From assembly GCA_012646105.1 (NCBI GenBank), contig GCA_012646105.1_4328.1: a DNA stretch of 43,583 nucleotides, one strand, 5' to 3'. Positions within the stretch are counted from its first letter, which is position 1. Every line of letters starts with the position of its first letter. The notes below the pieces were generated by a model that was not told the DNA's origin, did no database searches, and saw nothing but the letters and a program-made list of their open reading frames with translations. Source of the DNA: a phage. Positions 1-43,583 of this stretch are shown in pieces. Both the position numbers and the translations under genes were made by a program.

Positions 1-1063
1 ACGTTGCTGCCCGCATGGTAGTAATCTTTGATTCCTGATCAGCAACAGAAATACCACGTGCCCCAGGTTCGTCATAAACAGCGTACCCAAGTACCGCAGC
101 ATGGTCGGTAGTGTTCGTAATAAATGTCGTAAGGTCTGTTGTTGCCGCCGGGCTCTCTGTACCAAGAAAAACACCTAAACCAGCTGTGTAAGCATTGTTA
201 AGTAGTTTAGCCACTGTACCTGCTGAGTCTGTAGTACCATTGTTATCAAAGTAGCAGTAGTGGTTAATCGCATTAAATCCCAGAGATTTTATGTAAAGTA
301 ACTCGGCTAAATCATAGGCTGACTCTACGTAGCATATTCTTAGTTTCTCCGATGCTGTAACCCGTACATACGATGTAGCTGGAGTCTCCCCTAGCGCGTA
401 GCGAGAGGTATTAAGAATAAAATCTCCTGCTATCTTTTGACCACTGGAGTTTAAGATCTTACTTACCCCATAAACCTTACCTTTAACCCCTATGATATCT
501 TTGCCTGTATCCAATGCTGCCTGAATGGCGTCTGACCAGTCATCGCCCACCACAAGATTCGCGTAATCTTCGATGTAAGCAAACGAATCTGAGCGAACCT
601 GCAACCCATCAACTTGCGTCTGTTTCGCGGCCCCCGCCACCAAATCAACACCTTTTCCAGGCGCCGAAGACGCCAGTTCTTCACGAAGATTAGGGTCAGT
701 CTGTGGCTTCCAGTCTGCATTGCCGACAGGGTTAAATCCGGCAGGAACCGTAACAGGCAACGTACCCGCGTATGAATACCACGTTTTACTTACGGGGTCG
801 TACACCACTTTATCGCGGTCAGTTGCTGTTAAAGTTCCGCCGGTTGAGAAATCCCATGACACTGGAGAAAAACCAGCGTCCCTCAAAACCTCGGGAAGAG
901 TTTTCTGTGTCTGCCCTGTAACCTGGTTAGTGGCGTAATCAATATCAGCACCACCGGCAACGCCGCCTTGTTTACCGGTGATAACTTCAGCTTCAAAAAT
1001 CTGGTGCTTCTTTGCGGTTTGTAAATCCGCCAGGCTTAAAACGTCACTGCATCCGCTTGACAT
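1..1063 (-). CDS. tailspike / receptor-binding protein, N-terminal 354 codons (3' end lies beyond the window start)
   Basis: ATG at 1063-1061 (MSSGCSDVLSLADLQTAKKHQIFEAEV...); hand translation shows the frame open to base 1; last position of the late operon after the central fibre; glycosidase-like stretch LGYAVYDEPG. Confidence 0.55.
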   Translation of the reverse strand, partial: MSSGCSDVLSLADLQTAKKHQIFEAEVITGKQGGVAGGADIDYATNQVTGQTQKTLPEVLRDAGFSPVSWDFSTGGTLTATDRDKVVYDPVSKTWYSYAGTLPVTVPAGFNPVGNADWKPQTDPNLREELASSAPGKGVDLVAGAAKQTQVDGLQVRSDSFAYIEDYANLVVGDDWSDAIQAALDTGKDIIGVKGKVYGVSKILNSSGQKIAGDFILNTSRYALGETPATSYVRVTASEKLRICYVESAYDLAELLYIKSLGFNAINHYCYFDNNGTTDSAGTVAKLLNNAYTAGLGVFLGTESPAATTDLTTFITNTTDHAAVLGYAVYDEPGARGISVADQESKITTMRAAT

Positions 1064-1075
1064 ATAGAGTCCTCT

Positions 1076-3706
1076 TTAACTAAAACCGTTGCTGAATCCG
1101 TCGGAGAAACCGCGACCGAAAGGTGCGACGCCGTCGTATTTGTAGAAATCTGCTTCGTAGTTAACCCCGGTAATCTTAACTGTTCTGTCATCTCCCGGGT
1201 CAACTGTAGAAACAAGAATCATCTGAGCATTATGCCTTGCTTCGTTACCGAATGAAAACTCAGTTTTTAGCGCACTATTCCCTGTGTAAATTGCTTCTTG
1301 AGGCGCGGATAACATAACCACTTCTCGGTCGTGGCTTCCCTTGATAACAGAGATACTTTGCACCGAGCCGTCGCGCTTCTTGAGAATGAGTGAATGGTCA
1401 TCTCCGGGGGTAAATGTAACTGGCTGTGATAGTGTCAGGGTAAGCCCATTAACGGCAACGACATAACCATCTTGAGGTGCTACTCGCGAGCCTTTAACTA
1501 CGCTTATTGCCCGTCCTGGAAGCACAAAAACCCCTTCTTCTGTCGCCGTGAATGATACCGTAACTTTTTTCAACAAGTTCTTCTGATACCGGCGGTACGC
1601 GGCCCAATATGCTTGCCGGTAGTTGCGGATACCTTTAGAGTCATACGTTTCAGTATTAACGCCGCCCTCGGCTGGAATGCTAATAGTCTCTTTTACGTTG
1701 GTATCAGTGTCGATGTAGGAGAACTTAAGGCTATCGTATACCTGAGAGTCGTTAAATGTGCGTGTCCATTTTTCCGAAGCTGTTGTCTTGCTGCGGTGGG
1801 TGAACACCATCTCTGGCCCCATACGTGGACGTTCGAAATCCAGTAATATGTCCTGTCCTTTACGATATGGAGTGCAGAAAATAGCATCAGCTATTGTGCT
1901 GATGATATCCTGCATGGTCGTTTTATAATCGTCAAAGGTGTAGCAGAATTGTCCTGCATCAACGTTACCGAAATAGTTTTCTATCTCGGTTTGAGTTGCT
2001 AGCAATTTATCCATATTAGATGTTGTGAGGTTGAGATTCCCTACAACCGGGTCGCGGGCCAGACGGATTAAGGACTGAACCGCCTGCGTATTCGGCGTCA
2101 TTACGGTGTCAAACACACCATTACCCAGGTATTTATAAACCATCTCAGTCGCCACCATACGTAGTTGAGGCTGCTTAATCTCTGCGGCCCGAGGCGTCTG
2201 CTTACGTGCGGAGTGTACGGTAGTACGATTGCCGTAATGGGGTGTAGTGTCACGAACCTGCCCATAAAGGTTGATGTAGGAAACCTCGTCTACCACGGTA
2301 CCCTCGAAATCAAGGTCCAGGTTGGTAACACGACGGGCGCGCACCCGAACTTTAGACCTCACGGGCAAGTCGGCGTAAATAGTAACTCCAGTGTAATCCG
2401 CCGAACGCCCTGATAAAGTGGCCTGTTTCGAGTAAATATCTCCGTATGGCATGCCAGTTTCATCAAGTAGCTGATACTGAAGCTCGACAGTTACCGCCGT
2501 TCGCAATTTGCTGCCGTTATCCTTGTACATACCATTAGCGGCCGCGATGTTGGCTACTACGCGTTCAACTTCCAGGCGGTTTAAGATAGTCCAGTCGGTT
2601 AGTGTTTTTTCATAGGTGTCCACCGGCCCCACCCACGTGTCACTTCTCTGGGAAAGTGAATAGGCTGTTGAACCTAAAGCTGCCCAGTTAGACGCGCCGC
2701 CGGTGTCGACTCGCAGCTCGAAGTTATCAACATAAAGAACGCGGAAGTTGCCGTTGGTGTTTGTCACGCCCGGAACGTCGAAGTTATTGAACGACGCGGT
2801 GTCCCCTACCGATAATATTTCAGCAAAACCAGAATCCCCCGTGTCATCATACAGGTATCCAATTTTTGTAGCGGAGTCATACCTCACACGGCCAGTGTCG
2901 CTTGGGTTGACCCGAATATCGTTCTGCGCTTTAAGAACAGCACCGTCTACTTCATTAGAAGCGATAGTTATATAAAGATTCTGATTGATAGGCTCCCCTA
3001 CCAGAAGATGAGGGGTATTTGTATTGTTGGGGGATGTAAACGGCGCGTACACCGCGACAGAGGTCCCTGTAATCTCCTGTACTTTAGTATCACCGTCAGT
3101 AATGTCTTCTGCTTTGATATCAAGGTACCCGCGACCGGCGTCGTAGTATCCGTACTCAATAATGCGACCAGATTCATCGAATATCTTATACGTAGTCATG
3201 AGGTCGTTAGGGATAGTCTGGACCCTGCCGCAAATATCATACGACCGTTCATACGGACGCGGTTTATTGTTTCGGTCCGTCAGGCTGTTGTTGGGCGACT
3301 CCGCCTGCTGATTCGCTAAACTCGTTTTAGGTGTTTTCTGTGACGGAGAAATAAGTTTAGTGACAAACTTAAGTACGCCCAATGGGTCAAGCAATTTCCC
3401 GAGAAACCCACCGCCACCGCCTGCGCCTTCGATAATATGGAAAACATCATCTTCTTTCAGCGCTTCGAAGTTTTCCGTTACGTCGGTGTCCTCACCAATC
3501 TCGCCACGGTAAATACGTACTGGTACCCCGTCTGGGATGTTGGCGACAACATATTCCATAGGGGGTACGTTATGCCGTTTGTGGTCGAAAGTACCGCCTT
3601 CATTACGGGTGTAATGTATTATTAGCGCCAAAATTCTATCTCCGCATAAGTTTCGCGCAAGTCTTCCAGACGGTCTAACCGTACCTGGCGACTCGCGAGT
3701 TCGCAA
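1076..3706 (-). CDS. central tail fibre / tail-tip host-specificity protein (876 aa ORF; alternative ATG at 3559)
   Basis: six-frame ORF; size and position after minor tail genes; Gly-rich linker GGGGGF; no good RBS at either start so coupling to upstream gene likely. Confidence 0.6.
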   Translation of the reverse strand: MRTRESPGTVRPSGRLARNLCGDRILALIIHYTRNEGGTFDHKRHNVPPMEYVVANIPDGVPVRIYRGEIGEDTDVTENFEALKEDDVFHIIEGAGGGGGFLGKLLDPLGVLKFVTKLISPSQKTPKTSLANQQAESPNNSLTDRNNKPRPYERSYDICGRVQTIPNDLMTTYKIFDESGRIIEYGYYDAGRGYLDIKAEDITDGDTKVQEITGTSVAVYAPFTSPNNTNTPHLLVGEPINQNLYITIASNEVDGAVLKAQNDIRVNPSDTGRVRYDSATKIGYLYDDTGDSGFAEILSVGDTASFNNFDVPGVTNTNGNFRVLYVDNFELRVDTGGASNWAALGSTAYSLSQRSDTWVGPVDTYEKTLTDWTILNRLEVERVVANIAAANGMYKDNGSKLRTAVTVELQYQLLDETGMPYGDIYSKQATLSGRSADYTGVTIYADLPVRSKVRVRARRVTNLDLDFEGTVVDEVSYINLYGQVRDTTPHYGNRTTVHSARKQTPRAAEIKQPQLRMVATEMVYKYLGNGVFDTVMTPNTQAVQSLIRLARDPVVGNLNLTTSNMDKLLATQTEIENYFGNVDAGQFCYTFDDYKTTMQDIISTIADAIFCTPYRKGQDILLDFERPRMGPEMVFTHRSKTTASEKWTRTFNDSQVYDSLKFSYIDTDTNVKETISIPAEGGVNTETYDSKGIRNYRQAYWAAYRRYQKNLLKKVTVSFTATEEGVFVLPGRAISVVKGSRVAPQDGYVVAVNGLTLTLSQPVTFTPGDDHSLILKKRDGSVQSISVIKGSHDREVVMLSAPQEAIYTGNSALKTEFSFGNEARHNAQMILVSTVDPGDDRTVKITGVNYEADFYKYDGVAPFGRGFSDGFSNGFS

Positions 3707-3987
3707 TGACTGACCATACCGTCATAGTATACTCCAGCGTGCCAGATTACACGGTTTCTGTGTCGTGTTGCCATAAGAACGGCATCGAAGTTTTGCGGGG
3801 TTTCCGTGCGTACAAGACCTTTAGTGTCTTTATGACCTTCTTCAAATGCATCATTAATCTGTGTTGGCGAAGCGACGTTAAACTCAGGCGTGGCGAGGCC
3901 TGCGTCCGCACGGACGTTACGCACATGGTGCCAGCAATTACGACGGCGAAAATCGTACGGTAGCCCTGTATAAGAATTAATATTCAT
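3622..3987 (-). CDS. minor tail protein (121 aa)
   Basis: six-frame ORF, ATGA-type overlap with upstream gene, position in tail-tip module. Confidence 0.5.
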   Translation of the reverse strand: MNINSYTGLPYDFRRRNCWHHVRNVRADAGLATPEFNVASPTQINDAFEEGHKDTKGLVRTETPQNFDAVLMATRHRNRVIWHAGVYYDGMVSHCELASRQVRLDRLEDLRETYAEIEFWR

Positions 3988-4499
3988 GTAGACAAAACAC
4001 CACGTAACAATGGGATTACTGAAGGGGTCATTAACTCGCCAGTGGCTCTTTGGTTCAACATAGGAACGCCCACATCAGCCGTGAATACCCCTTTTTCCTG
4101 ATTGATTGTCTGTAGCTCATAAACCACCGGCCCGTCCGCCGGGTAGGTTAAGTCTGTGCTGACGAAACGGCGGAATATAAACTTAGGCAACACCGTATTG
4201 TCTGGCGGGATGCGGTCCATCTCATCGTCTAACTGGTTACCGATGTCAGGTAGCGCAAACGACGCCCTCTGGTCCATATCGTTATTGTTCGCAGCCCCTT
4301 TAGCCTCCATAGGCGTAGCCTCAAACGTAACGACTTCGCCCGTCTCTAACGTTGCCGTCAGGTCGGAAGTTCCGCGCACAAGTAAATACCGCTTCGAAAG
4401 AAGCGGGTGAACTATCTCTAATGTAGTGTAATCAATCTCACCGTCTGGGTTTGAGGCCAGCTTACGGCGGTAGGCTGCTTCTACAGATTCCTGGCTCAT
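3984..4499 (-). CDS. minor tail protein (171 aa)
   Basis: six-frame ORF in tail-tip module downstream of tape measure. Confidence 0.5.
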   Translation of the reverse strand: MSQESVEAAYRRKLASNPDGEIDYTTLEIVHPLLSKRYLLVRGTSDLTATLETGEVVTFEATPMEAKGAANNNDMDQRASFALPDIGNQLDDEMDRIPPDNTVLPKFIFRRFVSTDLTYPADGPVVYELQTINQEKGVFTADVGVPMLNQRATGELMTPSVIPLLRGVLST

Positions 4500-4502
4500 A
4501 AA

Positions 4503-5915
4503 TTAACCGTCCACATTAAAATCAATACGAGTGATATATTTACTGCCCCACGCAGAATCCGCTTGGGGGATAGTCGCGTAACCGTCAACAGCCTGAACGT
4601 TTACCACAGAGCTGTCGGAGTATGTAATGTCGATGCTTGTTGCGCCGTTCATTGCTACTTTTGCCGATGCCATAGGGCGTGCGGATGGTGATGCGTCAGT
4701 TACTATCGGCGACGTGGAGAATTCTGACTTTTCAACTTGTGAGTGTGCTACTAAAATGCCGCGAACGCCATCCCCTGTAAATGGGGCGAGTCTTGTAGAT
4801 GAAGGAGACGCCGCGGGAGATATTATGAATTGTCTATTTACCGACATATCACCGGTCGTGATGCATGTCATAGCGCAGTAATACCATCCATTTCCTAGCG
4901 GGTGTATTAATTTATTACTAGCGGTACCCGCCGACACGACCCCGTTCATTAAGTCAAAATTGGCGTACACATCAGAGATTCCGGTTGTAGACCCGAAGTA
5001 CAAAATTTGTAAAGTAGACGTGCCGTCAGCTTTAGCTATAACCGAGCACGTTAACTCTGTACCTAAAGGAACCGTAGATATATCACCGCCCATGTAGTGT
5101 GCCCCGGTCGCTGTAGTAGCTATAAGAAGGCTCGATGCGATTCCATTAAATAGCATATCAGGGTTTGACGATACAGTGACTCTACTGCGTAACGACCAAT
5201 TACCCCCGGTCAAGTCTTGACCGTATGGTAGCATATTAGTTGACGCCGCTTCAGGAGGCACACGACCAACAGCAGCACCGTCAATAAACGTAAGAGGCCA
5301 TTCGTTGGCGGCGGACCGCACAAGATTGCCGTTTCTGTCAATGTAGTAAACCTGTGGGCCGTCGTAAACTATACGGCTATCCAGCGTGGACGCCAGAAGG
5401 TTAATCGGCGGGTATCCCGCGGACCCTTCATTGCTCCAGATGCGCGGGAACGTCGTCTCGTAGTTCGCGTATATCTTCAGGAAACTGCCCAGGCAATCCC
5501 CGTAACAGCCATACAAATCTGGCAGATTCTTAGTAAGGCAAGTGTCTTCCTGAATTGCTGTGCGCTCGGCGGTAGCGGTAAACGTAATCACCCAATTCTT
5601 TCCATCGTCTGTGCTGTCACTAATGTCCGACGCAATAAGCACCTGATGGTCTTCGATACCTAACCCTGTATCATGCGGCATGATAAACGAAGACGCGCCG
5701 CCGTCTATGTTATTCAGGAAGCTATAAAAAGCCTGGCGACCGAGCGACGATACGACGAGCGTCACGCTAATCGGCACCGGTTCGAAGTATGTATCACGCC
5801 CCTGTCGAGGCACACCACCCTGAACTTCTGTACGCCAGATATTACTCCCTCGCGTTTGGGAGTACCCCTTCGACACTATAGGCCGAAGGGACATTGGGAA
5901 TCTCAAATCACTCAT
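4503..5915 (-). CDS. minor tail / distal tail protein (470 aa)
   Basis: six-frame ORF immediately downstream of tape measure gene. Confidence 0.5.
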   Translation of the reverse strand: MSDLRFPMSLRPIVSKGYSQTRGSNIWRTEVQGGVPRQGRDTYFEPVPISVTLVVSSLGRQAFYSFLNNIDGGASSFIMPHDTGLGIEDHQVLIASDISDSTDDGKNWVITFTATAERTAIQEDTCLTKNLPDLYGCYGDCLGSFLKIYANYETTFPRIWSNEGSAGYPPINLLASTLDSRIVYDGPQVYYIDRNGNLVRSAANEWPLTFIDGAAVGRVPPEAASTNMLPYGQDLTGGNWSLRSRVTVSSNPDMLFNGIASSLLIATTATGAHYMGGDISTVPLGTELTCSVIAKADGTSTLQILYFGSTTGISDVYANFDLMNGVVSAGTASNKLIHPLGNGWYYCAMTCITTGDMSVNRQFIISPAASPSSTRLAPFTGDGVRGILVAHSQVEKSEFSTSPIVTDASPSARPMASAKVAMNGATSIDITYSDSSVVNVQAVDGYATIPQADSAWGSKYITRIDFNVDG

Positions 5916-5918
5916 TGG

Positions 5919-8255
5919 TTAATACCCCGGCTGATTTCGTGTAGCCCGGCGGGACTTGGAGATTGCACTGTTGCTGTCTTGTAACGCCGCCGATACTGTT
6001 TCGCTGATGATAACACGTAACCGCCCTTCGTCGTCACGCTCTGTAACGGCAGAATCGACACGTCCGGTGGTGTTGTTGACGATTGTCACGCTGTCACCGC
6101 CTGACTTGTTGCCGTTCTCACCCATAATCTGGCGCATCTGTTCCGCGGTACGTACGCGTGACGCCCCCGCAGGCATAATAACTTCCGGCTTGTTACGTTC
6201 GGCGATAGTGGATAGCTGGCCTGCGGCTAAGTTACCGCCCTGCTCACGGGCCGAACGAATTTTGCCTATGTTTGCAAGACCCGCAGCTACCGCTGCGGCT
6301 GCCGCTACAGGCCCAAGTACCCAGCCGACAATAGGAATAGCGGACGCTGATTTATAAGCCTCAATAGCGGAGGTGTATGTGGCGATGGTGGCCTGAGCAA
6401 TGGCAAACGCTTTGTACGCAGTAGACGCTTCGCCAAGCGACGATTTAATGTTATCTGCCATCATTCCGAAAGCGTTACCTGTAGCATTGGCGCGCTTCAA
6501 AGCATACTGGTCGTTTATAGCATTAACCGCGGCCTGGTACTGTTCCTCGTTAATCAGATTCTGTTCGCGGTATCGGTCCGCAACGTCCAGTTTTTGTTGT
6601 TCCTGAATTTCCAGAAGCTCAAGCTCGGCGGCATTCTGGCCCATAATCTGTGCCATGAAGTCTTCACCTTTCTGGTTCTTCTCCTGCCGCTCTTTCTCGC
6701 GCTTAGCGAGTTCTTCCTGACGTGCGGTGTCCGCCTCTAGCATAATCTGCGTCTTGGCGTTTTCGTATTGCTGGTCGCTAAGAAGCTGATTGCCGTAAAA
6801 CTCCTGTAGCTTGGTTAACTGCTGTTCCTGGTTGGCTTCTATTTTCTGGAATACATCATCATTGAGATGAATAGACTGGTAGTAGAAATCCTCAGCGGCT
6901 TTCTTCTGGCGCTCGAATGCATCCGCAGCTTTCTTAGCGGCTTTTGCGCCAGCGCTACCATCTTCAGACCCGCCGCCGATACCAGTTACCTTAAATTTAC
7001 TAAGCCCTTCTTCCTTAGCGGCTTCTTTGTCGATGTCATATGCCGCGCGTTTAAGCGCGACGATATTTTGCTGAGCCTCCACCTGTTCGCGGAAACTTTT
7101 ACGTGTCAGGTCCGCAACATCGCGCTGAGTATCCAGTGCCATCCCCAGCTGGAAGTTAATATTTTTTGCTACGTCTACGGATTCCCCTGGTGTGAAGGCG
7201 GCCTTAACCAGCCGACCGGCATCCTGCGCCCCTTCAACCATATCCTCAAAGAAGCGCTCCATCGCGGTAAATTCTTCCGCGATGAAATCGAGCGCATCGG
7301 CGGCTGATTCCGCTATGGTTGTCGCCGTTTGTTCGCCGCTATCCGTGATACTTTTGCTACTAAAATCCCAAAGCTCATTTAGCCCGTTTATCGCATCACC
7401 AACGAAGCCAAACGCAGCGTCGAACGACATCTCTATAGCGCTTCCTACTTCTGACGCGATGTCGCCCCACATACGCATCTCAGCGGCAAGCTCACCAGAC
7501 GCTACCTGTGCGTTAAGTTCCTGGATTAAATCATCGATGTACCGGATAGGTTCAGCAAGAGCACCAACATCAAGGCTGGTAGCCAGTGTCATTTTTAACT
7601 GCGACCAAGAATCGCTTGCACTGGCTATAGCCCCGTTGAGTGTGTTGGCCTGGTCCGCCATAGCCCCCGCGAAGTTTACGTTACCAATATTGAGCAGGTA
7701 TTGCTCAATATCGGCAGCGCTCTTCTTAACCACCGTAGTAGTGCCCTGGAACGTGAATTCAACATCGTTTTTGTTCTGCTTGGCCTTGATACCAAATTCT
7801 TTAAGACGCTCGAATTCAAACGTACTGGCGTCCGCAACGGCCTCAATCATCTGATTCAGGTCTTTACCCATAGCAGCGGCGGTGTTTCCGTAGGAACGCA
7901 ACGCTTCTTCTGACGGTGTAAGACCAAGCGCCACAAGTTTACGGAATCCCTCTACCGCCTGTTCAAGGCCATACGGAGTGTCGCGCGCGAAGTCTTGCAG
8001 GATGCTTAACGCCTGTCTTGCACCCTGCGTGCTTCCGGTTAGTGTTTTCAGGCTGGCGGACATCTTGTCCAGTTGCCGTTGGGATTCTACCAGTTCCTGT
8101 GCGGCCTTGTACGCGGTAGCGGCGACGATGGAAGCGAGGCCCGCTACCGCAGCTCCGGCTACTTTTGCGGACTTGGAAAGGTTATCAAGACGGTCTGATG
8201 TAGCTTTCGCGCCTTGCTCTGATACTTTTACAACTAAACTAGCCACATCAGCCAT
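5919..8255 (-). CDS. tail length tape measure protein (778 aa)
   Basis: long alpha-helical/coiled-coil protein with Ala/Gln/Glu-rich repeats, N-terminal region typical of tape measure proteins, preceded by chaperone pair. Confidence 0.85.
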   Translation of the reverse strand: MADVASLVVKVSEQGAKATSDRLDNLSKSAKVAGAAVAGLASIVAATAYKAAQELVESQRQLDKMSASLKTLTGSTQGARQALSILQDFARDTPYGLEQAVEGFRKLVALGLTPSEEALRSYGNTAAAMGKDLNQMIEAVADASTFEFERLKEFGIKAKQNKNDVEFTFQGTTTVVKKSAADIEQYLLNIGNVNFAGAMADQANTLNGAIASASDSWSQLKMTLATSLDVGALAEPIRYIDDLIQELNAQVASGELAAEMRMWGDIASEVGSAIEMSFDAAFGFVGDAINGLNELWDFSSKSITDSGEQTATTIAESAADALDFIAEEFTAMERFFEDMVEGAQDAGRLVKAAFTPGESVDVAKNINFQLGMALDTQRDVADLTRKSFREQVEAQQNIVALKRAAYDIDKEAAKEEGLSKFKVTGIGGGSEDGSAGAKAAKKAADAFERQKKAAEDFYYQSIHLNDDVFQKIEANQEQQLTKLQEFYGNQLLSDQQYENAKTQIMLEADTARQEELAKREKERQEKNQKGEDFMAQIMGQNAAELELLEIQEQQKLDVADRYREQNLINEEQYQAAVNAINDQYALKRANATGNAFGMMADNIKSSLGEASTAYKAFAIAQATIATYTSAIEAYKSASAIPIVGWVLGPVAAAAAVAAGLANIGKIRSAREQGGNLAAGQLSTIAERNKPEVIMPAGASRVRTAEQMRQIMGENGNKSGGDSVTIVNNTTGRVDSAVTERDDEGRLRVIISETVSAALQDSNSAISKSRRATRNQPGY

Positions 8256-8607
8256 CGTTTCTACCCTCGAAAATAGCGTCTAAGCTCATGATGATGTCGG
8301 ATTCAAACATGCCTATATTCTGGCCTGAAACGGCGCTGTACGCCACTAAATCCGACCATCTTAACTGTTCGCGCGGGTACATCTTGATGCCATCATCGTC
8401 CACTCGGCGGGTGAATTTGATTTCCCTGTACTTCTCGAAGGTGGTTAATAGCTCAGGGGGGCATTCTGGCCCGGTGTCCTGCGTTGCTTCCGGCGCGTCT
8501 TGCATAACCCCCATAGCAATTAGCGCGGCTTTATGCCCGTCGGCGATACTGTCAAACTCCCGCCGTTTGTGGCGGGTTATGAAGTTCCAACGGGCAAACT
8601 GGAGCAA
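8248..8607 (-). CDS. tail assembly chaperone, second ORF (gpT-like; TTG start or -1 frameshift extension of upstream ORF)
   Basis: ORF in -1 frame relative to 8613..9029, begins at its stop codon, overlaps tape measure start by 8 nt. Confidence 0.5.
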   Translation of the reverse strand: MLQFARWNFITRHKRREFDSIADGHKAALIAMGVMQDAPEATQDTGPECPPELLTTFEKYREIKFTRRVDDDGIKMYPREQLRWSDLVAYSAVSGQNIGMFESDIIMSLDAIFEGRNDG

Positions 8608-8612
8608 CGCGT

Positions 8613-9029
8613 CTACTTTTCCTGCAATTGGCGAAGCTGTTCGTTATGGAAAACAACAACATGTTCAGCTAGACGTTTATATTGAGAGAAAAGAGTATTC
8701 AGGTTCTCTTTATTAAATTCATCGTCGAGACTCCAACCGTTAACCAGTTCAAGTGCTAACTGGCGGTTAAGGTCCGTCGCGGCGTCTTCCATCTTAATGT
8801 TGTATTCCGAGAAATCTTTCAGTTCCTCGCATTTATCACGAAGCGGTTTCAATTTACCTAATGCTGCTCGGTACGCCAGGGTAAACGCCCTCATAGCTTT
8901 AACGGCAACGTCGGCATCGGGGGAGACAACGTTAAGCCATTCTCCTGAATCGGTGCCGTCTTTCAGCGGGATTGGCATACGGGCGCCTTTTTCGGCCTCA
9001 GCTTCGTAATAAAAATCAGAAAGTTTCAT
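8613..9029 (-). CDS. tail assembly chaperone (gpG-like, 138 aa)
   Basis: acidic small protein directly upstream of the second chaperone ORF and tape measure; conserved G/GT position. Confidence 0.55.
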   Translation of the reverse strand: MKLSDFYYEAEAEKGARMPIPLKDGTDSGEWLNVVSPDADVAVKAMRAFTLAYRAALGKLKPLRDKCEELKDFSEYNIKMEDAATDLNRQLALELVNGWSLDDEFNKENLNTLFSQYKRLAEHVVVFHNEQLRQLQEK

Positions 9030-9136
9030 TATTTAATCCTTTGGTTAAGAGGTTACTGGTTAAGGTTAATGCGCCAGGCGGGAACCACCCGCTTTTCGTG
9101 TGCGACACTAGGCGCAAAATAATTCTAACACATTAC

Positions 9137-9165
9137 TTGCGCACCCCAACATAATAGGATACTAT
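9137..9165 (+). promoter_or_regulatory. sigma70-like promoter TTGCGC-N17-TACTAT with embedded AATAG-N4-CTATT operator-like palindrome
   Basis: -35 at 9137-9142, -10 at 9160-9165, 40 nt upstream of ATG 9206; near-identical copies at 18181, 28837 and 29836. Confidence 0.5.
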
Positions 9166-9205
9166 TCACTTACACCAACGATGTTATCTTAAACGGGGCT
9201 ATATC

Positions 9206-9397
9206 ATGACAAGCATTACTATGTTCTTCTTAATCATTATTGTTTTAGTTTATTTTATTCCGTTTCTCGTGGCGCATATGCGCAACCATAAAGCTAAATT
9301 AGCGATATTCATGGCTAATCTGTTTCTCGGTTGGGTTCTGCTGCCGTGGGTATTTATTTTAATCTGGGCGTGCAACTCGAATGTCAAAGAGAAGTGA
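9206..9397 (+). CDS. small inner-membrane protein resembling superinfection-immunity family proteins (63 aa, 2 TM)
   Basis: two hydrophobic helices; motif VAHMRNH...AIFMANLFLGWVLLPW matches my recollection of the Imm_superinfect family; opposite strand to flanking tail genes. Confidence 0.55.
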   Translation: MTSITMFFLIIIVLVYFIPFLVAHMRNHKAKLAIFMANLFLGWVLLPWVFILIWACNSNVKEK

Positions 9398-9435
9398 GCT
9401 AGTATAGGACAAATCCTAAACACGAGGAAGTAAGC

Positions 9436-10566
9436 ATGGCCCAGAAGAAAATAACCGACGAACAGTTGCAGGAAGAATTGAACGCCGGGATGAAGAATAT
9501 CGACATCGCCCGTAAATACGGCATCTCAGACCGCGTTATTCGTATTCGTAAAGCAAAACTAGCTAAGAAAGGCGTAGGCCACGGGCGTGACGTCAGTCAC
9601 CTTGTGCCAGACGGCTACAAGATTAAAGGCACGTCGTCACTGGTGGACGAGTTCGGCAACACTAAGTTGCAATGGGTTAAGACCGACACTGACGCCGAAC
9701 GTCAGGTCGAGTTGATGAAAGCCGTAATCGAGGGCATGAAGTCAGAGATTAAACCGGTTGCGCCTGTTAAAGCGGCCCGAGCCAAACGTGACGATAAACT
9801 ACTCAATCTTTACACTGTATCTGATTTCCATCTCGGTATGCTGGCCTGGGCTGACGAGAGCGGCGACGACTGGGACATGAGGATTGCGGAAGACCTGTTC
9901 TCCCTCTGGTTCGATGCGGCGTTTCAGAAAGCGCCAGATGCAGGAACAGGGGTTATTAACCTGCTGGGCGACCTTGCGCACTTCGATAGTCTGGATGCCG
10001 TTACCCCAGCGAGCGGTCATATTCTTGACGCTGACACGCGCTACCAGAAACTGGTCCGCTACATGATTCGTATGGTCCGCCGTGTTGTCGATATGGCCCT
10101 CGTTAAGCATAAAAATGTTCGCCTGCTTATCGTGCAAGGGAACCACGACGAAAGTGGAATGATTTGGTTAGCTGAGATGTTCAGTACGCTGTACGACAAT
10201 GAGCCTCGTGTGTTCGTCGATACGTCACCGGATGTTTACAAGATGGTGCAACACGGCAAAACTACGCTGTTCTTCCATCACGGGCATAAAGCACGATTCG
10301 ACGCTATTGAACCGGTTATGATTGCCAAGTTCCGCAAAGCGTTCGGCGAAAGCGAGTACAGCTACGCCCATGTAGGGCACCTGCACCATCAGAAGATTGT
10401 AGAAAGCCGTAACATGATTGTTGAACAACACCGCACATTAGCGGCAAAAGATGCCTACGCCTCCCGCGGCGGATGGATGTCGGGCCGTAGCGCAAACGTA
10501 ATTACTTATAGCGCCGAATATGGCGAGATCGCACGTTTAACGATTTCACCGGAGATGCTGGGATGA
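9436..10566 (+). CDS. N-terminal HTH fused to calcineurin-like metallophosphoesterase (376 aa)
   Basis: HTH-like segment aa 18-45; phosphoesterase motifs D130-x-H132, G178-D179, G235-N-H-D238, H281-H-G-H284, G314-H-L-H317; RBS AGGAAG upstream. Confidence 0.7.
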   Translation: MAQKKITDEQLQEELNAGMKNIDIARKYGISDRVIRIRKAKLAKKGVGHGRDVSHLVPDGYKIKGTSSLVDEFGNTKLQWVKTDTDAERQVELMKAVIEGMKSEIKPVAPVKAARAKRDDKLLNLYTVSDFHLGMLAWADESGDDWDMRIAEDLFSLWFDAAFQKAPDAGTGVINLLGDLAHFDSLDAVTPASGHILDADTRYQKLVRYMIRMVRRVVDMALVKHKNVRLLIVQGNHDESGMIWLAEMFSTLYDNEPRVFVDTSPDVYKMVQHGKTTLFFHHGHKARFDAIEPVMIAKFRKAFGESEYSYAHVGHLHHQKIVESRNMIVEQHRTLAAKDAYASRGGWMSGRSANVITYSAEYGEIARLTISPEMLG

Positions 10567-10793
10567 CTTCAAAATACAACCGCACAATGACAAACACTCA
10601 CGGAAGCACTATGACCGTAGACGTTTATGATGTGCTACGTGCCTTCGACATCCGTGACCCTGCGCTACAGCATGCATTGAAGAAACTATTGTGCATGGGC
10701 TTGCGGGGGCACAAAGACACCGGAACCGACTTAGCGGAAGCAATTGAAAGTCTGGAGAAGTTACGGGAGTACCGGAGTAACATTGATGAGTGA
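10563..10793 (+). CDS. hypothetical protein (76 aa), translationally coupled to phosphoesterase gene
   Basis: ATGA start/stop overlap with 9436..10566. Confidence 0.5.
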   Translation: MTSKYNRTMTNTHGSTMTVDVYDVLRAFDIRDPALQHALKKLLCMGLRGHKDTGTDLAEAIESLEKLREYRSNIDE

Positions 10794-10800
10794 GGCTGTA

Positions 10801-10962
10801 ATGAAAACAATATACGTAATCCGTGTATATGATGAAGAATGGGACGAGTGGGTTGATATTTATGCCGTAGGTAGTAAGGAAGAGGCCTCTAAAGAGATGG
10901 CAGAACGGAGTGACCGAGGTCAGTTAACTAACTTCTACGAAATGCCATTTAAAAGTGAGTAA
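10801..10962 (+). CDS. small acidic hypothetical protein (53 aa; alternative ATG at 10786)
   Basis: GAGG 5 nt upstream of ATG 10801; acidic stretch DEEWDEWVD; followed by terminator hairpin. Confidence 0.45.
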   Translation: MKTIYVIRVYDEEWDEWVDIYAVGSKEEASKEMAERSDRGQLTNFYEMPFKSE

Positions 10963-10965
10963 GAA

Positions 10966-10985
10966 AAGGCCCCGAAAGGGACCTT
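10966..10985. terminator. bidirectional stem-loop terminator between plus-strand cassette and major tail gene
   Basis: AAGGCCCC-GAAA-GGGACCTT hairpin (G-U wobble on minus-strand RNA) flanked by T-rich runs on both strands. Confidence 0.5.
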
Positions 10986-10989
10986 AGTT

Positions 10990-12162
10990 TTATGCGTAGG
11001 TGATACGCTGGATAACGATAGACGACTGGTACTGATTGCCTGTGGACTGCCCTTCTATACTCTGGGTTATTGATTCCGGGCCAGATATTTCTGGGGTGAC
11101 CGCCGTAAGCTCTGCGCGTTTCAGACTAAAAGACATGGCCCCATTTACCCCCGCCAGAATAGAGTTAATCTCCACCTGCTGCTCGTTGATAAACTTCTGA
11201 ATCATCACCATGTCGTACAGCTTGCCGGAGATGGAGAAGGTATTAGCCGCGCGACCACGTTCCACGAACGCAACGCTACTGTTGCCTAGTTCGAACTGAG
11301 CAGATGCGCCGTTGTCGTTGGTGATGGTCAGAGTATCGCAACGCAACGGCGTAGAACCGTCGAACACAGACACATCTACAGATGAGAACGGCTCGTCAGT
11401 GAACGTAACCCGGGAGAAGTCGGAACCTGCTGGCGGCTCGGTGAGAATTTCCTGACTCAGACCGATGAACGGGAAGCTGCCTGTCACCATCGCGTTCACG
11501 GCCTGCTCGATAGTAAAACCGGAGATTTCCACGCCTTTGGTCAACATGTACGCGCTAGGGTTCCCGCACTGTCCTTTGAACCATGTCAGGATAGAGAACG
11601 TCTTACATGCGTTACCTGTTTCCAGTTTATCCCCGGTCTTAGCCTTACTGGTTTTTGTCTCTGTCGTCAGCGTGTGCTGAATGCCAGCGCCTGTTACTAC
11701 GAGCGCCTCGACCGCGGTCACGATAAACGGTTTTGCGTTGTCGCCGGTTAAGTCGGTGAATGCAATCAGGTCGCCAACCTCTACACCGTCAGCAATGAAG
11801 CTACCGGCAGCGCGGGTGAATGTTTTACCTGCTGGAGCGACCGTAATTTCAGCACCCGTAATCTCTACCCCATCCTGCCACGTAGAAGTCATAGCACCCG
11901 CAAGGAAATCATCCTGGCTACGTGAGCTAAGTTCGATGGCGTACTCCCCGCTAACCTGTTTGTTACCGGTGCGGATGGATGTGGTTTCTCTGCTGCCGTC
12001 GAGTTCGTTGGAAGTCAGCGCATCACGGGTTACCGCGGGAACACCGCCGGTGTTACGCAACGGCGACCATACCGGGTTACTTGGTGTTACGCCCGGGGTA
12101 ACTTCCGCCACATAGAATTGCGCGGTATTCGCGCCCTTAAAAGGAGTTGTAGCCATATTCAC
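10990..12162 (-). CDS. major tail (tube) protein (390 aa)
   Basis: size, Thr/Ser/Gly-rich beta-type composition, position upstream of chaperones, terminator directly downstream. Confidence 0.6.
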   Translation of the reverse strand: MNMATTPFKGANTAQFYVAEVTPGVTPSNPVWSPLRNTGGVPAVTRDALTSNELDGSRETTSIRTGNKQVSGEYAIELSSRSQDDFLAGAMTSTWQDGVEITGAEITVAPAGKTFTRAAGSFIADGVEVGDLIAFTDLTGDNAKPFIVTAVEALVVTGAGIQHTLTTETKTSKAKTGDKLETGNACKTFSILTWFKGQCGNPSAYMLTKGVEISGFTIEQAVNAMVTGSFPFIGLSQEILTEPPAGSDFSRVTFTDEPFSSVDVSVFDGSTPLRCDTLTITNDNGASAQFELGNSSVAFVERGRAANTFSISGKLYDMVMIQKFINEQQVEINSILAGVNGAMSFSLKRAELTAVTPEISGPESITQSIEGQSTGNQYQSSIVIQRITYA

Positions 12163-12575
12163 AGCCTCTTGGTGAATGCAATAAAGTTAATTGACAACGG
12201 CCGTTTGGCCCATCCGTTTTCTACAATCAGCGGCCCCAGGCTAACCGATTGAACCTCGGCGCAGATGTCGTTACGTGAAAATGACTTACCTGCTTTAAAC
12301 GCCGTGTTAAGTAAGTCTGCCATTTTATTGATTGGCGCGCTACCTTTCACCGATGCGTAGTTAATGTCGACCTGATAAACACCTGAGCGTTGTTCTGTGA
12401 AGAACAAATCCGCCTGTTCTGTATCCGCAAGTAACATGTAACTTGCCAGATACGGCGTGTCGGTTGACGTCGGCGCGTCGATGTTTTCAAGCGAGACCTT
12501 GATGCCGTTGGTTGTTCCGAAGGCTACCAGCGGCACATCAAATGCTTTGGTTAAGTCCTCAAAGTAGCCCATCAT
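12159..12575 (-). CDS. tail terminator / tail completion protein (position-based)
   Basis: 138 aa ORF immediately upstream of major tail gene, 4 nt overlap. Confidence 0.45.
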   Translation of the reverse strand: MMGYFEDLTKAFDVPLVAFGTTNGIKVSLENIDAPTSTDTPYLASYMLLADTEQADLFFTEQRSGVYQVDINYASVKGSAPINKMADLLNTAFKAGKSFSRNDICAEVQSVSLGPLIVENGWAKRPLSINFIAFTKRL

Positions 12576-12967
12576 TTCACCTTGTTGGCTTCTTCGTTAA
12601 TGAGTTGCTGGAAGCGGGACACATTCACCCGGACAAATCCTTGTGGCGCTTGCTGCGACCAGCCATACTCCAGCCGTTGTGCATACGGCAGATTATTTGT
12701 CAGCGTGAACTCGTGCCAGTCTGCGGCTTTCAGTACGAAACTTGTAGCGTTTCCGGTTGCCGTGTTTCCTGATTTATCGGTGGCGTCCGTAATCCCGGAA
12801 GCAGAAGTACCACCAGACGCCATCCAGTTCATACGAAAGCGGCCGGTGTCCACTGGACTAGCCTTTATGATAGCGGAAAACAGCTTGATAGACACCTGAC
12901 GCATCACCTTCTCAGGATTCTTCTTCGCCTTTTCCACGAACTTAGAGACATCAAGCGCGAAACTCAT
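12572..12967 (-). CDS. neck protein, HK97 gp10-like head-tail joining family (by recollection)
   Basis: 131 aa ORF in connector block; coupled overlaps on both sides. Confidence 0.45.
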   Translation of the reverse strand: MSFALDVSKFVEKAKKNPEKVMRQVSIKLFSAIIKASPVDTGRFRMNWMASGGTSASGITDATDKSGNTATGNATSFVLKAADWHEFTLTNNLPYAQRLEYGWSQQAPQGFVRVNVSRFQQLINEEANKVK

Positions 12968-13323
12968 TTTCTCACCTGAATAAAGTAGGCCACGACATCA
13001 TTGTTAACCATCTTCTTCTCGATAGCTACGACAGACCATTGCTCGCCGCCGAATTGCACCTTGTCTTCCATTTTCGGGACGACACTGCAATCCGCTTTAA
13101 CAATCATGTCGCCCGCCTGAATCGTCGTACCGTTCACCAGTCCTGCGTTAACAGGAACCGGAACAGCTTTCAACGGCAGCACTTCATCCGCGGACCGGAC
13201 ATACTCACCGAGAACTTCATCCCACACTTTCGAGCCAGCACGAACCAGAGATACCGTGCTACCGAATTTGGTTAGCAGACGTGTACCCACGCCTTGCATA
13301 CGTTTACTGAAAGCGGTGCTCAT
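12964..13323 (-). CDS. head-tail connector (head closure) protein, start refined to internal ATG
   Basis: ATG at 13323 has RBS AAGAGGTG 6 nt upstream; ORF-track start 13404 has no RBS. Confidence 0.45.
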   Translation of the reverse strand: MSTAFSKRMQGVGTRLLTKFGSTVSLVRAGSKVWDEVLGEYVRSADEVLPLKAVPVPVNAGLVNGTTIQAGDMIVKADCSVVPKMEDKVQFGGEQWSVVAIEKKMVNNDVVAYFIQVRK

Positions 13324-13417
13324 TTTAACACCTCTTGCAGCGTCAAAAGAACACCGTAACTGTGCAAGACTACCGCGGTAAGAAAACCAAAAACTAAACC
13401 ACATGCGAACTTATTCA

Positions 13418-14008
13418 TCAAGCGGCCTCCAGTCTCGAGATAACCAGTAGCGCCGACGGTGCCGTACCCCATGAGGTTACTGTAGCCGCTTGTGGGTATA
13501 CACCGCCGAAGTTGGCCCCGGCGCTATCCCGCATAATCTGAACGGCAAACGTCTGGCCTGCGGTTGGGTTAATAACGACGCGGGACTCAATAGGAATTGT
13601 TATGTCGACGCTGACTATTTTTGTGGCAGCGGGAGAGCCGTACTGAGCACCGTTGATGAGGATGCGCGATAACAGGATAGATGTACCGCTCGCTCCAGTG
13701 CGCCCCGCCTGTAACTTGATGCGGACGGCATAATTACCCGCAGCATTAAGCATTACCGGGTCAGATGCGCTACCCTGAGCAGAGCCGAAAGTTAACTGCA
13801 ATGCTGTATCTACTGCGGCGGGCGCTTGCGCTACTGTTGACGCTGCGCGGAGAACTTCAACCTCTTTAACACCGGGAGTGGCGTAAATAGGTGAGTCCGC
13901 CATCTGGGTTAATACCCCGCGCAGCTTCGCTGGCGTGATAAGTCCGGTCGTGTTGTCTGGTAGCTCGGAACCGATTAGCGTGAATATCTCTGTTTTAGTA
14001 TTCGCCAT
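13418..14008 (-). CDS. structural protein of unknown role (196 aa)
   Basis: six-frame ORF within connector block. Confidence 0.45.
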   Translation of the reverse strand: MANTKTEIFTLIGSELPDNTTGLITPAKLRGVLTQMADSPIYATPGVKEVEVLRAASTVAQAPAAVDTALQLTFGSAQGSASDPVMLNAAGNYAVRIKLQAGRTGASGTSILLSRILINGAQYGSPAATKIVSVDITIPIESRVVINPTAGQTFAVQIMRDSAGANFGGVYPQAATVTSWGTAPSALLVISRLEAA

Positions 14009-14010
14009 TT

Positions 14011-14523
14011 TTAACCCCGGTACACGTTAAACGAGAAGCCATTGTTAAGACCGCCGCACAGTAACGGGCGTAAGGCGTCGTCCGCAGCCGTAATCGCGGT
14101 CGTAGCGCCACTGTTGCCGTTGTTGAAGTAGGTCACTGTCACTGCACCCTCGACACGCTCAGTCTGCACGGAACGGCCGTCTGAGTTAGCCCGCACTTCG
14201 GTGCCTGCGCCATACGTAACTGCGGCGATTACCTGCGCAAGAATTATCTGTTTCGGGATAACACTGTTCGCTACAGGGAAGCCATTTAACGTTACGCCGG
14301 TGCGAGGATACGCAAGAGACTGTTCTGCCGACACGCGTCTACCGCACATCTGCGGTTCTGCAAGCCCGACATAAGTAGCACCGTTGCGCAGGGCCACCTC
14401 TGCGGCGGTATCATCTGCCGGTAACTCAAGGCCATAATTAGCCGCTAACGCGCGGGCGTCAGCCAGGCTAATGTAACTGTCAGCGCCAGGTACTATTGAC
14501 CCATCTTCCACGATTAGCGGCAT
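14011..14523 (-). CDS. head-tail adaptor (gp6-like connector, position and N-terminus MPLIVEDGS...)
   Basis: 170 aa ORF downstream of capsid genes. Confidence 0.45.
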   Translation of the reverse strand: MPLIVEDGSIVPGADSYISLADARALAANYGLELPADDTAAEVALRNGATYVGLAEPQMCGRRVSAEQSLAYPRTGVTLNGFPVANSVIPKQIILAQVIAAVTYGAGTEVRANSDGRSVQTERVEGAVTVTYFNNGNSGATTAITAADDALRPLLCGGLNNGFSFNVYRG

Positions 14524-14526
14524 AAA

Positions 14527-14706
14527 TTATTCCTCTGACTTACGGCGGCGACGCTTAGTACCACCACCGTTGTTGTGCGCTTCTTCGCTGTCCGGTTGAA
14601 CCGCTACCAGTTCATCCGCTTCTACCGCACCGCGAACAGGCATCACCTGACCGTCAACAATATCAACGTGGGTGTACTTTTCACGGATTACATAATTATC
14701 TGCCAT
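14527..14706 (-). CDS. small hypothetical protein (59 aa, MADNYVIREKYTHVDIVDG...)
   Basis: below ORF-track size cut-off; hand translated; RBS AAGGAAAGG 6-8 nt upstream; fills gap between annotated genes. Confidence 0.4.
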   Translation of the reverse strand: MADNYVIREKYTHVDIVDGQVMPVRGAVEADELVAVQPDSEEAHNNGGGTKRRRRKSEE

Positions 14707-14720
14707 GACCTTTCCTTATT

Positions 14721-14738
14721 ACGGCCCCGAAGGGCCGT
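14721..14738 (-). other. intergenic stem-loop ACGGCCC-CGAA-GGGCCGT
   Basis: perfect 7 bp stem with tetraloop between decoration gene and 59 aa ORF; possible attenuator or processing site. Confidence 0.35.
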
Positions 14739-14742
14739 TGCA

Positions 14743-15087
14743 TTAAGACACAGTTGCTACGGTGCTACTGGAGATAATATTACCATATACATCGTGAACA
14801 ACCACTTTATACGTGCCGGAGTCGGCAGACGCGACAGTGGTGGCTTTGGTGTAGGTAGCCGCAGTAGCGCCCGCGATAGCGTTGTTGTTCTTGTACCACT
14901 GGTAAGTGTACGGAGCCAGACCGCCAGTTACGGTTACAGTAAGGGTTAGCGCGCCAGGTGAGCTTACTGCGGTAGTCGCCGCGAGTGGGGCGGAAAAAGA
15001 TGCAGGGGCGATATTCGCCATATCGATTTTAGCGCCTACGGTATCGGCGGACACACCGGTAATACGACGTTTGATTACATCAACCAT
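14743..15087 (-). CDS. Ig-like domain protein (probable capsid decoration, 114 aa)
   Basis: I-set-like pattern PYTYQWYKNN...SGTYKVVVHD. Confidence 0.55.
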   Translation of the reverse strand: MVDVIKRRITGVSADTVGAKIDMANIAPASFSAPLAATTAVSSPGALTLTVTVTGGLAPYTYQWYKNNNAIAGATAATYTKATTVASADSGTYKVVVHDVYGNIISSSTVATVS

Positions 15088-15098
15088 TTTTAAGCTCC

Positions 15099-15470
15099 TC
15101 AGGATGCGATGATTTTAGCGGCACGAAGTTGTGCCAGTAAGGCGTTAAGTTGAGTGCCTACCGCGTTAACCGCAGTCTGTGCGGACGTAGCAACCGCGGC
15201 AGCCTCTTCACCCGTAACGGTCTGCGTGCCGACGTCTGTAACCGCAGCACCCTGAACGAACTTATTTCCCGCCATCGCGGTAGTCGAAGTTGTTCCGATC
15301 GCAAGGCTTGACGTACCTGCACCAATAGCGGTACGTGCCGCCTCTTGGGTCGCCCCCTCGGCGATTACCGCCGGTTTACCTGTTACTTCTTCCCAGCCTA
15401 CGCTGATATCCAAGTCGCCGAAGTCAACATTCTGAAGGCTGCGCGGCAAGCCTTTTCCGGTCTTAGCCAT
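15099..15470 (-). CDS. Ala/Thr-rich head decoration or fibre-like protein (123 aa)
   Basis: low-complexity Ala/Thr/Gly-rich ORF directly downstream of major capsid gene. Confidence 0.45.
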   Translation of the reverse strand: MAKTGKGLPRSLQNVDFGDLDISVGWEEVTGKPAVIAEGATQEAARTAIGAGTSSLAIGTTSTTAMAGNKFVQGAAVTDVGTQTVTGEEAAAVATSAQTAVNAVGTQLNALLAQLRAAKIIAS

Positions 15471-15493
15471 AAATTACCTCTTAGTAAATGAAA

Positions 15494-15513
15494 AGAGGGA
15501 CCGAAGTCCCTCT
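15494..15513 (-). terminator. rho-independent terminator after major capsid gene
   Basis: AGAGGGAC-CGAA-GTCCCTCT perfect 8 bp stem followed by T-run on minus strand. Confidence 0.55.
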
Positions 15514-15529
15514 CGATTATATATTAACC

Positions 15530-16579
15530 TTAAGCACCGACACCAGTTACCAGAAATGCAATCGGTACATGCTTACGATCAACAACGCGGTTCCAGTTGG
15601 AGGCGTTCGCCAGGTCCTGCCAGGAGGCAGAACGTGCGACAGTCTCGGTGCCGTTGCCGGTGATTACCGCGCTTGTGAAGCTGTAACCAAACGGGTGCAG
15701 CAGCCAGGTCTTACGAGTCCACAGGGTTTCGACGCCACCACCGTTACCGCGAGACGCTTCGCGTTCGTATTCCAGCGGGTTGGACGGATTGCCTTCACCG
15801 TAACCGATAGCACCGTTGCCGAAGATGATAGAAATGAACTTACGGCTATCGCCAGTACCAACTACGGTCATGCTGTCGTCAACAATCACACGGTAGCCCT
15901 GGTAGGCGGCGAACAAGGTGTCGTTGTCGGCATCTTTGATGAAGTCGATAAGCTGCTGCTTACGCGCCTGCGCATAAACGAAGCTGTGCATCGCGATAGC
16001 GCCCAGCACTTCACCGCCGTTGCCCATCAGCGCATCACCCATAGTCTGGGTAGCGTCGATGAATGCGCCCGCGTCGAAGCCCAGAGAAGCAGACACGTCG
16101 ATAACCATATCGTTCTGCGTATGGTATTCATCGGTAGCGGCTACGTTGTCGTTGTACAGACCGAGCGCGGTAGCAATCAGACGGCGTTGCGCCTGGCGCT
16201 GCCAGAAGTTATCCAGACGGGCCGCTACGGAGCGCAGCGGCTGCTGGCTGGTCAGTTCGACGGTCAAATCCGCCTGGCCGAAACCTTCGTTCAGGTAAGC
16301 TACACGAACATCCATCTCACCGGTCTGCACGTTACGCGGGGTAGCGATGTCCTGGTATACGTCGTTCGAGTAGTTCGGCTCGATAGAGGTGTCAATCGCT
16401 TTCCAGTACGGCAGAACCGCTTTGTTGGACGGGCCGTTAGCGATAGCAGCGGCGTACGGAGTCTGGGTCAGAATACCGGACTGGAAGAACGCGGTTTTTT
16501 CTACCGGGTCCTCGGTCATGTAAGACAGAATTACCGATTCTTTACCAGTTACGATATCGCCAATAGTAGTAATTGCCAT
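15530..16579 (-). CDS. major capsid protein (349 aa)
   Basis: size and position after scaffold, terminator immediately downstream. Confidence 0.75.
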   Translation of the reverse strand: MAITTIGDIVTGKESVILSYMTEDPVEKTAFFQSGILTQTPYAAAIANGPSNKAVLPYWKAIDTSIEPNYSNDVYQDIATPRNVQTGEMDVRVAYLNEGFGQADLTVELTSQQPLRSVAARLDNFWQRQAQRRLIATALGLYNDNVAATDEYHTQNDMVIDVSASLGFDAGAFIDATQTMGDALMGNGGEVLGAIAMHSFVYAQARKQQLIDFIKDADNDTLFAAYQGYRVIVDDSMTVVGTGDSRKFISIIFGNGAIGYGEGNPSNPLEYEREASRGNGGGVETLWTRKTWLLHPFGYSFTSAVITGNGTETVARSASWQDLANASNWNRVVDRKHVPIAFLVTGVGA

Positions 16580-17283
16580 TATTTTTTCCTCAGGGCTTTA
16601 AGTTGCCGTTCAAATTCGGCAGGGTTCGATTCGTACAGAGCGATACGCTCCGCTTCACTCATGTCTTTAAACGCTGGTGCGGCCCCGCCGCCTTTGCCGC
16701 CGGAAGCCCCGCCGCCGGAAGCTGCATTTGCTTTAATCAAATGCGAAAACGCTTTGTGTTCACGCAGATATTTGCGGAACTGTTCCGGGTCAGTCGTGAT
16801 TACGTTGCCGTCTGCACCAACAAACTTAGTAACCACATCATCGCCTTCGAACTCAGTCTTAACGAACGGTGCAAGAATGTCCACTGCTTCAGGGGTGATA
16901 AAGTCGCCCGCGAAAGAGCCTAACACCGCTTTACGTTCGCTGCCGAGGATGCGCTCTGCCATTCTGGAGATGCGACCATCTTTCTCGGCTAACACCGGGT
17001 CATACTGGCTACGAATCGTCTTTTCGAACTCGTCCATCTTACCGGCGGCTTTTAACGCCTCCTGGTGTGCGCGCTGTCGTTCTTCTTCGGCCTCTTTTGC
17101 TTTACGGGCGGCTTCTTTCTTCTCCGCCAGCAATGCTTCCTGATTAGCCTTAAGCCCGGCCACTTCTTTCTCAATCAGCGCCTGAACTTCTTCAGCGGTG
17201 AACATTTTTGGCGCATCACCGCCACCAGCTTTATCTTCTGCCCCAGCTTCTTCCTGGAACGGATAACGTAAAAAACGATTCAT
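16579..17283 (-). CDS. scaffolding protein (start at ATG 17283; ORF-track start 17337 is TTG)
   Basis: charged coiled-coil-type sequence (EEVQALIEKEVAGLKANQEALLAEKKEAARKAKEAEEERQRAHQEALKAAGKMDE) directly upstream of capsid gene. Confidence 0.65.
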   Translation of the reverse strand: MNRFLRYPFQEEAGAEDKAGGGDAPKMFTAEEVQALIEKEVAGLKANQEALLAEKKEAARKAKEAEEERQRAHQEALKAAGKMDEFEKTIRSQYDPVLAEKDGRISRMAERILGSERKAVLGSFAGDFITPEAVDILAPFVKTEFEGDDVVTKFVGADGNVITTDPEQFRKYLREHKAFSHLIKANAASGGGASGGKGGGAAPAFKDMSEAERIALYESNPAEFERQLKALRKK

Positions 17284-17365
17284 AGTCAGTATGTCCCCTG
17301 GACGTTGGAACCCGGGCCACCCGGATTTACATGTCAAGAATAAATTATTCCAACATGCAAGGCAA

Positions 17366-17629
17366 CTATTCCAGAATATTCCTTACATAATCCTGCAGCA
17401 TGAACACCTTCAGGCGCAGTTGCCGTACACATTCGGCATTCTGAACATCGATAGCCAAATCCTCGTCGGCGTCGCTACTTGGCGTGGCCAGTTTGCACGG
17501 CGGCTGCATCATCGTCGTATCCGGGAATGGAATTGGCGTTTGCGACGGCGCGGGACTTGAGCAGGACGCGAGCATCATCGAAAGTGCACACGCTGCGGCC
17601 AGGCGTTCTAATGTACTTAACGACTTCAC
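17366..17629 (-). CDS. Rz1-like outer-membrane spanin lipoprotein (87 aa)
   Basis: signal peptide ending in lipobox LASC, Pro-rich mature region; ORF starts inside the i-spanin gene in another frame. Confidence 0.6.
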   Translation of the reverse strand: MKSLSTLERLAAACALSMMLASCSSPAPSQTPIPFPDTTMMQPPCKLATPSSDADEDLAIDVQNAECVRQLRLKVFMLQDYVRNILE

Positions 17630-17861
17630 GGGTAATCACCTCTGATTTCGTCTTGCCTTCGTTGTCAGCGGCGGCTGCCTTTGATTCGTCCTGCTGCTGC
17701 CGTTGTGTTTTCTTCGCTAACTCGGCCTGCGCTTCTTGCTGTTGCTGTGAAACGAGATTCGCCCGGCCTTCGTTCCAGCCGCTGCGGTATTGAAAGTAGC
17801 CGTGTGCGTAAGCCAGGATGATGAAACATGCTCCAGCTACGACAGTTGCTTTAAGATTCAT
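17475..17861 (-). CDS. Rz-like inner-membrane spanin (128 aa)
   Basis: N-terminal TMD (VVAGACFIILAYAHGYF), Gln/Glu/Ala-rich coiled coil, overlapping o-spanin ORF. Confidence 0.65.
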   Translation of the reverse strand: MNLKATVVAGACFIILAYAHGYFQYRSGWNEGRANLVSQQQQEAQAELAKKTQRQQQDESKAAAADNEGKTKSEVITREVVKYIRTPGRSVCTFDDARVLLKSRAVANANSIPGYDDDAAAVQTGHAK

Positions 17862-17885
17862 GTTTCTCCTTTCTCGATAAGTAAA

Positions 17886-17905
17886 GCCCCGCCTTAAAGC
17901 GGGGC
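17886..17905 (-). other. stem-loop GCCCCGC-CTTAAA-GCGGGGC about 25 nt upstream of spanin start
   Basis: 7 bp GC stem followed by T-rich tract on minus strand; putative attenuator or terminator. Confidence 0.35.
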
Positions 17906-18180
17906 GCTAGTCCTTATCATTTAAACACAGAAACGGCGTAATCTCAGTAAATCAGTTACTTTTTACACAAGCAATAGAGTATGGCCCTTCCGGACGCGTC
18001 AGCGTAACTACACTCAGGACTTACGTCCAGCTCCGTTACCTGCCCGCGACGCGGTCGCTTGTTCATACTTCACAAGCTCAGGTGGAGCTTAGCATATTTT
18101 TAGTGAAAAGTCAACTATTCGAATAGTTTATTCCAACATTTACAATTGAGTGGAATAACTGGAATGCGTAAACAAATAGT

Positions 18181-18209
18181 TTGCATACTCCAATATAATA
18201 GGGTACTAT
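18181..18209 (+). promoter_or_regulatory. promoter TTGCAT-N17-TACTAT with embedded operator-like palindrome
   Basis: -35 at 18181-18186, -10 at 18204-18209, RBS AGGAG at 18224-18228, ATG 18237. Confidence 0.5.
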
Positions 18210-18236
18210 TCAGTTAACTTAAACAGGAGATGAGAA

Positions 18237-18758
18237 ATGGTTACTACGGTAATTACTTTCCCTGCGTATGTAGGGGCGAAAATCTGCAGGGCTAAAAACG
18301 ATGTGCGCTACTATTTGAACGCTTTTTACATAGAACCTGAGGGGTTGATAGTGTCTACGGATGGGCATAGATTGTTCTGCGACAATGTGAAGACAAACGT
18401 TGAGAAAGGGGTTCTCATTGATATCAAAGGGAGAGAGCCTTCTAAATTTAACTACGCAGAGGTAGACCACGACAACGGCAGTGTTTCTTTCTATGACGAT
18501 AGTCGCGCGCTTATATGTACACTTCCGGTAGATGTTGTAGAAGGAAACTTTCCTGACTGGAGACGCGTGGCGCACATCACACCGGGTGTTGTCGATAGTA
18601 TAGGGTTCACTCTGCGTTATTTGGCAGACGCGTACAAGATTTCTAAGGCGTACAAAAATGAAATTTCTCGTTTCGATTTCCAGGACCAAACCAGAGGATG
18701 CAAAATATCATTTTCAAACACGGCCTTTATGGTGTTAATGCCCGCGCGATTTAAATAA
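18237..18758 (+). CDS. hypothetical protein (173 aa), counter-oriented insertion in head module
   Basis: strong RBS, own promoter and terminator; no motif recognised. Confidence 0.6.
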   Translation: MVTTVITFPAYVGAKICRAKNDVRYYLNAFYIEPEGLIVSTDGHRLFCDNVKTNVEKGVLIDIKGREPSKFNYAEVDHDNGSVSFYDDSRALICTLPVDVVEGNFPDWRRVAHITPGVVDSIGFTLRYLADAYKISKAYKNEISRFDFQDQTRGCKISFSNTAFMVLMPARFK

Positions 18759-18762
18759 AACT

Positions 18763-18783
18763 AAGGCCCCGTTAAGGGGCCTT
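18763..18783. terminator. bidirectional rho-independent terminator
   Basis: AAGGCCCC-GTTAA-GGGGCCTT perfect 8 bp stem, A/T runs on both sides. Confidence 0.6.
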
Positions 18784-18786
18784 ATA

Positions 18787-19248
18787 TCATTCTGGTTTGG
18801 TGACCTTCGCCGCTTTACTGACGGCCTCTACACCATCGGCATCAGTAACTTTAACGAAGTATTCACCCACCGCGTTAACCGTCAGAGACAAAGCCTCTTC
18901 CGGGGCGTTTACTACTTCCTTACCATCTTTGTACCAGGTCAGAACATACGGCGCTTTGCCTGCCTTAACTTCGACAGTGATAGTTGCGCTGCCGTCTACC
19001 AATTCAGTGTCTTTCGGTTGCATAGAGAAATACACATCGCCAGCATCGGCCAGATACGGAATCTCGTAAAGCATGCCCGCCGCTGGCAGCGCAATACCGG
19101 TTTTATCCGCAAACGGCATCTCGTCTACAGGCGAACCTAGTACACTTTCGTCCTCAATAAATACCACGTTCTCGCCGGAGCCAGACACACGGGCGTACTG
19201 GACTACGCGACGTGACGGCACATCAGTTACTTTGAAAAAGCCCATCAT
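18787..19248 (-). CDS. structural protein with C-terminal Ig-like domain (153 aa)
   Basis: PYVLTWYKDGKEV...GEYFVKVTDADG I-set-like pattern. Confidence 0.5.
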   Translation of the reverse strand: MMGFFKVTDVPSRRVVQYARVSGSGENVVFIEDESVLGSPVDEMPFADKTGIALPAAGMLYEIPYLADAGDVYFSMQPKDTELVDGSATITVEVKAGKAPYVLTWYKDGKEVVNAPEEALSLTVNAVGEYFVKVTDADGVEAVSKAAKVTKPE

Positions 19249-20324
19249 TATTCCCCTTTCAGATAATCAGCAACACGTTTATCGAGTTCCGCCATCTGCT
19301 TAAGCGTCAGCGGATTCCCGAAACCATCTACAGATATTACGCGAAACTCTTCCGGTGATATACCGCTGTTGCGGAAAATCTTACCGCGTGTCGGCCCGAG
19401 TGCTTCATCCTGAAACCATGCCGGTTGTTGTTTCAGGAACTCGTAATAGGTGGTGTCAGCGCTTACCTGAGTACCACCGTCCGCACCTTTAGCCACGCGT
19501 TTTGCGCCCTTATCGAGGAAGTCGAGCTCCGAACTGATTACAGGCGCAGTGGTGCTTCTGCACCCAAAATGGGCCGGTGGCATCGGCCCCTTACCGATTT
19601 CCCACGTCATTCCGTCTCTGGCTCTGCAAATCGTGCTGGTGCGGCTGTCCAGCGTCGACACCCACTCGTACTTCTCGATGATGTCGTCGTTCTGACGGTA
19701 CGTCTCGTTACGGGCTTCGTTGGATACGTGAGATAGCGCGGTGCGGATTACGGTGGCCGCGTTACGTTCAGAGATGTCAGCCAGTCCGCCAGCGCCTACG
19801 ACATTCTTAACAATCTGCCGTGTTGTCTGGCCCTGTACAAAGCCCATCTTAACGCCGGTTACGAGGCGCGCGACTTCGGTTTCACCCCAACCTGACATCA
19901 GCTTAGTGAAATCAACAGGCTTGTCGTTCAACGCCAGAGGTTGAAACTCGGCGGCGGCCCACACCTGTTCGACGGTAGGCGTAACAAATTCCGCGTTAAC
20001 GTTAGCGGTCAGTGTCTTTACGTTCCACTCGGCCTCATACGCCGCCAGTTCCTTAAGGTCTTCTGTCAGCTTTGTTTGCCAGTCACCTGTAAGTCCCGCC
20101 AGTGCTTCTTCGAGGTCACGTAACAGTTTATTCAGTCGCGCAGTGCTGCGACCGTCGTCACCGAATAGCAGAACCTGCCGTTTGATTTCGTCTCGCATCT
20201 CCTGAATAAACGGCGTAAGGTCTTTCACTTCGCCGGATGCGGTGCGTTGCAGCCATATCTGGTGGCTGATTAGAGATGTAAGTAAGCTCATAGATAAACC
20301 CTGTGGTGCTAAAGTTAATAGCAT
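19248..20324 (-). CDS. head morphogenesis / minor capsid protein (358 aa)
   Basis: position directly downstream of portal gene, size. Confidence 0.6.
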   Translation of the reverse strand: MLLTLAPQGLSMSLLTSLISHQIWLQRTASGEVKDLTPFIQEMRDEIKRQVLLFGDDGRSTARLNKLLRDLEEALAGLTGDWQTKLTEDLKELAAYEAEWNVKTLTANVNAEFVTPTVEQVWAAAEFQPLALNDKPVDFTKLMSGWGETEVARLVTGVKMGFVQGQTTRQIVKNVVGAGGLADISERNAATVIRTALSHVSNEARNETYRQNDDIIEKYEWVSTLDSRTSTICRARDGMTWEIGKGPMPPAHFGCRSTTAPVISSELDFLDKGAKRVAKGADGGTQVSADTTYYEFLKQQPAWFQDEALGPTRGKIFRNSGISPEEFRVISVDGFGNPLTLKQMAELDKRVADYLKGE

Positions 20325-20360
20325 ACTATAAGAAAGCCCCTTTCGGGGCTATATGCGAAC

Positions 20361-21842
20361 TTACGGTTGAGCGGTATCTTGTGGTTGCGCCGACTGCGGA
20401 ATCTCTCCTGCTACCCGAGCAACAGCACCTACCGGCAGCGGAGCGTCCTCGATAGCGTTCTGAATGTCCTCGTCGGTCCAGTCAGTTACACCGGCCTTAC
20501 GCAACGCAGCATAATAAGCGGTGGCGGGCAGCAAGCCAGCGTTAATATCCGCCATCCACTGAGAACGGTCCTGAGCTGTCATCGGTTGCAGGAAGAACTC
20601 CATATTCAGCTTGAACTCAATCTCTGTGCCTTCACGCAGCCCTAGCATCGCAGCCACCCAGCGCAATGCATCGGTGTACGCCATGCTTACGTTACGTGCG
20701 ATTGTCGCCATAACAGACGTATCCGCTCCGCGTTGCAGGCGGGCCGATTCCGCGGTGATTTGCTGCGTCGGGGTGATAAGCTGCGCCCCAATCTGGATGG
20801 CCTGATTCTCTTTATCGAGCATGTTCTGTTTGGCAAGGTTGTTCTCCCCAGCCTGGACCAGAAACGCATTGCCGCCGTAACCGATGTTATGGCCCGAACG
20901 CGACCCCATGCGCACGCCGTGTGGGTTAGCCTCTTTCCACTGTTCCATGCTCATGTTCTCGCCGGGGGCGATAAACAGCGTGGGCTGGCCTACAACGAAG
21001 CTCGACTCCTCATTGTCCGCGCTGTTGCGGAAATGCCCAATATTAAGCTCAGCCAACGGCAGCAAAGGCGCGTCGTCAATGGTTGCGTCGTTGTTGCTCG
21101 CCCCAATGAACGTGAAGGGGATTTTGCCGCGCAACTGTTCGCCGAGTTCCGGGAAGATTTCGATTACTTCATCCTGGGCGCCACCTTCGGCATCGAAGCG
21201 GTAAATGCGCTGGCGGTAGCGCCCGTCAATCAAATCGAGAACACGGTATTGTTCTCCGAACTTGGTTTCGAACTCTGTTCCAGGTTCAGAGTATTCCCAT
21301 ACTTCGCGCAACACGACCATTGTCACACGGTTAACTGAGCCAACACGGGTAAGTCGCCAGTTGATGATGTTCTCCGCAGTGTAGAATGCGATTACCGGGT
21401 TTAATAATCCTGCGTTCTGCTCTGCCGCCGTTGCCGCGGCGGTCTCCGGGGCGTCAACCAGCAACCCGCCACGGCCAACCGAGTCAATCTCCATAAGCGT
21501 ATCCTGCGCGTGCTGCCACAGCCCGACACCGGAACCGTCGGCATTACGTAGCAGATATTCCATCTCAGGCGGGATAATCTGCTCGGGGTCTTTGCGCATC
21601 ACGGACCCGACCATCCCGGCCAGGGTACGTTTAGTGAAGTTGTAGCAGATAGCTCCGTTCTCGTATTCTTCCTGGCGCTGCGCTGCGTAGGTAGGGTCCG
21701 GCTCGTTCTTCCCAACGTTGCGCAGATAGCGAATAAGGTCGCCTTCCAGTGCGTGGCGTACCTTCTGCCATTTATCGAAGTGATGCAGCCATTCCAGGTG
21801 TTTAGTCTTAACACCCTGATTCTGACCGTTCATAGTTAACAT
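20361..21842 (-). CDS. portal protein (493 aa)
   Basis: size, position downstream of terminase large subunit. Confidence 0.8.
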   Translation of the reverse strand: MLTMNGQNQGVKTKHLEWLHHFDKWQKVRHALEGDLIRYLRNVGKNEPDPTYAAQRQEEYENGAICYNFTKRTLAGMVGSVMRKDPEQIIPPEMEYLLRNADGSGVGLWQHAQDTLMEIDSVGRGGLLVDAPETAAATAAEQNAGLLNPVIAFYTAENIINWRLTRVGSVNRVTMVVLREVWEYSEPGTEFETKFGEQYRVLDLIDGRYRQRIYRFDAEGGAQDEVIEIFPELGEQLRGKIPFTFIGASNNDATIDDAPLLPLAELNIGHFRNSADNEESSFVVGQPTLFIAPGENMSMEQWKEANPHGVRMGSRSGHNIGYGGNAFLVQAGENNLAKQNMLDKENQAIQIGAQLITPTQQITAESARLQRGADTSVMATIARNVSMAYTDALRWVAAMLGLREGTEIEFKLNMEFFLQPMTAQDRSQWMADINAGLLPATAYYAALRKAGVTDWTDEDIQNAIEDAPLPVGAVARVAGEIPQSAQPQDTAQP

Positions 21843-21854
21843 TGAATAATCCTC

Positions 21855-23105
21855 TTAAAGTGCGAAAGTCACCGGGATGTTGATTACTGGTTTAACCACC
21901 GGCATCTCGTAAACTACAGGATAGCCGAGCGCATCTGCCATATGGTCGATGATGCCATCTTTAGCTGGCTCTCCGTTATCGTCGTAAGCCTGCTGCTCCA
22001 GCGTCTTCGCTATCTCGGGGCATAAGTGGTCGTTAACCCACAGCTTACCTTTTTCCAGCGCGGTATTCACGGCTAAAACACGGTCTTTAACCGGGGGGTT
22101 GGCGGATTTAGCGCGAACATCGAAACCGGCCTGCTGGAGTAATGCAATATCTGAGATTGACGCCGAGTTGGTCTTGCGGTTCTTGCCGCTGGCGTCGGGG
22201 TAAACGACGATGCGGTGGCCCTGCGACTTCCACTTCTCAGTAATTACGCGCACGGTGTCTGGCGTGTCAAACAAGCCTTTCAGTTCTGCCACCGCGTGCC
22301 AGCCATCCTTACGCTGCACATACACGGCGCTGGCGTTCTTTGTAACGTTGAAGTCCTGCCCGATGTACAGCGTGTCGCCTGGTTGAATTGTCTCTTTGCT
22401 GCGGTGCTTACGGCGATCGTAGGCGTAATACACGCTGCCGGAGGTAAGGTTGACGAACTCACCATTCAGATACGCGTTAATCAACTGCGCAGGGTAAGTC
22501 TCGGTCAGTGAGCTAATGTAGTCAGGCGGCAGGAATCGCGCGTTCTCGTGTGTAGAAGCCTGAACCATTGAGTAACTCGGCGTCGGGTTCTCTTTGAACT
22601 TGGCGTATACGAACTTGAACCCTTCCGGCGTCGTGGTGACGGAGATGTGGTTAATTACCCCCGGAATAACAAGACGCATACGGGCTACGATTTTGTTCCA
22701 CGCCATCTCGGCTTTCTCGCGGCTCAGTACATCGAGCTCATCCACGACAGCAGCCGCGATTTTGAAGCCGACTATCGAGCCGGGGTTATCCATCGAACGG
22801 CAGATAACGGTCCCGAGCACCGTCTTACCGCGGGTAACCACGACTTCTTTGTCGCCGGATTTAACCAGCACATCAAGGCCAAGCAGGTTAGCCGCTTCCT
22901 CGAATGTTGGGTAGAAGATGTCACGGATAGCCGGGTATGTCGGGCCGAAGTAGCCCAGGCGCGTACCGGGGTGTTTGAGCATGAACGTAAGCAGGTCGAG
23001 GCAACCAACAAATGTCTTGCCGCTTCCGAAGCCGCCGACATAGGCTTTGTATTTGTTATCGCAATTCAGGAACAGAGCCTGTGGTGCGGATAGCTGAATA
23101 CTCAT
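21855..23105 (-). CDS. terminase large subunit (416 aa)
   Basis: Walker A-like GGFGSGKT near N-terminus, acidic nuclease-type C-terminal half, position. Confidence 0.85.
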   Translation of the reverse strand: MSIQLSAPQALFLNCDNKYKAYVGGFGSGKTFVGCLDLLTFMLKHPGTRLGYFGPTYPAIRDIFYPTFEEAANLLGLDVLVKSGDKEVVVTRGKTVLGTVICRSMDNPGSIVGFKIAAAVVDELDVLSREKAEMAWNKIVARMRLVIPGVINHISVTTTPEGFKFVYAKFKENPTPSYSMVQASTHENARFLPPDYISSLTETYPAQLINAYLNGEFVNLTSGSVYYAYDRRKHRSKETIQPGDTLYIGQDFNVTKNASAVYVQRKDGWHAVAELKGLFDTPDTVRVITEKWKSQGHRIVVYPDASGKNRKTNSASISDIALLQQAGFDVRAKSANPPVKDRVLAVNTALEKGKLWVNDHLCPEIAKTLEQQAYDDNGEPAKDGIIDHMADALGYPVVYEMPVVKPVINIPVTFAL

Positions 23106-23686
23106 TCCTCTACCTCGCCCATATTAGTTGTTACGATTTTACCTACAGGCTCTGCGACACTGAAAACAATCTCCGTCGGTGCTGTTTCTTCGGTGGGTTC
23201 AACCGGTTTCTCTTTGCTAAGGCCCAGCTTCGCGGCGGCAAACGTAGCGGAGATGCCAGCGGCCCCGGTCTCAGTGAAATAGGCCTCTTCCAGCGCCTGT
23301 GCTGTTTCATATGCTTCTGCAAATGCAGGAATCTCGCGCAGCCACAGCTTAATAATCGGGATAGTGACGCCGATGTGTAAGGCGAAGCGGGCCAGTGACG
23401 GTGGTTTATCCTGAATCAGCGGGCGTTCGTCACCCTTGGACGTAGGCACAAGTTCCCACGACGTGCGGTCGAAGAACTCGATTAACGCGTCGCAATAGTC
23501 CGGGTCCCACAACGCGGCGGAATTACGGGATGATTGATAAAGGCTCTGTTTACTGCGCGGTCGTTCACGGCGACGGTTTGCGCTAACAGCTTCTTCATGT
23601 GCAGCTTGCACCACCTCTGGCGATGGCTGCTTAAGTTTCAGCTTCATAGAATCCCCTTGCATATGCGTCTGACCATCAGAGCGCAC
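23102..23686 (-). CDS. terminase small subunit (position-based; GTG start)
   Basis: 194 aa ORF overlapping large subunit start (ATGA), basic N-terminal region. Confidence 0.5.
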   Translation of the reverse strand: MRSDGQTHMQGDSMKLKLKQPSPEVVQAAHEEAVSANRRRERPRSKQSLYQSSRNSAALWDPDYCDALIEFFDRTSWELVPTSKGDERPLIQDKPPSLARFALHIGVTIPIIKLWLREIPAFAEAYETAQALEEAYFTETGAAGISATFAAAKLGLSKEKPVEPTEETAPTEIVFSVAEPVGKIVTTNMGEVEE

Positions 23687-23713
23687 CAGACGCGCCCTAC
23701 GCGTCTAAAGGGA

Positions 23714-23742
23714 TTATATAAGTGGATTGGGCGGGATGTACA
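23714..23742 (-). promoter_or_regulatory. candidate late-operon promoter TGTACA-N17-TATAAT
   Basis: perfect -10 TATAAT on minus strand downstream of terminator 23745-23766 and upstream of terminase small gene. Confidence 0.35.
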
Positions 23743-23744
23743 GA

Positions 23745-23766
23745 AAAGCCCTCCGTAGAGGGCTTT
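23745..23766. terminator. bidirectional terminator separating early-left operon from late operon
   Basis: AAAGCCCTC-CGTA-GAGGGCTTT 9 bp stem with flanking A and T runs. Confidence 0.6.
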
Positions 23767-23866
23767 TCTCAGTTATATAGGCCGTGTCGTGGTGCTCTTT
23801 TACCATCGCCGCCGTAATGGTCGTTAGCTGCGGGAATGGCCCATGCGTTCGGGATGATTAGTAGTC

Positions 23867-24046
23867 TCATTTTAAGAATCTCAACAGGGCATCAGCGATA
23901 CCAGACATAACTAGCCCAAAAAACATAGGCCACCAGATATACCGTGGCAGATTGGTGAATGTTTCTGGCTTAGCCCAAAAAGCCATTAAAAACGCGAACC
24001 AAAACACCAAATAACTAATGTTGCTAAGTAATTCTAAAATATTCAT
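23867..24046 (-). CDS. small membrane protein (59 aa, 2 predicted TM)
   Basis: hand translated (MNILELLSNISYLVFWFAFLMAFW...); ATGA overlap with stop of 24043..24279. Confidence 0.4.
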   Translation of the reverse strand: MNILELLSNISYLVFWFAFLMAFWAKPETFTNLPRYIWWPMFFGLVMSGIADALLRFLK

Positions 24047-24279
24047 TCCCCACTCTCCTCTTTAGCAATACGTTGCTCTGTTTTAGTGATACCACGGCGT
24101 GTGAATAACACCGGGCTGGTCTTAACGTGCGTCATTAGACGGTTGTTATAAATTACATGGCGCTCGCATTTCACGTCTTTGCTGTACTTCGCAATCGTCA
24201 TTTCGTTGAGGCCAGTTTGCCGGCACGTCTCCGCCATCGTGCCGAATTCTTTAATCAGGTTCGGAATGCTGGTAATCAT
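24043..24279 (-). CDS. hypothetical early protein (78 aa, possible HTH)
   Basis: six-frame ORF, coupled overlaps. Confidence 0.5.
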   Translation of the reverse strand: MITSIPNLIKEFGTMAETCRQTGLNEMTIAKYSKDVKCERHVIYNNRLMTHVKTSPVLFTRRGITKTEQRIAKEESGE

Positions 24280-24473
24280 TTACCCTCCGGGTTTACATCT
24301 AAATCGTAACGTTCCTGCAATTCGGCGTACTTATCCATGTAATCAAGTAACATCCGATACGCCTGTAACTGGAACTCTTCGTTCAGTGTCATACCAAGCC
24401 CGAACTCTGGATTACCTTTAGACGCCAGGTGGCCTATCTGTTGGCGCAACGTCTCTTTACATACTCTACTCAT
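24276..24473 (-). CDS. hypothetical early protein (65 aa), paralog-like to 24812..25060
   Basis: shared motif EEFQLQAYRMLLDYM versus GEFQLEAFKLLLERM. Confidence 0.5.
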   Translation of the reverse strand: MSRVCKETLRQQIGHLASKGNPEFGLGMTLNEEFQLQAYRMLLDYMDKYAELQERYDLDVNPEGK

Positions 24474-24640
24474 TTCTTAAACCCTCTCGTTGTCCACATC
24501 GCATTCGGATATTTGTTATCGCGGTCCTGTACTACGGCAATCATGTTACCGCGTTGTACCAGGCAGAAGTGCCGTTGCTGCTCGCCGTTGTAACGACGCC
24601 AGATTGCTTCTTCGATTGCCGCGTTGATGTCACTGAACAT
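24470..24640 (-). CDS. hypothetical early protein (start refined to ATG 24640)
   Basis: GGAG 5 nt upstream of ATG 24640; ORF-track start 24670 overlaps upstream gene. Confidence 0.45.
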   Translation of the reverse strand: MFSDINAAIEEAIWRRYNGEQQRHFCLVQRGNMIAVVQDRDNKYPNAMWTTRGFKK

Positions 24641-24642
24641 AA

Positions 24643-24825
24643 TCACTCCACTATCTCGTCGCCAAGCCAAGCCGTTTCTCGTATATCATCGACCACACAG
24701 GCGGCGTGCTCACGGCTAATCGCAAAAATGTAGAAGCTGAACTTCTTCCCGTCGGCGTCGATGTGGTTAACCGAGTAGGGTTTCCACAGGACGCCATCGA
24801 TAACTACTGGTTCAGGTGCGCCCAT
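24643..24825 (-). CDS. hypothetical early protein (60 aa)
   Basis: six-frame ORF. Confidence 0.45.
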   Translation of the reverse strand: MGAPEPVVIDGVLWKPYSVNHIDADGKKFSFYIFAISREHAACVVDDIRETAWLGDEIVE

Positions 24826-25060
24826 ACACTTTACCGCATTTCAGGCATGTGATACGTCGAGACCCGCCAACAACACGTATGTAGTAATCGTGCTCGCAAG
24901 GCTTTTCGTCCGCTTTCATGCGCTCAAGCAACAACTTAAACGCCTCCAGTTGAAACTCACCGTTAATCGACAGTTGCCCACCTAACGTCTGTTTCTCTGA
25001 CTCGAGCACCAGAATACGGCGCTCAAGTGATGCGATTGTGATTTTAGGCATTAGTGTCAC
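24812..25060 (-). CDS. hypothetical early protein with C-terminal Cys pairs (zinc-ribbon-like)
   Basis: CEHDYY...CLKCG; shares EFQL motif with 24276..24473. Confidence 0.5.
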   Translation of the reverse strand: MTLMPKITIASLERRILVLESEKQTLGGQLSINGEFQLEAFKLLLERMKADEKPCEHDYYIRVVGGSRRITCLKCGKVYGRT

Positions 25061-25229
25061 CTTTGTTCAGGTTGAAGCGATTAATCAGTTCACGGCGCGT
25101 CTCGTAAAGTGACTCAACCATTTGCTCGGCTACCGCGATTTTAGTATTCAGGACGTGCATCACGTGACCGATGTCTACGCCACTGTTAACGGCCTCTACC
25201 ATCATCTTTTCATATTCACGGTCAGTCAT
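25044..25229 (-). CDS. hypothetical early protein (61 aa)
   Basis: six-frame ORF. Confidence 0.45.
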   Translation of the reverse strand: MTDREYEKMMVEAVNSGVDIGHVMHVLNTKIAVAEQMVESLYETRRELINRFNLNKGDTNA

Positions 25230-25383
25230 TTTTACGCTCTCCCCACATGCGATTGAGATACTTGTTCTTGTCCGGCCCCGGGAAACTGTTACGTTTCATC
25301 AGTTCCTCACGTGTCGGGAACGGGGTGTGACTGACTTTACGGCCTACTCGTAAGGGTTGACTTACTTGACCTTGTTCGCTCAT
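25222..25383 (-). CDS. small hypothetical protein (53 aa, MSEQGQVSQPLRVGRK...)
   Basis: hand translated; RBS AGGAG 9 nt upstream; ATGA overlap with upstream ORF. Confidence 0.45.
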   Translation of the reverse strand: MSEQGQVSQPLRVGRKVSHTPFPTREELMKRNSFPGPDKNKYLNRMWGERKND

Positions 25384-25529
25384 TTCTTCTCTCCTGCATA
25401 AGCTGCTTTAAGTGTCTGCATTGCGGCGAACCAGAACGCGTCAGCCGGAATGCTGTTGCTCAGGTTACTAACGGCGATGCGCGCCATAAGTTGTGCGTCT
25501 TTGAATGCTTCGATATCTGTGATTTTCAT
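25380..25529 (-). CDS. small hypothetical protein (49 aa, MKITDIEAFKDAQLMARIAV...)
   Basis: hand translated; RBS GGAG; ATGA overlaps on both sides. Confidence 0.45.
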   Translation of the reverse strand: MKITDIEAFKDAQLMARIAVSNLSNSIPADAFWFAAMQTLKAAYAGEKK

Positions 25530-25714
25530 TTATCATCTCCGTAAAAAGCCGCCACTTGCCCAACAATAGTCATAAAATCATCCATACTCACGCTAACACT
25601 AACTGATTCGTCGGTATCTCCGTCTGTACAAATTATAAGTAATGTCCCGTCACGGCATTTCTCTATCTCCATGAAATCACCCCAGTTATCGGTATGCTTA
25701 ATCTTAGTCATCAT
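25526..25714 (-). CDS. hypothetical early protein (62 aa, acidic)
   Basis: six-frame ORF, first gene after promoter 25749-25777. Confidence 0.5.
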   Translation of the reverse strand: MMTKIKHTDNWGDFMEIEKCRDGTLLIICTDGDTDESVSVSVSMDDFMTIVGQVAAFYGDDK

Positions 25715-25748
25715 TTCTCTCTACCCCGTTCTCGTTGTCGATGGAGTA

Positions 25749-25777
25749 AATATAATAGGGTCGACGGTAATAGTCAA
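25749..25777 (-). promoter_or_regulatory. promoter TTGACT-N17-TATATT (minus strand) with operator half-site
   Basis: -35 at 25777-25772, -10 at 25754-25749, upstream of gene starting 25714. Confidence 0.4.
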
Positions 25778-25805
25778 CTAGTCATTGCAGAAATAGATAA
25801 AAAAA

Positions 25806-25830
25806 ATCCCGGCTGGGTCAGGGCCGGGAT
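25806..25830 (-). terminator. rho-independent terminator ending the lysis transcription unit
   Basis: ATCCCGGC / GCCGGGAT stem with 9 nt loop, followed by T8 run on minus strand. Confidence 0.5.
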
Positions 25831-26061
25831 AAAACTGGAGAGCAGAGGGATGGAACAGGAGGTGATTTAAGTATCGTCGGATTAGTCTCAGGTGTCAATT
25901 GGTAAAATAAAACCCGGATTCGCGGTCCGGGTTTCTGTCATAAGCCCCTGAACCCTACGCAGTCTCCACCGCTTGGGCTGCTGCTTCGGGTTTACCGGGG
26001 CTTAGTATGCGGGCACAAACAGCGTGGATGTAAGTTTACTAAACGCCTTCGTATTCGTCCA

Positions 26062-26598
26062 TCATTTAACAGCCCTCCCAATAGCCTCAGCCTCTTGCCA
26101 CGGTTTACCGTCGAACAGCGCCAGACGCCCGGCTGTACGGCGACGCAGGCCAAGTAGTGGTTTGCCGTTCTGGTTGATGAACAGTGCCAGCTTAGCCCGC
26201 AGTGTTGCAGTATCACCAGAACGCAGTGCCTTGCCTGTGCCCGTAGTAGACGCAATCACGCCAGCACCTGCGTTATACACCAGGTCACACACTGCATCGA
26301 ACTGCGACTGTGTCAGTGAATGGTGTGCTACTGCATCAACCGCAGCTACGGCCTTAGCCATATCGCGATTCAGTAACAGGAGGCCTTGCCCCTTCGTAAT
26401 CTTCTGCCCTTCATACACATGAGGGCCATAGCTTCCGTAGCCTATGGTTAAGTATTTTTCCGAAGGTGTCGCGCGGTATGCGGTCCCGCGGAAATCTTCC
26501 CACGCAGCGGTAAAATGCAATCCGTTATCTGAAATGTTTCGAGACACGCTTATGTCCTCCGTATGACAGCCACGCCTGACGAATCTGGCGCAGCGCAA
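26062..26598 (-). CDS. endolysin, T4-lysozyme-like (likely GTG start at 26547 preceded by GGAGGA)
   Basis: catalytic-region pattern NGLHFTAAWEDFRGTAYRA...LTIGYG. Confidence 0.8.
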   Translation of the reverse strand: MRCARFVRRGCHTEDISVSRNISDNGLHFTAAWEDFRGTAYRATPSEKYLTIGYGSYGPHVYEGQKITKGQGLLLLNRDMAKAVAAVDAVAHHSLTQSQFDAVCDLVYNAGAGVIASTTGTGKALRSGDTATLRAKLALFINQNGKPLLGLRRRTAGRLALFDGKPWQEAEAIGRAVK

Positions 26599-26797
26599 CT
26601 AATGTGATTAATGTCTCGGGTAGCGTAGGCGACATGCTGCCCTGTAACAGGTGGATACATCCGGCGGCGCAGACGATGGCGGTCAGAATATAGAGCACCC
26701 TGCCAAATAACCCGTCGTCCACGCGTTCATTATACACGTTGAACAAGGACGAAGCGCCCATCGCCAGCATTACGACAAACCAGAATAGCTCAGTCAT
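26525..26797 (-). CDS. second lysis membrane protein (2 TM; antiholin or pinholin candidate)
   Basis: ATG 26797 with RBS GGGAGG; two hydrophobic helices; between holin and endolysin. Confidence 0.5.
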   Translation of the reverse strand: MTELFWFVVMLAMGASSLFNVYNERVDDGLFGRVLYILTAIVCAAGCIHLLQGSMSPTLPETLITLVALRQIRQAWLSYGGHKRVSKHFR

Positions 26798-27098
26798 GCG
26801 GTCCTCCCGGGCGGGCAATATCACCGCCCGATACGATGCCAGAAAGGCGGGAATAGATAGGCATCCAGAGAATGGCAATGATGAATCCGAGGCCAGCTAT
26901 CTCGCGCTCACCGGTAATACCGAACCATTGAGCGGCAAGAGGTGCGCCGAAAATAGCACACGCGAAGCCGGTTAGAAGAAATACCAGTCCGTCGACTGGA
27001 CCGGATATAGACTTTTTATGTTGTCTTAGTCCGACCAATCCACCGACCAGTGCGGCAGCGAGAAGCCAGCCTGTCACTGTTTCAGTAAATTTATCCAA
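26790..27098 (-). CDS. holin (102 aa, three predicted TM, TTG start with GGAGGA RBS)
   Basis: three hydrophobic segments, charged C-terminus, upstream of endolysin. Confidence 0.6.
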   Translation of the reverse strand: MDKFTETVTGWLLAAALVGGLVGLRQHKKSISGPVDGLVFLLTGFACAIFGAPLAAQWFGITGEREIAGLGFIIAILWMPIYSRLSGIVSGGDIARPGGPHD

Positions 27099-27119
27099 GA
27101 TAAATCCTCCAGGTGCGTA

Positions 27120-27608
27120 TTAAGTATGCAGTAACTGGAGGATAGCACGGTTAGGAATTATCCTAATAGTTGTTTGGTAATAATCTTGCCGCCTGTGTTG
27201 GTGTCGAACTTCGATGCAACGGCTACGCCGCCATGCGCCGCCATGCGCCGAATATCCGCACTCCATAGCGGCTAATGCATATGGCGAGCCAGACCCCACG
27301 GCGGCGTACACATCAGCAACCGGAATAACTGAACTAAGCGCACAATCCCATGATTTATAGAACGCGACTTTGTACACCTTTTCTGTGTCTTTCACGAACA
27401 CCAGGGCTTCGAAATCGAAGTCATAGTGCTGTGGCCGAAGAATACCAGGGCAATCGATAAGCATAGTGCCAACTCCTGCGTCGCCAGCCACACCAATAAC
27501 AGCAAAATCATTCTCATATATCTTTGTGTCTGTGTTGTAGCAGTTACTTCCGCACACAACACGGGTGTCACAACCCATTGTCTTTCCGTCAAATGCGATA
27601 GTAGTCAT
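27120..27608 (-). CDS. HslV-like Ntn-hydrolase peptidase homolog, C-terminus possibly frameshifted by a 10 bp duplication
   Basis: MTTIAFDGK N-terminus, NDFAVIGVAGDAG and AVGSGSPYALAAM blocks resemble HslV; tandem CCATGCGCCG x2 at 27231-27250. Confidence 0.5.
   Translation of the reverse strand: MTTIAFDGKTMGCDTRVVCGSNCYNTDTKIYENDFAVIGVAGDAGVGTMLIDCPGILRPQHYDFDFEALVFVKDTEKVYKVAFYKSWDCALSSVIPVADVYAAVGSGSPYALAAMECGYSAHGGAWRRSRCIEVRHQHRRQDYYQTTIRIIPNRAILQLLHT
27231..27250. repeat. perfect 10 bp tandem duplication CCATGCGCCG-CCATGCGCCG inside coding sequence
   Basis: seen directly in sequence. Confidence 0.9.
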
Positions 27609-27901
27609 TTATGTCTCCAGATGTATTGTCGTCTCTGTGGTTTCGTCGGAGTATCATCGTATCCCAGCGATTTCCAGTAATTAAATAGCCGATTAGCGAT
27701 AGCCGCGCGTTCCTGTGTTTTAAACTCACCGAGATTCACCGCCTTCCCGTTCTGGAACCCGCAGGCGCGGACAGCTTTTCGTCTGGCCTGAATCTCAGGG
27801 TACAGCGCGTTACGGTGGCGCTTGTGTATACGCGTCTTAGCTCTCGGTGACAGCGGCGCAAGACCGCTTCGTTTCAGGATGTCAGTTGCAAGAGACATCA
27901 C
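27605..27901 (-). CDS. hypothetical early protein (98 aa, basic)
   Basis: six-frame ORF, ATGA coupling. Confidence 0.45.
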   Translation of the reverse strand: MMSLATDILKRSGLAPLSPRAKTRIHKRHRNALYPEIQARRKAVRACGFQNGKAVNLGEFKTQERAAIANRLFNYWKSLGYDDTPTKPQRRQYIWRHK

Positions 27902-28101
27902 TTCTCCTGTTTACCAAGCCGCTTAGGTGAGCAGATAGCGCGTACCTCTGAATCGTTAGGCTTGTCGGCCTGAAACAGGAAGTGCGCGTTCTCTGCGGCG
28001 CGTGCCGCTGACTGGCACGCCTCCATCGAGTAAAACGTTTCTGATGCCGCCAGTTGCATCTGGCCCGCGGACAATACCCAGATAAATAAGATGCTGGTCA
28101 T
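27898..28101 (-). CDS. small secreted-type protein (signal-peptide-like N-terminus MTSILFIWVLSAGQMQLAA)
   Basis: start refined to ATG 28101; hydrophobic N-terminus; two Cys. Confidence 0.4.
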   Translation of the reverse strand: MTSILFIWVLSAGQMQLAASETFYSMEACQSAARAAENAHFLFQADKPNDSEVRAICSPKRLGKQEK

Positions 28102-28421
28102 TTGGTCGCTCCACAATTAATACATACGGCGGGAGCCTTACCATTAACGAATCGCCAGTTATGGTGGCATTCCTGGATATCGTCCTTACGGCAACCAGAT
28201 TGCTCCCGTGCGCGGATAAGTTTGTACGCCTCTACATCACCCGTAGCTTTGACCAGAGCCAGATGCAACTCCTTAATCCGCGCCGACGCATCACGTAACT
28301 GATTCTTAAGTGACTGCACCTCATGCGCCAGGTCTTCGCACTGCTGCTTGTATGGGTTGCTGTTTACTTGCTGCCGTAGTTGGTCGATCAGGTACTCGAA
28401 TACTTCGTTTTTGTTACTCAT
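28098..28421 (-). CDS. hypothetical protein with coiled coil and C-terminal zinc-ribbon-like CHHNW...CINCG (alternative start 28466)
   Basis: six-frame ORF. Confidence 0.45.
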   Translation of the reverse strand: MSNKNEVFEYLIDQLRQQVNSNPYKQQCEDLAHEVQSLKNQLRDASARIKELHLALVKATGDVEAYKLIRAREQSGCRKDDIQECHHNWRFVNGKAPAVCINCGATK

Positions 28422-28641
28422 CAGTTTCTCCCAACACCGACTCAATAATGTAAGTATGGACCGCATGGGTTAATGTGTCGCCGTATGACACGCCTGGCGT
28501 ACCAGGGATACCCGCCATCCAACGCATATCACCTTTCGACTGGCGACCTATCATGTGGATGCCGTATCTCTCTACAAGGATGTCCACCTCATCGAGAATC
28601 CCCTTGCGGCGTAACAGCGCACGTGCTTTTGCGGGGGTCAT
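28414..28641 (-). CDS. hypothetical early protein (75 aa)
   Basis: six-frame ORF. Confidence 0.45.
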   Translation of the reverse strand: MTPAKARALLRRKGILDEVDILVERYGIHMIGRQSKGDMRWMAGIPGTPGVSYGDTLTHAVHTYIIESVLGETDE

Positions 28642-28805
28642 TGCGCAACCTCATACAAAGTTTCCGGGTAACCCCATGTTGCTTTAGCAACAAGATTATT
28701 ATCACTATCAACGTATATAGACTCTGGCGTACCTGCATTAATAACCATGTGATACATAAGACCTTCTACTGTGCTGAAAAACTCATCTTTAGTTACTGCT
28801 TTCAT
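28638..28805 (-). CDS. small hypothetical protein (55 aa, MKAVTKDEFFSTVEGLMYHM...)
   Basis: hand translated; RBS AGGAG about 10 nt upstream; first gene after promoter 28837-28865. Confidence 0.45.
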   Translation of the reverse strand: MKAVTKDEFFSTVEGLMYHMVINAGTPESIYVDSDNNLVAKATWGYPETLYEVAQ

Positions 28806-28836
28806 CTTCTGTCTCTCCTCTCGTTTGTGTAAATGA

Positions 28837-28865
28837 ATAGTAGCCTATTCTATCTTAGTGTGCAA
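28837..28865 (-). promoter_or_regulatory. promoter TTGCAC-N17-TACTAT (minus strand) overlapping GAATAG-N4-CTATTC palindrome
   Basis: -35 at 28865-28860, -10 at 28842-28837. Confidence 0.5.
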
Positions 28866-28872
28866 GTAAATT

Positions 28873-29043
28873 TTATTGGTGTTTTAAATATAATCGTTCA
28901 CTGCGAATCCAGTAGTACCTCGGGCGTCGTACCCACTGACGCCATCGCATAACACGGTACTTGTTGCCGTCTGACGCAACAATAAGCCCGAATCGCTTTT
29001 CTCCGTTTCTACCGGTCCAGGTTACGATGTCATTCAGTTTCAT
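28873..29043 (-). CDS. hypothetical early protein (start refined to ATG 29043 with AGGAG RBS)
   Basis: ORF-track start 29067 is GTG without RBS. Confidence 0.45.
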   Translation of the reverse strand: MKLNDIVTWTGRNGEKRFGLIVASDGNKYRVMRWRQWVRRPRYYWIRSERLYLKHQ

Positions 29044-29114
29044 TGTTGCATCTCCTGCAATAGTCACTTCGATTGTTGCGTTTGGTGAAATAGAACAAAA
29101 ATGAGAAAAATGAT

Positions 29115-29134
29115 ACGCTGCTGTGTAGCAGCGT
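29115..29134 (-). terminator. rho-independent terminator (minus strand)
   Basis: ACGCTGCT-GTGT-AGCAGCGT 8 bp stem followed by T-rich tract on minus strand. Confidence 0.45.
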
Positions 29135-29157
29135 AAGTCACTCAGTAAAATCCCAAA

Positions 29158-29319
29158 CTATTGACCTGTTACACCACCTGTCATACCGGCACGATATTGC
29201 ACACCAGCTTTCCACGCCCGCCACGCGAGACGCGTCTTAACGTTCAGGTACTCTTTCTTCGAACCCTTGTTAACTGGCAGACCCTCGACGACGGCCCACC
29301 GTTCGAATGCTTCTCTCAT
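29158..29319 (-). CDS. small hypothetical protein (53 aa)
   Basis: hand translated (MREAFERWAVVEGLPVNKGSKKEY...); weak G-rich RBS. Confidence 0.35.
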   Translation of the reverse strand: MREAFERWAVVEGLPVNKGSKKEYLNVKTRLAWRAWKAGVQYRAGMTGGVTGQ

Positions 29320-29370
29320 ACCAACCCCCACAACGCGTGCGCCACATAAATAGCGCTGACAATTAAAATG

Positions 29371-29613
29371 TTATTCACGGCAACCTCCCTCAGAGTCGTC
29401 GGCACAAGCATCACGATTCGATGCCGCTGTGAATGAGGCTTTCAGTCCGCCATCGAATACCCCATATTCGCCGTCGCCGAACTGGTCAACTACCAACTCG
29501 CACCCTGTTTCATCTATTACATAATCGTAATCAGGTGTTGAATAACCGCTGTATGATCTTCCCGGCTTGAACCCCGATAATTTACTTTTCACGCAAATTA
29601 ATTCTTCCATCAC
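29371..29613 (-). CDS. hypothetical early protein (80 aa, acidic, Cys-containing)
   Basis: six-frame ORF, ATGA coupling. Confidence 0.5.
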   Translation of the reverse strand: MMEELICVKSKLSGFKPGRSYSGYSTPDYDYVIDETGCELVVDQFGDGEYGVFDGGLKASFTAASNRDACADDSEGGCRE

Positions 29614-29810
29614 TTCACCCCTTTGAATTTAAAATTGTTGCCAATTAATTCCAGATTATCGCGTAAGGCGAACCCGGGTTTCTTTCTTACCAGGCTCCAT
29701 ACGTCGACTATATTATCCTCGTCATACTCGTTCTCGTCCTGCAACACTATTACGTACTGCCCACCGCGTTCCGTTTTCACCAACTGACCACGTTTAAACA
29801 TAACCCTCAC
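29610..29810 (-). CDS. hypothetical early protein (66 aa; ATG at 29801 or GTG at 29810)
   Basis: first gene after promoter 29836-29864. Confidence 0.5.
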   Translation of the reverse strand: MRVMFKRGQLVKTERGGQYVIVLQDENEYDEDNIVDVWSLVRKKPGFALRDNLELIGNNFKFKGVK

Positions 29811-29835
29811 TCCTCTGTCTCGTTTCGATAAGTGA

Positions 29836-29864
29836 ATAGTAACCTATTATGTTGGGGTGTGCAA
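29836..29864 (-). promoter_or_regulatory. promoter TTGCAC-N17-TACTAT (minus strand) with embedded operator palindrome
   Basis: spacer ACCCCAACATAATAGG is almost identical to that of the 9137 promoter. Confidence 0.5.
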
Positions 29865-30296
29865 GAAAATAGTTACGTTGCCGTTGTGATTCTTTGGGGA
29901 AGGTTGTGCCTTTATTCTTATTACTTGGTAACTAAAGGGCAGGCCTTAAGCCTGCCCAATAATCGTTACATTTTTACGGTTGCGAATCTACGGCATATTA
30001 AGAAAATCAGATACTTAAGAGATATGCTGCCGATGTGAATAGAGCTTGCCCAGGGCAACCGGAGATACTTAGGAAGGAAAGTTACGATAATTCATATGTT
30101 CAGTAAGCCTGCTGCTTAACCCTTTGCTTAACGCACGGGTTAAGCATTCTTACAAGGTGAACAGGAATCAAAGTAACTAAGATATAGAAGCACCTTAAAC
30201 GAAGATTTTCATAATGTCAATAGGTGCGATTATGTTTTATTTCCCATTATTCGCAATGTATACTTGGTTTCGTTAACTGATAATGAGGGTTTGAGA

Positions 30297-30467
30297 ATGA
30301 CGCAGAATGAGGTAGCTGAGCGTATCGGGGTTACTCGTCGCACGCTGAATAACTGGTTAAAGAGTGGGAAGTTCCCTGATTGTTGTATTCGCATTATGGG
30401 CCGCCGTCAGCCAGGTACGTTCGACCCGGAGAAAGTGGAAGCGTGGATTAAGGAGAACGTGAAATGA
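30297..30467 (+). CDS. AlpA/Xis-like HTH transcriptional regulator (57 aa)
   Basis: MTQNEVAERIGVTRRTLNNWLKSGKFPD...WIKEN pattern; RBS GAGGG. Confidence 0.6.
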   Translation: MTQNEVAERIGVTRRTLNNWLKSGKFPDCCIRIMGRRQPGTFDPEKVEAWIKENVK

Positions 30468-30697
30468 CAGAGTTCCAGTCACGCGTATTTACGGCAGTCG
30501 TTTCGTTAACACGTAAAAAAGGTTCGTGCAGCGTTATCGACTTGCGCCGTAGTTATTTTAAGTACTATAGTTCAGCCATTATTGAAGGGTCGTTACGCGT
30601 GCTGGTTAAATCCGGTGTCGTGAAAAATGTTGGCGGGAAATATAGCGCCGTTGCTGAAGTGCGCGGAATGACCGCTACTTTAGAAGACCTGGAATAA
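30464..30697 (+). CDS. hypothetical protein (77 aa)
   Basis: six-frame ORF, ATGA coupling. Confidence 0.5.
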   Translation: MTEFQSRVFTAVVSLTRKKGSCSVIDLRRSYFKYYSSAIIEGSLRVLVKSGVVKNVGGKYSAVAEVRGMTATLEDLE

Positions 30698-30756
30698 AAG
30701 AAAGCCCCGACGCGGTGAACGCCGAGGCTAAATTACTTGCTGAAGGAATATACAAC

Positions 30757-32997
30757 ATGTCCGATGTAATTTTATCCTACTCGTGGTCTCGTCGCAACGC
30801 GCGGGCGGAGAAAAAGGATATAAACGTCAGAACCACACACACGGCAACACTGGACGACCTGAAAGAGTTAATCCAGCCGCTCGATGCCGTTCGCGATGGG
30901 GTTAACCTGAAGACCGCGCCCGGCTATATCACGGCCGCGTGTGACTCTACGCACAGCACCGTAAAAGACCCGGAAACAGGTGACTTTAAGCAAGCTCGTA
31001 AAGGCTTCTTCTATCGCTGTGACGCGTCTGTAAGCAAATCGTCGCTGGCATATCTGGACTTCGACAGCGCAACGCCGGAAGAGTATCAGGAAGCTGTGCG
31101 CCTGGTTAAGCGCAGCCGTAAAGCCATGTGCCTTTACACCACGGCATCACATACCGATGAGTCCCCACGCTTTCGCGTCGTCATGCCGCTGGCCCGCCCG
31201 GTCGAAGGCGGCGACATCATCCGTGTTCGCCACGGGTTGCTGGAGCATTTCTTTAAGGGCATGGGTGCTGACCGCAGCGGGTTCACTCTGTCCCAGCCTA
31301 TGTACCTGCCGCCGGTCGGCTCGCAGGTTATCTGGTCGCGTCGCAATGACCCGATTGACCCGGACGAGTTACTGGAAGGCATCCCGGATTACGAGGTGAG
31401 CAGCGCATCTGACTACCAGATACCGGAAGAACTGCGCACAGCGTTTACGGACGCGTTTGAGGCACTGGCGTTCGAGTACGGCGGCATCATGACGCCACGC
31501 GGCCTTAAGATGCCCGCCACACTAGAACACGCAGAAAACTACAGCGACCCGACGCCGCGTCCTGACGACTTCCTGCTGTGTTTCCCGCGTGAAGGATATG
31601 AAGCGCCGAACGTAACCATGATTCACGACACCGACATTACGGCAACCGAAGGCATGTCGCCGAAAGAGGTGTGGAAGTACGCGTGTGATGCTACAGGGCT
31701 TCCGTTCAGTGAAGTTGCAGAGGCTATCGGCTGGGGTGCGCGTGAATCTGTTTCATGCAGCCTCGACGACCTGGAAGACGACGATGACTCAGAGGAGGAC
31801 GAGCTACCAGAACCAGTAAAGGCTGATTTCGTCGTTGAAGGGTACATGCCGTCGGATTGCATCTGGGACATCGTCGGGGAGTCTGGTACGTATAAATCCT
31901 TCTATACGCTGGGGATGATGTACCTGAGCGCCGCCGGATACCGGTTTGCAGGGGCAGACACCCAGCGTTGCCATCACTTCTATATCGACGGTGAAGGCGG
32001 CGCAGCTACCCGCACCCGTATCGATGCGCTCACGGCTAAATATGGCGAGGAAGGTAAAGATTATGTGCATGTCATAGATATGGGCGAAGTCGGCAAGCTG
32101 AAAAACCTGATTAAGTTGATGCGTGAAACTGCTGGCGACGAGCCAATTGGCATGGTCGCGTTCGACACTCTCAACCAGACACTGGCCCTGACGATTGATA
32201 AGTTCGACGAGAACAGTTCATCAACGGCAATCGGCATGGGTAAAGTTATCGCCATCCTGAAAGAAGTACGTGACGCAACTAAAGCCGCGGTGGGCGTCGT
32301 CCACCATACACCGAAGGGCGGAAAGAAAGCCCGTGGCAGCGGGGCGCTGTATGCGGGTGTCGATGTGGAACTGACAATAGAACGTGCAACCGACCGTCAG
32401 ATAAACGTATACCACTCGAAATTTAAGCACGGGCCTCAACAGAAAACGGTTGGTATGGTGCTCGAGTCTGTACAGTTCCGTGAAGCACCACCGCCGAAAG
32501 AGTACCGTGCTGTTGAGTTCTTGGGCAGCACAGAGGAATACGGCACAATCGTAAACCTCGACCTGCCGGAACCACACAAGGCGCTTGTTCTGATGCCGTG
32601 GGGCTTCGAGCCGTTCAAAACTGACGAGGAGAAAGAGCGGGAAGAAGGGTTAACTAACGAAGGTAAACAAAAAGTAAAGGAAGAAGTTAAACGCGGCAGG
32701 GATGAAGTAAGGAAGGAGTCGATACTTTCGGCACTGGAAGACCTGCAACAGTCAGATGACACAGGTCGCGGTTTTACTCAGCAGCAGATAGTGGCCCGTT
32801 CCGGTGACTTTTCTGTGACTAACACCCATCTTGATAAAATGCTGAAAGATGGTGAACTAATGCTAGGCTGTGATGCTAATGGCGAAGTAGTACCGAGAAC
32901 GTATCGTATACCTGAAAGAATAGGGGATAGACTAAGACCGAAGACAATATACGAACCGAATGAAATGCTGGTAGTGACAGAAGAGGATTTGGAATAG
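30757..32997 (+). CDS. DNA primase / replicative helicase fusion (alternative GTG start 30715)
   Basis: C-terminal Walker A GESGTYKS and Walker B VAFDTL, N-terminal primase-like region; RBS GAAGGA. Confidence 0.7.
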   Translation: MSDVILSYSWSRRNARAEKKDINVRTTHTATLDDLKELIQPLDAVRDGVNLKTAPGYITAACDSTHSTVKDPETGDFKQARKGFFYRCDASVSKSSLAYLDFDSATPEEYQEAVRLVKRSRKAMCLYTTASHTDESPRFRVVMPLARPVEGGDIIRVRHGLLEHFFKGMGADRSGFTLSQPMYLPPVGSQVIWSRRNDPIDPDELLEGIPDYEVSSASDYQIPEELRTAFTDAFEALAFEYGGIMTPRGLKMPATLEHAENYSDPTPRPDDFLLCFPREGYEAPNVTMIHDTDITATEGMSPKEVWKYACDATGLPFSEVAEAIGWGARESVSCSLDDLEDDDDSEEDELPEPVKADFVVEGYMPSDCIWDIVGESGTYKSFYTLGMMYLSAAGYRFAGADTQRCHHFYIDGEGGAATRTRIDALTAKYGEEGKDYVHVIDMGEVGKLKNLIKLMRETAGDEPIGMVAFDTLNQTLALTIDKFDENSSSTAIGMGKVIAILKEVRDATKAAVGVVHHTPKGGKKARGSGALYAGVDVELTIERATDRQINVYHSKFKHGPQQKTVGMVLESVQFREAPPPKEYRAVEFLGSTEEYGTIVNLDLPEPHKALVLMPWGFEPFKTDEEKEREEGLTNEGKQKVKEEVKRGRDEVRKESILSALEDLQQSDDTGRGFTQQQIVARSGDFSVTNTHLDKMLKDGELMLGCDANGEVVPRTYRIPERIGDRLRPKTIYEPNEMLVVTEEDLE

Positions 32998-33016
32998 GTA
33001 AAAAAAGAAAGGGGCG

Positions 33017-33232
33017 TTAAGCCCCTTCACCGAACGCCAGCCACTTGGCGTCTACTTGCAGAACTTCCGCCAGTTTAAACAGCGTCGCCGGGCGGACGTC
33101 CTGAGTTACCCCAAGTGCAAGCTGGTTAATCGCGCCCTGGGAAACGCCGGCCAGGACAGCCAGACGGCGCTGGGAGATGCCGAGTTCTTTACGGCGTTGT
33201 TCTACACGGATGCCTAGTTCAGATGGTTGCAT
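33017..33232 (-). CDS. XRE/Cro-type HTH regulator (71 aa)
   Basis: LGISQRRLAVLAGVSQGAINQL helix-turn-helix; perfect RBS AAGGAG; divergent from plus operon. Confidence 0.7.
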   Translation of the reverse strand: MQPSELGIRVEQRRKELGISQRRLAVLAGVSQGAINQLALGVTQDVRPATLFKLAEVLQVDAKWLAFGEGA

Positions 33233-33252
33233 GTCAATTACTCCTTAGTCAG

Positions 33253-33325
33253 TTGATATGTGAATAGTACCATATTAATTATTTTAGAAAAGCCCATTGA
33301 CATGTGAATAGTTCGCTATTATAGT
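33253..33325. promoter_or_regulatory. divergent promoter/operator region with two operator palindromes
   Basis: TTGATA-N17-TAATTA and TTGACA-N17-TATAGT, each spacer containing TGTGAATAGT; leftward -10 TACTAT at 33269-33264. Confidence 0.5.
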
Positions 33326-33357
33326 TAGCCCATACCAAACGAGAGGAGAGAAACAAA

Positions 33358-33534
33358 ATGGCTAAACGTAAAGATTATGATGCTAACTGGAAAGTGTGGT
33401 TTCCCAACGTCATCCTAGAAGGACGTGGGAATGTTGAAGGTATGATTACTCAGGCATTCCGTTTCTTACCCGAAAACATGCAGAAAGACATTCTTAAAGA
33501 ACTTAACAATATCGCCGAACAGGAGAACAAATAA
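33358..33534 (+). CDS. small hypothetical protein (58 aa, MAKRKDYDANWKVWFPN...)
   Basis: hand translated; RBS AGGAG 9 nt upstream; TAATG coupling to next gene. Confidence 0.5.
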   Translation: MAKRKDYDANWKVWFPNVILEGRGNVEGMITQAFRFLPENMQKDILKELNNIAEQENK

Positions 33535-34061
33535 TGTTAGAGAAATTCTTAGTATTACTGGAACGTTTCGTAGTTGCGCATGAACTGATTGCTGCGAACA
33601 GTGTGAAACAACCGACTAATAAATCTGTAGGTGAATTGACTGTTGACGTCGCGGTAACGGGGGTAGAGACAGTTAAAAAAGAACTGGCTAAAGCACTTGA
33701 AGAAGTCGAGAAGGCGAAAGAAATCCCGGTTGAAGGTGAAGACGTCGTTGACACTAAACCGGCAGAAGATGAGAAGCCGAAACGCAAGCCTGGCAAATCA
33801 AAACCAGCCCCTAAACCTGTAGAGGAACAAACACCGGAGCCGGAAGAAGAAGTCGATTACCAGTCTCTGCGTGACCAGATTCAGGCTATCGACGATGCGA
33901 TTAACGAAGGTCCGAGCGATGCCGCGTGCGACGATTCCGATGAACTACTGGAAGAGTTCACCGGTAAGAAAATGAAGATTGCCGCGATTAAAGACGAAGA
34001 CCTGGCTGAATATCTGGAACGCCTCACGGCAATCAAGAACAAGTATTTCGAAGAAGAATAA
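33534..34061 (+). CDS. acidic hypothetical protein (175 aa)
   Basis: six-frame ORF; Glu/Asp/Pro/Lys-rich central region. Confidence 0.5.
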   Translation: MLEKFLVLLERFVVAHELIAANSVKQPTNKSVGELTVDVAVTGVETVKKELAKALEEVEKAKEIPVEGEDVVDTKPAEDEKPKRKPGKSKPAPKPVEEQTPEPEEEVDYQSLRDQIQAIDDAINEGPSDAACDDSDELLEEFTGKKMKIAAIKDEDLAEYLERLTAIKNKYFEEE

Positions 34062-34074
34062 CTACTTAACTTAT

Positions 34075-34098
34075 GGTGCCCTCGCTATTGAGGGCACC
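34075..34098 (+). other. perfect 9 bp stem-loop GGTGCCCTC-GCTATT-GAGGGCACC
   Basis: no T-run follows; possible attenuator or RNA processing site. Confidence 0.4.
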
Positions 34099-34116
34099 AA
34101 ACTGAGGGTCAGAATT

Positions 34117-34389
34117 ATGATTTACCAACTCTACCGAGCCGTAGACAGGCGGGATAGCACAGAGGCGTTATGGCTGTTGCGCGCTCCGTCCGGTGCGCAC
34201 CAGATGGAAGAGATGGCGTACTTAGGCAAAGTACCACGGCCTAAAGATATAGGCCGTCACGTGTCGCAGATTAAGCGCACGACTTTCGCCAAACCTGACT
34301 TTTATGTCTTCGAGTCGATGTATGGATGGGCGATGCATTGCCACCACCAGACACGACATTTAATTGACCAGTGGGAGAGCAGAGTATGA
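34117..34389 (+). CDS. hypothetical protein (90 aa)
   Basis: ATG 34117 with RBS GAGGG; ORF-track start 33979 overlaps upstream gene. Confidence 0.5.
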   Translation: MIYQLYRAVDRRDSTEALWLLRAPSGAHQMEEMAYLGKVPRPKDIGRHVSQIKRTTFAKPDFYVFESMYGWAMHCHHQTRHLIDQWESRV

Positions 34390-34883
34390 ATTGGCATGAA
34401 GTTTTTGACTATGACCCTGATACCGGTAAATTATTTTGGAAAATAAGTCCGTCAAAATCTGTAAAAATAGGGCAAGAAGCTGGCAGTACGAGGGAGGACA
34501 ACGACGGGAGTGAATTTAAAATACTACGTTTTAACGGGACTACTAAACTTATCCACCACGTAGTTTGGGAGATGTTTAACGGGCCGATAGCGCCGGGGGA
34601 AGTAATTCGTCATAAAAATAAAGATAGAACTGATAACAGAATAGAAAATCTTATAAAAATGCGCCGAGGTAGTATCGCACACGGCACCAACATACGGACG
34701 GACAATACTTCAGGGGTTAAAGGTGTTGGGTTTCATAAACGCTACGGTAAGTGGGTCGCGAGAATTTATGTAGACGGCAGGCCGATTTATTTAGGGGCCT
34801 ACGATAAGTTAGAGAACGCGGCTAAGGCTCGTAGGCAAGCCGAGATTAAATATGGGTTTACAGTTAACGGGGCTGAGAAATGA
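34386..34883 (+). CDS. HNH endonuclease with AP2-type DNA-binding domain (free-standing homing endonuclease)
   Basis: HHVVWEMFNGPIAPGEVIRHKNKDRTDNRIENL HNH motif; GVKGVGFHKRYGKWVARIYVDGRPIYLGAY AP2-like. Confidence 0.75.
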   Translation: MNWHEVFDYDPDTGKLFWKISPSKSVKIGQEAGSTREDNDGSEFKILRFNGTTKLIHHVVWEMFNGPIAPGEVIRHKNKDRTDNRIENLIKMRRGSIAHGTNIRTDNTSGVKGVGFHKRYGKWVARIYVDGRPIYLGAYDKLENAAKARRQAEIKYGFTVNGAEK

Positions 34884-36121
34884 TTCTAAAAGAACGCGGT
34901 GGCAATAACGATGTGCACGCCTTATTATCGCCGTCAGGTGCTAAGAAGTGGCTGACGTGCAGTGCATCACTGGCCTGTGAAAAAGATATTCCTAACACGT
35001 CTGGTAAAGCTGCCGTTACAGGGACCGCGTGTCACACCATAGCCGAGGTCCATTTAAATCAGTACATCAAAGGTACTGCGTTGCCGTTAGAGCGTGAAGT
35101 CGGTGCTTATGTGCTGGATGAGGGTAAAGGCCAGATTAAGGCGCTAATCAGTCCGATGAAAGGCGCGGTACTGATTACGGCTGATATGATTGAGCAGGTA
35201 CGCAAGTATACCGACTACTGCAAAGCGATTATCGATGTAGCGACTTACGCCAAGCTGGAAATGCGTGTCAATCTTACTGAGGTATTGCATCCCGGTTACG
35301 AAGGCGTTGGGACATTCGGAACTGCTGACCTTGTTGCCGTTCAGGAACTGGCGAACACAGACGAGCACATGCTCATTATCGGAGACCTGAAAACCGGACG
35401 GCACCGTGTCGAAGCGAAAGAAAACAAGCAGCTTATGCTTTACGCTCTCGGAGTTTATCGCCGACTCAAGAGACGTTATAACGTCACAGTTGTCCGTCTG
35501 GTCATCTTCCAGCCGTATGCTGGCGGTGCGTCAGAGTGGGATATCTCTGTTGAAGGCCTGGAACTGTTCGCTAAGTTCGCGCAGAAACGTGCGCTGTTAG
35601 CGTTAGATGCCTATTCCCGTGGCAAGAAGAACCTGAAAGCGTCAGACTTCAAGCCGTCTGTCGATGGTTGCCAGTGGTGCCGGTTCTCGGAACAATGCGC
35701 CGCACGTACAAAAACCGTTAACGCAGTACTGGTGGAAGAACTGGAAGACGACTTTGCGCTGGAACTTACGCCTGAGCAACTCGTGGCTGAGTATGAGAAG
35801 TTGCCGTTGTTGCGCCAGCACATCGATAAGGTCGAAAAAGCTATGGCTGCTGCGTTGCATTCCGGTAAGAAAGTGCCAGGGTACAAGCTGGTCGAGGGTC
35901 GTCCTGGTAATCGTGCGTGGAAAGATGCAGAGAAAGTAGCAGAACTCTACGGCGACAAGCTGACTAAAGACGTGCTCATGACGCCGACCGAAGCTGTTAA
36001 AGTAATACCGGAAGAAGAACTGAAAGACTTCATTACTCGTAAGCCAGGCGCGCCATGCGTCGCAACGGCGGACGACAAACGGCCTGAATGGAATCAGGTT
36101 AGTGAAGAAGATTTAGAATAA
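34880..36121 (+). CDS. Cas4/RecB-like PD-(D/E)xK exonuclease with Fe-S cysteines (DUF2800-like)
   Basis: GTADLV, IGDLKTGR, QLMLYA motifs; CQWCRFSEQC cysteine cluster. Confidence 0.7.
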   Translation: MILKERGGNNDVHALLSPSGAKKWLTCSASLACEKDIPNTSGKAAVTGTACHTIAEVHLNQYIKGTALPLEREVGAYVLDEGKGQIKALISPMKGAVLITADMIEQVRKYTDYCKAIIDVATYAKLEMRVNLTEVLHPGYEGVGTFGTADLVAVQELANTDEHMLIIGDLKTGRHRVEAKENKQLMLYALGVYRRLKRRYNVTVVRLVIFQPYAGGASEWDISVEGLELFAKFAQKRALLALDAYSRGKKNLKASDFKPSVDGCQWCRFSEQCAARTKTVNAVLVEELEDDFALELTPEQLVAEYEKLPLLRQHIDKVEKAMAAALHSGKKVPGYKLVEGRPGNRAWKDAEKVAELYGDKLTKDVLMTPTEAVKVIPEEELKDFITRKPGAPCVATADDKRPEWNQVSEEDLE

Positions 36122-36125
36122 AGTG

Positions 36126-36154
36126 TTGACACCTGAATAGTTAGCTATTATATT
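36126..36154 (+). promoter_or_regulatory. promoter TTGACA-N17-TATATT with TGAATAG-N4-CTATTAT operator in spacer
   Basis: consensus -35, upstream of 36208 gene. Confidence 0.5.
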
Positions 36155-36207
36155 TCTAATCACTGGCCGGGCAGCTTCCCGGAGTAAACTTAAAAGCGAG
36201 AAATCAA

Positions 36208-36837
36208 ATGGGTATTAAACTGAATCTGCGTAAAGTAAACACTGCATGGGTTAACGTATTCGAACGTGCTGCCGACTCTGAGGACAAGAAAACAGGTAAA
36301 CTGATTAAGGGTAAATACCAAGTTACGGTTCTTATGCAGCCTGACCATCCTCAAATTGATGCGCTTTATGATACCGCGCTGGAAGTTGTAACCGAGGCAA
36401 TCGGGGCCGCTGCTGCCGAGAAATGGATGAAAGCCAACTATGGCGTCGACCACCACGCGGACAAGTGCTGTGTACGTGACCTGGCAATGCGAGACAATCC
36501 TATTGAGGATTTTGAAGAAGGTCTGTATTTCCGGGCCACTAACAACCGTCAACCGGTGATTATGACATCGGCTAAAGGTGAAAAACAAACCGAGCCTGAT
36601 TTCAACATCGACGGGAAAGAAATCGAAGGCGAGCAGGTATATAGCGGATGTGTCGCAAACGTATCTGTAGAATTATGGTGGCACAAAGATTGGAAAAACC
36701 TGTGCGCTACCATCCTCGGCATCAAGTATATGGGCGAAGGTAAACGCTTCGGAGGCTCCAGTGTAGTAGCGAGCACCGATGACCTGGAAGACGACGAAGA
36801 AGATGAAGCACCGCGCCGCGAACGTCGTCGCCGTTAA
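36208..36837 (+). CDS. DUF2815-like putative ssDNA-binding protein (209 aa)
   Basis: position between Cas4-like nuclease and DNA polymerase; acidic C-terminal tail. Confidence 0.55.
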   Translation: MGIKLNLRKVNTAWVNVFERAADSEDKKTGKLIKGKYQVTVLMQPDHPQIDALYDTALEVVTEAIGAAAAEKWMKANYGVDHHADKCCVRDLAMRDNPIEDFEEGLYFRATNNRQPVIMTSAKGEKQTEPDFNIDGKEIEGEQVYSGCVANVSVELWWHKDWKNLCATILGIKYMGEGKRFGGSSVVASTDDLEDDEEDEAPRRERRRR

Positions 36838-36856
36838 TATCTGAATCAATTTAACT

Positions 36857-36882
36857 AAGGCCCTTCATTGGGCCTTTTTATT
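36857..36882 (+). terminator. rho-independent terminator
   Basis: AAGGCCC-TTCATT-GGGCCTT stem followed by TTTATT. Confidence 0.6.
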
Positions 36883-36896
36883 AAGGGTCGAAAATA

Positions 36897-37052
36897 ATGA
36901 TTTTCTGTAAGCACGTATACCGCTATATAAAACCGCTTCCGTGGTACGCAGATGAGTACCGGGCCGGGTACAGGCATGTGTGGATTTGCCGCGATTGTAT
37001 GAAAATAAGATTAAGCGAAACGAAGGTACTGGATTTAAGGAAAAAGAAATGA
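36897..37052 (+). CDS. small zinc-ribbon-like protein (51 aa) coupled to polymerase
   Basis: hand translated (MIFCKHVYRY...ICRDCMK); RBS AAGGG; ATGA overlap with polymerase start. Confidence 0.4.
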   Translation: MIFCKHVYRYIKPLPWYADEYRAGYRHVWICRDCMKIRLSETKVLDLRKKK

Positions 37053-39298
37053 GCTATTTATACCTGGACTTTGAAACATTCTCCGAAGCCGATTTAAAGA
37101 AAGTCGGTTCCTACGCTTACGCCGAACACCCAACTACAGAAGTGCTTATCTGTACGTATGCTTTTGACGACGAGCCTGTACAGGTATGGGATTGCACCGA
37201 CGGCAGCGACATGCCGGGAGATTTGCACCGCGCCTTGCGCCGCCTGGTTAAGCCAAACAGCCGCACCAAGATGGTGTGGCACAACGGCTCAATGTTCGAT
37301 AGGCTCGTCATGAAGCACTGCTGGGGTTTTGATATTCCCGTAAGCAACACCATTGATACGATGATTTGGGCGTTTCGCCACGCGTTGCCTGGTTCACTTG
37401 ATGCGTTGTGCGAAGTGCTGGGCGTATCCGCAGACAACGCGAAAGACAAACGAGGCAAGGCGCTGATTCAGCGTTTTTCTAAACCTACACCGAAGAACTA
37501 CAAAATCCGCCGATACACCGCCGAAACGCACCCGGATGAGTGGGCGCTGTTCATCAAGTACGCCGTGAGCGACATCACTGCGATGCGTGAAGTGTTCCAC
37601 AAGCTGCCGCGTTGGGGTAACTCAGAGTTCGAGGACCGTGTACTGGAACTGGACCAGTTAATCAACGACCGCGGGTTTAAGGTTGACGTCGCACTGGCGG
37701 AAGCCGCAATTGAAGCAGTAGAGAAACACAAAGCGCAGTTACAGGAAGAAGCACAGCGCAAATACGGCGGCTCGCTTACGGGTAAAGACTTCCTACCGAT
37801 TCTGCGTGAACTTGCACCAGCTCACCGCATCCACAATGCGCAGAAGTCGACGCTTAACGACCTGCTGGCAGATGATGATTTGCCCGACGACGCCCGAACG
37901 ATTATCGAGATGCGCCTCGGAGCCGCGTCCACCGCTTCGACGAAATATAACCCGCTGCTGTTAGGTCGCTCGTCTGACGACCGTCGCCGTGGTTGCATTC
38001 AGTATGGCGGGGCAAAGCGTACATTACGGTTTGCGGGTAAAGGCTTCCAGCCACAGAACCTCGCACGCGGGTACTATCACGACGACCCGAAGAATAAAAA
38101 GAAGAAAGTACGTTATGACTGGATGTCAGAGAAGGACTGGTGGAGAGTAACGCACCCATTGTCCTACGGAATTGACCTGCTGTTTAAAGGCCGTGCGCAT
38201 CGCCGTTTTGATGTGGCAAAACTGACAGCATCTACGGTGCGTAGCTGCATCATACCGGAAGTGGGGCATAAGTTTGTCGTCGCTGATTACTCTAACGTCG
38301 AAGGCCGCGGGTTGGCATGGCTGGCGGGAGAAGAAACCGCTCTCGATACGTTCCGTGCGGGATTGGATATTTACTGCGTAACCGCGGGTAAGATGTTCGG
38401 CATGGATCCTGATTACATTCTCGAAAGCCGTAGTGACCTGCGCCAGATTGGTAAAGCCTGCGAACTTGGCCTCGGCTACGCAGGCGGTGTCGGAGCTTTC
38501 GTTCAGTTTGCTAAGAACCTCGGCTTAAACCTGGTTGATATGGCAAAAACAATGGACGGGACTTTCCCTGACCACATCTGGGCCGCTACCGCACGTGGGT
38601 ATGAGTGGGCACGTATTCAGGAAGCCAAGAGACCGCCACGTCCTGGTGAAAAAGATGACCGACCATCATATATTCTTGATAAGAAAGTGTGGCGCACCTG
38701 CGACGCTATCAAGCGCATGTGGCGCGAGTCTCACCCGGAAACAGTAGCTTTCTGGCGAGATATTGAAGATGCAGCTATGGCGGCTATCCGTAATCCCGGT
38801 AAAGAGTTCACTGCGGGGCCGCGCGGCGTTAAGTTTTCGCGCAGCGTAGAGACAGACAACAACGGCAACAAAGTCGCTGGTTGGTGGTTGCGCATGACGT
38901 TGCCGTCGGGTCGCGTTATGTCCTACCCTGGCGTAGGGTTAAGTGTGTCGAAAGAGACCGACGAAGACGGAAAGGTATCTACTAACGTGCGCATCAAGTA
39001 CCAGGGCGAAAATCAGTTAACACGACAGTGGGGCTTCCAGTACACCTACTCCGGTAAACTGGTGGAAAACTGCACTCAGGCGCTGTGCCGTGATTTGCTG
39101 GCGAATGCGCTGCTGAACGTAGAAGCAAACGGCTACCCGATTGTACTTCACGTACACGATGAGATTATCTGCGAGACACCCGATTTACCGGAATACAATG
39201 TAGCTGAACTGGAAAAATTAATGTGCGCGTTGCCTGAGTGGGCTGAAGGGTTCCCTCTTGTAGCAGAAGGTCAGGAGTTAAAACGCTATGCCAAGTAA
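37049..39298 (+). CDS. DNA polymerase, family A, with 3'-5' exonuclease domain
   Basis: exo motif YLDFETFS, motif B RQIGKACELGLGYAGG, motif C HVHDEI; ATG 37049 with AAGGA RBS (ORF-track start 36980 is GTG). Confidence 0.85.
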   Translation: MSYLYLDFETFSEADLKKVGSYAYAEHPTTEVLICTYAFDDEPVQVWDCTDGSDMPGDLHRALRRLVKPNSRTKMVWHNGSMFDRLVMKHCWGFDIPVSNTIDTMIWAFRHALPGSLDALCEVLGVSADNAKDKRGKALIQRFSKPTPKNYKIRRYTAETHPDEWALFIKYAVSDITAMREVFHKLPRWGNSEFEDRVLELDQLINDRGFKVDVALAEAAIEAVEKHKAQLQEEAQRKYGGSLTGKDFLPILRELAPAHRIHNAQKSTLNDLLADDDLPDDARTIIEMRLGAASTASTKYNPLLLGRSSDDRRRGCIQYGGAKRTLRFAGKGFQPQNLARGYYHDDPKNKKKKVRYDWMSEKDWWRVTHPLSYGIDLLFKGRAHRRFDVAKLTASTVRSCIIPEVGHKFVVADYSNVEGRGLAWLAGEETALDTFRAGLDIYCVTAGKMFGMDPDYILESRSDLRQIGKACELGLGYAGGVGAFVQFAKNLGLNLVDMAKTMDGTFPDHIWAATARGYEWARIQEAKRPPRPGEKDDRPSYILDKKVWRTCDAIKRMWRESHPETVAFWRDIEDAAMAAIRNPGKEFTAGPRGVKFSRSVETDNNGNKVAGWWLRMTLPSGRVMSYPGVGLSVSKETDEDGKVSTNVRIKYQGENQLTRQWGFQYTYSGKLVENCTQALCRDLLANALLNVEANGYPIVLHVHDEIICETPDLPEYNVAELEKLMCALPEWAEGFPLVAEGQELKRYAK

Positions 39299-39416
39299 AC
39301 TGATTATTGCGGTACTGGCGGGATTCGCCGCCGGTGTCTACTGTCACGAGAGTCAATACAGCATGATGGTTGCCGTATTGGGCATGTTCATCGCAATTTA
39401 TCTGTGGGTGATGGAG
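39288..39416 (+). CDS. small membrane peptide (42 aa)
   Basis: hand translated (MPSKLIIAVLAGFAAGVYC...); RBS AGGAG; overlaps polymerase 3' end. Confidence 0.3.
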
Positions 39417-39578
39417 TGAAAATTTATTGGTTCTACGAAGAAGACTGTCGAATCTGTCCGCGCTGCGGGATTGAGCATACGAAACGTGAGGGGTGCATAT
39501 TATGACAATGCTTACCGTTATTATGGTAATCGTAGCCGTGTTTTTAGGTGTCGCCGTTTTGTGTAAGGTAACGGACTG

Positions 39579-39863
39579 ATGACCCCGGAAGGAAAGATTC
39601 AGAAATACGCAAAAGAGCAATTCGAGGCCATTGGCGGCCTCGTTCGTAAGATGGCATTTGAAGGTCGGCGGGCCGCCATGGACCTCCTGGTAATTCTCCC
39701 CGGCGGCATCGTCTGGTTCGTCGAGGTTAAGAAAGACGAAAACACGAAGCCAGACCCGCACCAACTACGGGAACATGAGAGATTTCGAAAACGTGGCGCT
39801 AATGTTTTTGTCGTTGGTTCGTTTAAACAGGTTGACGACCTAATAGCGAACTATTATAGTTAG
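39579..39863 (+). CDS. VRR-NUC domain nuclease (94 aa)
   Basis: DLLVILPGGIVWFVEVK PD-(D/E)xK-type core. Confidence 0.6.
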   Translation: MTPEGKIQKYAKEQFEAIGGLVRKMAFEGRRAAMDLLVILPGGIVWFVEVKKDENTKPDPHQLREHERFRKRGANVFVVGSFKQVDDLIANYYS

Positions 39864-39893
39864 TCCCACACCAACAATATAAGGAATTGAGAA

Positions 39894-40064
39894 ATGAAAC
39901 ACGAATATGACCGCAAACCAGCACGTGACATCGTACCGGGCGACATGATTTTCAACGTTAAGACACGTCGTCCTGTTGCCGTTGATACGGTGTTCGTCGA
40001 GTCGAACGGTAAACTGGTTATCGAAGATGTAACCGGTAACGTTACGGCGTTCGGGCGTAAATAG
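39894..40064 (+). CDS. small hypothetical protein (56 aa)
   Basis: hand translated (MKHEYDRKPARDIVPGDMIF...); RBS AAGGA. Confidence 0.45.
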   Translation: MKHEYDRKPARDIVPGDMIFNVKTRRPVAVDTVFVESNGKLVIEDVTGNVTAFGRK

Positions 40065-40081
40065 CTGGTGCTGGTGGCGAA

Positions 40082-40915
40082 ATGAGTAAATTTGATGTGA
40101 TTATTGGTGACTGTAGGCGCACCGTACGCGGCATCGCAGCTAATAGCGTTGATACCATCATAACTAGCCCACCGTATTTCAATCTAAGAGACTATGGCAA
40201 CGACTTACAGATAGGTAGGGAAAAACAATTAGATGACTATATAGCATCGCTGGTATCAGTATTCAACCGTGCTAAACGCGCGCTTAAGCCAGACGGAACA
40301 TTATGGATTAACATCGGCGACTCTTACGGGAAAGGAAAACAACTGTTAGGTGTACCGTGGAAACTTGCGTTTGCGCTTCAGGATGCTGGATGGATTCTAC
40401 GCCAGGACATAATCTGGAGTAAGCCAAACCCTATGCCGGAAAGCGTTAAAGACCGATGCACACGAGCGCATGAATACATATTTCTTTTTAGTAAATCAGA
40501 GAAATATTATTTCGACTATAACGCGATAAAAGAGCCAGCCGTTAGTGCGCCACGTAAGCGAGAGAAGAACAACGGCGAAAGTGCGGTAGATACTAAGTTA
40601 CGAGGCAACAGTGGTTGTTGTGGTGTTACTAGCGAATTTCGTAATAAACGCGATGTATGGAGCGTTTCTACCAAATCATATCCTGGTGCGCATTTCGCTA
40701 CATTTCCGCCAGATTTGATAATTCCGTGCGTTCTGGCTGGAAGTAGAGAAAGCGGCGTAGTTCTTGATGTTTTTGGCGGTTCGGGTACAACGGCGGGAGT
40801 GGCCAATGCATTAGGACGAGACGCGATCATTTGCGAACTAAACGAAGATTACGCCGCGCTGATACCAGATAGAGTGGAAAGCATAATCGCTAAATACGGG
40901 AGTAGAAATGTCTAA
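40082..40915 (+). CDS. DNA methyltransferase, beta-class amino-MTase (N6-adenine or N4-cytosine)
   Basis: motif IV SPPY near N-terminus before motif I FGGSGTT; no cognate endonuclease found. Confidence 0.8.
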   Translation: MSKFDVIIGDCRRTVRGIAANSVDTIITSPPYFNLRDYGNDLQIGREKQLDDYIASLVSVFNRAKRALKPDGTLWINIGDSYGKGKQLLGVPWKLAFALQDAGWILRQDIIWSKPNPMPESVKDRCTRAHEYIFLFSKSEKYYFDYNAIKEPAVSAPRKREKNNGESAVDTKLRGNSGCCGVTSEFRNKRDVWSVSTKSYPGAHFATFPPDLIIPCVLAGSRESGVVLDVFGGSGTTAGVANALGRDAIICELNEDYAALIPDRVESIIAKYGSRNV

Positions 40916-42332
40916 GTTTCAAAGGCGCGAGTACCAGAAGCTAATGACTTCGTTCATGTTGCAGCACCATCGCTGCAACATATGGGCAAGCATGGGTGCC
41001 GGGAAGACTGGCAGCGTACTGTGGGCTTTAAACCGCTTGTTCCGCAACGGTCAGCTTACGGAAGAGGACCGCGTGTTAATCCTCGCCCCGTTACGCGTTG
41101 CATCGGGTACATGGCCCGCAGAACAAGAGAAATGGAACTTCCCGTGTCTGCGTGTCGTAGACGCGACCGGTTCAGAGAAGCGCCGCATCGCGGCGCTGGA
41201 GTCGGACGCTAACGTGGTATGCACCAACTACGAAGTTATCGAGTGGCTGATTGACTACTACGGCAAAGACGACTGGCCTTTTACGGTTATCGTTGCCGAT
41301 GAGAGCACGAAGCTGAAATCTTTCCGTAGCCGTTCAGGGGGCAGCAAGCGGGCAAAGGCGCTTAGTAAAGTGGCATTCGGTAAGGTTAAGCGTTTCATCA
41401 ACCTTACCGGTACGCCATCACCAAATGGCCTCAAAGACCTGTGGGGCCAGAACTGGTTTATCGACGCTGGCGAGCGCCTCGGTTCTTCATACACGGCATT
41501 CACCGACCGATGGTTTAACTCTGTCCAGAAAGGTAAGTCGGCGATGGCGCGAGAGTATCATGCGCGCCCGGGGGCGGATAATGAGATTCACCAGAAGATG
41601 AAGGACATTAGTCTCACGATTGACGCTGCCGAGTGGTTTGGCTGCGAAGCGCCGATTATTGTACCGGTTGAAATCGACCTGCCGAAGAAAGCGCGTCAGG
41701 CGTACATCGATATGGAGGAGAAGTTATTCGCGGAACTGGAGAGCGGAGAAGTTGAAGCTGCTAACGCCGCGGCGAAGACATCTAAGTGTCTGCAGATTGC
41801 ATCCGGTGCCGTATATGTGTCGGGGCCAGATGGTGAAGCAACGAAAGACTGGGAGAAAGTGCACGACACGAAACTGGATGCGCTGGAGTCGATTGTTGAG
41901 GAGTTACAGGGTGCGCCGCTGCTTGTGGCCTATCAGTTTAAGCACGAACTGGAGCGCATCCTTAAGCGATTCCCGCAGGCTCAGGCGTTTGCCAAAGGCG
42001 CTAAGGGTAATAAGCAGATGGAAGCGTGGAACCGAGGTGAGATACCTATGCTCTTGATACACCCAGCCTCAGCAGGCCACGGACTGTCGCTACAACACGG
42101 CGGGCACCACATGGCCTTTATGAGCCAGGGGTGGAACCTGGAACATTATCTGCAGGTTATCGAGCGTATAGGCCCAGTAAGGCAGATGCAATCCGGATAC
42201 AAACGGTCTGTATTCATTTATCAAATAATAGCACGAGATACTCTTGATGAAGTTGTCGCCTCTCGTACAGACGAGAAAAGGTCTGTGCAGGATGAACTAC
42301 TTAATTATATGAAGCGCAGAGGTAAGAAATGA
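40908..42332 (+). CDS. SNF2/DEAD-like superfamily 2 helicase (474 aa)
   Basis: Walker A ASMGAGKT, DEST box VADESTKLK, C-terminal helicase domain; overlaps MTase by 8 nt. Confidence 0.7.
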   Translation: MSKFQRREYQKLMTSFMLQHHRCNIWASMGAGKTGSVLWALNRLFRNGQLTEEDRVLILAPLRVASGTWPAEQEKWNFPCLRVVDATGSEKRRIAALESDANVVCTNYEVIEWLIDYYGKDDWPFTVIVADESTKLKSFRSRSGGSKRAKALSKVAFGKVKRFINLTGTPSPNGLKDLWGQNWFIDAGERLGSSYTAFTDRWFNSVQKGKSAMAREYHARPGADNEIHQKMKDISLTIDAAEWFGCEAPIIVPVEIDLPKKARQAYIDMEEKLFAELESGEVEAANAAAKTSKCLQIASGAVYVSGPDGEATKDWEKVHDTKLDALESIVEELQGAPLLVAYQFKHELERILKRFPQAQAFAKGAKGNKQMEAWNRGEIPMLLIHPASAGHGLSLQHGGHHMAFMSQGWNLEHYLQVIERIGPVRQMQSGYKRSVFIYQIIARDTLDEVVASRTDEKRSVQDELLNYMKRRGKK

Positions 42333-42514
42333 AACTTAATGTTGGCGATGAAATATACAGCGTTCACTCATTCAATACTTTCACCGTCGAGTACATATCA
42401 AAAGACGGCAACAGCTTCGTTTTGGTAAGCTCAGATGGTAGATATGAAAAGTCATGGTGCTACACGCTACCAGATATAAAGCGCAGTTTTAAGAAAAGCG
42501 AAGGTAAGAAATGA
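42329..42514 (+). CDS. hypothetical protein (61 aa)
   Basis: six-frame ORF, ATGA coupling. Confidence 0.45.
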   Translation: MKLNVGDEIYSVHSFNTFTVEYISKDGNSFVLVSSDGRYEKSWCYTLPDIKRSFKKSEGKK

Positions 42515-42645
42515 ACATCATAGCCCCAATTCCAGCATTGCAAAAACGTATCAAGGAACTCGAAGAGGAGGTTCTACGACTACGGCAGAAAAGAGACGCC
42601 GCTAATGCGCAACTGGCGTTTGTACTGGAGAAGTTATCAGAATAG
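42511..42645 (+). CDS. small coiled-coil protein (44 aa)
   Basis: hand translated (MNIIAPIPALQKRIKELEEEVLRLRQ...); ATGA coupling. Confidence 0.4.
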   Translation: MNIIAPIPALQKRIKELEEEVLRLRQKRDAANAQLAFVLEKLSE

Positions 42646-42652
42646 TAGAGAA

Positions 42653-42672
42653 AAGGCCCCATTCGGGGCCTT
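42653..42672. terminator. bidirectional rho-independent terminator
   Basis: AAGGCCCC-ATTC-GGGGCCTT perfect 8 bp stem, T-run after, A-run before. Confidence 0.65.
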
Positions 42673-42676
42673 ATTC

Positions 42677-43583
42677 TTACCAGTCAGTGTAAACGATTAA
42701 TCCACGCATTAAGTTTCTATATATTGTTGTGGTGCTGGAAGGAAAGTTGAATTGTATTGTAGACATTTTACCTTTTACAGGTGATGCAATAGCACTCTTC
42801 ATCCCAAACTTAAATGGCGCTGCCGAAGTGATAGCGGTATAAGTTACGTCCTCTCCGAAGTATCCATCCTCTGTAGCCCCCATTAAGACTGCACCATTTA
42901 TAGATGCACCACCATTCAGTGCGATCATCTGAACCCAAGCGCTAAAGCCTTTCCTATACCTGATAGTGGTAGCAAAAGCTGACGATGCACCTTTGAATGC
43001 AATACCAGACACTTTTACATCGGTTTGCGTGGTTGTATGGTCACTATTGGCAGAAGCCGTAATTATACGGGTAGGCCATGCATTATTGGTAATCAAACCA
43101 TCGCTACTATTTGGGTCTTTAGGCATAGCCTTTTGGAGTAAACCACCTAAACTCCAATGAGTTCCTGATGTACGCCCACCTCCAAATAGATAAGCCTCAG
43201 TAACGAGGGGTTTAACATAGGTTTTCGCAGCGAGTCCTTGTACCAGTTCCCTAAACCTTTGTGTATCTCGTATTCTTGCTGTGATCCCAGCATCACCGAC
43301 ACCATCCCATACAAAAGCACCAAATTCACCATTGCCGGCTTGTCCGAAGATATCACCAGCTTTTTGCATCTGCTCTACGGTGCCAAAGTTTGCACCTGAA
43401 AAGGCTGCTACTACAGGGATAACACGCGTAGTATTAAGCATCTGCATTAAGCCGCCATAGTCTAAGCGCATATGAATCAAGTCCTCTTCTACTGCCTCGT
43501 CAGTAGTAACACCATCCCGTGCTAATGAGTATGAGTTACACAGGACTATGTCATATTTGGTTGAGTAGCACTGTTCGAATGGA
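42677..43583 (-). CDS. 5'-truncated ORF (at least 302 codons), possible C-terminal part of tailspike or other tail protein
   Basis: frame open to the window end with no stop; ORF-track start 43480 is only the first TTG; ends at bidirectional terminator. Confidence 0.45.
   Translation of the reverse strand, partial: PFEQCYSTKYDIVLCNSYSLARDGVTTDEAVEEDLIHMRLDYGGLMQMLNTTRVIPVVAAFSGANFGTVEQMQKAGDIFGQAGNGEFGAFVWDGVGDAGITARIRDTQRFRELVQGLAAKTYVKPLVTEAYLFGGGRTSGTHWSLGGLLQKAMPKDPNSSDGLITNNAWPTRIITASANSDHTTTQTDVKVSGIAFKGASSAFATTIRYRKGFSAWVQMIALNGGASINGAVLMGATEDGYFGEDVTYTAITSAAPFKFGMKSAIASPVKGKMSTIQFNFPSSTTTIYRNLMRGLIVYTDW

Follow-up and report, generated by a model that had tools for sequence, protein, structure and literature searches.

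A tailspike gene divided between the ends of a Kagunavirus-like phage genome encodes a predicted TIM-barrel receptor module with an unusual catalytic signature

Nearly all characterised tailspike depolymerases are β-helices or β-propellers. TIM-barrel spikes go unmentioned in two large surveys of Klebsiella phage depolymerases, and this kind of spike is already known but sparsely documented. Its examples include four spikes of Acinetobacter baumannii phages (vB_AbaP_46-62_Aci07, Bestia gp53, vB_AbaM_AB3P2 and APK26 gp48), in which a TIM-barrel "(trans)glycosidase domain" has been linked to depolymerase activity (PMC11823257, 2025). PMC11126041 treats hydrolysis of the K26 capsule by APK26 gp48 as established; the K26 host is also that of Bestia. 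Catalytic residues or a mechanism for the Acinetobacter spikes are absent from PMC11823257 and PMC11126041, and the Aristophanes paper gives no APK26 cleavage site. In the Kagunaviruses, which have genomes of 41-44 kb and depend on surface glycans, the gene for the J-like central fibre is immediately followed by that of an enzymatic tailspike (PMC11990801).

We analysed a 43,583-nt stretch of phage DNA (the window), which is whole-genome length for a Kagunavirus. In megablast, bases 669-4000 aligned at 86-88% identity with the 41-45-kb genomes of many Kagunaviruses, which are E. coli siphophages of the Guernseyvirinae, while bases 1-668 had no near-identity match among 50,697 phage records. 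From its sequence we assign the phage as a Kagunavirus-like Guernseyvirinae siphophage of E. coli.

The initial annotation had placed at the left edge a minus-strand tailspike ORF starting at an ATG at 1063 and open for 354 codons to base 1. Re-translation of 1-1063 bore this out, giving 354 sense codons from the ATG (1063-1061) with zero in-frame stops, a run expected to stay open in random sequence with p ~4e-8. Both peptides quoted in that annotation, FNAINHYCYFDNNGTTDSAG and VLGYAVYDEPGARG, were present in this frame. This 5' part of the gene (1-1063) encodes aa 1-354 of a 670-aa protein, or 53% of it, and base 1 is the leftover first base of codon 355. A Shine-Dalgarno sequence read from the DNA (AAGAGGA, 1070-1076, minus strand) precedes the ATG by 6 nt and directly adjoins the stop codon (TAA, 1078-1076) of the gene upstream, an 876-aa J-like tail-tip ORF (1076-3706, minus strand) that matched phrog_469 (E 3e-243) and also phrog_31, "central tail fiber J". 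The identification as a tailspike likewise held, as the N-terminus matched tailspike/tail-fibre PHROGs (E 6e-48) and the locus adjoins the J-like gene. Near-identical homologues of full length were also present (P0001, 670 aa). As had been proposed, the spike gene also closes the structural block of the minus strand; beyond it come a strong hairpin terminator and then convergent plus-strand replication genes ending with an SNF2-type helicase. This location, directly after the J-like fibre and at the end of the structural operon, is that described for Guernseyvirinae spikes.

Folding located the terminator at 42647-42672 as the hairpin AAGGCCCC-GAAU-GGGGCCUU followed by UUUUCUCU (minus strand), with a ΔG of -21.8 kcal/mol and a z score of -4.4; none of 200 shuffled sequences was as stable. 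The folded stem-loop spans 42653-42672 and a U-tract follows it; the stem is GC-rich (GGCCCC/GGGGCC) with T-rich tracts on both sides. Since the other strand is T-rich too, the hairpin, which separates the spike gene from the replication genes converging on it, is probably bidirectional. A simple consensus terminator scan did not report the hairpin at 42647-42672.

The initial annotation further held that the window starts inside the receptor-binding gene, so that part of the host-range information lies outside it. The first statement was correct, but the remainder of the gene is in the window, on the same strand at the opposite end (43582 to 42677), where a minus-strand frame runs from 43582 to a TAA stop at 42679-42677 and comprises the C-terminal 301 codons. 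By tblastn, the right piece in full and the enzymatic portion of the left piece fell next to each other within single ORFs of two phages, TH27 of E. coli (Drexlerviridae; 54-57% identity) and Monomax of Pectobacterium (Autographiviridae; 56% and 35% for the left and right pieces); in a joint alignment, 15 and 14 residues separated the two pieces. They were also colinear on the single protein P0001, to which they are 97.7% and 98.3% identical, and a large protein search returned 670-aa proteins (P0001-P0003, 91-95% identical) that span the junction with SKSLIMVDQIPSGGG. On the metagenome contig that carries P0001 (L003), base 1 of the window corresponds to 4063 and base 43583 to 4107, with both flanks 98.5-98.7% identical, and therefore exactly 43 nt are missing. 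The stray coding-strand bases at the two ends, T and T, agree with codon position 1 of Ser355 and codon position 3 of Gly369 (base 43583 being the third base of codon 369, minus strand), and the frame offset between the halves is what a 43-nt (1+3n) gap gives. The missing bases are expected to encode (S)KSLIMVDQIPSGG(G), restoring a 670-codon ORF.

Had the window held the N-terminal half only, the distal receptor-binding part would lie in flanking sequence. The naive circular join would fit this account, as it fails to extend the ORF; joining base 1 directly to base 43583 produces a stop after 12 codons. An open frame in a different phase, together with the 43-nt gap seen against homologues, led us to reject this stop as the end of the gene, and since the 301-codon frame runs colinear with the C-terminal half of the protein in TH27, Monomax and P0001, it is scarcely credible that the distal part is elsewhere. 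No terminal direct repeat was found between the window ends. On these alignments, one tailspike gene of 670 codons is divided between 1-1063 and 42677-43583, and the window reads as a circularly permuted Kagunavirus-like genome of roughly 43.6 kb, linearised inside the spike gene with the loss of 43 nt; its full length would be about 43,626 nt. With 301 codons at the right end and only 43 nt absent, nearly all of the host-range determinant is therefore inside the window. A spike that had been flagged as running off the edge is thus almost fully contained: 655 of its 670 residues can be read directly, and relatives of 98% identity supply the others. The window itself can serve as a complete phage genome. 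The break itself, 43 nt wide and without terminal overlap, looks like an assembly or linearisation artefact, possibly at a hypervariable spike.

The spike has a modular architecture. Its N-terminal anchor or adaptor domain (aa 1-~131; 671-1063, minus strand) is conserved among Kagunavirus spikes and includes a small TSP1/gp66-N-like β domain (aa ~66-120). The anchor matched phrog_29731 (E 6e-48), tail-spike PHROG matches were confined to aa 1-~148, and profile matches in the PDB were to the N-terminal domains of tail spikes (9occ, 9vvr, 5w6f and 9lna). Spikes of Kagunavirus and other Guernseyvirinae phages (fFiEco03, Ivi, K1G/K1H and BASEL Bas70-76) occupy the same locus with an anchor of ~131 aa that is 86-88% identical at the nucleotide level, and they are likewise expected to be glycan-dependent determinants of host range. 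However, from aa ~132 onwards the receptor modules are unrelated, described Kagunavirus spikes being endosialidases or β-helix enzymes and that of the window a TIM barrel. Megablast identity to Kagunavirus genomes ended at nt 669-702 (aa ~121-131), and homology with Monomax and TH27 began at GKGVDLV (aa 136), which together place a recombination joint at about aa 131-136. The window spike thus combines a genus-conserved anchor with an exchangeable receptor module.

The horizontally exchanged module, encoded throughout on the minus strand, begins with a helical neck and a small β/α sub-domain (aa ~132-240; 344-670). The TIM barrel is divided by the window ends into a first half, β1 to α4 (aa 241-354; 2-343), and a second half (aa 370-512; 43154-43583), and is followed by a C-terminal β-sandwich resembling CBM4/6/15 (aa ~513-670; 42680-43153; ending ...RGLIVYTDW), delimited by DSSP of the model and by Foldseek. 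Part of the sub-domain (aa ~160-215; window ~418-586) keeps a pectate-lyase-like N-cap motif, FAYIEDY...DDWSDAIQAALDTG, with the segment FAYIEDYANLVVGDDWSDAIQAALDTGKDIIG..., as indicated by PF12708 matches in four family members and by alignment to CBA120 TSP3. This suggests that the barrel replaced a β-helix behind a retained cap.

The fold was predicted with AlphaFold2 from a 61-sequence alignment, as a monomer of P0001 standing in for the window protein. The model had a mean pLDDT of 85, with values above 90 over most of aa 160-670, and showed a disordered or helical N-terminus, a β domain (aa 66-120), a helical neck, the sub-domain (aa 161-240), eight β/α repeats (aa 242-504) and a β-sandwich (aa 535-668) by DSSP. 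The modelled (β/α)8 barrel is the fold of clan GH-A, and the closest folds in Foldseek were indeed TIM barrels of clan GH-A, not of clan GH-K (GH18, GH20); the C-terminal domain resembled carbohydrate-binding modules CBM4/6/15 (TM, target, 0.38-0.53). The initial guess of a glycosidase-like segment was therefore well placed, as the stretches on which it was based correspond to β2 and β4 of the predicted clan-GH-A-like barrel. The enzyme part is accordingly modelled as a sugar-cutting TIM barrel and not the usual β-helix. We considered a right-handed β-helix depolymerase and rejected it on the alternating β/α barrel at aa 242-504, only the N-cap (aa ~160-215) being PF12708-like. Foldseek matches to the Klebsiella K2-2 tailspike (TM ~0.2, probability 0.6-0.9) were partial domain matches and were also set aside.

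This relationship is distant at the sequence level. Pfam and PHROGs searches with both halves of the enzymatic module returned nothing relevant, and no Pfam GH family appeared even at E <=10. Phmmer of both pieces against PDB sequences gave only the N-terminal tail-fibre match (9lna) and spurious Fab matches, and our PDB searches found no solved structure with a sequence matching the barrel. The clan GH-A enzymes (GH2 β-glucuronidase, GH5/GH164 mannosidases and GH42/GH35 galactosidases) are 5-13% identical to the window protein, which has no Pfam GH match and whose barrel sits in a presumably trimeric phage spike. For the GH2 model PF02836 (Glyco_hydro_2_C) the window pieces scored below the Pfam gathering threshold. 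A remote relative, P0205, passed it (21.9 bits against a cut-off of 21) and was the only family member to do so, which supports distant homology to clan GH-A.

A profile search of 1.84 billion cluster representatives at E <= 1e-3 recovered 256 relatives, so the family is small; the module was found mainly on phage spikes. Few proteins in a viral structure library share the fold, namely the Aci07 depolymerase (TM 0.69), the PE3-1 "lyase" (TM 0.57) and a few unnamed proteins. The Foldseek comparison of the Aci07 model with the spike model had an E value of 3e-47. Tblastn to the Acinetobacter set gave E values of 1e-25 to 4e-8 at 28-36% identity; by halves, the values were 1e-25 to 1e-7 for the left half and 2e-13 to 1e-10 for the right half. 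These spikes share a homologous barrel and C-terminal domain with the window protein, but are only 24-36% identical, act in another host genus on another glycan, and carry other adaptors (Friunavirus, myovirus). Elsewhere the module is fused to PF09008 (P22-type head-binding), PF18668 (TSP1/gp66-N) or PF03906 (T7 tail-fibre N-termini) in Escherichia, Enterobacter and Acinetobacter sequences. The module moves among adaptors of siphophage, podophage and myophage type, in Escherichia, Enterobacter, Pectobacterium and Acinetobacter.

A blastn search for prophage copies in 5,426 complete E. coli genomes returned one decayed remnant and no O-serogroup information. This only match (L006; E. coli CUPF06, NZ_CP182174, 1409204-1410286) is a shortened copy of the module, 360 aa long and 73% identical in nucleotides. 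It sits near dsdA within the decayed remains of a P22-like prophage, with IS1, IS5 and an acyltransferase-family gene on its flanks. Our guess is that the latter is an O-antigen acetylase.

We then compared the barrel with clan GH-A active sites. A barrel-only profile (A2) reached E. coli β-glucuronidase (GH2) with E 0.003, aligning ...GYSVYDEP... with ...MWSIANEP... and ...DSYS with ...NRYY. In this alignment to the uidA product, D331-E332-P333 corresponds to N412-E413-P414 and Y387 to Y468, and global profile alignment added W461 opposite W549. In this enzyme E413 is the acid/base and E504 the nucleophile. In the window D331-E332-P333 lies at 73-65 (predicted acid/base Glu332 at 68-70) and β6 N385-S-Y387 has its tyrosine at 43529-43531, all on the minus strand. 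The first barrel half (2-343) also contains H268/Y269 and a GFN motif before β2 (N264; 272-274), a feature likewise typical of clan GH-A. Across 198 family sequences E332 and Y387 were 100% conserved and D331 99.5% (Asp in 197 of 198), and D331, E332, P333 and Y387 remained near-absolute down to ~20% identity. The clan GH-A acid/base glutamate at the C-terminal end of β4 was thus present in all 198 sequences, as E332. The asparagine that precedes it in the clan (N-E-P) was not found, its place being taken by the aspartate.

No counterpart of the nucleophile glutamate at the C-terminal end of β7 was found either. In the window protein the predicted β7 (V423-A428) is followed by A429-F430 (43400-43408, minus strand), without a carboxylate, and among the 198 sequences columns 428-432 were occupied by G/S/Q, A/L/T, F/Y, T/S/L and D/G/Q, with no conserved acid. 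We placed β7 by the order of secondary structure in the AlphaFold2 model and by conservation, with which the remote members agree; hmmalign and hhalign to E. coli β-glucuronidase for the E504 equivalent were unreliable around β7. Two other acids were fairly conserved: D462 at the end of β8 (W461-D462, 43304-43309, minus strand) was D in 83% and E in 5%, with D/E/N in 183 of 198 and invariance in the 61 closer relatives, and D362 at the end of β5 was D in 69% and E in 12% (D/E in 161 of 198). D380, though 100% conserved, was rejected as a catalytic residue; it precedes β6, and since it lies at the barrel bottom and aligns with D461 of β-glucuronidase it is probably structural. Unusual conservation for a TIM-barrel surface helix was seen at Q343 (99.5%), R351, T354 and K356 (aa 343-356, α4-β5; window ~2-37), which could belong to the substrate groove or to an interface between trimer subunits.

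The absence of the canonical β7 nucleophile could mean that the barrel is an inactive, lectin-like receptor-binding domain that binds glycan and does not cut it, and the enzyme activity of the close relatives (>50% identical) is itself only predicted. We regard this as very unlikely. Conservation as near-absolute as that of D331, E332, P333 and Y387 in 198 sequences is what selection on an active site typically leaves, depolymerase activity (halos, CPS cleavage) is reported for distant relatives, and Kagunavirus spikes are described as enzymatic (PMC11990801).

The account that we favour, and hold with good confidence, is of a split tailspike gene whose product joins a modular anchor to an exchanged TIM-barrel receptor module, with Glu332 as acid/base and substrate-assisted hydrolysis. 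The genus-specific anchor (aa 1-~131) would attach the spike to the tail tip beside the J-like central fibre, and the exchanged module (aa ~136-670), comprising neck, clan-GH-A-like barrel and CBM-like β-sandwich, would face the host. By analogy with the Kagunaviruses and the Acinetobacter relatives, the spike may bind and hydrolyse a polysaccharide of the host surface (O-antigen or capsule), giving the tail access to the outer membrane, and may in this way set the host range. At the end of β4, Glu332 would serve as the general acid/base. Our preferred chemistry is a retaining, neighbouring-group hydrolysis of a β-linked 2-acetamido sugar, in which Asp331 would polarise the acetamido group and Tyr387 would stabilise the oxazolinium intermediate. 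We prefer it because an invariant Asp, not Asn, precedes Glu332 and because β7 has no conserved carboxylate. GH20, GH18 and GH123 are substrate-assisted TIM-barrel glycosidases with an adjacent Asp-Glu pair, a tyrosine and no enzymic nucleophile. Their Asp-Glu pair at the end of β4, conserved tyrosine and lack of an enzymic nucleophile reproduce the D331/E332/Y387 pattern, a likeness at the motif level only. Against this chemistry, the nearest folds belong to clan GH-A and not to the families of clan GH-K, GH18 and GH20, in which substrate assistance is used.

Alternatively, Glu332 could act in a classical two-carboxylate mechanism, with Asp462 or Asp362 as nucleophile (retaining) or general base (inverting), in which case the sugar in subsite -1 need not be a 2-acetamido sugar. 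The fair conservation of both aspartates favours this, as does the fold comparison, whose nearest matches are without exception classical enzymes of clan GH-A. However, unlike D331, E332 and Y387, neither D462 nor D362 is universal, with remote members carrying W-G, W-I, F-N or W-S at 461-462, and the change from Asn to Asp beside the acid/base would be left unexplained. We also know of no precedent in clan GH-A for a nucleophile on β8 or β5. We judge a two-carboxylate enzyme possible but doubtful.

If hydrolysis is substrate-assisted, as we prefer, the module would define a new glycoside hydrolase family, one that could serve in typing O-antigens or capsules and in engineering depolymerases. 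The capsule of the Acinetobacter K26 host offers one indirect point of comparison. K26 CPS synthesis is initiated by ItrA3, which transfers GlcNAc-1-P, implying that GlcNAc is the first sugar; by analogy, this is weakly consistent with a HexNAc-directed enzyme. More tentatively, the barrel may be a small uncurated offshoot of clan GH-A that lost its β7 nucleophile, exchanged NEP for DEP and acts as an endo-β-N-acetylhexosaminidase on the repeat junctions of O-antigen or capsule. Should that prove true, it would represent a new family of glycoside hydrolases, in which a clan GH-A scaffold had switched its mechanism. The window spike carries a rare TIM-barrel module with an unusual catalytic signature, DEP with no β7 carboxylate, and this signature is the one part that could be new.

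Several smaller features were noted around the spike gene. The mechanically called start of the J-like ORF (1076-3706, minus strand) is a TTG giving 876 aa, against 851 aa called in L003; the real start is probably ~25 codons downstream, which would lessen the overlap with the preceding 121-aa gene. On the plus strand, a 44-aa ORF with a coiled-coil look (MNIIAPIPALQKRIKELEEEVLRLRQKRDAANAQLAFVLEKLSE; 42511-42645) ends just before the terminator hairpin; its DNA is 98.7% conserved in L003, where no gene was called. Its start overlaps the stop of a 61-aa ORF (ATGA; 42329-42514, plus strand), of which 42332-42512 is without match in L003. The 61-aa ORF stands in the place of an unrelated 161-aa HNH_3 homing-endonuclease gene that L003 carries between spike and SNF2 helicase (5176-5661), and the mobile endonuclease beside the spike gene is thus a presence/absence polymorphism.

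What the first reader, a model, noticed from the sequence alone, without database searches (positions are those of the whole stretch)
8600..8630. Candidate programmed -1 frameshift joining the two tail chaperone ORFs
The second chaperone ORF (8248..8607) lies in the -1 frame of the first and begins at its stop codon, with only a TTG as a possible independent start. The first ORF ends CAG-GAA-AAG-TAG, an A-rich stretch where slippage is possible though not a canonical XXXYYYZ heptamer. This matches the conserved G/GT arrangement upstream of tape measure genes in tailed phages.
Basis: partly seen in the sequence, partly recalled or inferred. Interest (0 to 1): 0.35.

Follow-up and report, generated by a model that had tools for sequence, protein, structure and literature searches.

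The report
Tail chaperone G/GT -1 frameshift site
This is the expected tail-assembly-chaperone frameshift of a Kagunavirus phage, already annotated in sister phages. Ribosomes most likely slip back one base on A_AAG just before the stop codon of the first gene, producing a G-T fusion protein; this is an ordinary feature with an unusually minimal signal.

Summary
On the minus strand, G (9029..8613, 138 aa, Pfam Phage_TAC_4) ends CAG GAA AAG TAG. The next ORF (Pfam Phage_TAC_18) lies in the -1 frame, directly upstream of the tape measure gene.

- **Conservation:** 80 unique related loci form 21 clusters below 85% nucleotide identity. Every cluster ends G with G-N-A_AAG_TA(A/G), while flanking synonymous sites vary freely.
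- **Coding frame:** selection switches from the G frame to the -1 frame exactly at the stop codon.
- **Shift window:** in some lineages the -1 frame opens only 7 nt before the stop, which pins the shift to NNA_AAG.
- **Independent start:** the window's TTG is CTG in 18 of 21 clusters (CTC in one). Several lineages have no start codon in T for 137-320 nt.
- **Related sites:** variants and distant relatives carry canonical heptamers at the same place (G_GGA_AAG, A_AAA_AAA+TAG, T_TTT_TTC).
- **RNA structure:** no conserved structure was found.

GenBank already annotates this fusion with the same junction. Examples are K1ind2 ORF21B, Shemara and Shelanagig, whose 26-nt junction is identical to the window's. 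The only mildly new point is the signal itself: a tetramer plus an adjacent stop, with a frozen GCGYUG box. No experimental proof exists.

The parts
8613..9029 (-). Gene G, a tail assembly chaperone of 138 aa and 15.9 kDa. Its stop TAG is at 8615..8613.
   Evidence: ORF list. Pfam PF08748 Phage_TAC_4, E=2e-8, above the family cut-off. phrog_15027 and phrog_313, tail assembly chaperone.
8616..8622 (-). The shift site G_GAA_AAG. The conserved core is the tetramer A_AAG (8619..8616). tRNA-Lys re-pairs from AAG to AAA.
   Evidence: Sequence. NNA_AAG is invariant in 78 of 80 unique loci and in all 21 clusters, although Lys AAG usage elsewhere in these genes is only 0.42. It is the only in-frame A_AAG in G.
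8613..8615 (-). The 0-frame stop codon TAG immediately 3' of the shift site. It is a candidate stimulator of the 'shifty stop' type. Its TA forms the second and third bases of the first -1 frame codon, GTA.
   Evidence: The stop is TAG or TAA directly after AAG in 21 of 21 clusters, so Val is GTA in 21 of 21 against 24% usage elsewhere. L093, excluded from the clustering, is the single exception, with the stop one codon later.
8605..8610 (-). A conserved 3' box GCGYUG (GCGTTG here), 5 nt after AAG. It contains the TTG (8607..8605) that annotators use as the T start.
   Evidence: The Ala codon is GCG in 21 of 21 clusters. The Leu codon is CTG in 18, TTG in 2 and CTC in 1, while neighbouring conserved residues use 4-6 different codons. 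Its role is unexplained.
8248..8616 (-). The T segment, 122 codons in the -1 frame, from GTA 8616..8614 to TGA 8250..8248. The predicted fusion GT is join(9029..8616, 8616..8248), 260 aa and 29.8 kDa, with junction ...LQEK|VDALLQFARW...
   Evidence: Pfam PF23812 Phage_TAC_18, E=1e-18. T-frame selection starts at the first codon. The protein alignment is gapless across the junction, with K138, V139, A141 and L142 invariant. Masses.
8534..8596 (-). A stem-loop specific to this lineage, starting 19 nt after AAG. It is probably not a frameshift stimulator.
   Evidence: MFE -33.4 kcal/mol, z=-3.4. It is kept in Jerseyvirus (20 of 22 pairs) but not elsewhere: 57% of cells paired against 55% in shuffles. 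RNAalifold finds no consensus structure.
5919..8255 (-). Tape measure protein gene, 778 aa. Its ATG (8255..8253) overlaps the T stop (ATGGCTGA).
   Evidence: phrog_1538, E=3e-197, and a sub-threshold Pfam TMP_3 match (35.7 bits against a 41-bit cut-off). Sequence.

Best explanation
G and T are the lambda-type tail assembly chaperone pair of a Kagunavirus (Guernseyvirinae).

Most ribosomes translate G and terminate at TAG 8615..8613. A minority slip one base backwards on the last G codon: the single E. coli-type tRNA-Lys un-pairs from AAG (8618..8616) and re-pairs with AAA (8619..8617). The next codon read is then GTA (8616..8614). Translation continues through T and yields a 260-aa G-T fusion (...QEK-VDALLQFARW...).

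By analogy with lambda gpG/gpGT, G and the G part of GT coat the tape measure protein, and the T part recruits the tail tube protein.

Shown here, by comparison only:
- the position of the shift;
- the invariance of the A_AAG-stop arrangement;
- the absence of an independent start codon in many lineages.

Inferred:
- that slippage really happens, and how efficient it is;
- whether tRNA-Lys slips in the P site while the adjacent slow stop codon sits in the A site ('shifty stop'), or in the A site next to a wobble-prone GNA-decoding tRNA (the hexanucleotide NNA_AAG mechanism). Both give the same protein.
For: 1. Gene identity and order. G matches PF08748, T matches PF23812 and the tape measure gene follows directly. 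phrog_15027 spans G plus T, and its position 138 aligns to both the G-frame and the T-frame lysine.

2. Junction conservation. 80 unique loci form 21 clusters below 85% nucleotide identity, and all end G with G-N-A_AAG_TA(A/G). The run G.AAAGTA is the longest invariant stretch in a 105-nt stack. The preceding codon is GAA, GCA, GTA or GGA, so its amino acid varies while its third base is always A.

3. Synonymous freeze confined to the junction. The counts are GAA 13/13, AAG 21/21, GTA 21/21 and GCG 21/21. Nearby conserved Leu, Arg, Ala and Val residues use 4-6 different codons.

4. Depletion elsewhere. Of 82 internal AAG codons in G, only 7 are preceded by A, against about 17 expected. The terminal AAG is preceded by A in 21 of 21.

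5. Frame switch exactly at the stop. For the 33 T-frame codons from stop-1, amino-acid identity is 0.61 with 0 stops, against 0.35 and 0.32 with 46-48 stops in the other two frames. Third-position variability is 0.43 against 0.18. Upstream of the site, the -1 frame has 12 stops in 10 codons across 21 sequences.

6. Shift window. The -1 frame opens only 7 nt before the stop in L096 and L098.

7. No conserved start. The TTG is present in only 2 of 21 clusters (CTG in 18, CTC in one). L041 and L126-L129 have no ATG, GTG or TTG in T for 137-320 nt.

8. Canonical heptamers at the same place. L078 has G_GGA_AAG. A Kistimonas prophage has A_AAA_AAA directly before TAG, again with a 7-nt window. Pseudomonas phage PMBT14 has T_TTT_TTC just upstream of its -1-frame LYQYAR motif, which resembles this family's ALYxFARW.

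9. Existing annotation. Joined frameshift products are annotated in K1ind2, Shemara and Shelanagig. Exact-sequence look-up finds the deposited K1ind2 and Shemara fusions only for the ...EK|V... junction. Shelanagig's 26-nt junction is identical to the window's.

10. Literature. A_AAG is the most shift-prone tetramer in E. coli (PMC4066793). NNA_AAG sites are used by IS1222 and occur in B. subtilis cdd (PMC5009743). Both single-tRNA mechanisms are described in PMC10861913.
Against: - There is no experimental evidence for the fusion in this phage group.
- The site is not a canonical heptamer, and the Shashou announcement (95.5% identical over the 1.3-kb junction region) states there is 'no canonical slippery sequence'.
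- Without a stimulator, tetramers gave about 0.15% frameshifting in E. coli against 0.11% background (PMC4066793). Some stimulator is therefore needed, and none is proven here.
- No conserved RNA structure was found.
- In this window a TTG, preceded by a weak AGGA 12 nt upstream, could start T independently.
- The 21 clusters are related by descent, so codon-usage probabilities overstate significance.
- One lineage (L093) has the stop one codon later, so strict adjacency is not absolute.
Confidence: 0.85

Rival explanations
1. T is made as a separate 13.7-kDa protein. Ribosomes initiate, or re-initiate after terminating at the G stop, at TTG 8607..8605. There is no frameshift.
For: TTG lies 5 nt after the stop, and AGGA lies upstream. 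The Sciku, EC3-1 and Golestan records annotate it this way. The Shashou paper sees no canonical slippery sequence.
Against: - The codon is CTG in 18 of 21 clusters and CTC in one, so it behaves as a Leu codon and not as a start.
- The three codons before it (V-x-A) are conserved and free of stops in the T frame.
- The SD match is weak (-4.3 kcal/mol) and lies 12 nt from the TTG.
- This model does not explain the frozen A_AAG, GTA and GCG codons.
- It cannot apply to lineages with no start codon in T.
Confidence: 0.08
2. Only the C-terminal part of T is expressed, from the internal ATG at 8514 (Met35 of T). This gives the 87-88-aa protein that gene callers predict in many relatives.
For: Otaku and XY2 are annotated this way. 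Many database representatives are 87-88 aa and start at query residue 35.
Against: - The 34 codons upstream of that Met are under clear purifying selection in the T frame: identity 0.61, no stops and third-position variation.
- The Met is absent in Shemara and in L126-L129.
Confidence: 0.04
3. The fusion is made by transcriptional slippage (loss of one A in the mRNA) and not by ribosomal slippage.
For: The site contains an A run. The Kistimonas relative has nine A's, which could support polymerase slippage.
Against: The run here is only four A's (GAAAAG), and three in the GCAAAG and GTAAAG lineages. From established knowledge, this is far below the roughly 7-9 needed for RNA polymerase slippage. 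The conserved G after the run and the conserved stop have no role in that model.
Confidence: 0.02

Closest known systems
Phage lambda gpG/gpGT (Levin, Hendrix and Casjens 1993; Xu, Hendrix and Duda 2004, 2013, 2014; summarised in PMC5009743)
   Same: Two ORFs lie directly upstream of the tape measure gene, and the second is in the -1 frame. The slip is on ...A_AAG read by tRNA-Lys. The presumed role is a fixed, low GT:G ratio for tail assembly.
   Different: Lambda uses the canonical heptamer G_GGA_AAG, located upstream of the G stop. Here the heptamer is degenerate (G_GAA_AAG, or GCA/GTA in relatives) and abuts the stop codon. G and T show no detected sequence similarity to the lambda proteins and fall in different Pfam TAC families. 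A 1.9-kb opposite-strand cassette separates the tube gene from G.
Annotated GT fusions in Guernseyvirinae: K1ind2 ORF21A/21B (GU196280, ADA82419.1), Shelanagig CPT_Shelanagig_026 (MK931446), Shemara PF624_gp24 (NC_069152)
   Same: The genes are homologous and the junction is the same (...EK|V...). Shelanagig has the identical 26-nt sequence around the site.
   Different: None in substance. However, the window's closest relatives (Sciku, Shashou, EC3-1, Golestan) annotate two separate genes.
Tetra- and hexanucleotide -1 sites Z_ZZN / NNA_AAG: IS3 A_AAG, IS1222 G_CGA_AAG, B. subtilis cdd A_CGA_AAG (PMC4066793, PMC5009743)
   Same: The core is A_AAG, with a preceding codon ending in A that is read by a wobble-prone tRNA. 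The P-site tRNA does not need full re-pairing.
   Different: Those cases rely on a pseudoknot, a stem-loop or an upstream SD-like stimulator. Here none is conserved. The only conserved neighbours are the adjacent stop and a GCGYUG box.
'Shifty stop' frameshifting (Weiss et al. 1987; the prfB +1 site, with a stop in the A site)
   Same: A slow-to-decode stop codon lies immediately 3' of a slippery codon. Peptidyl-tRNA in the P site could slip while the A site is empty.
   Different: The direction is -1 and not +1. The role of the stop here is inferred only from its conservation (all 21 clusters, 21 of the 22 lineages examined).

Membership tests
Lambda-type G/GT tail assembly chaperone pair expressed by programmed -1 frameshift | Two small ORFs between the major tail (tube) gene and the tape measure gene, on the same strand. 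| tested here: met
   The order on the minus strand is tube 12162..10990 (PF18906), G 9029..8613, T ..8248 and TMP 8255..5919. An opposite-strand cassette (9206..10962) is inserted between the tube gene and G.
Lambda-type G/GT tail assembly chaperone pair expressed by programmed -1 frameshift | The second ORF is in the -1 frame, overlaps the 3' end of the first and lacks its own conserved start. | tested here: met
   The -1 frame is open from 8643. The TTG is present in 2 of 21 clusters only, and some lineages have no start codon for 137-320 nt.
Lambda-type G/GT tail assembly chaperone pair expressed by programmed -1 frameshift | A canonical slippery heptamer X_XXY_YYZ within the overlap. | tested here: not met
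   The site is G_GAA_AAG. Only the tetramer A_AAG is canonical (Z_ZZN). One relative (L078) has G_GGA_AAG, and distant relatives have A_AAA_AAA and T_TTT_TTC.
Lambda-type G/GT tail assembly chaperone pair expressed by programmed -1 frameshift | Sequence membership in tail assembly chaperone families. | tested here: met
   G matches PF08748 (34.8 bits against a 21.1 cut-off). T matches PF23812 (67.3 bits against 27). Both match phrog_15027.
Lambda-type G/GT tail assembly chaperone pair expressed by programmed -1 frameshift | The fusion protein is made at a low fixed ratio and is required for tail assembly. | not testable with these tools
   This needs western blot, mass spectrometry and genetics. 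No report was found in the searched literature.
Z_ZZN / NNA_AAG single-tRNA -1 frameshift sites of bacteria | An in-frame A_AAG whose -1 codon AAA allows cognate re-pairing of tRNA-Lys. | tested here: met
   The site is at 8619..8616. It is invariant in 21 clusters and is the only in-frame A_AAG in G.
Z_ZZN / NNA_AAG single-tRNA -1 frameshift sites of bacteria | A flanking stimulator: a downstream structure 5-9 nt away, or an upstream SD-like sequence 10-14 nt away. | tested here: not met
   RNAalifold finds no consensus structure. The window's stem-loop starts 19 nt away and is not conserved. Pairing of the GCGYUG box is not clearly above synonymous-shuffle nulls. No conserved upstream SD was seen.
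'Shifty stop' sites | A stop codon immediately 3' of the slippery codon. | tested here: met
   TAG or TAA follows AAG directly in all 21 clusters; L093, excluded from the clustering, has it one codon later, giving 21 of 22 lineages. Whether the stop stimulates slippage was not tested.

The most novel reading that the evidence does not exclude
The conserved 18-nt block G-N-A_AAG_UAR-NN-GCGYUG could be a compact, structure-free -1 recoding signal. In it, the 0-frame stop codon itself would be the stimulator. Peptidyl-tRNA-Lys would slip in the P site while RF1-dependent termination at UAG or UAA is slow, so the G:GT ratio would be set by competition between release factor and Val-tRNA. The frozen GCGYUG box 5 nt downstream would tune this step. 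That would make it a natural '-1 shifty stop' class of G/GT signal, distinct from the lambda heptamer.
Probability: 0.3. Interest if true: 0.5.

Novelty: already known. Interest (0 to 1): 0.27.

Why it matters
Practically, it settles an annotation inconsistency. Identical junction sequences are annotated as a frameshift product in some Guernseyvirinae records (K1ind2, Shelanagig, Shemara). In others they are annotated as two genes, or a truncated 'hypothetical protein' (Sciku, Shashou, Golestan, Otaku, XY2). One paper states that no slippery sequence exists.

The comparative data argue that all of these phages make GT by slipping on A_AAG at the G stop.

For recoding biology, the family offers a clean natural test case. 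It has a minimal tetramer site with no conserved RNA structure, an invariably adjacent stop codon and an unexplained frozen 3' hexamer.

Tried and rejected
- **Homologue search.** The search for homologous proteins with the fused protein returned only 3 short hits and was uninformative.
- **Natural in-frame fusions.** An HMMER search of 1.84 billion cluster representatives with T found 30 hits, all 52-165 aa. No natural in-frame G-T fusion was found.
- **Structure and family libraries.** The PDB sequence search and NCBIfam gave nothing significant.
- **Downstream stimulator.**
  - RNAalifold on 21 representatives gave no structure.
  - The window's own stem-loop (-33.4 kcal/mol, z=-3.4) starts 19 nt after the site and is kept only in the sister genus: 57% of cells paired against 55% in shuffles.
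  - GCGYUG as the 5' arm of a hairpin: pairing probability against synonymous-shuffle nulls gave mean z of 0.7, 0.14 and 0.08 for 45, 63 and 93 nt. A GCGCUG:CAGCGY stem exists in only 4-5 lineages. This was rejected as a general explanation.
- **Upstream SD-like stimulator.** None is conserved.
- **Tandem heptamer slippage as the common mechanism.** Rejected, because P-site re-pairing is poor for the GCA and GTA lineages.
- **SS3e (AY730274).** It appears as a single-frame match but has aberrant frames, probably from sequence errors, so it was not used as evidence.
- **Structure prediction.** Not run. Only window sequences without an alignment would have been accepted, and the result would not bear on the frameshift.
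- **Anany et al. 2015 (PMID 25663216).** This paper is cited in the Sciku record but is not held in the library.

Full report
**What is in the window**

The relevant genes are on the minus strand.
- G runs 9029..8613 (138 aa) and ends CAG GAA AAG TAG, with the stop at 8615..8613.
- The -1 frame is closed by TAA at 8646..8644. It is then open from 8643 to TGA at 8250..8248.
- The first start codon in that frame is TTG at 8607..8605. The next is ATG at 8514.
- The tape measure gene (8255..5919, 778 aa) starts with an ATG that overlaps the T stop.

**What the genes are**

- G matches Pfam Phage_TAC_4 (E=2e-8).
- The -1 ORF matches Phage_TAC_18 (E=1e-18).
- Upstream lie a tail tube protein and a tail terminator.
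- PHROG phrog_15027 is a 259-residue 'tail assembly chaperone' profile. G aligns to its positions 1-138 and the -1 ORF to 136-259. The lysine at position 138 is matched from both frames, so fused members already exist in that family.
- The DNA is about 95% identical to Escherichia phages Sciku and Shashou (Kagunavirus, Guernseyvirinae). It is about 81% identical to Salmonella Jerseyviruses.

**Comparative test of the junction**

I collected related loci from IMG/VR, GenBank phages and bacterial genomes. This gave 80 unique G-T sequences. After setting aside four (error-ridden, truncated or variant: L033, L036, L077, L093), 76 were clustered, giving 21 clusters below 85% nucleotide identity over the 250 nt around the junction. 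G protein identity to the window falls to 43-60%.

- Every cluster ends G with G-N-A_AAG followed directly by TAG (15 clusters) or TAA (6 clusters).
- The penultimate codon is GAA, GCA, GTA or, once, GGA. The amino acid is therefore free, but the third base is always A.
- Synonymous variation is frozen only here. The counts are GAA 13/13, AAG 21/21 (usage elsewhere 0.42), GTA 21/21 (usage 0.24) and GCG 21/21 (usage 0.36). Conserved Leu, Arg, Ala and Val residues a few codons away use 4-6 different codons.
- Inside G, A_AAG is under-represented: 7 of 82 internal AAG codons are preceded by A, against about 17 expected.
- In the window, the terminal A_AAG is the only in-frame one in G.

These probabilities are not phylogenetically corrected. 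The contrast with the flanking sites is nevertheless clear.

**Where the coding frame changes**

- For the 33 T-frame codons starting at the GTA that overlaps the stop, the 21 representatives show 61% pairwise amino-acid identity and no stops. The other two frames show 32-35% identity and 46-48 stops.
- Third-position variability in that segment is 0.43, against 0.18 at positions 1 and 2.
- In the ten -1-frame codons just upstream of the site there are 12 stops.
- The fusion protein alignment is gapless across the junction, with L135, K138, V139, A141 and L142 invariant.
- In L096 and L098 the -1 frame opens only 7 nt before the stop (T TAA CGC AAA GTA). The shift must therefore happen on C_GCA_AAG.

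**Is there an independent start?**

- The TTG of the window is present in only two clusters (Sciku-type Kagunavirus and Jerseyvirus). In 18 clusters the codon is CTG and in one CTC.
- Shemara and L126-L129 have no ATG, GTG or TTG in the T frame for 137-320 nt.
- The AGGA upstream of the TTG is weak (-4.3 kcal/mol against the anti-SD) and lies 12 nt away.
- Gene callers commonly truncate T to the internal Met35, which yields the 87-88-aa database entries.
- No natural in-frame G-T fusion was found among 1.84 billion representatives.

**Variants that point to the same site**

- L078 differs by one base and carries the lambda heptamer G_GGA_AAG.
- L093 has AAG TTA TAG, with the stop one codon later, and keeps K-V-x-A-L-Y in the -1 frame.
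- A distant relative in a Kistimonas genome ends G with CTT AAA AAA AAA TAG. Its -1 frame also opens exactly 7 nt before the stop and reads K-K-I-D-R-L-L-R-W.
- Pseudomonas phage PMBT14 (27.6% identity) has T_TTT_TTC 16 codons before its G stop, just upstream of the -1-frame segment QQRLDGLYQYARAEF, whose LYQYAR resembles this family's ALYxFARW.

**Mechanism**

The common denominator is tRNA-Lys slipping from AAG to AAA.
- Re-pairing of the P-site tRNA would be good for G_GAA (G:U in the middle position) and for G_GGA. It would be poor for the GCA and GTA lineages. Tandem heptamer slippage is therefore not the shared mechanism.
- The literature supports the core site. A_AAG is the most efficient tetramer in E. 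coli but needs a stimulator: about 0.15% without one and up to 5.6% with the IS3 pseudoknot (PMC4066793).
- NNA_AAG sites work in IS1222 and in B. subtilis cdd, and depend on a wobble-prone tRNA on the 5' codon (PMC5009743).
- Two routes are described: P-site slippage next to a slowly decoded A-site codon, and A-site slippage on A_AAG (PMC10861913).

I found no conserved RNA structure. The window's own stem-loop (8596..8534, -33.4 kcal/mol, z=-3.4) starts 19 nt after the site and is kept only in Jerseyviruses.

The only conserved neighbours are the adjacent stop and a GCGYUG box 5 nt downstream. The stop is adjacent in all 21 clusters; counting L093, which was excluded from the clustering, that is 21 of 22 lineages. 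The box's invariance is not explained by pairing. I therefore favour, weakly, a stop-stimulated P-site slip over an A-site slip. The two give the same protein and cannot be separated computationally.

**What is already known**

- GenBank annotates joined 'frameshift product' CDSs for K1ind2 (ORF21A/21B), Shemara and Shelanagig.
- Exact-sequence look-ups recovered the deposited K1ind2 and Shemara fusions only for the ...QEK|VDA... and ...MEK|VKA... junctions. Alternative junctions were absent.
- Shelanagig's junction CAATTGCAGGAAAAGTAGACGCGTTG is identical to the window's. Its announcement says it 'contains the slippery sequence' (PMC6763656).
- The Shashou announcement, from the same centre, says there is 'no canonical slippery sequence' for the same junction motif (PMC6776780).
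- I found no experimental demonstration.

**Verdict**

The feature is the ordinary, already-annotated G/GT frameshift of this phage subfamily.

Two points have modest residual interest. One is the minimal signal: a tetramer plus an adjacent stop, with no conserved structure. The other is the unexplained frozen GCGYUG box.

Noticed in passing
window 8605..8610 (minus strand GCGTTG); same position in all related loci: The Ala-Leu codons two codons after the shift are frozen at synonymous sites. GCG occurs in 21 of 21 clusters; the Leu codon is CTG in 18, TTG in 2 and CTC in 1. Nearby conserved residues vary freely. No conserved pairing partner was found, and a GCGCUG:CAGCGY stem exists in only 4-5 lineages.
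   Followed up: partly
window 8534..8596 (minus strand): A stable stem-loop lies inside the T coding region (-33.4 kcal/mol, z=-3.4). It pairs the FARW codons with the IADGH codons. It is kept in Jerseyviruses but not in other lineages, and it is too far (19 nt) from the shift site to be a classical stimulator.
   Followed up: yes
window 9206..10962 (plus strand): An opposite-strand cassette of four ORFs sits between the tail tube gene and G. In relatives these are annotated as a T4 Imm-like superinfection immunity protein, a phosphoesterase or SbcD-like nuclease, and small hypothetical proteins. The cassette interrupts the usual tube-G-T-TMP order.
   Followed up: no
window 8248..8255: The T stop and the tape measure start overlap (ATGGCTGA). 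Ribosomes that have shifted into the T frame could therefore couple directly into TMP translation. TMP also has its own GAGGG Shine-Dalgarno sequence.
   Followed up: no
L078 (IMGVR_UViG_2974654489_000001), junction: This K1ind-like phage has a single A-to-G change that turns G_GAA_AAG into the canonical lambda heptamer G_GGA_AAG. The penultimate G residue changes from E to G.
   Followed up: partly
L132 (Kistimonas scapharcae NZ_BAABFL010000468.1), locus 1230..1260: A distant G homologue in a bacterial genome ends with nine A's directly before TAG. Its -1 frame opens exactly 7 nt before the stop. This fits either ribosomal slippage on A_AAA_AAA or transcriptional slippage.
   Followed up: partly
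L131 (Taishania pollutisoli NZ_JACVEL010000023.1, 13-kb scaffold): A Jerseyvirus-like G-T locus, 93% identical to the query, sits in a Bacteroidota genome assembly. This is most likely phage contamination of the assembly and not a prophage.
   Followed up: no
GenBank records and papers PMC6763656 vs PMC6776780: Two genome announcements from the same centre reach opposite conclusions about the same junction motif (CAGGAAAAGTAG): 'contains the slippery sequence' against 'no canonical slippery sequence'. Annotation of T across the subfamily is inconsistent: a joined CDS, a TTG start, an internal ATG start, or no annotation at all.
   Followed up: yes
L033/L050 (Salmonella phage SS3e, AY730274.2): The G-T region of this old record matches in a single frame and has aberrant short ORFs, which suggests sequencing errors. 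It should not be read as a natural in-frame fusion.
   Followed up: no

What the first reader, a model, noticed from the sequence alone, without database searches (positions are those of the whole stretch)
9137..10985. Counter-oriented four-gene cassette inserted between major tail gene and tail chaperones
A plus-strand unit sits inside the minus-strand tail module: promoter (9137-9165), a 63 aa two-TM protein resembling superinfection-immunity proteins, a 376 aa HTH-metallophosphoesterase fusion, and two coupled small ORFs (76 aa and about 53 aa, the latter acidic), ending at a bidirectional terminator. Its promoter is the same conserved early type that drives the leftward early operons, so it is probably expressed early or constitutively, unlike the flanking late genes. 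This moron-like layout is typical of host-interaction, exclusion or counter-defence cargo, and the gene combination is not one I recognise as a described system.
Basis: partly seen in the sequence, partly recalled or inferred. Interest (0 to 1): 0.8.

Follow-up and report, generated by a model that had tools for sequence, protein, structure and literature searches.

The report
Conserved early gene island in tail module
The counter-oriented cassette is real, but it is a fixed and already annotated feature of this whole phage subfamily: a T4-type superinfection-immunity gene, a widespread phage nuclease-like phosphoesterase and two small add-on genes, not a new four-gene system.

Summary
The window is a Kagunavirus (Guernseyvirinae) genome. 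The plus-strand unit at 9137-10985 exists as described. It has a promoter-like repeat, four ORFs with Shine-Dalgarno sites and a terminal hairpin, and it lies between the tail-tube and tail-chaperone genes.

It is not a coherent new system:
- **Position and content.** Kagunavirus, Jerseyvirus and a Pantoea relative all carry a cassette here. Only the 376-aa HTH-metallophosphoesterase is constant; the first gene and the 3' genes vary.
- **Different spreads.** In the phage collection the four genes occur in 371, 2045, 774 and 23 records.
- **63-aa protein.** It is a true T4 Imm homologue.
- **Phosphoesterase.** It belongs to the phage T1 gp16 family (PHROG 704). All catalytic motifs are intact. 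Its fold is closest to the nucleases PolD-DP1, Mre11 and SbcD. Elsewhere it sits in replication, recombination or nucleotide-metabolism modules.
- **Promoter.** It carries a palindrome, AATAG-N4-CTATT, found only at the seven non-structural promoters of the genome.

The most likely reading is an early unit encoding superinfection exclusion plus a DNA-acting nuclease. I infer host-DNA breakdown or end processing, analogous to T5 A1; no experiment shows it.

Side finding: a covarying int-alpA-type RNA lies just upstream, on the opposite strand.

The parts
9137..9166 (+). Cassette promoter with embedded palindrome. The -35 is TTGCGC (9137-9142) and the -10 is TACTAT (9160-9165), 17 nt apart. The palindrome AATAGGATACTATT spans 9153-9166.
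   Evidence: A 27/29 copy lies at 29836-29864 (-), with 0 expected by chance. It belongs to a motif family. The palindrome AATAG-N4-CTATT has 7 exact copies; allowing one mismatch there are 12 sites, against a mean of 1.1 in shuffles. It is conserved in relatives. The fBC-Eco01 record annotates a PHIRE promoter at the same spot.
9206..9397 (+). 63-aa inner-membrane protein with two transmembrane helices; homologue of T4 Imm (superinfection immunity).
   Evidence: PF14373 scores 51.7 bits against a cut-off of 27.9. phrog_1039 matches at E 2e-23. BLASTP against T4 Imm gives 28% identity over 54 aa, E 9e-12, and T4 Imm hits the same Pfam model.
9436..10566 (+). 376-aa protein. Residues 8-44 form an N-terminal LuxR/GerE-like HTH. 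A beta-hairpin and helix follow (61-102). Residues 119-376 form the metallophosphoesterase domain, with all five catalytic motifs intact. It belongs to the T1 gp16 / Rtp61 family.
10563..10793 (+). 76-aa small protein of unknown function (phrog_2452). Its start overlaps the phosphoesterase stop (ATGA), so the two are translationally coupled.
   Evidence: The family is conserved with invariant KY...DVYDVL...QHALKKL...GHK...D motifs. It occurs in 774 phage records, often away from the phosphoesterase gene. There is no Pfam hit and no PDB fold match.
10801..10962 (+). 53-aa acidic small ORF (pI 4.5), an accessory gene restricted to Kagunavirus.
   Evidence: GAGG lies 5 nt upstream of the ATG. Homologues occur in only 23 phage records, all Kagunavirus-type. 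Bas74 lacks it. No family hits.
10966..10985 (.). GC-rich hairpin (GAAA loop) between the convergent cassette and tail-tube genes; a likely two-way terminator.
   Evidence: The terminator scan calls it on the minus strand. Folding gives z -3.1 on the minus strand and -1.9 on the plus strand. ARNold terminators are annotated on both strands in fBC-Eco01.
9054..9118 (-). Neighbouring element, not part of the cassette: an int-alpA-type structured RNA (Rfam RF02996) between the cassette promoter and the start of the tail-chaperone gene.
   Evidence: 36.9 bits against a gathering score of 35.8, with the full model matched. Four of 15 pairs show compensatory changes across 8 Guernseyvirinae, and the G-U pairs are valid only on the minus strand.
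29836..29864 (-). Sister promoter of the same class, driving a leftward block of small ORFs.
28837..28865 (-). Sister promoter of the same class, driving a further leftward block of small ORFs.
18181..18209 (+). Sister promoter of the same class, driving a second counter-oriented gene (18237-18758, RusA-like) inside the head module.

Best explanation
The region is a conserved non-structural transcription unit, most likely early. All examined Guernseyvirinae carry one in the gap between the tail-tube gene and the tail-chaperone genes. It is read by host RNA polymerase from a sigma-70-like promoter. The -10 element of that promoter lies inside a palindromic operator (AATAG-N4-CTATT), which is shared only with the promoters of the replication genes and the small-ORF operons. 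The cassette is therefore co-regulated with those genes and not with the flanking tail genes.

Its genes are independent functions, not one system:
1. **Imm homologue.** A T4 Imm homologue sits in the inner membrane and most likely blocks DNA entry by superinfecting phages.
2. **HTH-metallophosphoesterase.** This T1 gp16-family protein is an active two-metal phosphodiesterase tethered to DNA by its HTH. It most likely works as an Mre11/DP1-like DNA nuclease early in infection. I favour breakdown of host DNA to feed nucleotide salvage, as shown for the T5 metallophosphatase A1. The second choice is end processing for recombination-dependent replication.
3. **Small ORFs.** The 76-aa and 53-aa ORFs are swappable accessory genes of unknown role.

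What is shown: the anatomy, the homologies, conservation of the catalytic motifs, the fold, the shared operator and the comparative layout. What is inferred: timing of expression, nuclease activity, substrate and exclusion activity.
For: - **Anatomy and promoter family:**
- **Operator:** there are 7 exact copies, all at intergenic promoter-like sites of non-structural units. Three lie inside TTGACA/TTGACG-17-TATAGT/TATATT promoters ahead of replication genes (gene map). The same half-sites occur at the Jerseyvirus cassette promoter.
- **Imm:**
- **Phosphoesterase motifs:** all are conserved across 40 distant homologues, including the Mre11-like GD-x-x-H histidine.
- **Phosphoesterase fold:** it is closest to the nucleases DP1, Mre11 and SbcD.
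- **Purifying selection:** 96-100% amino-acid identity among Kagunavirus proteins, against about 88-91% DNA identity.
- **Spread and context:** it occurs in 2045 phage records. Its neighbours include helicase, VRR-NUC, endonuclease VII, exonuclease, DNA polymerase and PDDEXK nuclease. It is often followed by nucleotide-pool enzymes: HAD_PNKP phosphatase, dNMP kinase, or dGTP diphosphohydrolase / MazG-like proteins.
- **T5 precedent:** the predicted metallophosphatase A1 is necessary and sufficient for host DNA degradation and lies near the dNMP phosphatase gene dmp (bioRxiv 10.64898/2026.04.02.716235). Some A1-family members also carry N-terminal HTH domains.
- **Independence of the four genes:**
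- **Transcription:** the Imm gene is transcribed and grouped with DNA polymerase and methylase genes, not with the bulk of the genes, in a Kagunavirus RNA-seq study (PMC12645636).
Against: - No experiment on any member of the gp16 family was found.
- The protein lacks an Mre11 capping domain, and the phage has no Rad50/SbcC or DP2 partner.
- Sequence relation to T5 A1 is weak and partial: hhalign probability 33%, over the C-terminal half only.
- The promoter matches only 7 of 12 consensus positions.
- The one transcriptome has coarse timing (5-120 min) and labels the Imm gene 'late'.
- Imm function has been shown only for T4, and PF14373 is a short membrane-protein model.
Confidence: 0.45

Rival explanations
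1. Counter-defence enzyme. The metallophosphoesterase degrades nucleotide immune signals (cyclic oligonucleotides, cNMPs, cADPR-type molecules) or restores nucleotide pools, and the cassette is anti-defence cargo.
For: - The promoter is of the early type.
- The slot carries variable accessory genes.
Against: - A conserved DNA-binding HTH is fused to the enzyme.
- The gene is near-universal in several phage families and sits in DNA-metabolism modules rather than variable islands.
- There are no PADLOC hits.
- Kagunavirus phages remain broadly sensitive to tested defences (PMC11990801), although signalling systems were not specifically addressed there.
Confidence: 0.1
2. Nucleic-acid end healing. 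The metallophosphoesterase opens 2',3'-cyclic phosphate or 3'-phosphate ends, as the phosphoesterase domain of bacterial Pnkp does. Together with a Pnkp-type phosphatase and a kinase it repairs tRNA or DNA cut by host nucleases.
For: Three different phage families have the order phosphoesterase, HAD_PNKP phosphatase, P-loop kinase. These are Kagunavirus ST20 / EcoPhCCP1, Webervirus Call and Gajwadongvirus PP99 (where a ligase follows); a metagenomic podovirus also has HAD_PNKP next to it. The HAD protein matches Pnkp1 and the T4 Pnkp phosphatase domain.
Against: - The window itself and most relatives lack the phosphatase and kinase.
- The kinase matches the dNMP-kinase PHROG rather than polynucleotide kinase.
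- There is no RNA ligase.
- An HTH suits DNA better than tRNA.
- The same trio fits nucleotide salvage equally well.
Confidence: 0.12
3. Regulator. The HTH of the 376-aa protein binds the AATAG-N4-CTATT operators and switches the early promoters off (or on). The phosphoesterase domain is a sensor or a secondary activity.
For: - The operator lies over the -10 or in the spacer of all seven non-structural promoters, including the cassette's own.
- The HTH is of the LuxR/GerE/sigma-70 region 4 type, which binds inverted repeats as dimers.
- T5 A1 is also needed for shut-off of pre-early transcription (record note; section heading).
Against: - The phage has other small HTH proteins that could be the regulator.
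- T1-like and Dhillonvirus loci with the same protein family show no such palindrome in the stretches examined.
- The catalytic residues are strictly conserved, so the enzymatic activity is the selected function.
Confidence: 0.15
4. Protein phosphatase of the lambda NinI type, acting on host proteins.
For: In one lambdoid-like contig the gene sits directly upstream of an antiterminator Q gene, the position of ninI in lambda (the lambda layout is from my own knowledge).
Confidence: 0.03

Closest known systems
Phage T4 Imm (immunity to superinfection), Pfam PF14373
   Same: It is a small two-helix inner-membrane protein. Direct sequence similarity is 28% over 54 aa (E 9e-12), and both match the same Pfam model above cut-off. 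Both genes are in virulent phages and lie next to DNA-metabolism genes.
   Different: It is 63 aa rather than 83 aa, and its N-terminal helix is variable among relatives. The exclusion activity and its target phages are untested. Some Jerseyvirus and Pantoea relatives carry a signal-peptide protein in this slot instead.
Phage T1 gp16 / Rtp gp61, PHROG 704 ('DNA repair exonuclease')
   Same: It is a full-length family member (E 5e-167; about 45% identity to Rtp61) with the same HTH-plus-phosphoesterase architecture.
   Different: In Drexlerviridae the gene lies between the helicase / VRR-NUC genes and the lysis genes, on the same strand as its neighbours. In Dhillonvirus it lies before the terminase genes. 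Only in Guernseyvirinae is it counter-oriented inside the tail module. I found no experimentally determined function for any member.
Phage T5 A1 (pre-early metallophosphatase that degrades host DNA)
   Same: - It is a predicted two-metal phosphoesterase.
- It is an early gene.
- It is preceded by a small two-helix membrane protein, and a nucleotide phosphatase gene (dmp) lies nearby.
- Some A1-family members carry N-terminal HTH domains.
   Different: It belongs to a different sequence family (PHROG 1745 against 704). Profile-profile similarity is weak and limited to motifs III-V (probability 33%). A1 is 556 aa, and it is also needed for second-step DNA transfer, a T5-specific process.
Mre11 / SbcD / T4 gp47 and archaeal PolD DP1 nucleases
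   Different: There is no capping domain, no Rad50/SbcC or DP2 partner in the genome and an extra N-terminal HTH. Sequence similarity is at superfamily level only (E 0.009).
Morons of lambdoid phages (autonomous units inserted in late operons)
   Same: It has its own promoter and terminator, lies between two late genes, is counter-oriented, and its first and last genes vary among relatives.
   Different: The phage is virulent, so there is no prophage-state expression. The central gene is fixed across the subfamily, has the same G+C content as its flanks and is a DNA-metabolism gene found widely in phages.

Membership tests
T4 Imm family (Pfam PF14373) | Matches the family model above the curated cut-off. 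| tested here: met
   51.7 bits against a cut-off of 27.9. T4 Imm itself scores 58.2 on the same model.
T4 Imm family (Pfam PF14373) | Direct sequence similarity to T4 Imm. | tested here: met
   BLASTP gives 28% identity over 54 aa, E 9e-12.
T4 Imm family (Pfam PF14373) | Two transmembrane helices joined by a short basic loop. | tested here: met
   Read directly from the sequence: hydrophobic stretches at about 4-23 and 32-55, with the loop HMRNHKAK.
T4 Imm family (Pfam PF14373) | Blocks DNA entry of superinfecting phage. | not testable with these tools
   Needs plating and DNA-entry assays.
T1 gp16 / PHROG 704 HTH-metallophosphoesterase | Full-length match to the family profile with the same domain order. 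| tested here: met
   E 4.8e-167, residues 3-375 on profile positions 1-389 of 390. It aligns end to end with Rtp61 and other Drexlerviridae proteins.
Metallophosphoesterase superfamily (active enzymes) | The five metal-binding and catalytic motifs: DxH, GD, GNH(D/E), H, GHxH. | tested here: met
   D130, H132, G178, D179, N236, H237, H282, G314 and H317 are invariant, and H315 nearly invariant, in 40 homologues.
Mre11 / SbcD nucleases | Closest fold relatives are Mre11 / SbcD. | tested here: inconclusive
Mre11 / SbcD nucleases | C-terminal capping domain after the phosphoesterase core. | tested here: not met
   The model ends at residue 376, directly after the last core strands.
Mre11 / SbcD nucleases | Rad50/SbcC-type ATPase partner encoded with it. 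| tested here: not met
   No such gene appears in the ORF list of the window or in the full annotation of the relative Bas74.
T5 A1 family (PHROG 1745) | Sequence membership. | tested here: not met
   A1 hits PHROG 1745 only, and the window protein hits 704. hhalign between the two family alignments gives probability 33% over 118 columns.
T5 A1 family (PHROG 1745) | Degrades host DNA when expressed. | not testable with these tools
   Needs expression and DNA-content assays like those in bioRxiv 10.64898/2026.04.02.716235.
Moron | Own promoter and terminator between genes of a late operon. | tested here: met
   Met at sequence level only: the promoter family and the hairpin, with late genes on both sides.
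Moron | Present in some close relatives and absent in others. | tested here: not met
   The phosphoesterase cassette is present at this site in all Kagunavirus, Jerseyvirus and Pantoea AH01 genomes opened. Only the first and last genes vary. Absence or different cargo is seen only in distant relatives.
Known anti-phage defence or counter-defence proteins | Match to a PADLOC model. | tested here: not met
   No hit for any of the four proteins at E up to 1. PADLOC holds host defence systems, so this test says little about counter-defence.
int-alpA RNA (Rfam RF02996), neighbouring element | Score at or above the gathering threshold, with the full model matched. | tested here: met
   36.9 bits against 35.8, model positions 1-71. 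The margin is narrow: among 8 related loci only L004 also passed.
int-alpA RNA (Rfam RF02996), neighbouring element | Base pairs supported by covariation. | tested here: met
   Four of 15 pairs show compensatory changes in 8 sequences, with G-U pairs on the minus strand.

The most novel reading that the evidence does not exclude
The HTH-metallophosphoesterase is the missing host-takeover nuclease of T1-like, Dhillonvirus and Guernseyvirinae phages. On this reading it is a functional counterpart of T5 A1: it destroys the host chromosome early, and through its HTH it also binds the AATAG-N4-CTATT operators to shut down early transcription. That would assign a function to a gene present in more than 2000 sequenced phage genomes. 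It would also make Imm plus nuclease a minimal early 'lock the door and strip the host' module.
Probability: 0.15. Interest if true: 0.6.

Novelty: already known. Interest (0 to 1): 0.3.

Why it matters
As a genome feature it matters little. The cassette and its gene families are already annotated in hundreds of deposited Guernseyvirinae genomes, and the window's proteins are 96-100% identical to database entries.

What remains open is the function of the phosphoesterase. This T1 gp16-type protein is one of the more widespread phage genes with no experimentally determined function that I could find (2045 of 50,697 phage records). Kagunavirus phages are small and tractable, are now in the BASEL collection and are used for synthetic-biology work.

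If the protein is a host-DNA-degrading or regulatory nuclease, three things would follow:
- It would explain how these small siphoviruses obtain nucleotides.
- It would predict their visibility to defences that sense genome breakdown (Metis, PUA-Cal-HAD).
- It would tell engineers that this 'non-structural island' in the tail module cannot simply be deleted.

The shared palindromic operator and the int-alpA-type RNA next to the cassette are cheap, testable leads on how these phages time their transcription.

Tried and rejected
- **PADLOC, NCBIfam and PDB sequence searches of the four proteins.** These gave nothing beyond a weak FixJ/GerE-type HTH match.
- **Is the 76-aa protein a remnant of the P-loop kinase found in ST20-type relatives?** No similarity.
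- **Is the 76-aa protein DUF3310-like?** One GenBank record says so, and the motif looked similar to me. hhalign against a DUF3310 protein gave probability 0.3%, and no member hits the Pfam model.
- **Fold of the 76-aa protein.** The model is confident (pLDDT 88), but no PDB match reaches E < 0.3.
- **Specific homology to T5 A1.** Only weak, partial profile similarity. A control against T4 gp47 was equally weak, so neither can be called the closer family.
- **Scan of viral contigs with the phosphoesterase alignment.** I replaced it with eight single-protein context look-ups.
- **Supplementary files of the Kagunavirus RNA-seq paper.** They hold no per-gene phage expression values for the cassette.
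- **Literature searches.** I found no experimental work on the T1 gp16 family, Drexlerviridae metallophosphoesterases or Guernseyvirinae transcription.
- **Atypical base composition as a sign of recent acquisition.** The phosphoesterase gene has the same G+C as its flanks. Only the Imm gene with the intergenic region, and the last ORF, are more A+T-rich.
- **The small ORF annotated in some records upstream of Imm** (for example Bas74_0024). It overlaps the conserved RNA structure and the promoter, so I treat it as spurious.
Full report
**What the window is.** A megablast of 9000-11100 finds 433 phage records. The best are Escherichia phages of genus Kagunavirus (subfamily Guernseyvirinae) at 88-91% DNA identity, followed by Salmonella Jerseyvirus phages. 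The window is about the size of a whole genome of this group. Its gene order mirrors that of Bas74, whose full annotation I used as a map.

**Checking the observation.**
- 9206-9397 (63 aa);
- 9436-10566 (376 aa);
- 10563-10793 (76 aa, start overlapping the previous stop as ATGA);
- 10801-10962 (53 aa, GAGG 5 nt upstream).

The flanks are minus-strand late genes: a tail assembly chaperone (PF08748), a second chaperone ORF (PF23812), and the tail tube (PF18906).

The promoter at 9137-9165 reads TTGCGC-17-TACTAT. That is only 7 of 12 consensus positions, and the generic scan missed it. A 27/29 copy lies at 29836-29864 on the other strand, where none is expected by chance. Two further copies lie at 18181-18209 (+) and 28837-28865 (-).

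The hairpin at 10966-10985 is real. It is stronger on the minus strand, where a G-U pair replaces a C-A mismatch. The fBC-Eco01 record annotates terminators on both strands at this spot.

**The promoter belongs to a regulon.** The conserved core of the repeat is a perfect palindrome, AATAG-N4-CTATT. The window has seven exact copies. Allowing one mismatch there are 12 sites, against a mean of 1.1 in shuffles. All seven are intergenic.
- Four have the form TTGC(A/G)C-17-TACTAT, with the palindrome over the -10. These drive the cassette, a second counter-oriented gene at 18237-18758, and two leftward blocks of small ORFs.
- Three have near-consensus promoters (TTGACA/TTGACG-17-TATAGT/TATATT) with the palindrome in the spacer. 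These lie ahead of the rightward replication and recombination genes (with for gene identities).

Bas74 also has seven copies. The Jerseyvirus cassette promoters keep the half-sites while the central four bases differ. This is what an operator for a dimeric regulator looks like.

The fBC-Eco01 paper already listed the motif as a PHIRE 'phage promoter' consensus with seven copies (PMC9825357). That these operons are 'early' is an inference.

The only transcriptome of a Kagunavirus uses coarse sampling (5-120 min). It groups the Imm gene with DNA polymerase and methylase genes in a class separate from the bulk of the genes (PMC12645636). This shows a transcript exists and fits co-regulation with replication genes. 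It does not fix the timing.

**The four proteins.**

*The 63-aa protein* is a genuine T4 Imm homologue. It passes the PF14373 cut-off, matches phrog_1039 and aligns directly with T4 Imm (E 9e-12). T4 Imm hits the same model.

*The 376-aa protein* matches PHROG 704 end to end (E 5e-167). It is the homologue of Rtp gp61, which that record describes as highly similar to T1 gp16.
- Its N-terminus is a LuxR/GerE/FixJ-like HTH. A distant 482-aa homologue has precomputed Sigma70_r4 and HTH_11 hits.
- An alignment with 39 representatives of 34-49% identity keeps every metal-binding and catalytic residue. It also keeps the histidine of a GD-x-x-H motif that is typical of Mre11.
- The fold therefore leans towards nucleases but does not prove it. 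The protein has no capping domain, and the phage has no Rad50/SbcC or DP2 partner.

*The 76-aa protein* belongs to phrog_2452. Its family is well conserved and models as a beta-hairpin plus three helices. It has no Pfam hit, no PDB fold match and no link to DUF3310.

*The 53-aa protein* is acidic (pI 4.5) and matches nothing.

**Is it one system?** No. In the phage collection the Imm homologue occurs in 371 records, the phosphoesterase in 2045, the 76-aa protein in 774 and the 53-aa protein in 23.

At this junction the phosphoesterase is the only constant:

| Phage | Cassette content |
|---|---|
| Bas74 | Imm, phosphoesterase, 76-aa protein |
| fBC-Eco01, SHAK7693 | Same, plus an extra 66-aa ORF |
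| ST20, EcoPhCCP1 | The 76-aa gene is replaced by a Pnkp-type HAD phosphatase and a P-loop dNMP-kinase-like protein |
| Hrm2 | Adds an HNH endonuclease |
| Jerseyvirus 'sidste' | Adds an HNH endonuclease and a Rha/ANT-type protein |
| Jerseyvirus AG11, Pantoea AH01 | Imm is replaced by a protein of about 110 aa with a signal peptide |

Shewanella phage 3/49 has a tail tube 66% identical to the window's but a different replication module. It carries two unrelated small ORFs in the slot and has no phosphoesterase and no Imm. Its homologue of the 76-aa protein lies in its early region instead. A Vibrio phage with a 33%-identical tube gene has no counter-oriented gene at the junction.

The junction is therefore an old insertion slot. 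The phosphoesterase became fixed there in Guernseyvirinae, and both edges keep exchanging small accessory genes. The phosphoesterase gene has the same G+C content as its flanks. It is under strong purifying selection: 96-100% protein identity against about 90% DNA identity.

**What the phosphoesterase does elsewhere.**
- In Drexlerviridae it lies between helicase / VRR-NUC genes and the lysis genes.
- In Dhillonvirus it lies just before the terminase genes.
- In the T7-like Pectobacterium phage PP99 the order is exonuclease, endonuclease VII, phosphoesterase, HAD phosphatase, dNMP kinase, ligase.
- In metagenomic contigs its neighbours vary. They include DNA polymerase, endonuclease VII, HAD_PNKP and a dGTP diphosphohydrolase; RNase H, a PIF1-type helicase and a MazG-like protein; an SNF2 helicase; and a PDDEXK nuclease. 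In one lambdoid-like contig it lies downstream of helicase and primase genes and directly before an antiterminator Q gene.

Two associations recur: DNA replication/recombination genes, and enzymes that act on nucleotide pools.

**Most likely mechanism.** I take the cassette to be an early unit under the shared operator. Imm most likely prevents DNA entry by later-arriving phages. The phosphoesterase is most likely a DNA-tethered two-metal nuclease.

The best precedent is T5 A1. It is a predicted metallophosphatase whose authors describe it as resembling double-strand-break-repair nucleases and polymerase proofreading subunits. It is necessary and sufficient for host-chromosome degradation, and it is encoded near the dNMP phosphatase gene dmp (bioRxiv 10.64898/2026.04.02.716235). 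In T5 a two-helix membrane protein (T5.005) immediately precedes A1. Some A1-family proteins on contigs of about 45 kb carry N-terminal HTH domains.

The two families are not demonstrably related beyond the superfamily. A control against T4 gp47 was equally weak. This is therefore a claim about how the protein works, not about family membership.

My rough weights for the phosphoesterase function are:
- host-DNA breakdown / nucleotide scavenging: 0.35;
- recombination or replication end processing: 0.2;
- operator-binding regulator as the main role: 0.15;
- end healing together with Pnkp-type partners: 0.12;
- immune-signal phosphodiesterase: 0.1;
- protein phosphatase or other: under 0.1.

**Novelty and interest.** Everything in the cassette is already annotated in public records under the same family names. 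The promoter motif has been published, and the arrangement is typical of a whole subfamily. What remains interesting is that a very widespread phage gene family still has no tested function, and that this phage group offers a simple setting to test it. I score interest at 0.3.

**Side findings.** Directly left of the cassette promoter, at 9054-9118 on the minus strand, Rfam finds an int-alpA RNA (36.9 bits against a gathering score of 35.8, full model). The element is almost invariant between genera. In eight Guernseyvirinae, 4 of 15 pairs carry compensatory changes, and several G-U pairs would be A-C mismatches on the other strand. It lies just upstream of the chaperone gene, so it may be the leader of the distal tail operon, which the cassette cuts off from the head-to-tube genes. 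Its function is unknown.

Noticed in passing
window 9054-9118 (-): There is an Rfam int-alpA RNA (RF02996) match just above threshold, lying between the cassette promoter and the tail-chaperone start codon. It is nearly invariant across Kagunavirus, Jerseyvirus and Pantoea phage AH01. Four compensatory pairs and strand-specific G-U pairs support it. It may be the 5' leader of the chaperone / tape-measure operon. Its inner hairpin followed by TTTT on the plus strand also looks like a plus-strand terminator, which I cannot explain.
   Followed up: partly
window 9153, 18197, 28836, 29835, 33307, 36136, 39842: The palindrome AATAG-N4-CTATT has seven exact copies, all at promoter-like intergenic sites of non-structural units. 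It lies over the -10 in four copies and in the spacer of near-consensus sigma-70 promoters in three. Bas74 has the same count, and the half-sites are kept in Jerseyvirus. This is a likely operator of an unidentified dimeric regulator. The motif was published only as a PHIRE 'phage RNA polymerase promoter', yet the Bas74 annotation lists no RNA polymerase gene.
   Followed up: partly
window 18181-18758 (+): A second counter-oriented gene lies inside the late (head) module: 173 aa, RusA-like (phrog_3007), with the same promoter class as the cassette. Bas74 has a different 67-aa gene at the corresponding place. This is a second accessory slot.
   Followed up: no
L005 3052-4106; L009 5166-6226; L014 4156-5312; L017 5176-6200: In three unrelated phage families (Kagunavirus ST20 type, Webervirus, Gajwadongvirus PP99) the phosphoesterase gene is followed by a Pnkp-type HAD phosphatase and a P-loop dNMP-kinase-like protein. 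In a metagenomic podovirus it is followed by HAD_PNKP and a dGTP diphosphohydrolase. The gene order is conserved across families, which suggests a shared pathway (nucleotide salvage or end healing).
   Followed up: partly
L016 1706-3670 (T5); L033 2429-3585 (T4): In T5 a two-helix membrane protein (T5.005) directly precedes the metallophosphatase gene A1. In T4 a predicted membrane protein (47.1) directly precedes the SbcD-like gene 47. This matches the Imm-then-phosphoesterase order seen in the window. It may be chance, because small membrane proteins are common in early regions.
   Followed up: no
P0378, P0380-P0382, P0384, P0408, P0420 (relatives of T5 A1): Proteins of about 530 aa and 44-48% identity to T5 A1 carry N-terminal HTH Pfam domains (HTH_23, HTH_38, HTH_7 and others). 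Other A1 relatives of similar length lie on contigs of 44-48 kb. The HTH-plus-metallophosphatase architecture therefore also exists in the A1 family.
   Followed up: no
L012 2109-2438 (AG11_23); L028 7512-7856 (AH01_41): In some Jerseyvirus phages and in Pantoea phage AH01, the first cassette gene is not Imm. It is a protein of about 110 aa with an N-terminal signal peptide followed by Cys-(D/E)-T-I, with no Pfam hit. It is a candidate periplasmic exclusion protein.
   Followed up: partly
window 8248-9029 (-): The two chaperone ORFs (138 aa, and 119 aa with a TTG start) are arranged like the frameshifted G/GT chaperone pair. In AH01 and Shewanella 3/49 the equivalent genes are annotated as a joined (frameshift) product. 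I did not look for the slippery site.
   Followed up: no
L007 (OR594180.1): The GenBank record of vB_EcoM_SHAK7693 is classified as Autographiviridae / Kayfunavirus and named as a myovirus. Its sequence and gene order are those of a Kagunavirus siphovirus.
   Followed up: no

Follow-up and report, generated by a model that had tools for sequence, protein, structure and literature searches.

The operators of phage 434 are 14 bp long and have conserved outer bases. Dispersed repressor regulons are known from temperate phages, namely those of the P1 C1 operators and the mycobacteriophage L5 gp71 'stoperators'; in both, the sites are asymmetric and the proteins are true lysogeny repressors, and the L5 stoperators work inside transcribed regions in an orientation-dependent manner. 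The window analysed here, a stretch of 43,583 nucleotides, is a Kagunavirus genome (Guernseyvirinae) of a virulent E. coli phage, in which about ten host-type promoters appear to share one 14-bp palindromic operator. The Kagunavirus system is reminiscent of 434 in that its candidate regulator aligns over its full length with 434 Cro, likewise a single HTH_3 domain of 71 aa, in that its operators are 14-bp inverted repeats, conserved in the outer bases and variable at the centre, that overlap core promoter elements, and in that two of them occupy the divergent region next to the gene for the regulator itself. It differs from 434 in having neither a CI partner nor a tripartite OR/OL, in spreading single operators over about ten promoters of a virulent genome, in its half-site (AATAG with four central bases, as against ACAA-N6-TTGT), and in placing the operator in three positions relative to the promoter; binding in the present system is predicted from sequence. 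With P1 C1 and L5 gp71 it shares the arrangement of one repressor, many genome-wide sites and many transcription units, whereas its sites are palindromic and sit in core promoters, and the phage carries no integrase or CI.

The motif itself is already known from genome papers based on PHIRE. Seven PHIRE promoters were reported for VB_EcoS-Golestan (Kagunavirus), and the PHIRE elements of fBC-Eco01 (PMC9825357) and of the Jerseyvirus SGP-C (PMC8790156) are the same sequence element as the palindrome described here. These papers list the motif, and either a phage RNA polymerase is credited with it or no explanation is offered (PMC9825357, PMC8790156); they do not remark on the palindrome, its register with the σ70 hexamers, its three geometries, or the link to a Cro-like protein.

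An unbiased enumeration of 5+5 inverted repeats ranks AATAG-N4-CTATT first in the window, with seven exact matches (starting at 9153, 18197, 28836, 29835, 33307, 36136 and 39842) against 0.02 expected from shuffles. With one mismatch allowed, the window holds 12 matches against 1.2 expected, and three of the one-mismatch variants are kept in related phages. The repeated palindrome described in the initial annotation is real; some of the site details given there need correction. All seven exact palindromes are intergenic, and since intergenic DNA makes up only 8.4% of the window, this placement has P ~3e-8. The operator spans 14 bp, with an extended form GAATAG-N4-CTATT[A/C], and its flanks are asymmetric, with GAATAG on one side and CTATTAT on the other. 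Every palindrome lies within a σ70-type promoter, in one of three fixed positions, over the −10, in the spacer, or over the −35, with operator centres at about −12.5, −18.5 and −33.5, respectively. We infer that these candidate promoters with embedded operators are active.

At four promoters (class A, TTGCRY-N17-TACTAT), starting at 9137(+), 18181(+), 28865(−) and 29864(−), the palindrome overlaps the −10, as initially annotated, and begins exactly 10 nt after the −35 hexamer within a 17-bp-spaced promoter. The first (9137–9166, plus strand) has −35 TTGCGC at 9137–9142, a 17-bp spacer, −10 TACTAT at 9160–9165 and the palindrome AATAGGATACTATT at 9153–9166, and is predicted to serve an opposite-strand module at 9206–10962 (superinfection-immunity protein, phosphoesterase). 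The second (18181–18210, plus strand; TTGCAT-N17-TACTAT, palindrome 18197–18210) is predicted to serve a single inserted gene at 18237–18758. The remaining two, both TTGCAC-N17-TACTAT, lie on the minus strand: 28836–28865, predicted to drive small leftward genes from 28805, contains at 28836–28849 the only fully symmetric 16-bp version (GAATAGTAGCCTATTC), and 29835–29864 (palindrome 29835–29848) is the first promoter of a leftward small-gene operon starting at 29810. The initial annotation had assigned TTGCAY-N17-TACTAT to all four sites; it occurs three times against 0.01 expected, at 18181(+), 28837–28865(−) and 29836–29864(−), the last two being minus-strand promoters, and the TTGCGC of 9137 departs from it. 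The near-identical spacers claimed for all four are found only between 9137 and 29836, and not for the other pairs. The 9137 and 29836 promoters are near-identical over about 45 bp.

At class B promoters (TTGACR-N17-TATAGT/TATATT), the palindrome begins exactly 4 nt after the −35 hexamer and lies within a 17-bp spacer. The promoters at 33297–33325 (plus strand; TTGACA-N17-TATAGT, 11/12 consensus positions, palindrome 33307–33320) and 36126–36154 (plus strand; TTGACA-N17-TATATT, 11/12, palindrome 36136–36149) have the exact spacer palindrome attributed to them earlier. A third, at 39832–39860 (plus strand; TTGACG-N17-TATAGT, 10/12), has an exact palindrome at 39842–39855. Their predicted targets are, respectively, the rightward operon from 33358, the genes for an ssDNA-binding protein and DNA polymerase, and the genes from 39894 onwards (methyltransferase, helicase). 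In a σ70 scan of 20–40 kb, 33297, 36126 and 39832 are the strongest matches on their own strand. The palindrome at 33307–33320 also overlaps the −35 TTCACA of a candidate leftward promoter for the Cro-like gene.

The spacer palindrome annotated at 25749 is instead a class C arrangement at 25749–25782 on the minus strand, TTGACT (25777–25772)-N17-TATATT (25754–25749), in which a one-mismatch palindrome of the form ACTAG...CTATT (ACTAGTTGACTATT, 25782–25769) contains the −35 hexamer; it is unchanged in 26 Kagunavirus sequences, and its counterpart in Jerseyvirus SE2 is AATAGTTGACTAGT. At 33253, where TTGACA with the same palindrome had been reported, the promoter reads TTGATA-N18-AATTAT (9/12) and a one-mismatch copy is indeed present. 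This imperfect operator (AATAGTACCATATT, 33263–33276) adjoins the Cro-like gene and fits equally as the operator of that gene's leftward promoter: it overlaps a minus-strand −10, TACTAT (33269–33264), and covers positions of about +1 to +12 in an alternative minus-strand promoter, TTCACA-N16-TAAAAT (33308–33281). Its mismatch is identical in phiWAO78-1 and ST20. Absent from the initial list were the exact class B site at 39832–39860 and a conserved one-mismatch variant at 18106–18119 (AATAGTTGACTTTT on the minus strand), which is ambiguous in strand and lies in a 375-bp non-coding region. This variant may overlap the −35 of TTGACT-N17-TAAGCT on the minus strand; alternatively, it may coincide with +1 of a cassette on the plus strand, TTCACA-N18-CATATT, that is also found upstream of the ST20 replication operon. 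The 23742(−) promoter, upstream of the terminase genes, is operator-free.

The same palindrome ranks first in 36/36 Kagunavirus IMG/VR loci and is top or joint-top in all Jerseyvirus loci but one. When 26–36 orthologous sequences are compared at each site, variation is confined to the central bases and the 2–3 nt after the −35, and neither half-sites nor hexamers change; the power of this footprinting is limited because Kagunavirus intergenic regions are highly conserved overall, and some of the operator conservation is due to σ70 rather than a repressor because part of the half-site doubles as the −10 hexamer. Other Guernseyvirinae-like groups, whose Cro-like proteins are 36–43% identical, have sister motifs of the form AWTA[GC]-N4-[GC]TAWT, which occupy the same positions in their promoters and exceed the shuffled expectation about 8- to 36-fold. 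In group G both halves are changed, to AATAC-N4-GTATT, and the symmetry is kept; groups D and F, which also bear a Cro-like gene, have little or no enrichment of the AWTA[GC]-N4-[GC]TAWT family. The comparative evidence supports the earlier proposal of a putative single regulon in which one palindromic operator would serve many promoters, including those of the two opposite-strand insertions of the late region.

Both HTH calls of the initial annotation are confirmed, at 33017–33232(−) as HTH_3 (E 1.2e-12) and at 30264/30297–30467(+) as HTH_17 (E 3.3e-7), and a Pfam-type scan of 30 ORFs recognised no regulators besides these. As candidate binders of the palindrome they fare differently: the Cro-like protein stands, whereas the AlpA-like gene is absent from ST20 and from locus L026, in which the sites remain. 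The Cro-like gene (33017–33232, minus strand; 71 aa), whose product is the proposed operator-binding repressor, forms a one-gene unit with a terminator at its end (33028–33008) and is flanked by two operators. The closest solved relative of its product is 434 Cro, also of 71 aa (residues 6–68, E 4.9e-7), and a lambdoid Cro that shares 45% identity with the Kagunavirus protein adjoins a 434-type 14-bp ACAA-N6-TTGT palindrome (ACAAACAAGTTTGT). A recognisable copy is present in every motif-bearing locus examined, and where homologs are 77–78% identical, neither the recognition helix nor the set of five sites has changed. The recognition helices nevertheless differ between Kagunavirus (QGAINQ) and Jerseyvirus (QSLITH), both of which use AATAG-N4-CTATT, whereas those of Jerseyvirus and Cornellvirus are more alike and their motifs differ; because of this mismatch, protein and motif do not covary cleanly. 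On the sequence comparison, the small 434-Cro-like repressor encoded by the phage itself is the most likely protein to bind the palindrome.

The AlpA-like HTH_17 protein (30297–30467, plus strand) is very unlikely to be the factor that binds the palindrome, whether to repress or to activate; its gene belongs to a mosaic cassette that precedes the gene for the helicase-primase. The HTH_17 match (E 3.3e-7) marks the protein as DNA-binding, Kagunavirus and Jerseyvirus, which have the motif in common, share it at 80% identity, and it was not found in Cornellvirus-like genomes, whose motif differs; its weak MerR-family match and the class B palindromes between −35 and −10 also recall MerR-type activation. 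However, the complete genome of Kagunavirus ST20 lacks the gene (best tblastn match E 0.019, containing a stop codon) and keeps an identical Cro-like protein (100%) with six exact and three variant sites, and L026, which encodes 47-aa Cys-rich and 149-aa proteins in its place, keeps a Cro-like protein 98.6% identical and six exact sites. Furthermore, Kagunavirus loci differ in the recognition helix of the AlpA-like protein (VTRRTLNNWL, VTRQTINNWL, VSPMTLNRWL) but not in the motif, no full operator was found upstream of its gene, and the promoter spacers, including those of class B, are the optimal 17 bp rather than the 19–20 bp of MerR-type activation, with the gene dispensable for motif retention. 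Judged from length alone, AlpA-like proteins (56–67 aa) are too short for the long C-terminal dimerisation helix of MerR, and we judge the AlpA-like gene to lie outside the predicted operator system. Least credible is a phage-specific promoter for a phage-encoded RNA polymerase or σ factor, the assignment made for the consensus tgAATAGTa-ccTATTat-T found seven times in fBC-Eco01 (PMC9825357), a related element (TAATAGTACCCTATTATGTT) being listed for SGP-C (PMC8790156). Against it, the records of phiWAO78-1, SE2 and ST20 contain no RNA polymerase or σ gene annotations, every large ORF of the window is otherwise assigned by comparison with them, and none of the 30 scanned ORFs matches an RNA polymerase or σ-factor family. 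The element also occurs in both orientations to transcription and at three offsets from canonical −35/−10 elements with 17-bp spacing, so that the promoter of a single-subunit polymerase does not fit.

It is improbable that no dedicated regulator exists and that the palindrome is merely two back-to-back −10 hexamers (TACTAT on one strand, TATTAT/TATAGT on the other) of a copied promoter cassette, an arrangement that would give bidirectional promoters in divergent regions. The near-identity of 9137 and 29836 over about 45 bp suggests copying; of the four class A sites, three are in divergent regions and have CTATTAT facing the opposite genes, the co-directional 28836 having CTATTC, and an Rfam int-alpA RNA (minus strand, 9118–9054) lies directly downstream of one such reverse −10. 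Yet the reverse −35 candidates match 3/6 positions only, the paired change of group G in both halves keeps the symmetry, and the left half-site AATAG of class B (about −25 to −21) is invariant across genera although it lies in the spacer, where σ70 needs no particular sequence. A bidirectional −10 cassette can coexist with repressor binding. Another factor, be it a host regulator or a small protein of the phage that went unrecognised, is a doubtful owner of the operator: most small early ORFs lack a Pfam match and the Cro-like helix and motif covary imperfectly, but these small ORFs are mosaic between genomes, and the Cro-like gene is the sole recognised regulator that is both universal and adjacent to operators. 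The motif differs between phage groups of the same hosts, E. coli and Salmonella, which disfavours a host factor.

We therefore return to the Cro-like protein, and consider it reasonably probable, on the sequence evidence, that the operator within the host σ70 promoters is bound by a Cro-like dimer that blocks RNA polymerase. The 71-aa 434-Cro-like dimer would bind the 14-bp AATAG-N4-CTATT operator, and its occupancy in the core promoter, over the −10, the spacer or the −35, would exclude the polymerase. The promoter of the Cro-like gene would be subject to its own imperfect operator copy and to the perfect copy shared with the divergent replication operon; because its promoter region carries two operators, the protein would restrict its own synthesis. 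As it accumulates, it would turn down three replication operons, the leftward small-gene operons and both of the insertions that lie on the opposite strand within the structural region, and operator-free promoters, such as 23742(−) before the terminase genes, would remain open. Both repression by operator binding and its timing are what we infer from this arrangement; control of many promoters through one operator would be an ordinary kind of regulation.

The 14-bp palindrome AATAG-N4-CTATT is a real, highly significant and conserved element of the window. A genome-wide motif search, as proposed in the initial annotation, returns seven exact copies (starting at 9153, 18197, 28836, 29835, 33307, 36136 and 39842) versus 0.02 expected, and 12 sites versus 1.2 expected when one mismatch is allowed. 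When 5+5 inverted repeats (gaps of 0-8) are enumerated without bias over the whole window, it ranks first with seven copies, and the runner-up has two. All seven exact sites are intergenic in a window of which 8.4% is intergenic DNA (P ~3e-8), as are four of the five one-mismatch sites (P ~2e-4). Specifically, the one-mismatch sites at 33263, 25769 and 18106 keep the same mismatch in the Kagunavirus relatives phiWAO78-1 and ST20, the site at 20317 has no counterpart in ST20, and the site at 1972, which falls within the tail-fibre gene, is probably due to chance. Once brought into a common orientation, the copies read tGAATAGT-nnn-CTATTAT, which is the consensus reported for these phages with the motif tool PHIRE; full symmetry (GAATAG-N4-CTATTC) is present only at 28836.

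The palindromes stand in fixed register with hexamers of sigma-70 type, and every spacer of these predicted promoters is 17 bp. Three positions of the operator relative to the hexamers can be distinguished. In class A (TTGC(G/A)(C/T)-N17-TACTAT; 9137(+), 18181(+), 28865(-) and 29864(-)), the palindrome begins 10 nt past the -35 element and covers the -10 element, as had been claimed. In class B (TTGAC(A/G)-N17-TATAGT/TATATT; 33297(+), 36126(+) and 39832(+)), it begins 4 nt past the -35 element and fills the spacer. In class C (TTGACT-N17-TATATT; 25777(-)), the -35 element is formed by positions 6-11 of a one-mismatch palindrome. The operator centres thus lie at about -12.5, -18.5 and -33.5, respectively, relative to the predicted starts, overlapping core promoter elements. 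The TTGACA promoters with a spacer palindrome described earlier at 33297 and 36126 match the sigma-70 consensus at 11 of 12 positions each, and the class B promoter at 39832 and the class C promoter at 25777 at 10 of 12; the class B promoters are the top matches on their strand in a scan of 20-40 kb. The coordinates of the initial annotation are largely right, with four points amended: the -35 element at 9137 is TTGCGC rather than TTGCAY, the class A sites listed at 28837 and 29836 are on the minus strand, the palindrome assigned to the spacer at 25749-25782 lies over the -35 element, and the class B site at 39832 was absent from its list.

The genes lie on the GAATAG side of the palindrome in class A and on the TATTAT side in class B. 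On the minus strand, the one-mismatch variant at 18106 may follow the class C arrangement; alternatively, it may be located at +1 of a promoter cassette on the plus strand, one that in ST20 is also found ahead of the replication operon. One predicted promoter upstream of the terminase small subunit gene, 23742(-), is operator-free (TGTACA-N18-TATAAT). Class A and class B transcripts have in common a conserved leader and ribosome-binding block, (C)AAACGAGAGGAGAG, just 5' of the start codon, for example at 28806-28830(-), 33335-33357(+) and 29811-29830(-), which is also found in Jerseyvirus leaders. Literature searches gave no title or abstract that points to a transcriptome of a Guernseyvirinae phage.

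A megablast search with 28000-40000 matches 461 phage records (340 from Salmonella and 103 from Escherichia), the best at 88-91% identity, and the top matches are Escherichia phages and records named Kagunavirus. The window is colinear, in reverse orientation, with Escherichia phage phiWAO78-1 (Kagunavirus, Guernseyvirinae). From 29810 down to ~1076, the minus strand carries the structural, packaging and lysis genes along with many small ones, and this block is interrupted by two plus-strand insertions, one encoding a superinfection-immunity protein and a phosphoesterase (9206-10962) and the other at 18237-18758. Replication genes occupy the plus strand from 30297 to ~42645, and the gene for a Cro-like protein (33017-33232) is the sole minus-strand gene among them. 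The operators cover both early arms, three replication operons, both insertions and the -35 element of the promoter ahead of the packaging region. The replication operon also contains an ORF with HNH_3 and AP2 domains (34371-34883(+), Pfam E 2.3e-14), a probable homing endonuclease.

Several other elements are found in non-coding DNA. An Rfam match to int-alpA RNA (RF02996; 9054-9118(-), 36.9 bits versus a gathering score of 35.8) falls within the tail-assembly-chaperone gene's leader, and a reverse-facing TATTAT in the palindrome at 9153-9166 is located ~26 nt upstream of it. This RNA family is normally described near prophage integrase and alpA genes, and here it occurs in a virulent phage. 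The divergent capsid-module and inserted genes are separated by 375 bp of non-coding DNA (17862-18236), which contains a perfect 16-bp palindrome, AACTATTCGAATAGTT, with half-sites in the opposite arrangement (~18113-18128) and a terminator-like hairpin directly upstream of the spanin gene ribosome-binding site (17905..17886(-)). A candidate small RNA at 25793-25898(-), highly conserved in 26 Kagunavirus sequences, comprises an operator-free promoter (TTGACA-N17-GATACT, 25898..25870(-)) followed by a ~70-nt predicted transcript, of which the 5' part is unstructured, pyrimidine-rich and anti-Shine-Dalgarno-like (CACCUCCUGUUCCAUCCCUCUGCUCUCC) and the 3' part forms a hairpin and U8 terminator (-13.8 kcal/mol, z -2.1); the same place gives a weak Rfam match to 'Betaproteobacteria toxic sRNA' (25 bits, E 0.59).

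The divergent region beside the Cro-like gene contains two operator copies, 44 bp apart, both between that gene and the rightward operon. The perfect copy (33307-33320) occupies the rightward promoter's spacer and at the same time covers the -35 element of a leftward promoter, TTCACA-N16-TAAAAT. The imperfect copy (33263-33276, one mismatch) is positioned over a TACTAT -10 element or, relative to the same leftward promoter, at about +1 to +12. Operators are found beside the regulator's own gene in Jerseyvirus, Cornellvirus and two other Guernseyvirinae-like groups (E and G) as well.

Each of the 36 Kagunavirus IMG/VR loci has this element as its top palindrome, with 2-6 copies in a locus of 5-20 kb; among the 13 Jerseyvirus loci examined, 12 have it as top or joint top, with 2-4 copies. 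We aligned orthologues of five sites, 26-36 sequences per site, irrespective of motif presence, and of a sixth site (28836) with only 4. The variable columns are the palindrome centre and the 2-3 nt past the -35 element; the half-sites, hexamers and leaders show little or no variation. Because overall conservation is high, this within-genus footprint is suggestive rather than decisive of a selected palindrome. The signal between genera is stronger: in the promoter of the ssDNA-binding protein gene, the -35 element, both half-sites and the -10 element are kept between Kagunavirus and Jerseyvirus, and the centre and the bases past the -35 element differ. Several Kagunavirus relatives have an extra exact site, AATAGGTTACTATT, after tandem GGTGTAACAGG repeats and upstream of a terminator, TACGCTGCTACACAGCAGCGTA; at its place in the window (~29139-29165(-)) only a degenerate left half, gtcAATAGTTTGGGATTTT, remains.

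In more distant Guernseyvirinae-like groups, in which the Cro-like protein is 36-43% identical, sister sites of the form AWTA[GC]-N4-[GC]TAWT occupy equivalent promoter positions, with 5-6 per genome in Cornellvirus (0.4-0.7 expected), 3 in group E (0.25 expected) and 4 in 12.7 kb in group G (0.11 expected). Group G includes AATAC-N4-GTATT, in which both halves are changed and symmetry is kept. The phages with sister motifs infect the same hosts as the window phage, which makes a host factor an unlikely binder; the motif differs between phage groups on shared hosts, and the CRP, ArgR and Fur consensus sequences misfit the palindrome in spacing or second half-site, so host regulators were rejected.

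The Cro-like protein and an AlpA-like protein had both been put forward as the binder, and the evidence favours the former. They are the clear regulators by Pfam (HTH_3, E 1.2e-12, and HTH_17, E 3.3e-7, respectively); a weak NinH-like match is also present, and no further regulator was found among the 30 ORFs scanned. The best solved relative of the Cro-like protein is 434 Cro (E 4.9e-7), likewise of 71 aa, with residues 6-68 aligned to residues 4-64 of the 434 Cro chain. A recognisable copy of the Cro-like protein is present in every motif-holding locus examined. Both the recognition helix VSQGAINQLALG and the set of five sites are retained in homologues of 77-78% identity, with gene order and sites unchanged in both loci examined, and a search for the same helix outside Guernseyvirinae gave only relatives on ~30-45 kb phage-sized contigs or short fragments. 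The AlpA-like candidate (30297-30467(+)) is disfavoured because its gene sits in a mosaic cassette upstream of the helicase-primase gene, because Kagunavirus loci differ in its partner and in its recognition helix, and because in one locus (L026) and in complete ST20 it is replaced by 47-aa Cys-rich and 149-aa proteins; ST20 nevertheless retains 6 exact and 3 variant sites and a Cro 100% identical to that of the window. The promoter of the AlpA operon has only a degenerate half-operator, AATAGGTGCGATTATG, at ~30218, and poor -35 candidates; this half-operator is conserved and present in the Jerseyvirus relative SE2 too. The cassette (window 30264-30697; L026 12559-13144; ST20 locus L086 6954-7539) occurs in versions with the AlpA-like HTH and a 77-aa protein, an AlpA variant and another partner, or the 47-aa and 149-aa proteins. 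Upstream of it lies a 430-bp non-coding region (29865-30296), possibly an origin or else a long leader, in which repeats, both direct and inverted, and a hairpin (29937-29957) are found.

What weakens the assignment to the Cro-like protein is that helix and motif covary imperfectly. Group G has a symmetric G-to-C change, but the recognition helix is QGAINQ in Kagunavirus and QSLITH in Jerseyvirus, yet the motif is common to both, and covariation across groups is only suggestive. The palindrome may instead be the operator of some unrecognised phage protein.

On the sequence comparisons, the element is best read as the operator of a Cro-type regulon in a virulent phage. Like 434 and lambda Cro, the proposed regulator is a small single-domain HTH_3 protein, its putative site is a ~14-17 bp inverted repeat with conserved outer half-sites and a variable centre, and the operators overlap core elements of the predicted promoters and occupy the divergent region beside the regulator gene. 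434-type proteins bind 14-bp operators in which the outer bases are conserved and the centre is free. A palindrome of this kind, ACAAACAAGTTTGT (ACAA-N6-TTGT), lies between cI and cro of the lambdoid phage RCIP0098; the Cro of that phage and that of the window are 45% identical. Unlike in 434 and lambda, the Cro-like gene is adjoined by two operators rather than three, with the remaining ones scattered singly; the annotations of phiWAO78-1, SE2 and ST20 list neither a CI-like gene nor an integrase gene, and CI and a tripartite OR/OL switch have no counterpart here. MerR-type activation needs a 19-20 bp spacer with a centred operator, whereas all spacers here are 17 bp. The stoperators of L5 and the C1 operators of P1 are asymmetric, orientation-dependent sites of a lysogeny repressor, whereas those of the window are palindromes within core promoters and face either way with respect to transcription.

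Other readings of the motif were weighed against a Cro-type operator. The published reading behind the PHIRE lists, a promoter for a phage polymerase, fails on two counts: the phage encodes no polymerase of this kind (the annotations of phiWAO78-1, SE2 and ST20 include none, and none of the 30 ORFs scanned has an RNA polymerase Pfam match), and the element occurs in both orientations and at three offsets from canonical hexamers. An RNA hairpin was rejected, as the 5-bp stems fold at merely -0.4 to -1.8 kcal/mol and the palindromes are upstream of the predicted starts. A purely copied cassette with back-to-back -10 elements has some support: the sites at 9137 and 29836 are near-identical, CTATTAT is confined, among class A sites, to those in divergent regions, and 9153 is closely followed downstream, on the minus strand, by the int-alpA RNA match. 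Such copying leaves the invariant spacer half-site unexplained, and it is compatible with repressor binding; for reverse promoters at class A sites, the -35 candidates agree at just 3 of 6 positions, and we keep this reading as a minor rival.

We infer every functional step of a mechanism in which the sites would be promoters for the host polymerase, and a Cro-like dimer would bind within the core promoter and occlude polymerase. By acting on the imperfect copy beside its gene, the Cro-like protein would restrain its own synthesis; it would also reduce transcription of early and replication genes and of both insertions, and operator-free promoters such as 23742(-) would stay open. A graded response could arise from the three geometries and the one-mismatch copies. 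Because operators occupy nearly every strong promoter, it is conceivable, and in our view quite improbable, that at high occupancy the Cro-like protein is a genome-wide silencer that holds the phage as a non-integrated episome. If so, therapy candidates considered 'strictly virulent' would be capable of a carrier or pseudolysogenic state that involves neither integrase nor CI and brings superinfection immunity. A pseudolysogenic or carrier-type state has been claimed for the Jerseyvirus SGP-C, for which immune 'lysogens' were reported and the Cro-like gene was named a lysogeny repressor (PMC8790156).

The motif itself is already in print, so its observation is not new: seven 'phage RNA polymerase' promoters with the consensus tgAATAGTa-ccTATTat-T were listed for fBC-Eco01 (PMC9825357), seven PHIRE promoters for Golestan (PMC7203180) and the element TAATAGTACCCTATTATGTT for SGP-C (PMC8790156). 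The palindrome, its register with host promoters and the link to the Cro-like protein are described in none of the three papers. The general view of phage regulation is unchanged by our finding. A correct promoter and operator map replaces the published 'phage RNA polymerase' misattribution and marks probably early genes, including the superinfection-immunity insertion, and the 'repressor' gene read by some authors as a sign of lysogeny is a probable regulator of lytic transcription. Furthermore, the AATAG, AATAC and ATTAG half-sites in three geometries form a compact natural set of related repressor-operator pairs that could be tested or reused. More than 450 deposited genomes matched the region, and Kagunavirus and Jerseyvirus are widely proposed for therapy and food biocontrol; the main value of the finding is an annotation correction and a testable regulatory map for this large group of applied phages.

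Follow-up and report, generated by a model that had tools for sequence, protein, structure and literature searches.

The gene at positions 9436-10566 of the window (the whole stretch of 43,583 nucleotides that was analysed, a Kagunavirus genome of 43.6 kb) encodes what we believe, with somewhat more confidence than doubt, to be a DNA-tethered two-metal phosphodiesterase belonging to the nuclease branch of the metallophosphoesterase (MPE) superfamily. Judging from profile comparisons and a structural model, its closest relatives are most likely Mre11, SbcD, T4 gp47 and PolD-DP1, and the protein appears closer to DNA nucleases of the Mre11/SbcD/T4 gp47 type than to a cyclic-nucleotide phosphodiesterase (PDE).

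It is confirmed that the open reading frame (ORF) is a genuine phage gene under strong conservation. Its ATG start is preceded by a Shine-Dalgarno sequence, GAGGA, 7 nt 5', it specifies 376 residues plus a stop, and dN/dS against two relatives of about 91% nucleotide identity is 0.04. The protein is 100% identical to an NCBI entry named 'winged helix-turn-helix domain-containing protein', and its residues 3-375 align with positions 1-389 of the 390-position profile PHROG_704, 'DNA repair exonuclease' (E 4.8e-167). We found no structural difference from the family of PHROG_704 and T1 gp16 (ST16, 377 aa), whose members have the same architecture, a helix-turn-helix (HTH) followed by a hairpin-helix module and an MPE, in about 375-400 aa; the window protein is an ordinary member. 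In Erwinia phage Era103, gp26 is annotated as 'similar to p16 protein of phage T1'. Homologues were detected by tblastn in 2,038 phage records, about 4,600 sequence clusters contain the family, and the gene is present in 508 of 522 Drexlerviridae according to a 2026 paper (PMC13164509). The family is thus already known: it is a catalogued, very common, near-core phage gene, not a new one.

Literature searches returned no functional study, enzymology or genetics for any PHROG_704/T1 gp16 family member, and the names in use ('DNA repair exonuclease', 'DNA polymerase II small subunit', 'kinase-phosphatase', 'winged HTH protein') are annotation only. The second is a misnomer: DP1, the small subunit of PolD, is an archaeal 3'-5' proofreading exonuclease of MPE fold, but the window phage has no PolD large subunit, and its polymerase is of family A with a 3'-5' exonuclease domain of its own.

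Table 1. Features of the gene and of the island around it, in window coordinates
Feature	Position	Strand	Basis
Superinfection immunity membrane protein, 63 aa, upstream gene	9206..9397	+	Pfam Imm_superinfect E 8.3e-14 (above threshold); phrog_1039 E 2e-23
HTH-metallophosphoesterase CDS	9436..10566	+	ORF and translation; PHROG_704 match; T1 gp16 homologue
N-terminal HTH DNA-binding domain (predicted), LuxR/GerE-like (subtype not certain)	9448..9585, residues ~5-50	+	Model helices; GerE matches; homologues
Beta-hairpin and helix module, family-specific	9607..9750, residues ~58-105	+	Model; conserved G65, S67, W80-V-K82
Binuclear MPE core	9790..10563, residues 119-376	+	Five motifs; no C-terminal capping domain
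76-aa ORF downstream of the MPE gene	10563..10793	+	Start overlaps MPE stop (ATGA); phrog_2452 E 2.4e-36
Last small island ORF, 53 aa	10801..10962	+	67% identical to 52-aa ORF of fBC-Eco01
G+C-rich hairpin between convergent island and tail tube gene	10966..10985	.	Terminator scan; likely bidirectional terminator (predicted)

The predicted architecture, an HTH, a hairpin-helix module and a complete MPE core, is confirmed by profiles, an AlphaFold model (pLDDT 83) and a fold search. The earlier note on this DNA, made from the letters alone, was therefore right to describe an HTH fused to a calcineurin-like MPE. Its placement of the HTH in the first 50 or so residues is borne out by three helices in the model (residues 8-16, 21-28 and 32-43), by a match of the family profile to a GerE structure (E 0.0023) and by the homologues, 78 of 124 matching HTH_1 and 48 of 124 HTH_50; the Pfam GerE model hits the protein itself at E 0.012 and 15.7 bits, under the cut-off of 23.5. 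The presence of an HTH is certain on these profile matches, whereas the LuxR/GerE subtype is not; relatives match several different HTH families, the HTH type having been exchanged among them. The region is present in 145 of 150 representatives of clusters at 50% identity, and longer family variants have two HTH modules. The hairpin-helix module (strands 61-70 and 76-85, helix 87-104) is found in 147 of the 150, with G65 and W80 invariant in 124 sequences, and it is retained in a Campylobacter phage homologue that has no HTH. An enzyme-fused HTH can serve autoregulation instead of substrate tethering, which is a counterpoint to the nuclease reading.

A protein with such a domain may also be a regulator, the HTH acting as a transcription factor and the MPE as a sensor or as a Ser/Thr/Tyr phosphatase like lambda NinI. 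The NCBI name refers solely to the winged HTH, residues 5-36 give a weak match to PHROG_836, 'late transcriptional activator', and in many phages and prophages the gene sits at the border of lysis and late genes. NinI-type Ser/Thr phosphatases (PPP) have the same superfamily fold and are likewise phage-encoded; their motifs GDxHG, GDxVDRG and GNHE are absent from the protein, in agreement with the earlier observation that it has GNHD rather than the GNHE of these phosphatases. We regard the regulator or protein phosphatase explanation as most improbable.

The active site is complete. All seven metal ligands are present (D130 and H132 in motif I, D179 in motif II, N236 in motif III, H282 in motif IV, H315 and H317 in motif V), together with the His-Asp pair H237-D238 of motif III and with H182, the histidine of an Mre11-type motif II (GDxxH). 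The residues listed in the earlier note (D130-F-H132, G178-D179, G235-N-H-D238, H281/H282/H284 and G314-H-L-H317) all stand where it put them, and they do not form a chance pattern, since the PHROG_704 match is full-length and the ligands are kept in about 99% of the 150 divergent representatives: D130 and D179 in 149, H132, N236, H237 and H282 in 148, H317 in 145, and H315 in 137, with Asp at that position in 8. The loss of metal ligands on alignment, which the note had named as a possible refutation, did not occur (137 to 149 of 150 retained), and among the three candidate histidines that it had left side by side, the same conservation identifies H282 as the ligand of motif IV. H182 is kept in 144 of the 150. 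Also conserved are a loop at residues 187-202 (TPxSGHxLDxDxR) and a segment after motif V, residues 334-347 (TLAAKDAYASRGGW), where the family and T4 gp47 have TLxAxD...RGxW in common. The model has the beta-sandwich MPE fold. Pfam models capture this poorly: Metallophos_2 scores 21.6 bits against a gathering score of 27 and Metallophos 18 against 21.5, an E-value of 0.01 or better is attained by no more than 11 of the 124 homologues, and Pfam and NCBIfam scans of the protein gave sub-threshold MPE and HTH matches only, with no family-level name. By these scores the PHROG_704-type family is too divergent for the Pfam MPE models.

The question arises as to which branch of the superfamily this core belongs to. 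The class III PDE signature, D-(X)n-GD-(X)n-GNH[ED]-(X)n-H-(X)n-GHXH, is present, but it also occurs in Mre11/SbcD/gp47 and in other MPEs. GNHD together with GHxH, which the earlier note had matched to the class III cyclic-nucleotide PDEs and to Mre11/SbcD, is therefore not diagnostic of a PDE, although the motif set itself stands. With hhalign, the family aligned with a profile of T4 gp47 and SbcD at 93% (E 3.5e-7) over 183 columns, with the five motifs and the extra segment in register, as opposed to 12% (E 0.0024) over 110 columns and motifs III-V only for a CpdA-type profile, the control profiles being small (7 and 5 sequences) and all MPEs being ultimately homologous. These small family profiles were built because hhalign gave no informative result with individual sequences (T4 gp47, E. 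coli SbcD, CpdA and lambda NinI; P 0.017-0.21). The fold search ranked the nucleases first (Mre11 15.1, SbcD 14.9, PolD-DP1 14.8), above GpdQ (12.4) and Rv0805 (12.1). Non-nuclease MPEs (MJ0936 13.8, LpxH 13.5, Rv0805 12.1) are close behind in fold score, which is a second counterpoint to the nuclease reading.

No significant MPE match came from searching PDB sequences with the protein alone or, by HMMER, with three profiles; the only MPE structures reached by a sequence profile were T. maritima Mre11/SbcD and a P. putida 'nuclease MPE' (E 0.5-3, non-significant), the family GDLAH of motif II aligning with GDLLH of TmMre11. The protein combines the nuclease-type motifs (DxHLG, GDxxH/D, GNHD, GHxH) with significant profile similarity to Mre11/SbcD/gp47, and at the profile level it does not fall among the class III PDEs (CpdA/Icc/Rv0805). 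The latter (E. coli CpdA, M. tuberculosis Rv0805), like GpdQ, rank below the nucleases and have no HTH, and the CpdA-type motif II, GDLxQD, lacks the His of GDxxH. Of the two activities proposed in the earlier note, degradation of signalling nucleotides is not supported by the profile scores and fold ranks, and action on DNA ends appears the better candidate on both.

This does not make the protein a member of Mre11/SbcD proper, as it has no capping domain, no Rad50/SbcC gene beside it and no significant sequence-level match. Mre11, SbcD and gp47 carry a C-terminal capping domain, and gp47 and SbcD extend more than 120 residues past the aligned region, whereas the window protein ends 59 residues after motif V, with only core strands modelled over residues 320-370, and has the N-terminal HTH and hairpin-helix module instead. 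Identity is 12-17%, and sequence-profile matches are non-significant. A Rad50/SbcC/gp46 (SMC/ABC-like) gene was found neither among the large ORFs of the window, which are all assigned to tail, head, packaging, lysis or replication functions, nor in ten related loci.

A stand-alone phage MPE acting on DNA has a functional precedent in gp48 of mycobacteriophage A10ZJ24 (cluster A), likewise a phage-encoded MPE with the five motifs. It was shown to have phosphodiesterase activity, to damage host genomic DNA and to be required for overcoming the expression of defence genes in the host (PMC12287305). With its first motif as early as residue 10 (D10G mutant), it lacks an N-terminal HTH or hairpin module, and Mycobacterium phages are absent from the ten commonest organism names among the 2,038 matching records.

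Alternatively, the enzyme may degrade immune signals (cAMP/cUMP/cCMP, cGAMP or cyclic oligoadenylates) as an anti-defence PDE, its HTH being an Aca-like autorepressor. We find this very unlikely. Apart from the low rank of the CpdA-type profile, NCBIfam, Pfam and PADLOC do not assign the protein to a phosphodiesterase family, PADLOC defence and counter-defence models giving no match to it at E<=0.1, and the viral signal-degrading enzymes in the literature found have other folds (2H, metallo-beta-lactamase). Moreover, the gene is near-universal in whole phage families, unlike the usual patchy distribution of anti-defence genes, and its neighbours in other phages are genes of DNA metabolism.

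In the window, the genes for the tail chaperone and the tail tube are separated by a short accessory island on the opposite strand, which consists of the superinfection-immunity gene, the MPE gene and two small ORFs. This layout is common to Guernseyvirinae and conserved in Kagunavirus and Jerseyvirus, the superinfection-immunity gene having the same position in fBC-Eco01 and Jerseyvirus Ent1. To have called the enzyme unusual inside a tail module was an overstatement, as the island has its own immunity gene and terminator and the T1-like gene stands beside replication and lysis genes. A structural or tail role, suggested by the location, was rejected on the same grounds: opposite strand, own terminator, and occurrence of the same gene among those for replication and lysis in phages of other families (in Drexlerviridae at the end of the replication genes, right before the lysis cassette). 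The site equivalent to the terminal hairpin is annotated in fBC-Eco01 as a terminator on both strands. A promoter scan upstream of the island found no sigma-70-like site, and the sole promoter call, in the record of fBC-Eco01, was predicted by PHIRE. As a further counterpoint to the nuclease reading, the gene has a superinfection-immunity gene as its neighbour, and their accessory island is variable and of the kind where host-interaction genes are typically located. The 53-aa ORF had no match in PHROG, Pfam or PADLOC scans.

In other phages, the neighbourhood consists largely of DNA and nucleotide metabolism. T1-like phages have helicase, VRR-NUC nuclease and Dam methylase genes upstream, a DNA ligase gene stands immediately upstream in Campylobacter phage F352, and two contigs have a dGTP_diPhyd_N gene downstream, which in one of them adjoins the MPE gene. 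HNH genes often follow (T1, Ent1, Vibrio K137 and one metagenomic contig). A role as terminase accessory nuclease was considered on this account; these HNH genes look like scattered homing endonucleases, T1 having several paralogues elsewhere.

Some of these neighbours suggest a third scenario, in which the MPE is a nucleic-acid end-healing phosphoesterase that clears broken RNA or DNA of 2',3'-cyclic phosphates, 3'-phosphates or other blocks at the 3' end. Its partners would be a split polynucleotide kinase/phosphatase and a ligase, much as for the MPE module in bacterial Pnkp, and the damage repaired might be that done by host nucleases, for example anticodon nucleases. The MPE gene is directly followed by a HAD_PNKP phosphatase (PF25109, E 3e-19 and 5e-17, above threshold) and a dNMP-kinase-like P-loop protein in three phage lineages that are not related to one another (RP180, a Webervirus and Era103). 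In Era103, the gene that comes right after this pair encodes an ATP-dependent DNA ligase. Genes of the HAD_PNKP/kinase type (polynucleotide kinase, dNMP kinase) are also the commonest next genes in Drexlerviridae without the SH3 gene (PMC13164509), and calcineurin-like enzymes are listed in phage RNA-end clean-up neighbourhoods (PMC9503650). However, no HAD_PNKP, kinase or ligase gene exists anywhere in the window, and the PNKP-like genes of T1 are far from gp16. The P-loop partner carries the annotation dNMP kinase, and the KanT1 authors interpret the pair in terms of nucleotide supply; a 3'-phosphatase is already provided by the HAD domain; and an HTH fits duplex DNA better than tRNA. We therefore consider end healing unlikely.

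The 76-aa ORF, which matches only the C-terminal part of the 235-position phrog_2452 profile, raised the idea of a remnant of the kinase/HAD partner. This was rejected, because BLAST shows no similarity between it and these partners, and because Kagunavirus and Jerseyvirus both keep it as a separate ORF of 76 aa (97% identity in fBC-Eco01, 91% in Ent1 gp21). A wider proposal, decidedly unlikely in our view, makes the whole family a widespread counter-defence MPE, directed either at cyclic (oligo)nucleotide immune signals, which it would destroy, or at the RNA ends left by host anticodon nucleases, which it would heal, with an Aca-like autorepressor HTH and no DNA nuclease activity.

The reading as a DNA-tethered nuclease is supported by the gp47/SbcD profile match, the swapped or duplicated HTH, the DNA and nucleotide metabolism of the neighbours and the near-core persistence of the gene. 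The HTH would bind DNA, and the MPE would hydrolyse phosphodiester bonds at DNA ends or in single-stranded or structured DNA. A Rad50/SbcC ATPase would not be needed, its tethering role being taken over by the HTH. The enzyme might serve phage DNA metabolism by breaking down host DNA for nucleotide salvage, by processing ends for recombination-dependent replication and repair, or both; gp46/gp47 of T4 are a precedent, being described in the T4 record as required for recombination and host-DNA degradation. Expression would accompany the early or middle genes on the same strand, not the surrounding tail genes.

As a discovery, the single gene matters little, being identical to a GenBank entry and a standard family member. 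The family is more noteworthy, with over 2,000 sequenced phages, near-universal presence in Drexlerviridae and an almost absolutely conserved active site, and the present analysis narrows the question of its substrate to DNA or small nucleotides. Should the counter-defence proposal be true, the viral countermeasures that degrade signals or repair RNA would gain a new enzyme fold, encoded by a near-core gene of T1-like and Jersey/K1G-like phages. If, on the other hand, the protein is a self-tethered, Rad50-free nuclease of the Mre11 type, small phages would obtain an end-processing or host-DNA-degrading activity from one polypeptide, and the breakdown of host DNA by T1-like phages, a classical function that is still unmapped, would have a candidate in this gene.

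The window is an essentially complete Kagunavirus (Guernseyvirinae) genome; 473 phage records matched the 4.5 kb around the metallophosphoesterase (MPE) gene, with Escherichia phage fBC-Eco01 being 93% identical. PHROG and Pfam matches assign the large − strand ORFs to tail, tape-measure, chaperone, tail tube, head, portal, terminase and endolysin functions, and those of the + strand to a helicase-primase, a DUF2800 PD-(D/E)XK exonuclease, an Enc34-type SSB, a family A DNA polymerase, a methylase and a helicase. A 267-aa ORF at the window end has no PHROG match at E<=1e-5. Within the replication module, a homing-type endonuclease gene (HNH_3 plus AP2) is flanked by a PHROG_3127 gene and by the gene of the DUF2800 exonuclease. 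Residues 490-584, in mid-polymerase, match PHROG_93 'endonuclease' (E 1.6e-13), and may be an inserted homing-endonuclease-like module.

The MPE gene shares its strand with the replication genes and belongs to an island of four + strand genes inside the − strand tail operon. The earlier note had found such a tail-module location unusual. However, the same accessory island is found in fBC-Eco01, RP180 and Jerseyvirus Ent1, and the location is therefore a conserved feature of the lineage; it gives no evidence for a tail-related role. The Imm_superinfect gene occupies the same position in Kagunavirus and Jerseyvirus, and the cargo 3' of the MPE gene is variable: small ORFs, an HNH endonuclease, a Rha/Ant-like protein, or a HAD phosphatase plus kinase. 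The 76-aa ORF, conserved as a stand-alone ORF in fBC-Eco01 and Ent1, matches several PHROG profiles of 210-250 positions (phrog_2452, E 2e-36; phrog_17613 'ATPase') over their C-terminal ~70 positions alone, and may be a domain occurring both free and fused.

Features of the window and of the neighbourhoods of MPE genes in other phages and contigs
Feature	Position	Strand	Remarks
Tail assembly chaperones	8248-9029	−	one flank of island
Superinfection-immunity protein, 63 aa	9206-9397	+	two-TM; Imm_superinfect Pfam E 8e-14; phrog_1039; heads island
MPE gene	9436-10566	+	ATG start; GAGGA ribosome-binding site 7 nt 5'; product 376 residues
76-aa ORF	10563-10793	+	overlaps MPE stop codon
53-aa ORF	10801-10962	+	
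G+C-rich hairpin	10966-10985		3' end of island
Tail tube gene	10990-12162	−	other flank of island
HNH_3 + AP2 endonuclease gene	34371-34883	+	replication module
Family A DNA polymerase	36980-39298	+	
267-aa ORF	42677-43480	−	window end
HAD phosphatase, RP180	6128-7167		annotated 'polynucleotide kinase'
HAD phosphatase, Webervirus	5166-6226		annotated 'polynucleotide kinase'
HAD phosphatase, Era103	5169-6244		annotated 'polynucleotide kinase'
HNH endonuclease, T1	42028-42510		
HNH endonuclease, Ent1	5171-5671		
HNH endonuclease, Vibrio phage K137	5241-5750		
HNH endonuclease, contig L013	9231-9947		
GNAT acetyltransferase, contig L012	7579-8004		
GNAT acetyltransferase, contig L014	5578-5997		
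GNAT acetyltransferase, contig L017	5554-5988		

A script check recovered the ORF and every motif residue that the earlier note had named (D130-x-H132, G178-D179, G235-N-H-D238, H281/H282/H284 and G314-H-x-H317), exactly where it had placed them. Purifying selection on the gene is strong: comparison with two relatives of ~91% nucleotide identity gives a dN/dS of 0.04, with 13 amino-acid changes only. PHROG_704 'DNA repair exonuclease' is matched end to end (E 4.8e-167); an identical protein occurs in NCBI, and 98%-identical ones in K1ind1 and many assemblies. Homologues were detected by tblastn in 2,038 phage records, from Kagunavirus, Jerseyvirus, T1-like Drexlerviridae (ST16/gp16 in T1) and Webervirus to Vibrio, Rhodobacter and Campylobacter phages and roseophages. 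An exhaustive HMMER scan gave 4,645 clusters at a cut-off of E<=1e-3, falling to 1,146 with E<=1e-30; most are 370-420 aa long. Records of the family are diversely annotated as DNA repair exonuclease, phosphoesterase, phosphatase, kinase-phosphatase, recombination endonuclease subunit, DNA polymerase II small subunit or winged HTH protein, and a literature search found no functional test of any PHROG_704 member. The MPE gene does not stand out within its family, which is catalogued, extremely common among phages and of predicted function only.

The proposed architecture, an HTH followed by a calcineurin-like MPE, was borne out by profiles and by an AlphaFold2 model built from 124 diverse homologues (pLDDT 82.9, pTM 0.73). 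A three-helix HTH (residues 8-16, 21-28 and 32-43) precedes a beta-hairpin (strands 61-70 and 76-85) with a long helix (87-104), and then an alpha/beta sandwich core (119 to 370). Pfam matches were all below threshold: Metallophos_2 (E 2e-4) and Metallophos (E 4e-3) on the catalytic domain, and GerE at residues 14-45; an NCBIfam scan of the protein returned nothing useful. The family profile matched a GerE structure (E 0.0023). The HTH characterises the family: 78 of the 124 homologues match HTH_1, 48 match HTH_50, and others HTH_28, HTH_8, Cro, GerE or NUMOD-like models. Longer variants, of 420-480 aa, have two HTH modules, and the N-terminal region is present in 145/150 representatives of clusters at 50% identity. 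The hairpin-helix module is more constant than the HTH, being kept in a Campylobacter phage homologue that lacks the latter.

Among the same 150 representatives the active-site residues are retained, D130 and D179 in 149, H132, N236, H237 and H282 in 148, H317 in 145, D238 in 140 and H315 in 137 (with Asp in 8 more). Because of this conservation, the motif IV ligand is H282; H281 and H284, which had been listed with it, do not qualify. The earlier note would have counted a loss of metal ligands on careful alignment against its reading, and the alignment shows no such loss. Three further conserved elements are specific to the family: H182, kept in 144, such that motif II reads GDxxH; a loop for which the model has low confidence, T190-P-x-S-G-H195-x-L-D198-x-D200-x-R202; and T334-L-A-A-x-D339-A-Y-A-x-R-G-G346-W/Y, C-terminal to motif V.

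The question arises as to which metallophosphoesterases are the closest. The fold ranking was headed by Mre11 (15.1), S. aureus SbcD (14.9) and the PolD DP1 exonuclease (14.8), followed by MJ0936 (13.8), LpxH (13.5), GpdQ (12.4), Rv0805 (12.1) and PP5 (9.0). The exclusion of Ser/Thr phosphatases in the earlier note was right, and a role as regulator or protein phosphatase, despite the HTH and some record names, is very improbable. Among predicted viral structures, the protein groups with a large clade of MPEs confined to phages; SbcD homologues of viruses appear only at about E 1e-7. Among MPE structures of the PDB, profile searches reached only T. maritima Mre11/SbcD (E 0.5-1.4) and a P. putida 'nuclease MPE' (E 3), neither significantly; in the non-significant Mre11 alignment GDLAH182 falls on Mre11 GDLLH. 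Exonuclease activity of Mre11 requires the GDxxH histidine (P. furiosus H52, yeast H59), which we take as a lead only.

With hhalign, the family profile aligned to a gp47/SbcD profile (seven sequences, T4 gp47 homologues and E. coli SbcD) over 183 columns with 93% probability (E 3.5e-7), the five motifs and the post-motif-V segment being in register (TLAAKDAYASRGGW versus gp47 TLTAGDENDPRGFW). Against a CpdA-type phosphodiesterase profile (five sequences), the probability was 12% (E 0.0024) over 110 columns covering motifs III-V only. This comparison is an imperfect control, the profiles being small and all MPEs homologous, but it agrees with the fold ranking. Of the two functions first suggested, action on DNA ends is therefore favoured over cyclic-nucleotide hydrolysis; a phosphodiesterase that acts on signalling nucleotides, its HTH being autoregulatory, is quite unlikely. 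The protein nevertheless falls outside Mre11/SbcD proper on two defining features: it has no capping domain, ending 59 residues past motif V, and no Rad50/SbcC/gp46 partner was found in this genome. It therefore constitutes its own family, one that appears distantly related to the nuclease branch and is predicted to work alike.

In T1-like phages and Webervirus, the MPE gene lies 3' of helicase, VRR-NUC and Dam methylase genes and 5' of the lysis cassette. It ends prophage late operons, behind holin, endolysin and GNAT acetyltransferase; in three independent prophage/metagenomic contigs the acetyltransferase gene is immediately 5' of it, itself behind holin and endolysin. A dGTP_diPhyd_N gene adjoins it in one contig and is three genes downstream in another, and in Campylobacter phage F352 it adjoins a DNA ligase gene. 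In T1, Ent1, K137 and one metagenomic contig, an HNH endonuclease gene is directly 3' of the MPE gene. The products are probably homing endonucleases targeting this conserved gene region.

A three-gene cassette recurs in three unrelated lineages (RP180, a Webervirus and podovirus Era103): MPE, a HAD_PNKP protein (PF25109, E 3e-19, above the Pfam threshold; DxDGT motif) and a P-loop relative of T1 p62, annotated as dNMP kinase or RFC/ATPase. Era103 has an ATP-dependent ligase gene behind these three. By its domain match, the 'polynucleotide kinase' of these phages is really the HAD phosphatase domain of PNKP, and the two partners resemble either a split PNKP or a pair for nucleotide salvage. 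In Drexlerviridae without the SH3 gene, polynucleotide kinase and then dNMP kinase most often lie 3' of the exonuclease (PMC13164509). Such partners could suit an RNA/DNA end-healing phosphoesterase, which we consider unlikely: neither is found anywhere in the window, and in T1 both map away from gp16.

The protein combines a complete binuclear metal site, the motif III His-Asp pair and the Mre11-type motif II histidine with a DNA-binding domain that is evolutionarily interchangeable, and its recurrent neighbours are genes of DNA and nucleotide metabolism. We somewhat favour a Rad50-independent nuclease: the HTH would bind DNA, and the MPE core would hydrolyse its phosphodiester bonds with no need of Rad50. 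Such a nuclease may serve host-DNA breakdown and nucleotide salvage, in keeping with the dNMP-kinase-like and phosphatase genes that adjoin it in relatives. Alternatively, or in addition, it may process ends for recombination-dependent replication or repair, with which the neighbouring ligase and PNKP-like genes would agree. Precedents are T4 gp46/gp47, described in the T4 record as required for recombination and host-DNA degradation, and a stand-alone mycobacteriophage MPE that damages host DNA (PMC12287305). As a discovery the gene is of low interest; the family is a reasonable experimental target, because it is a near-core phage enzyme under a name resting on annotation.
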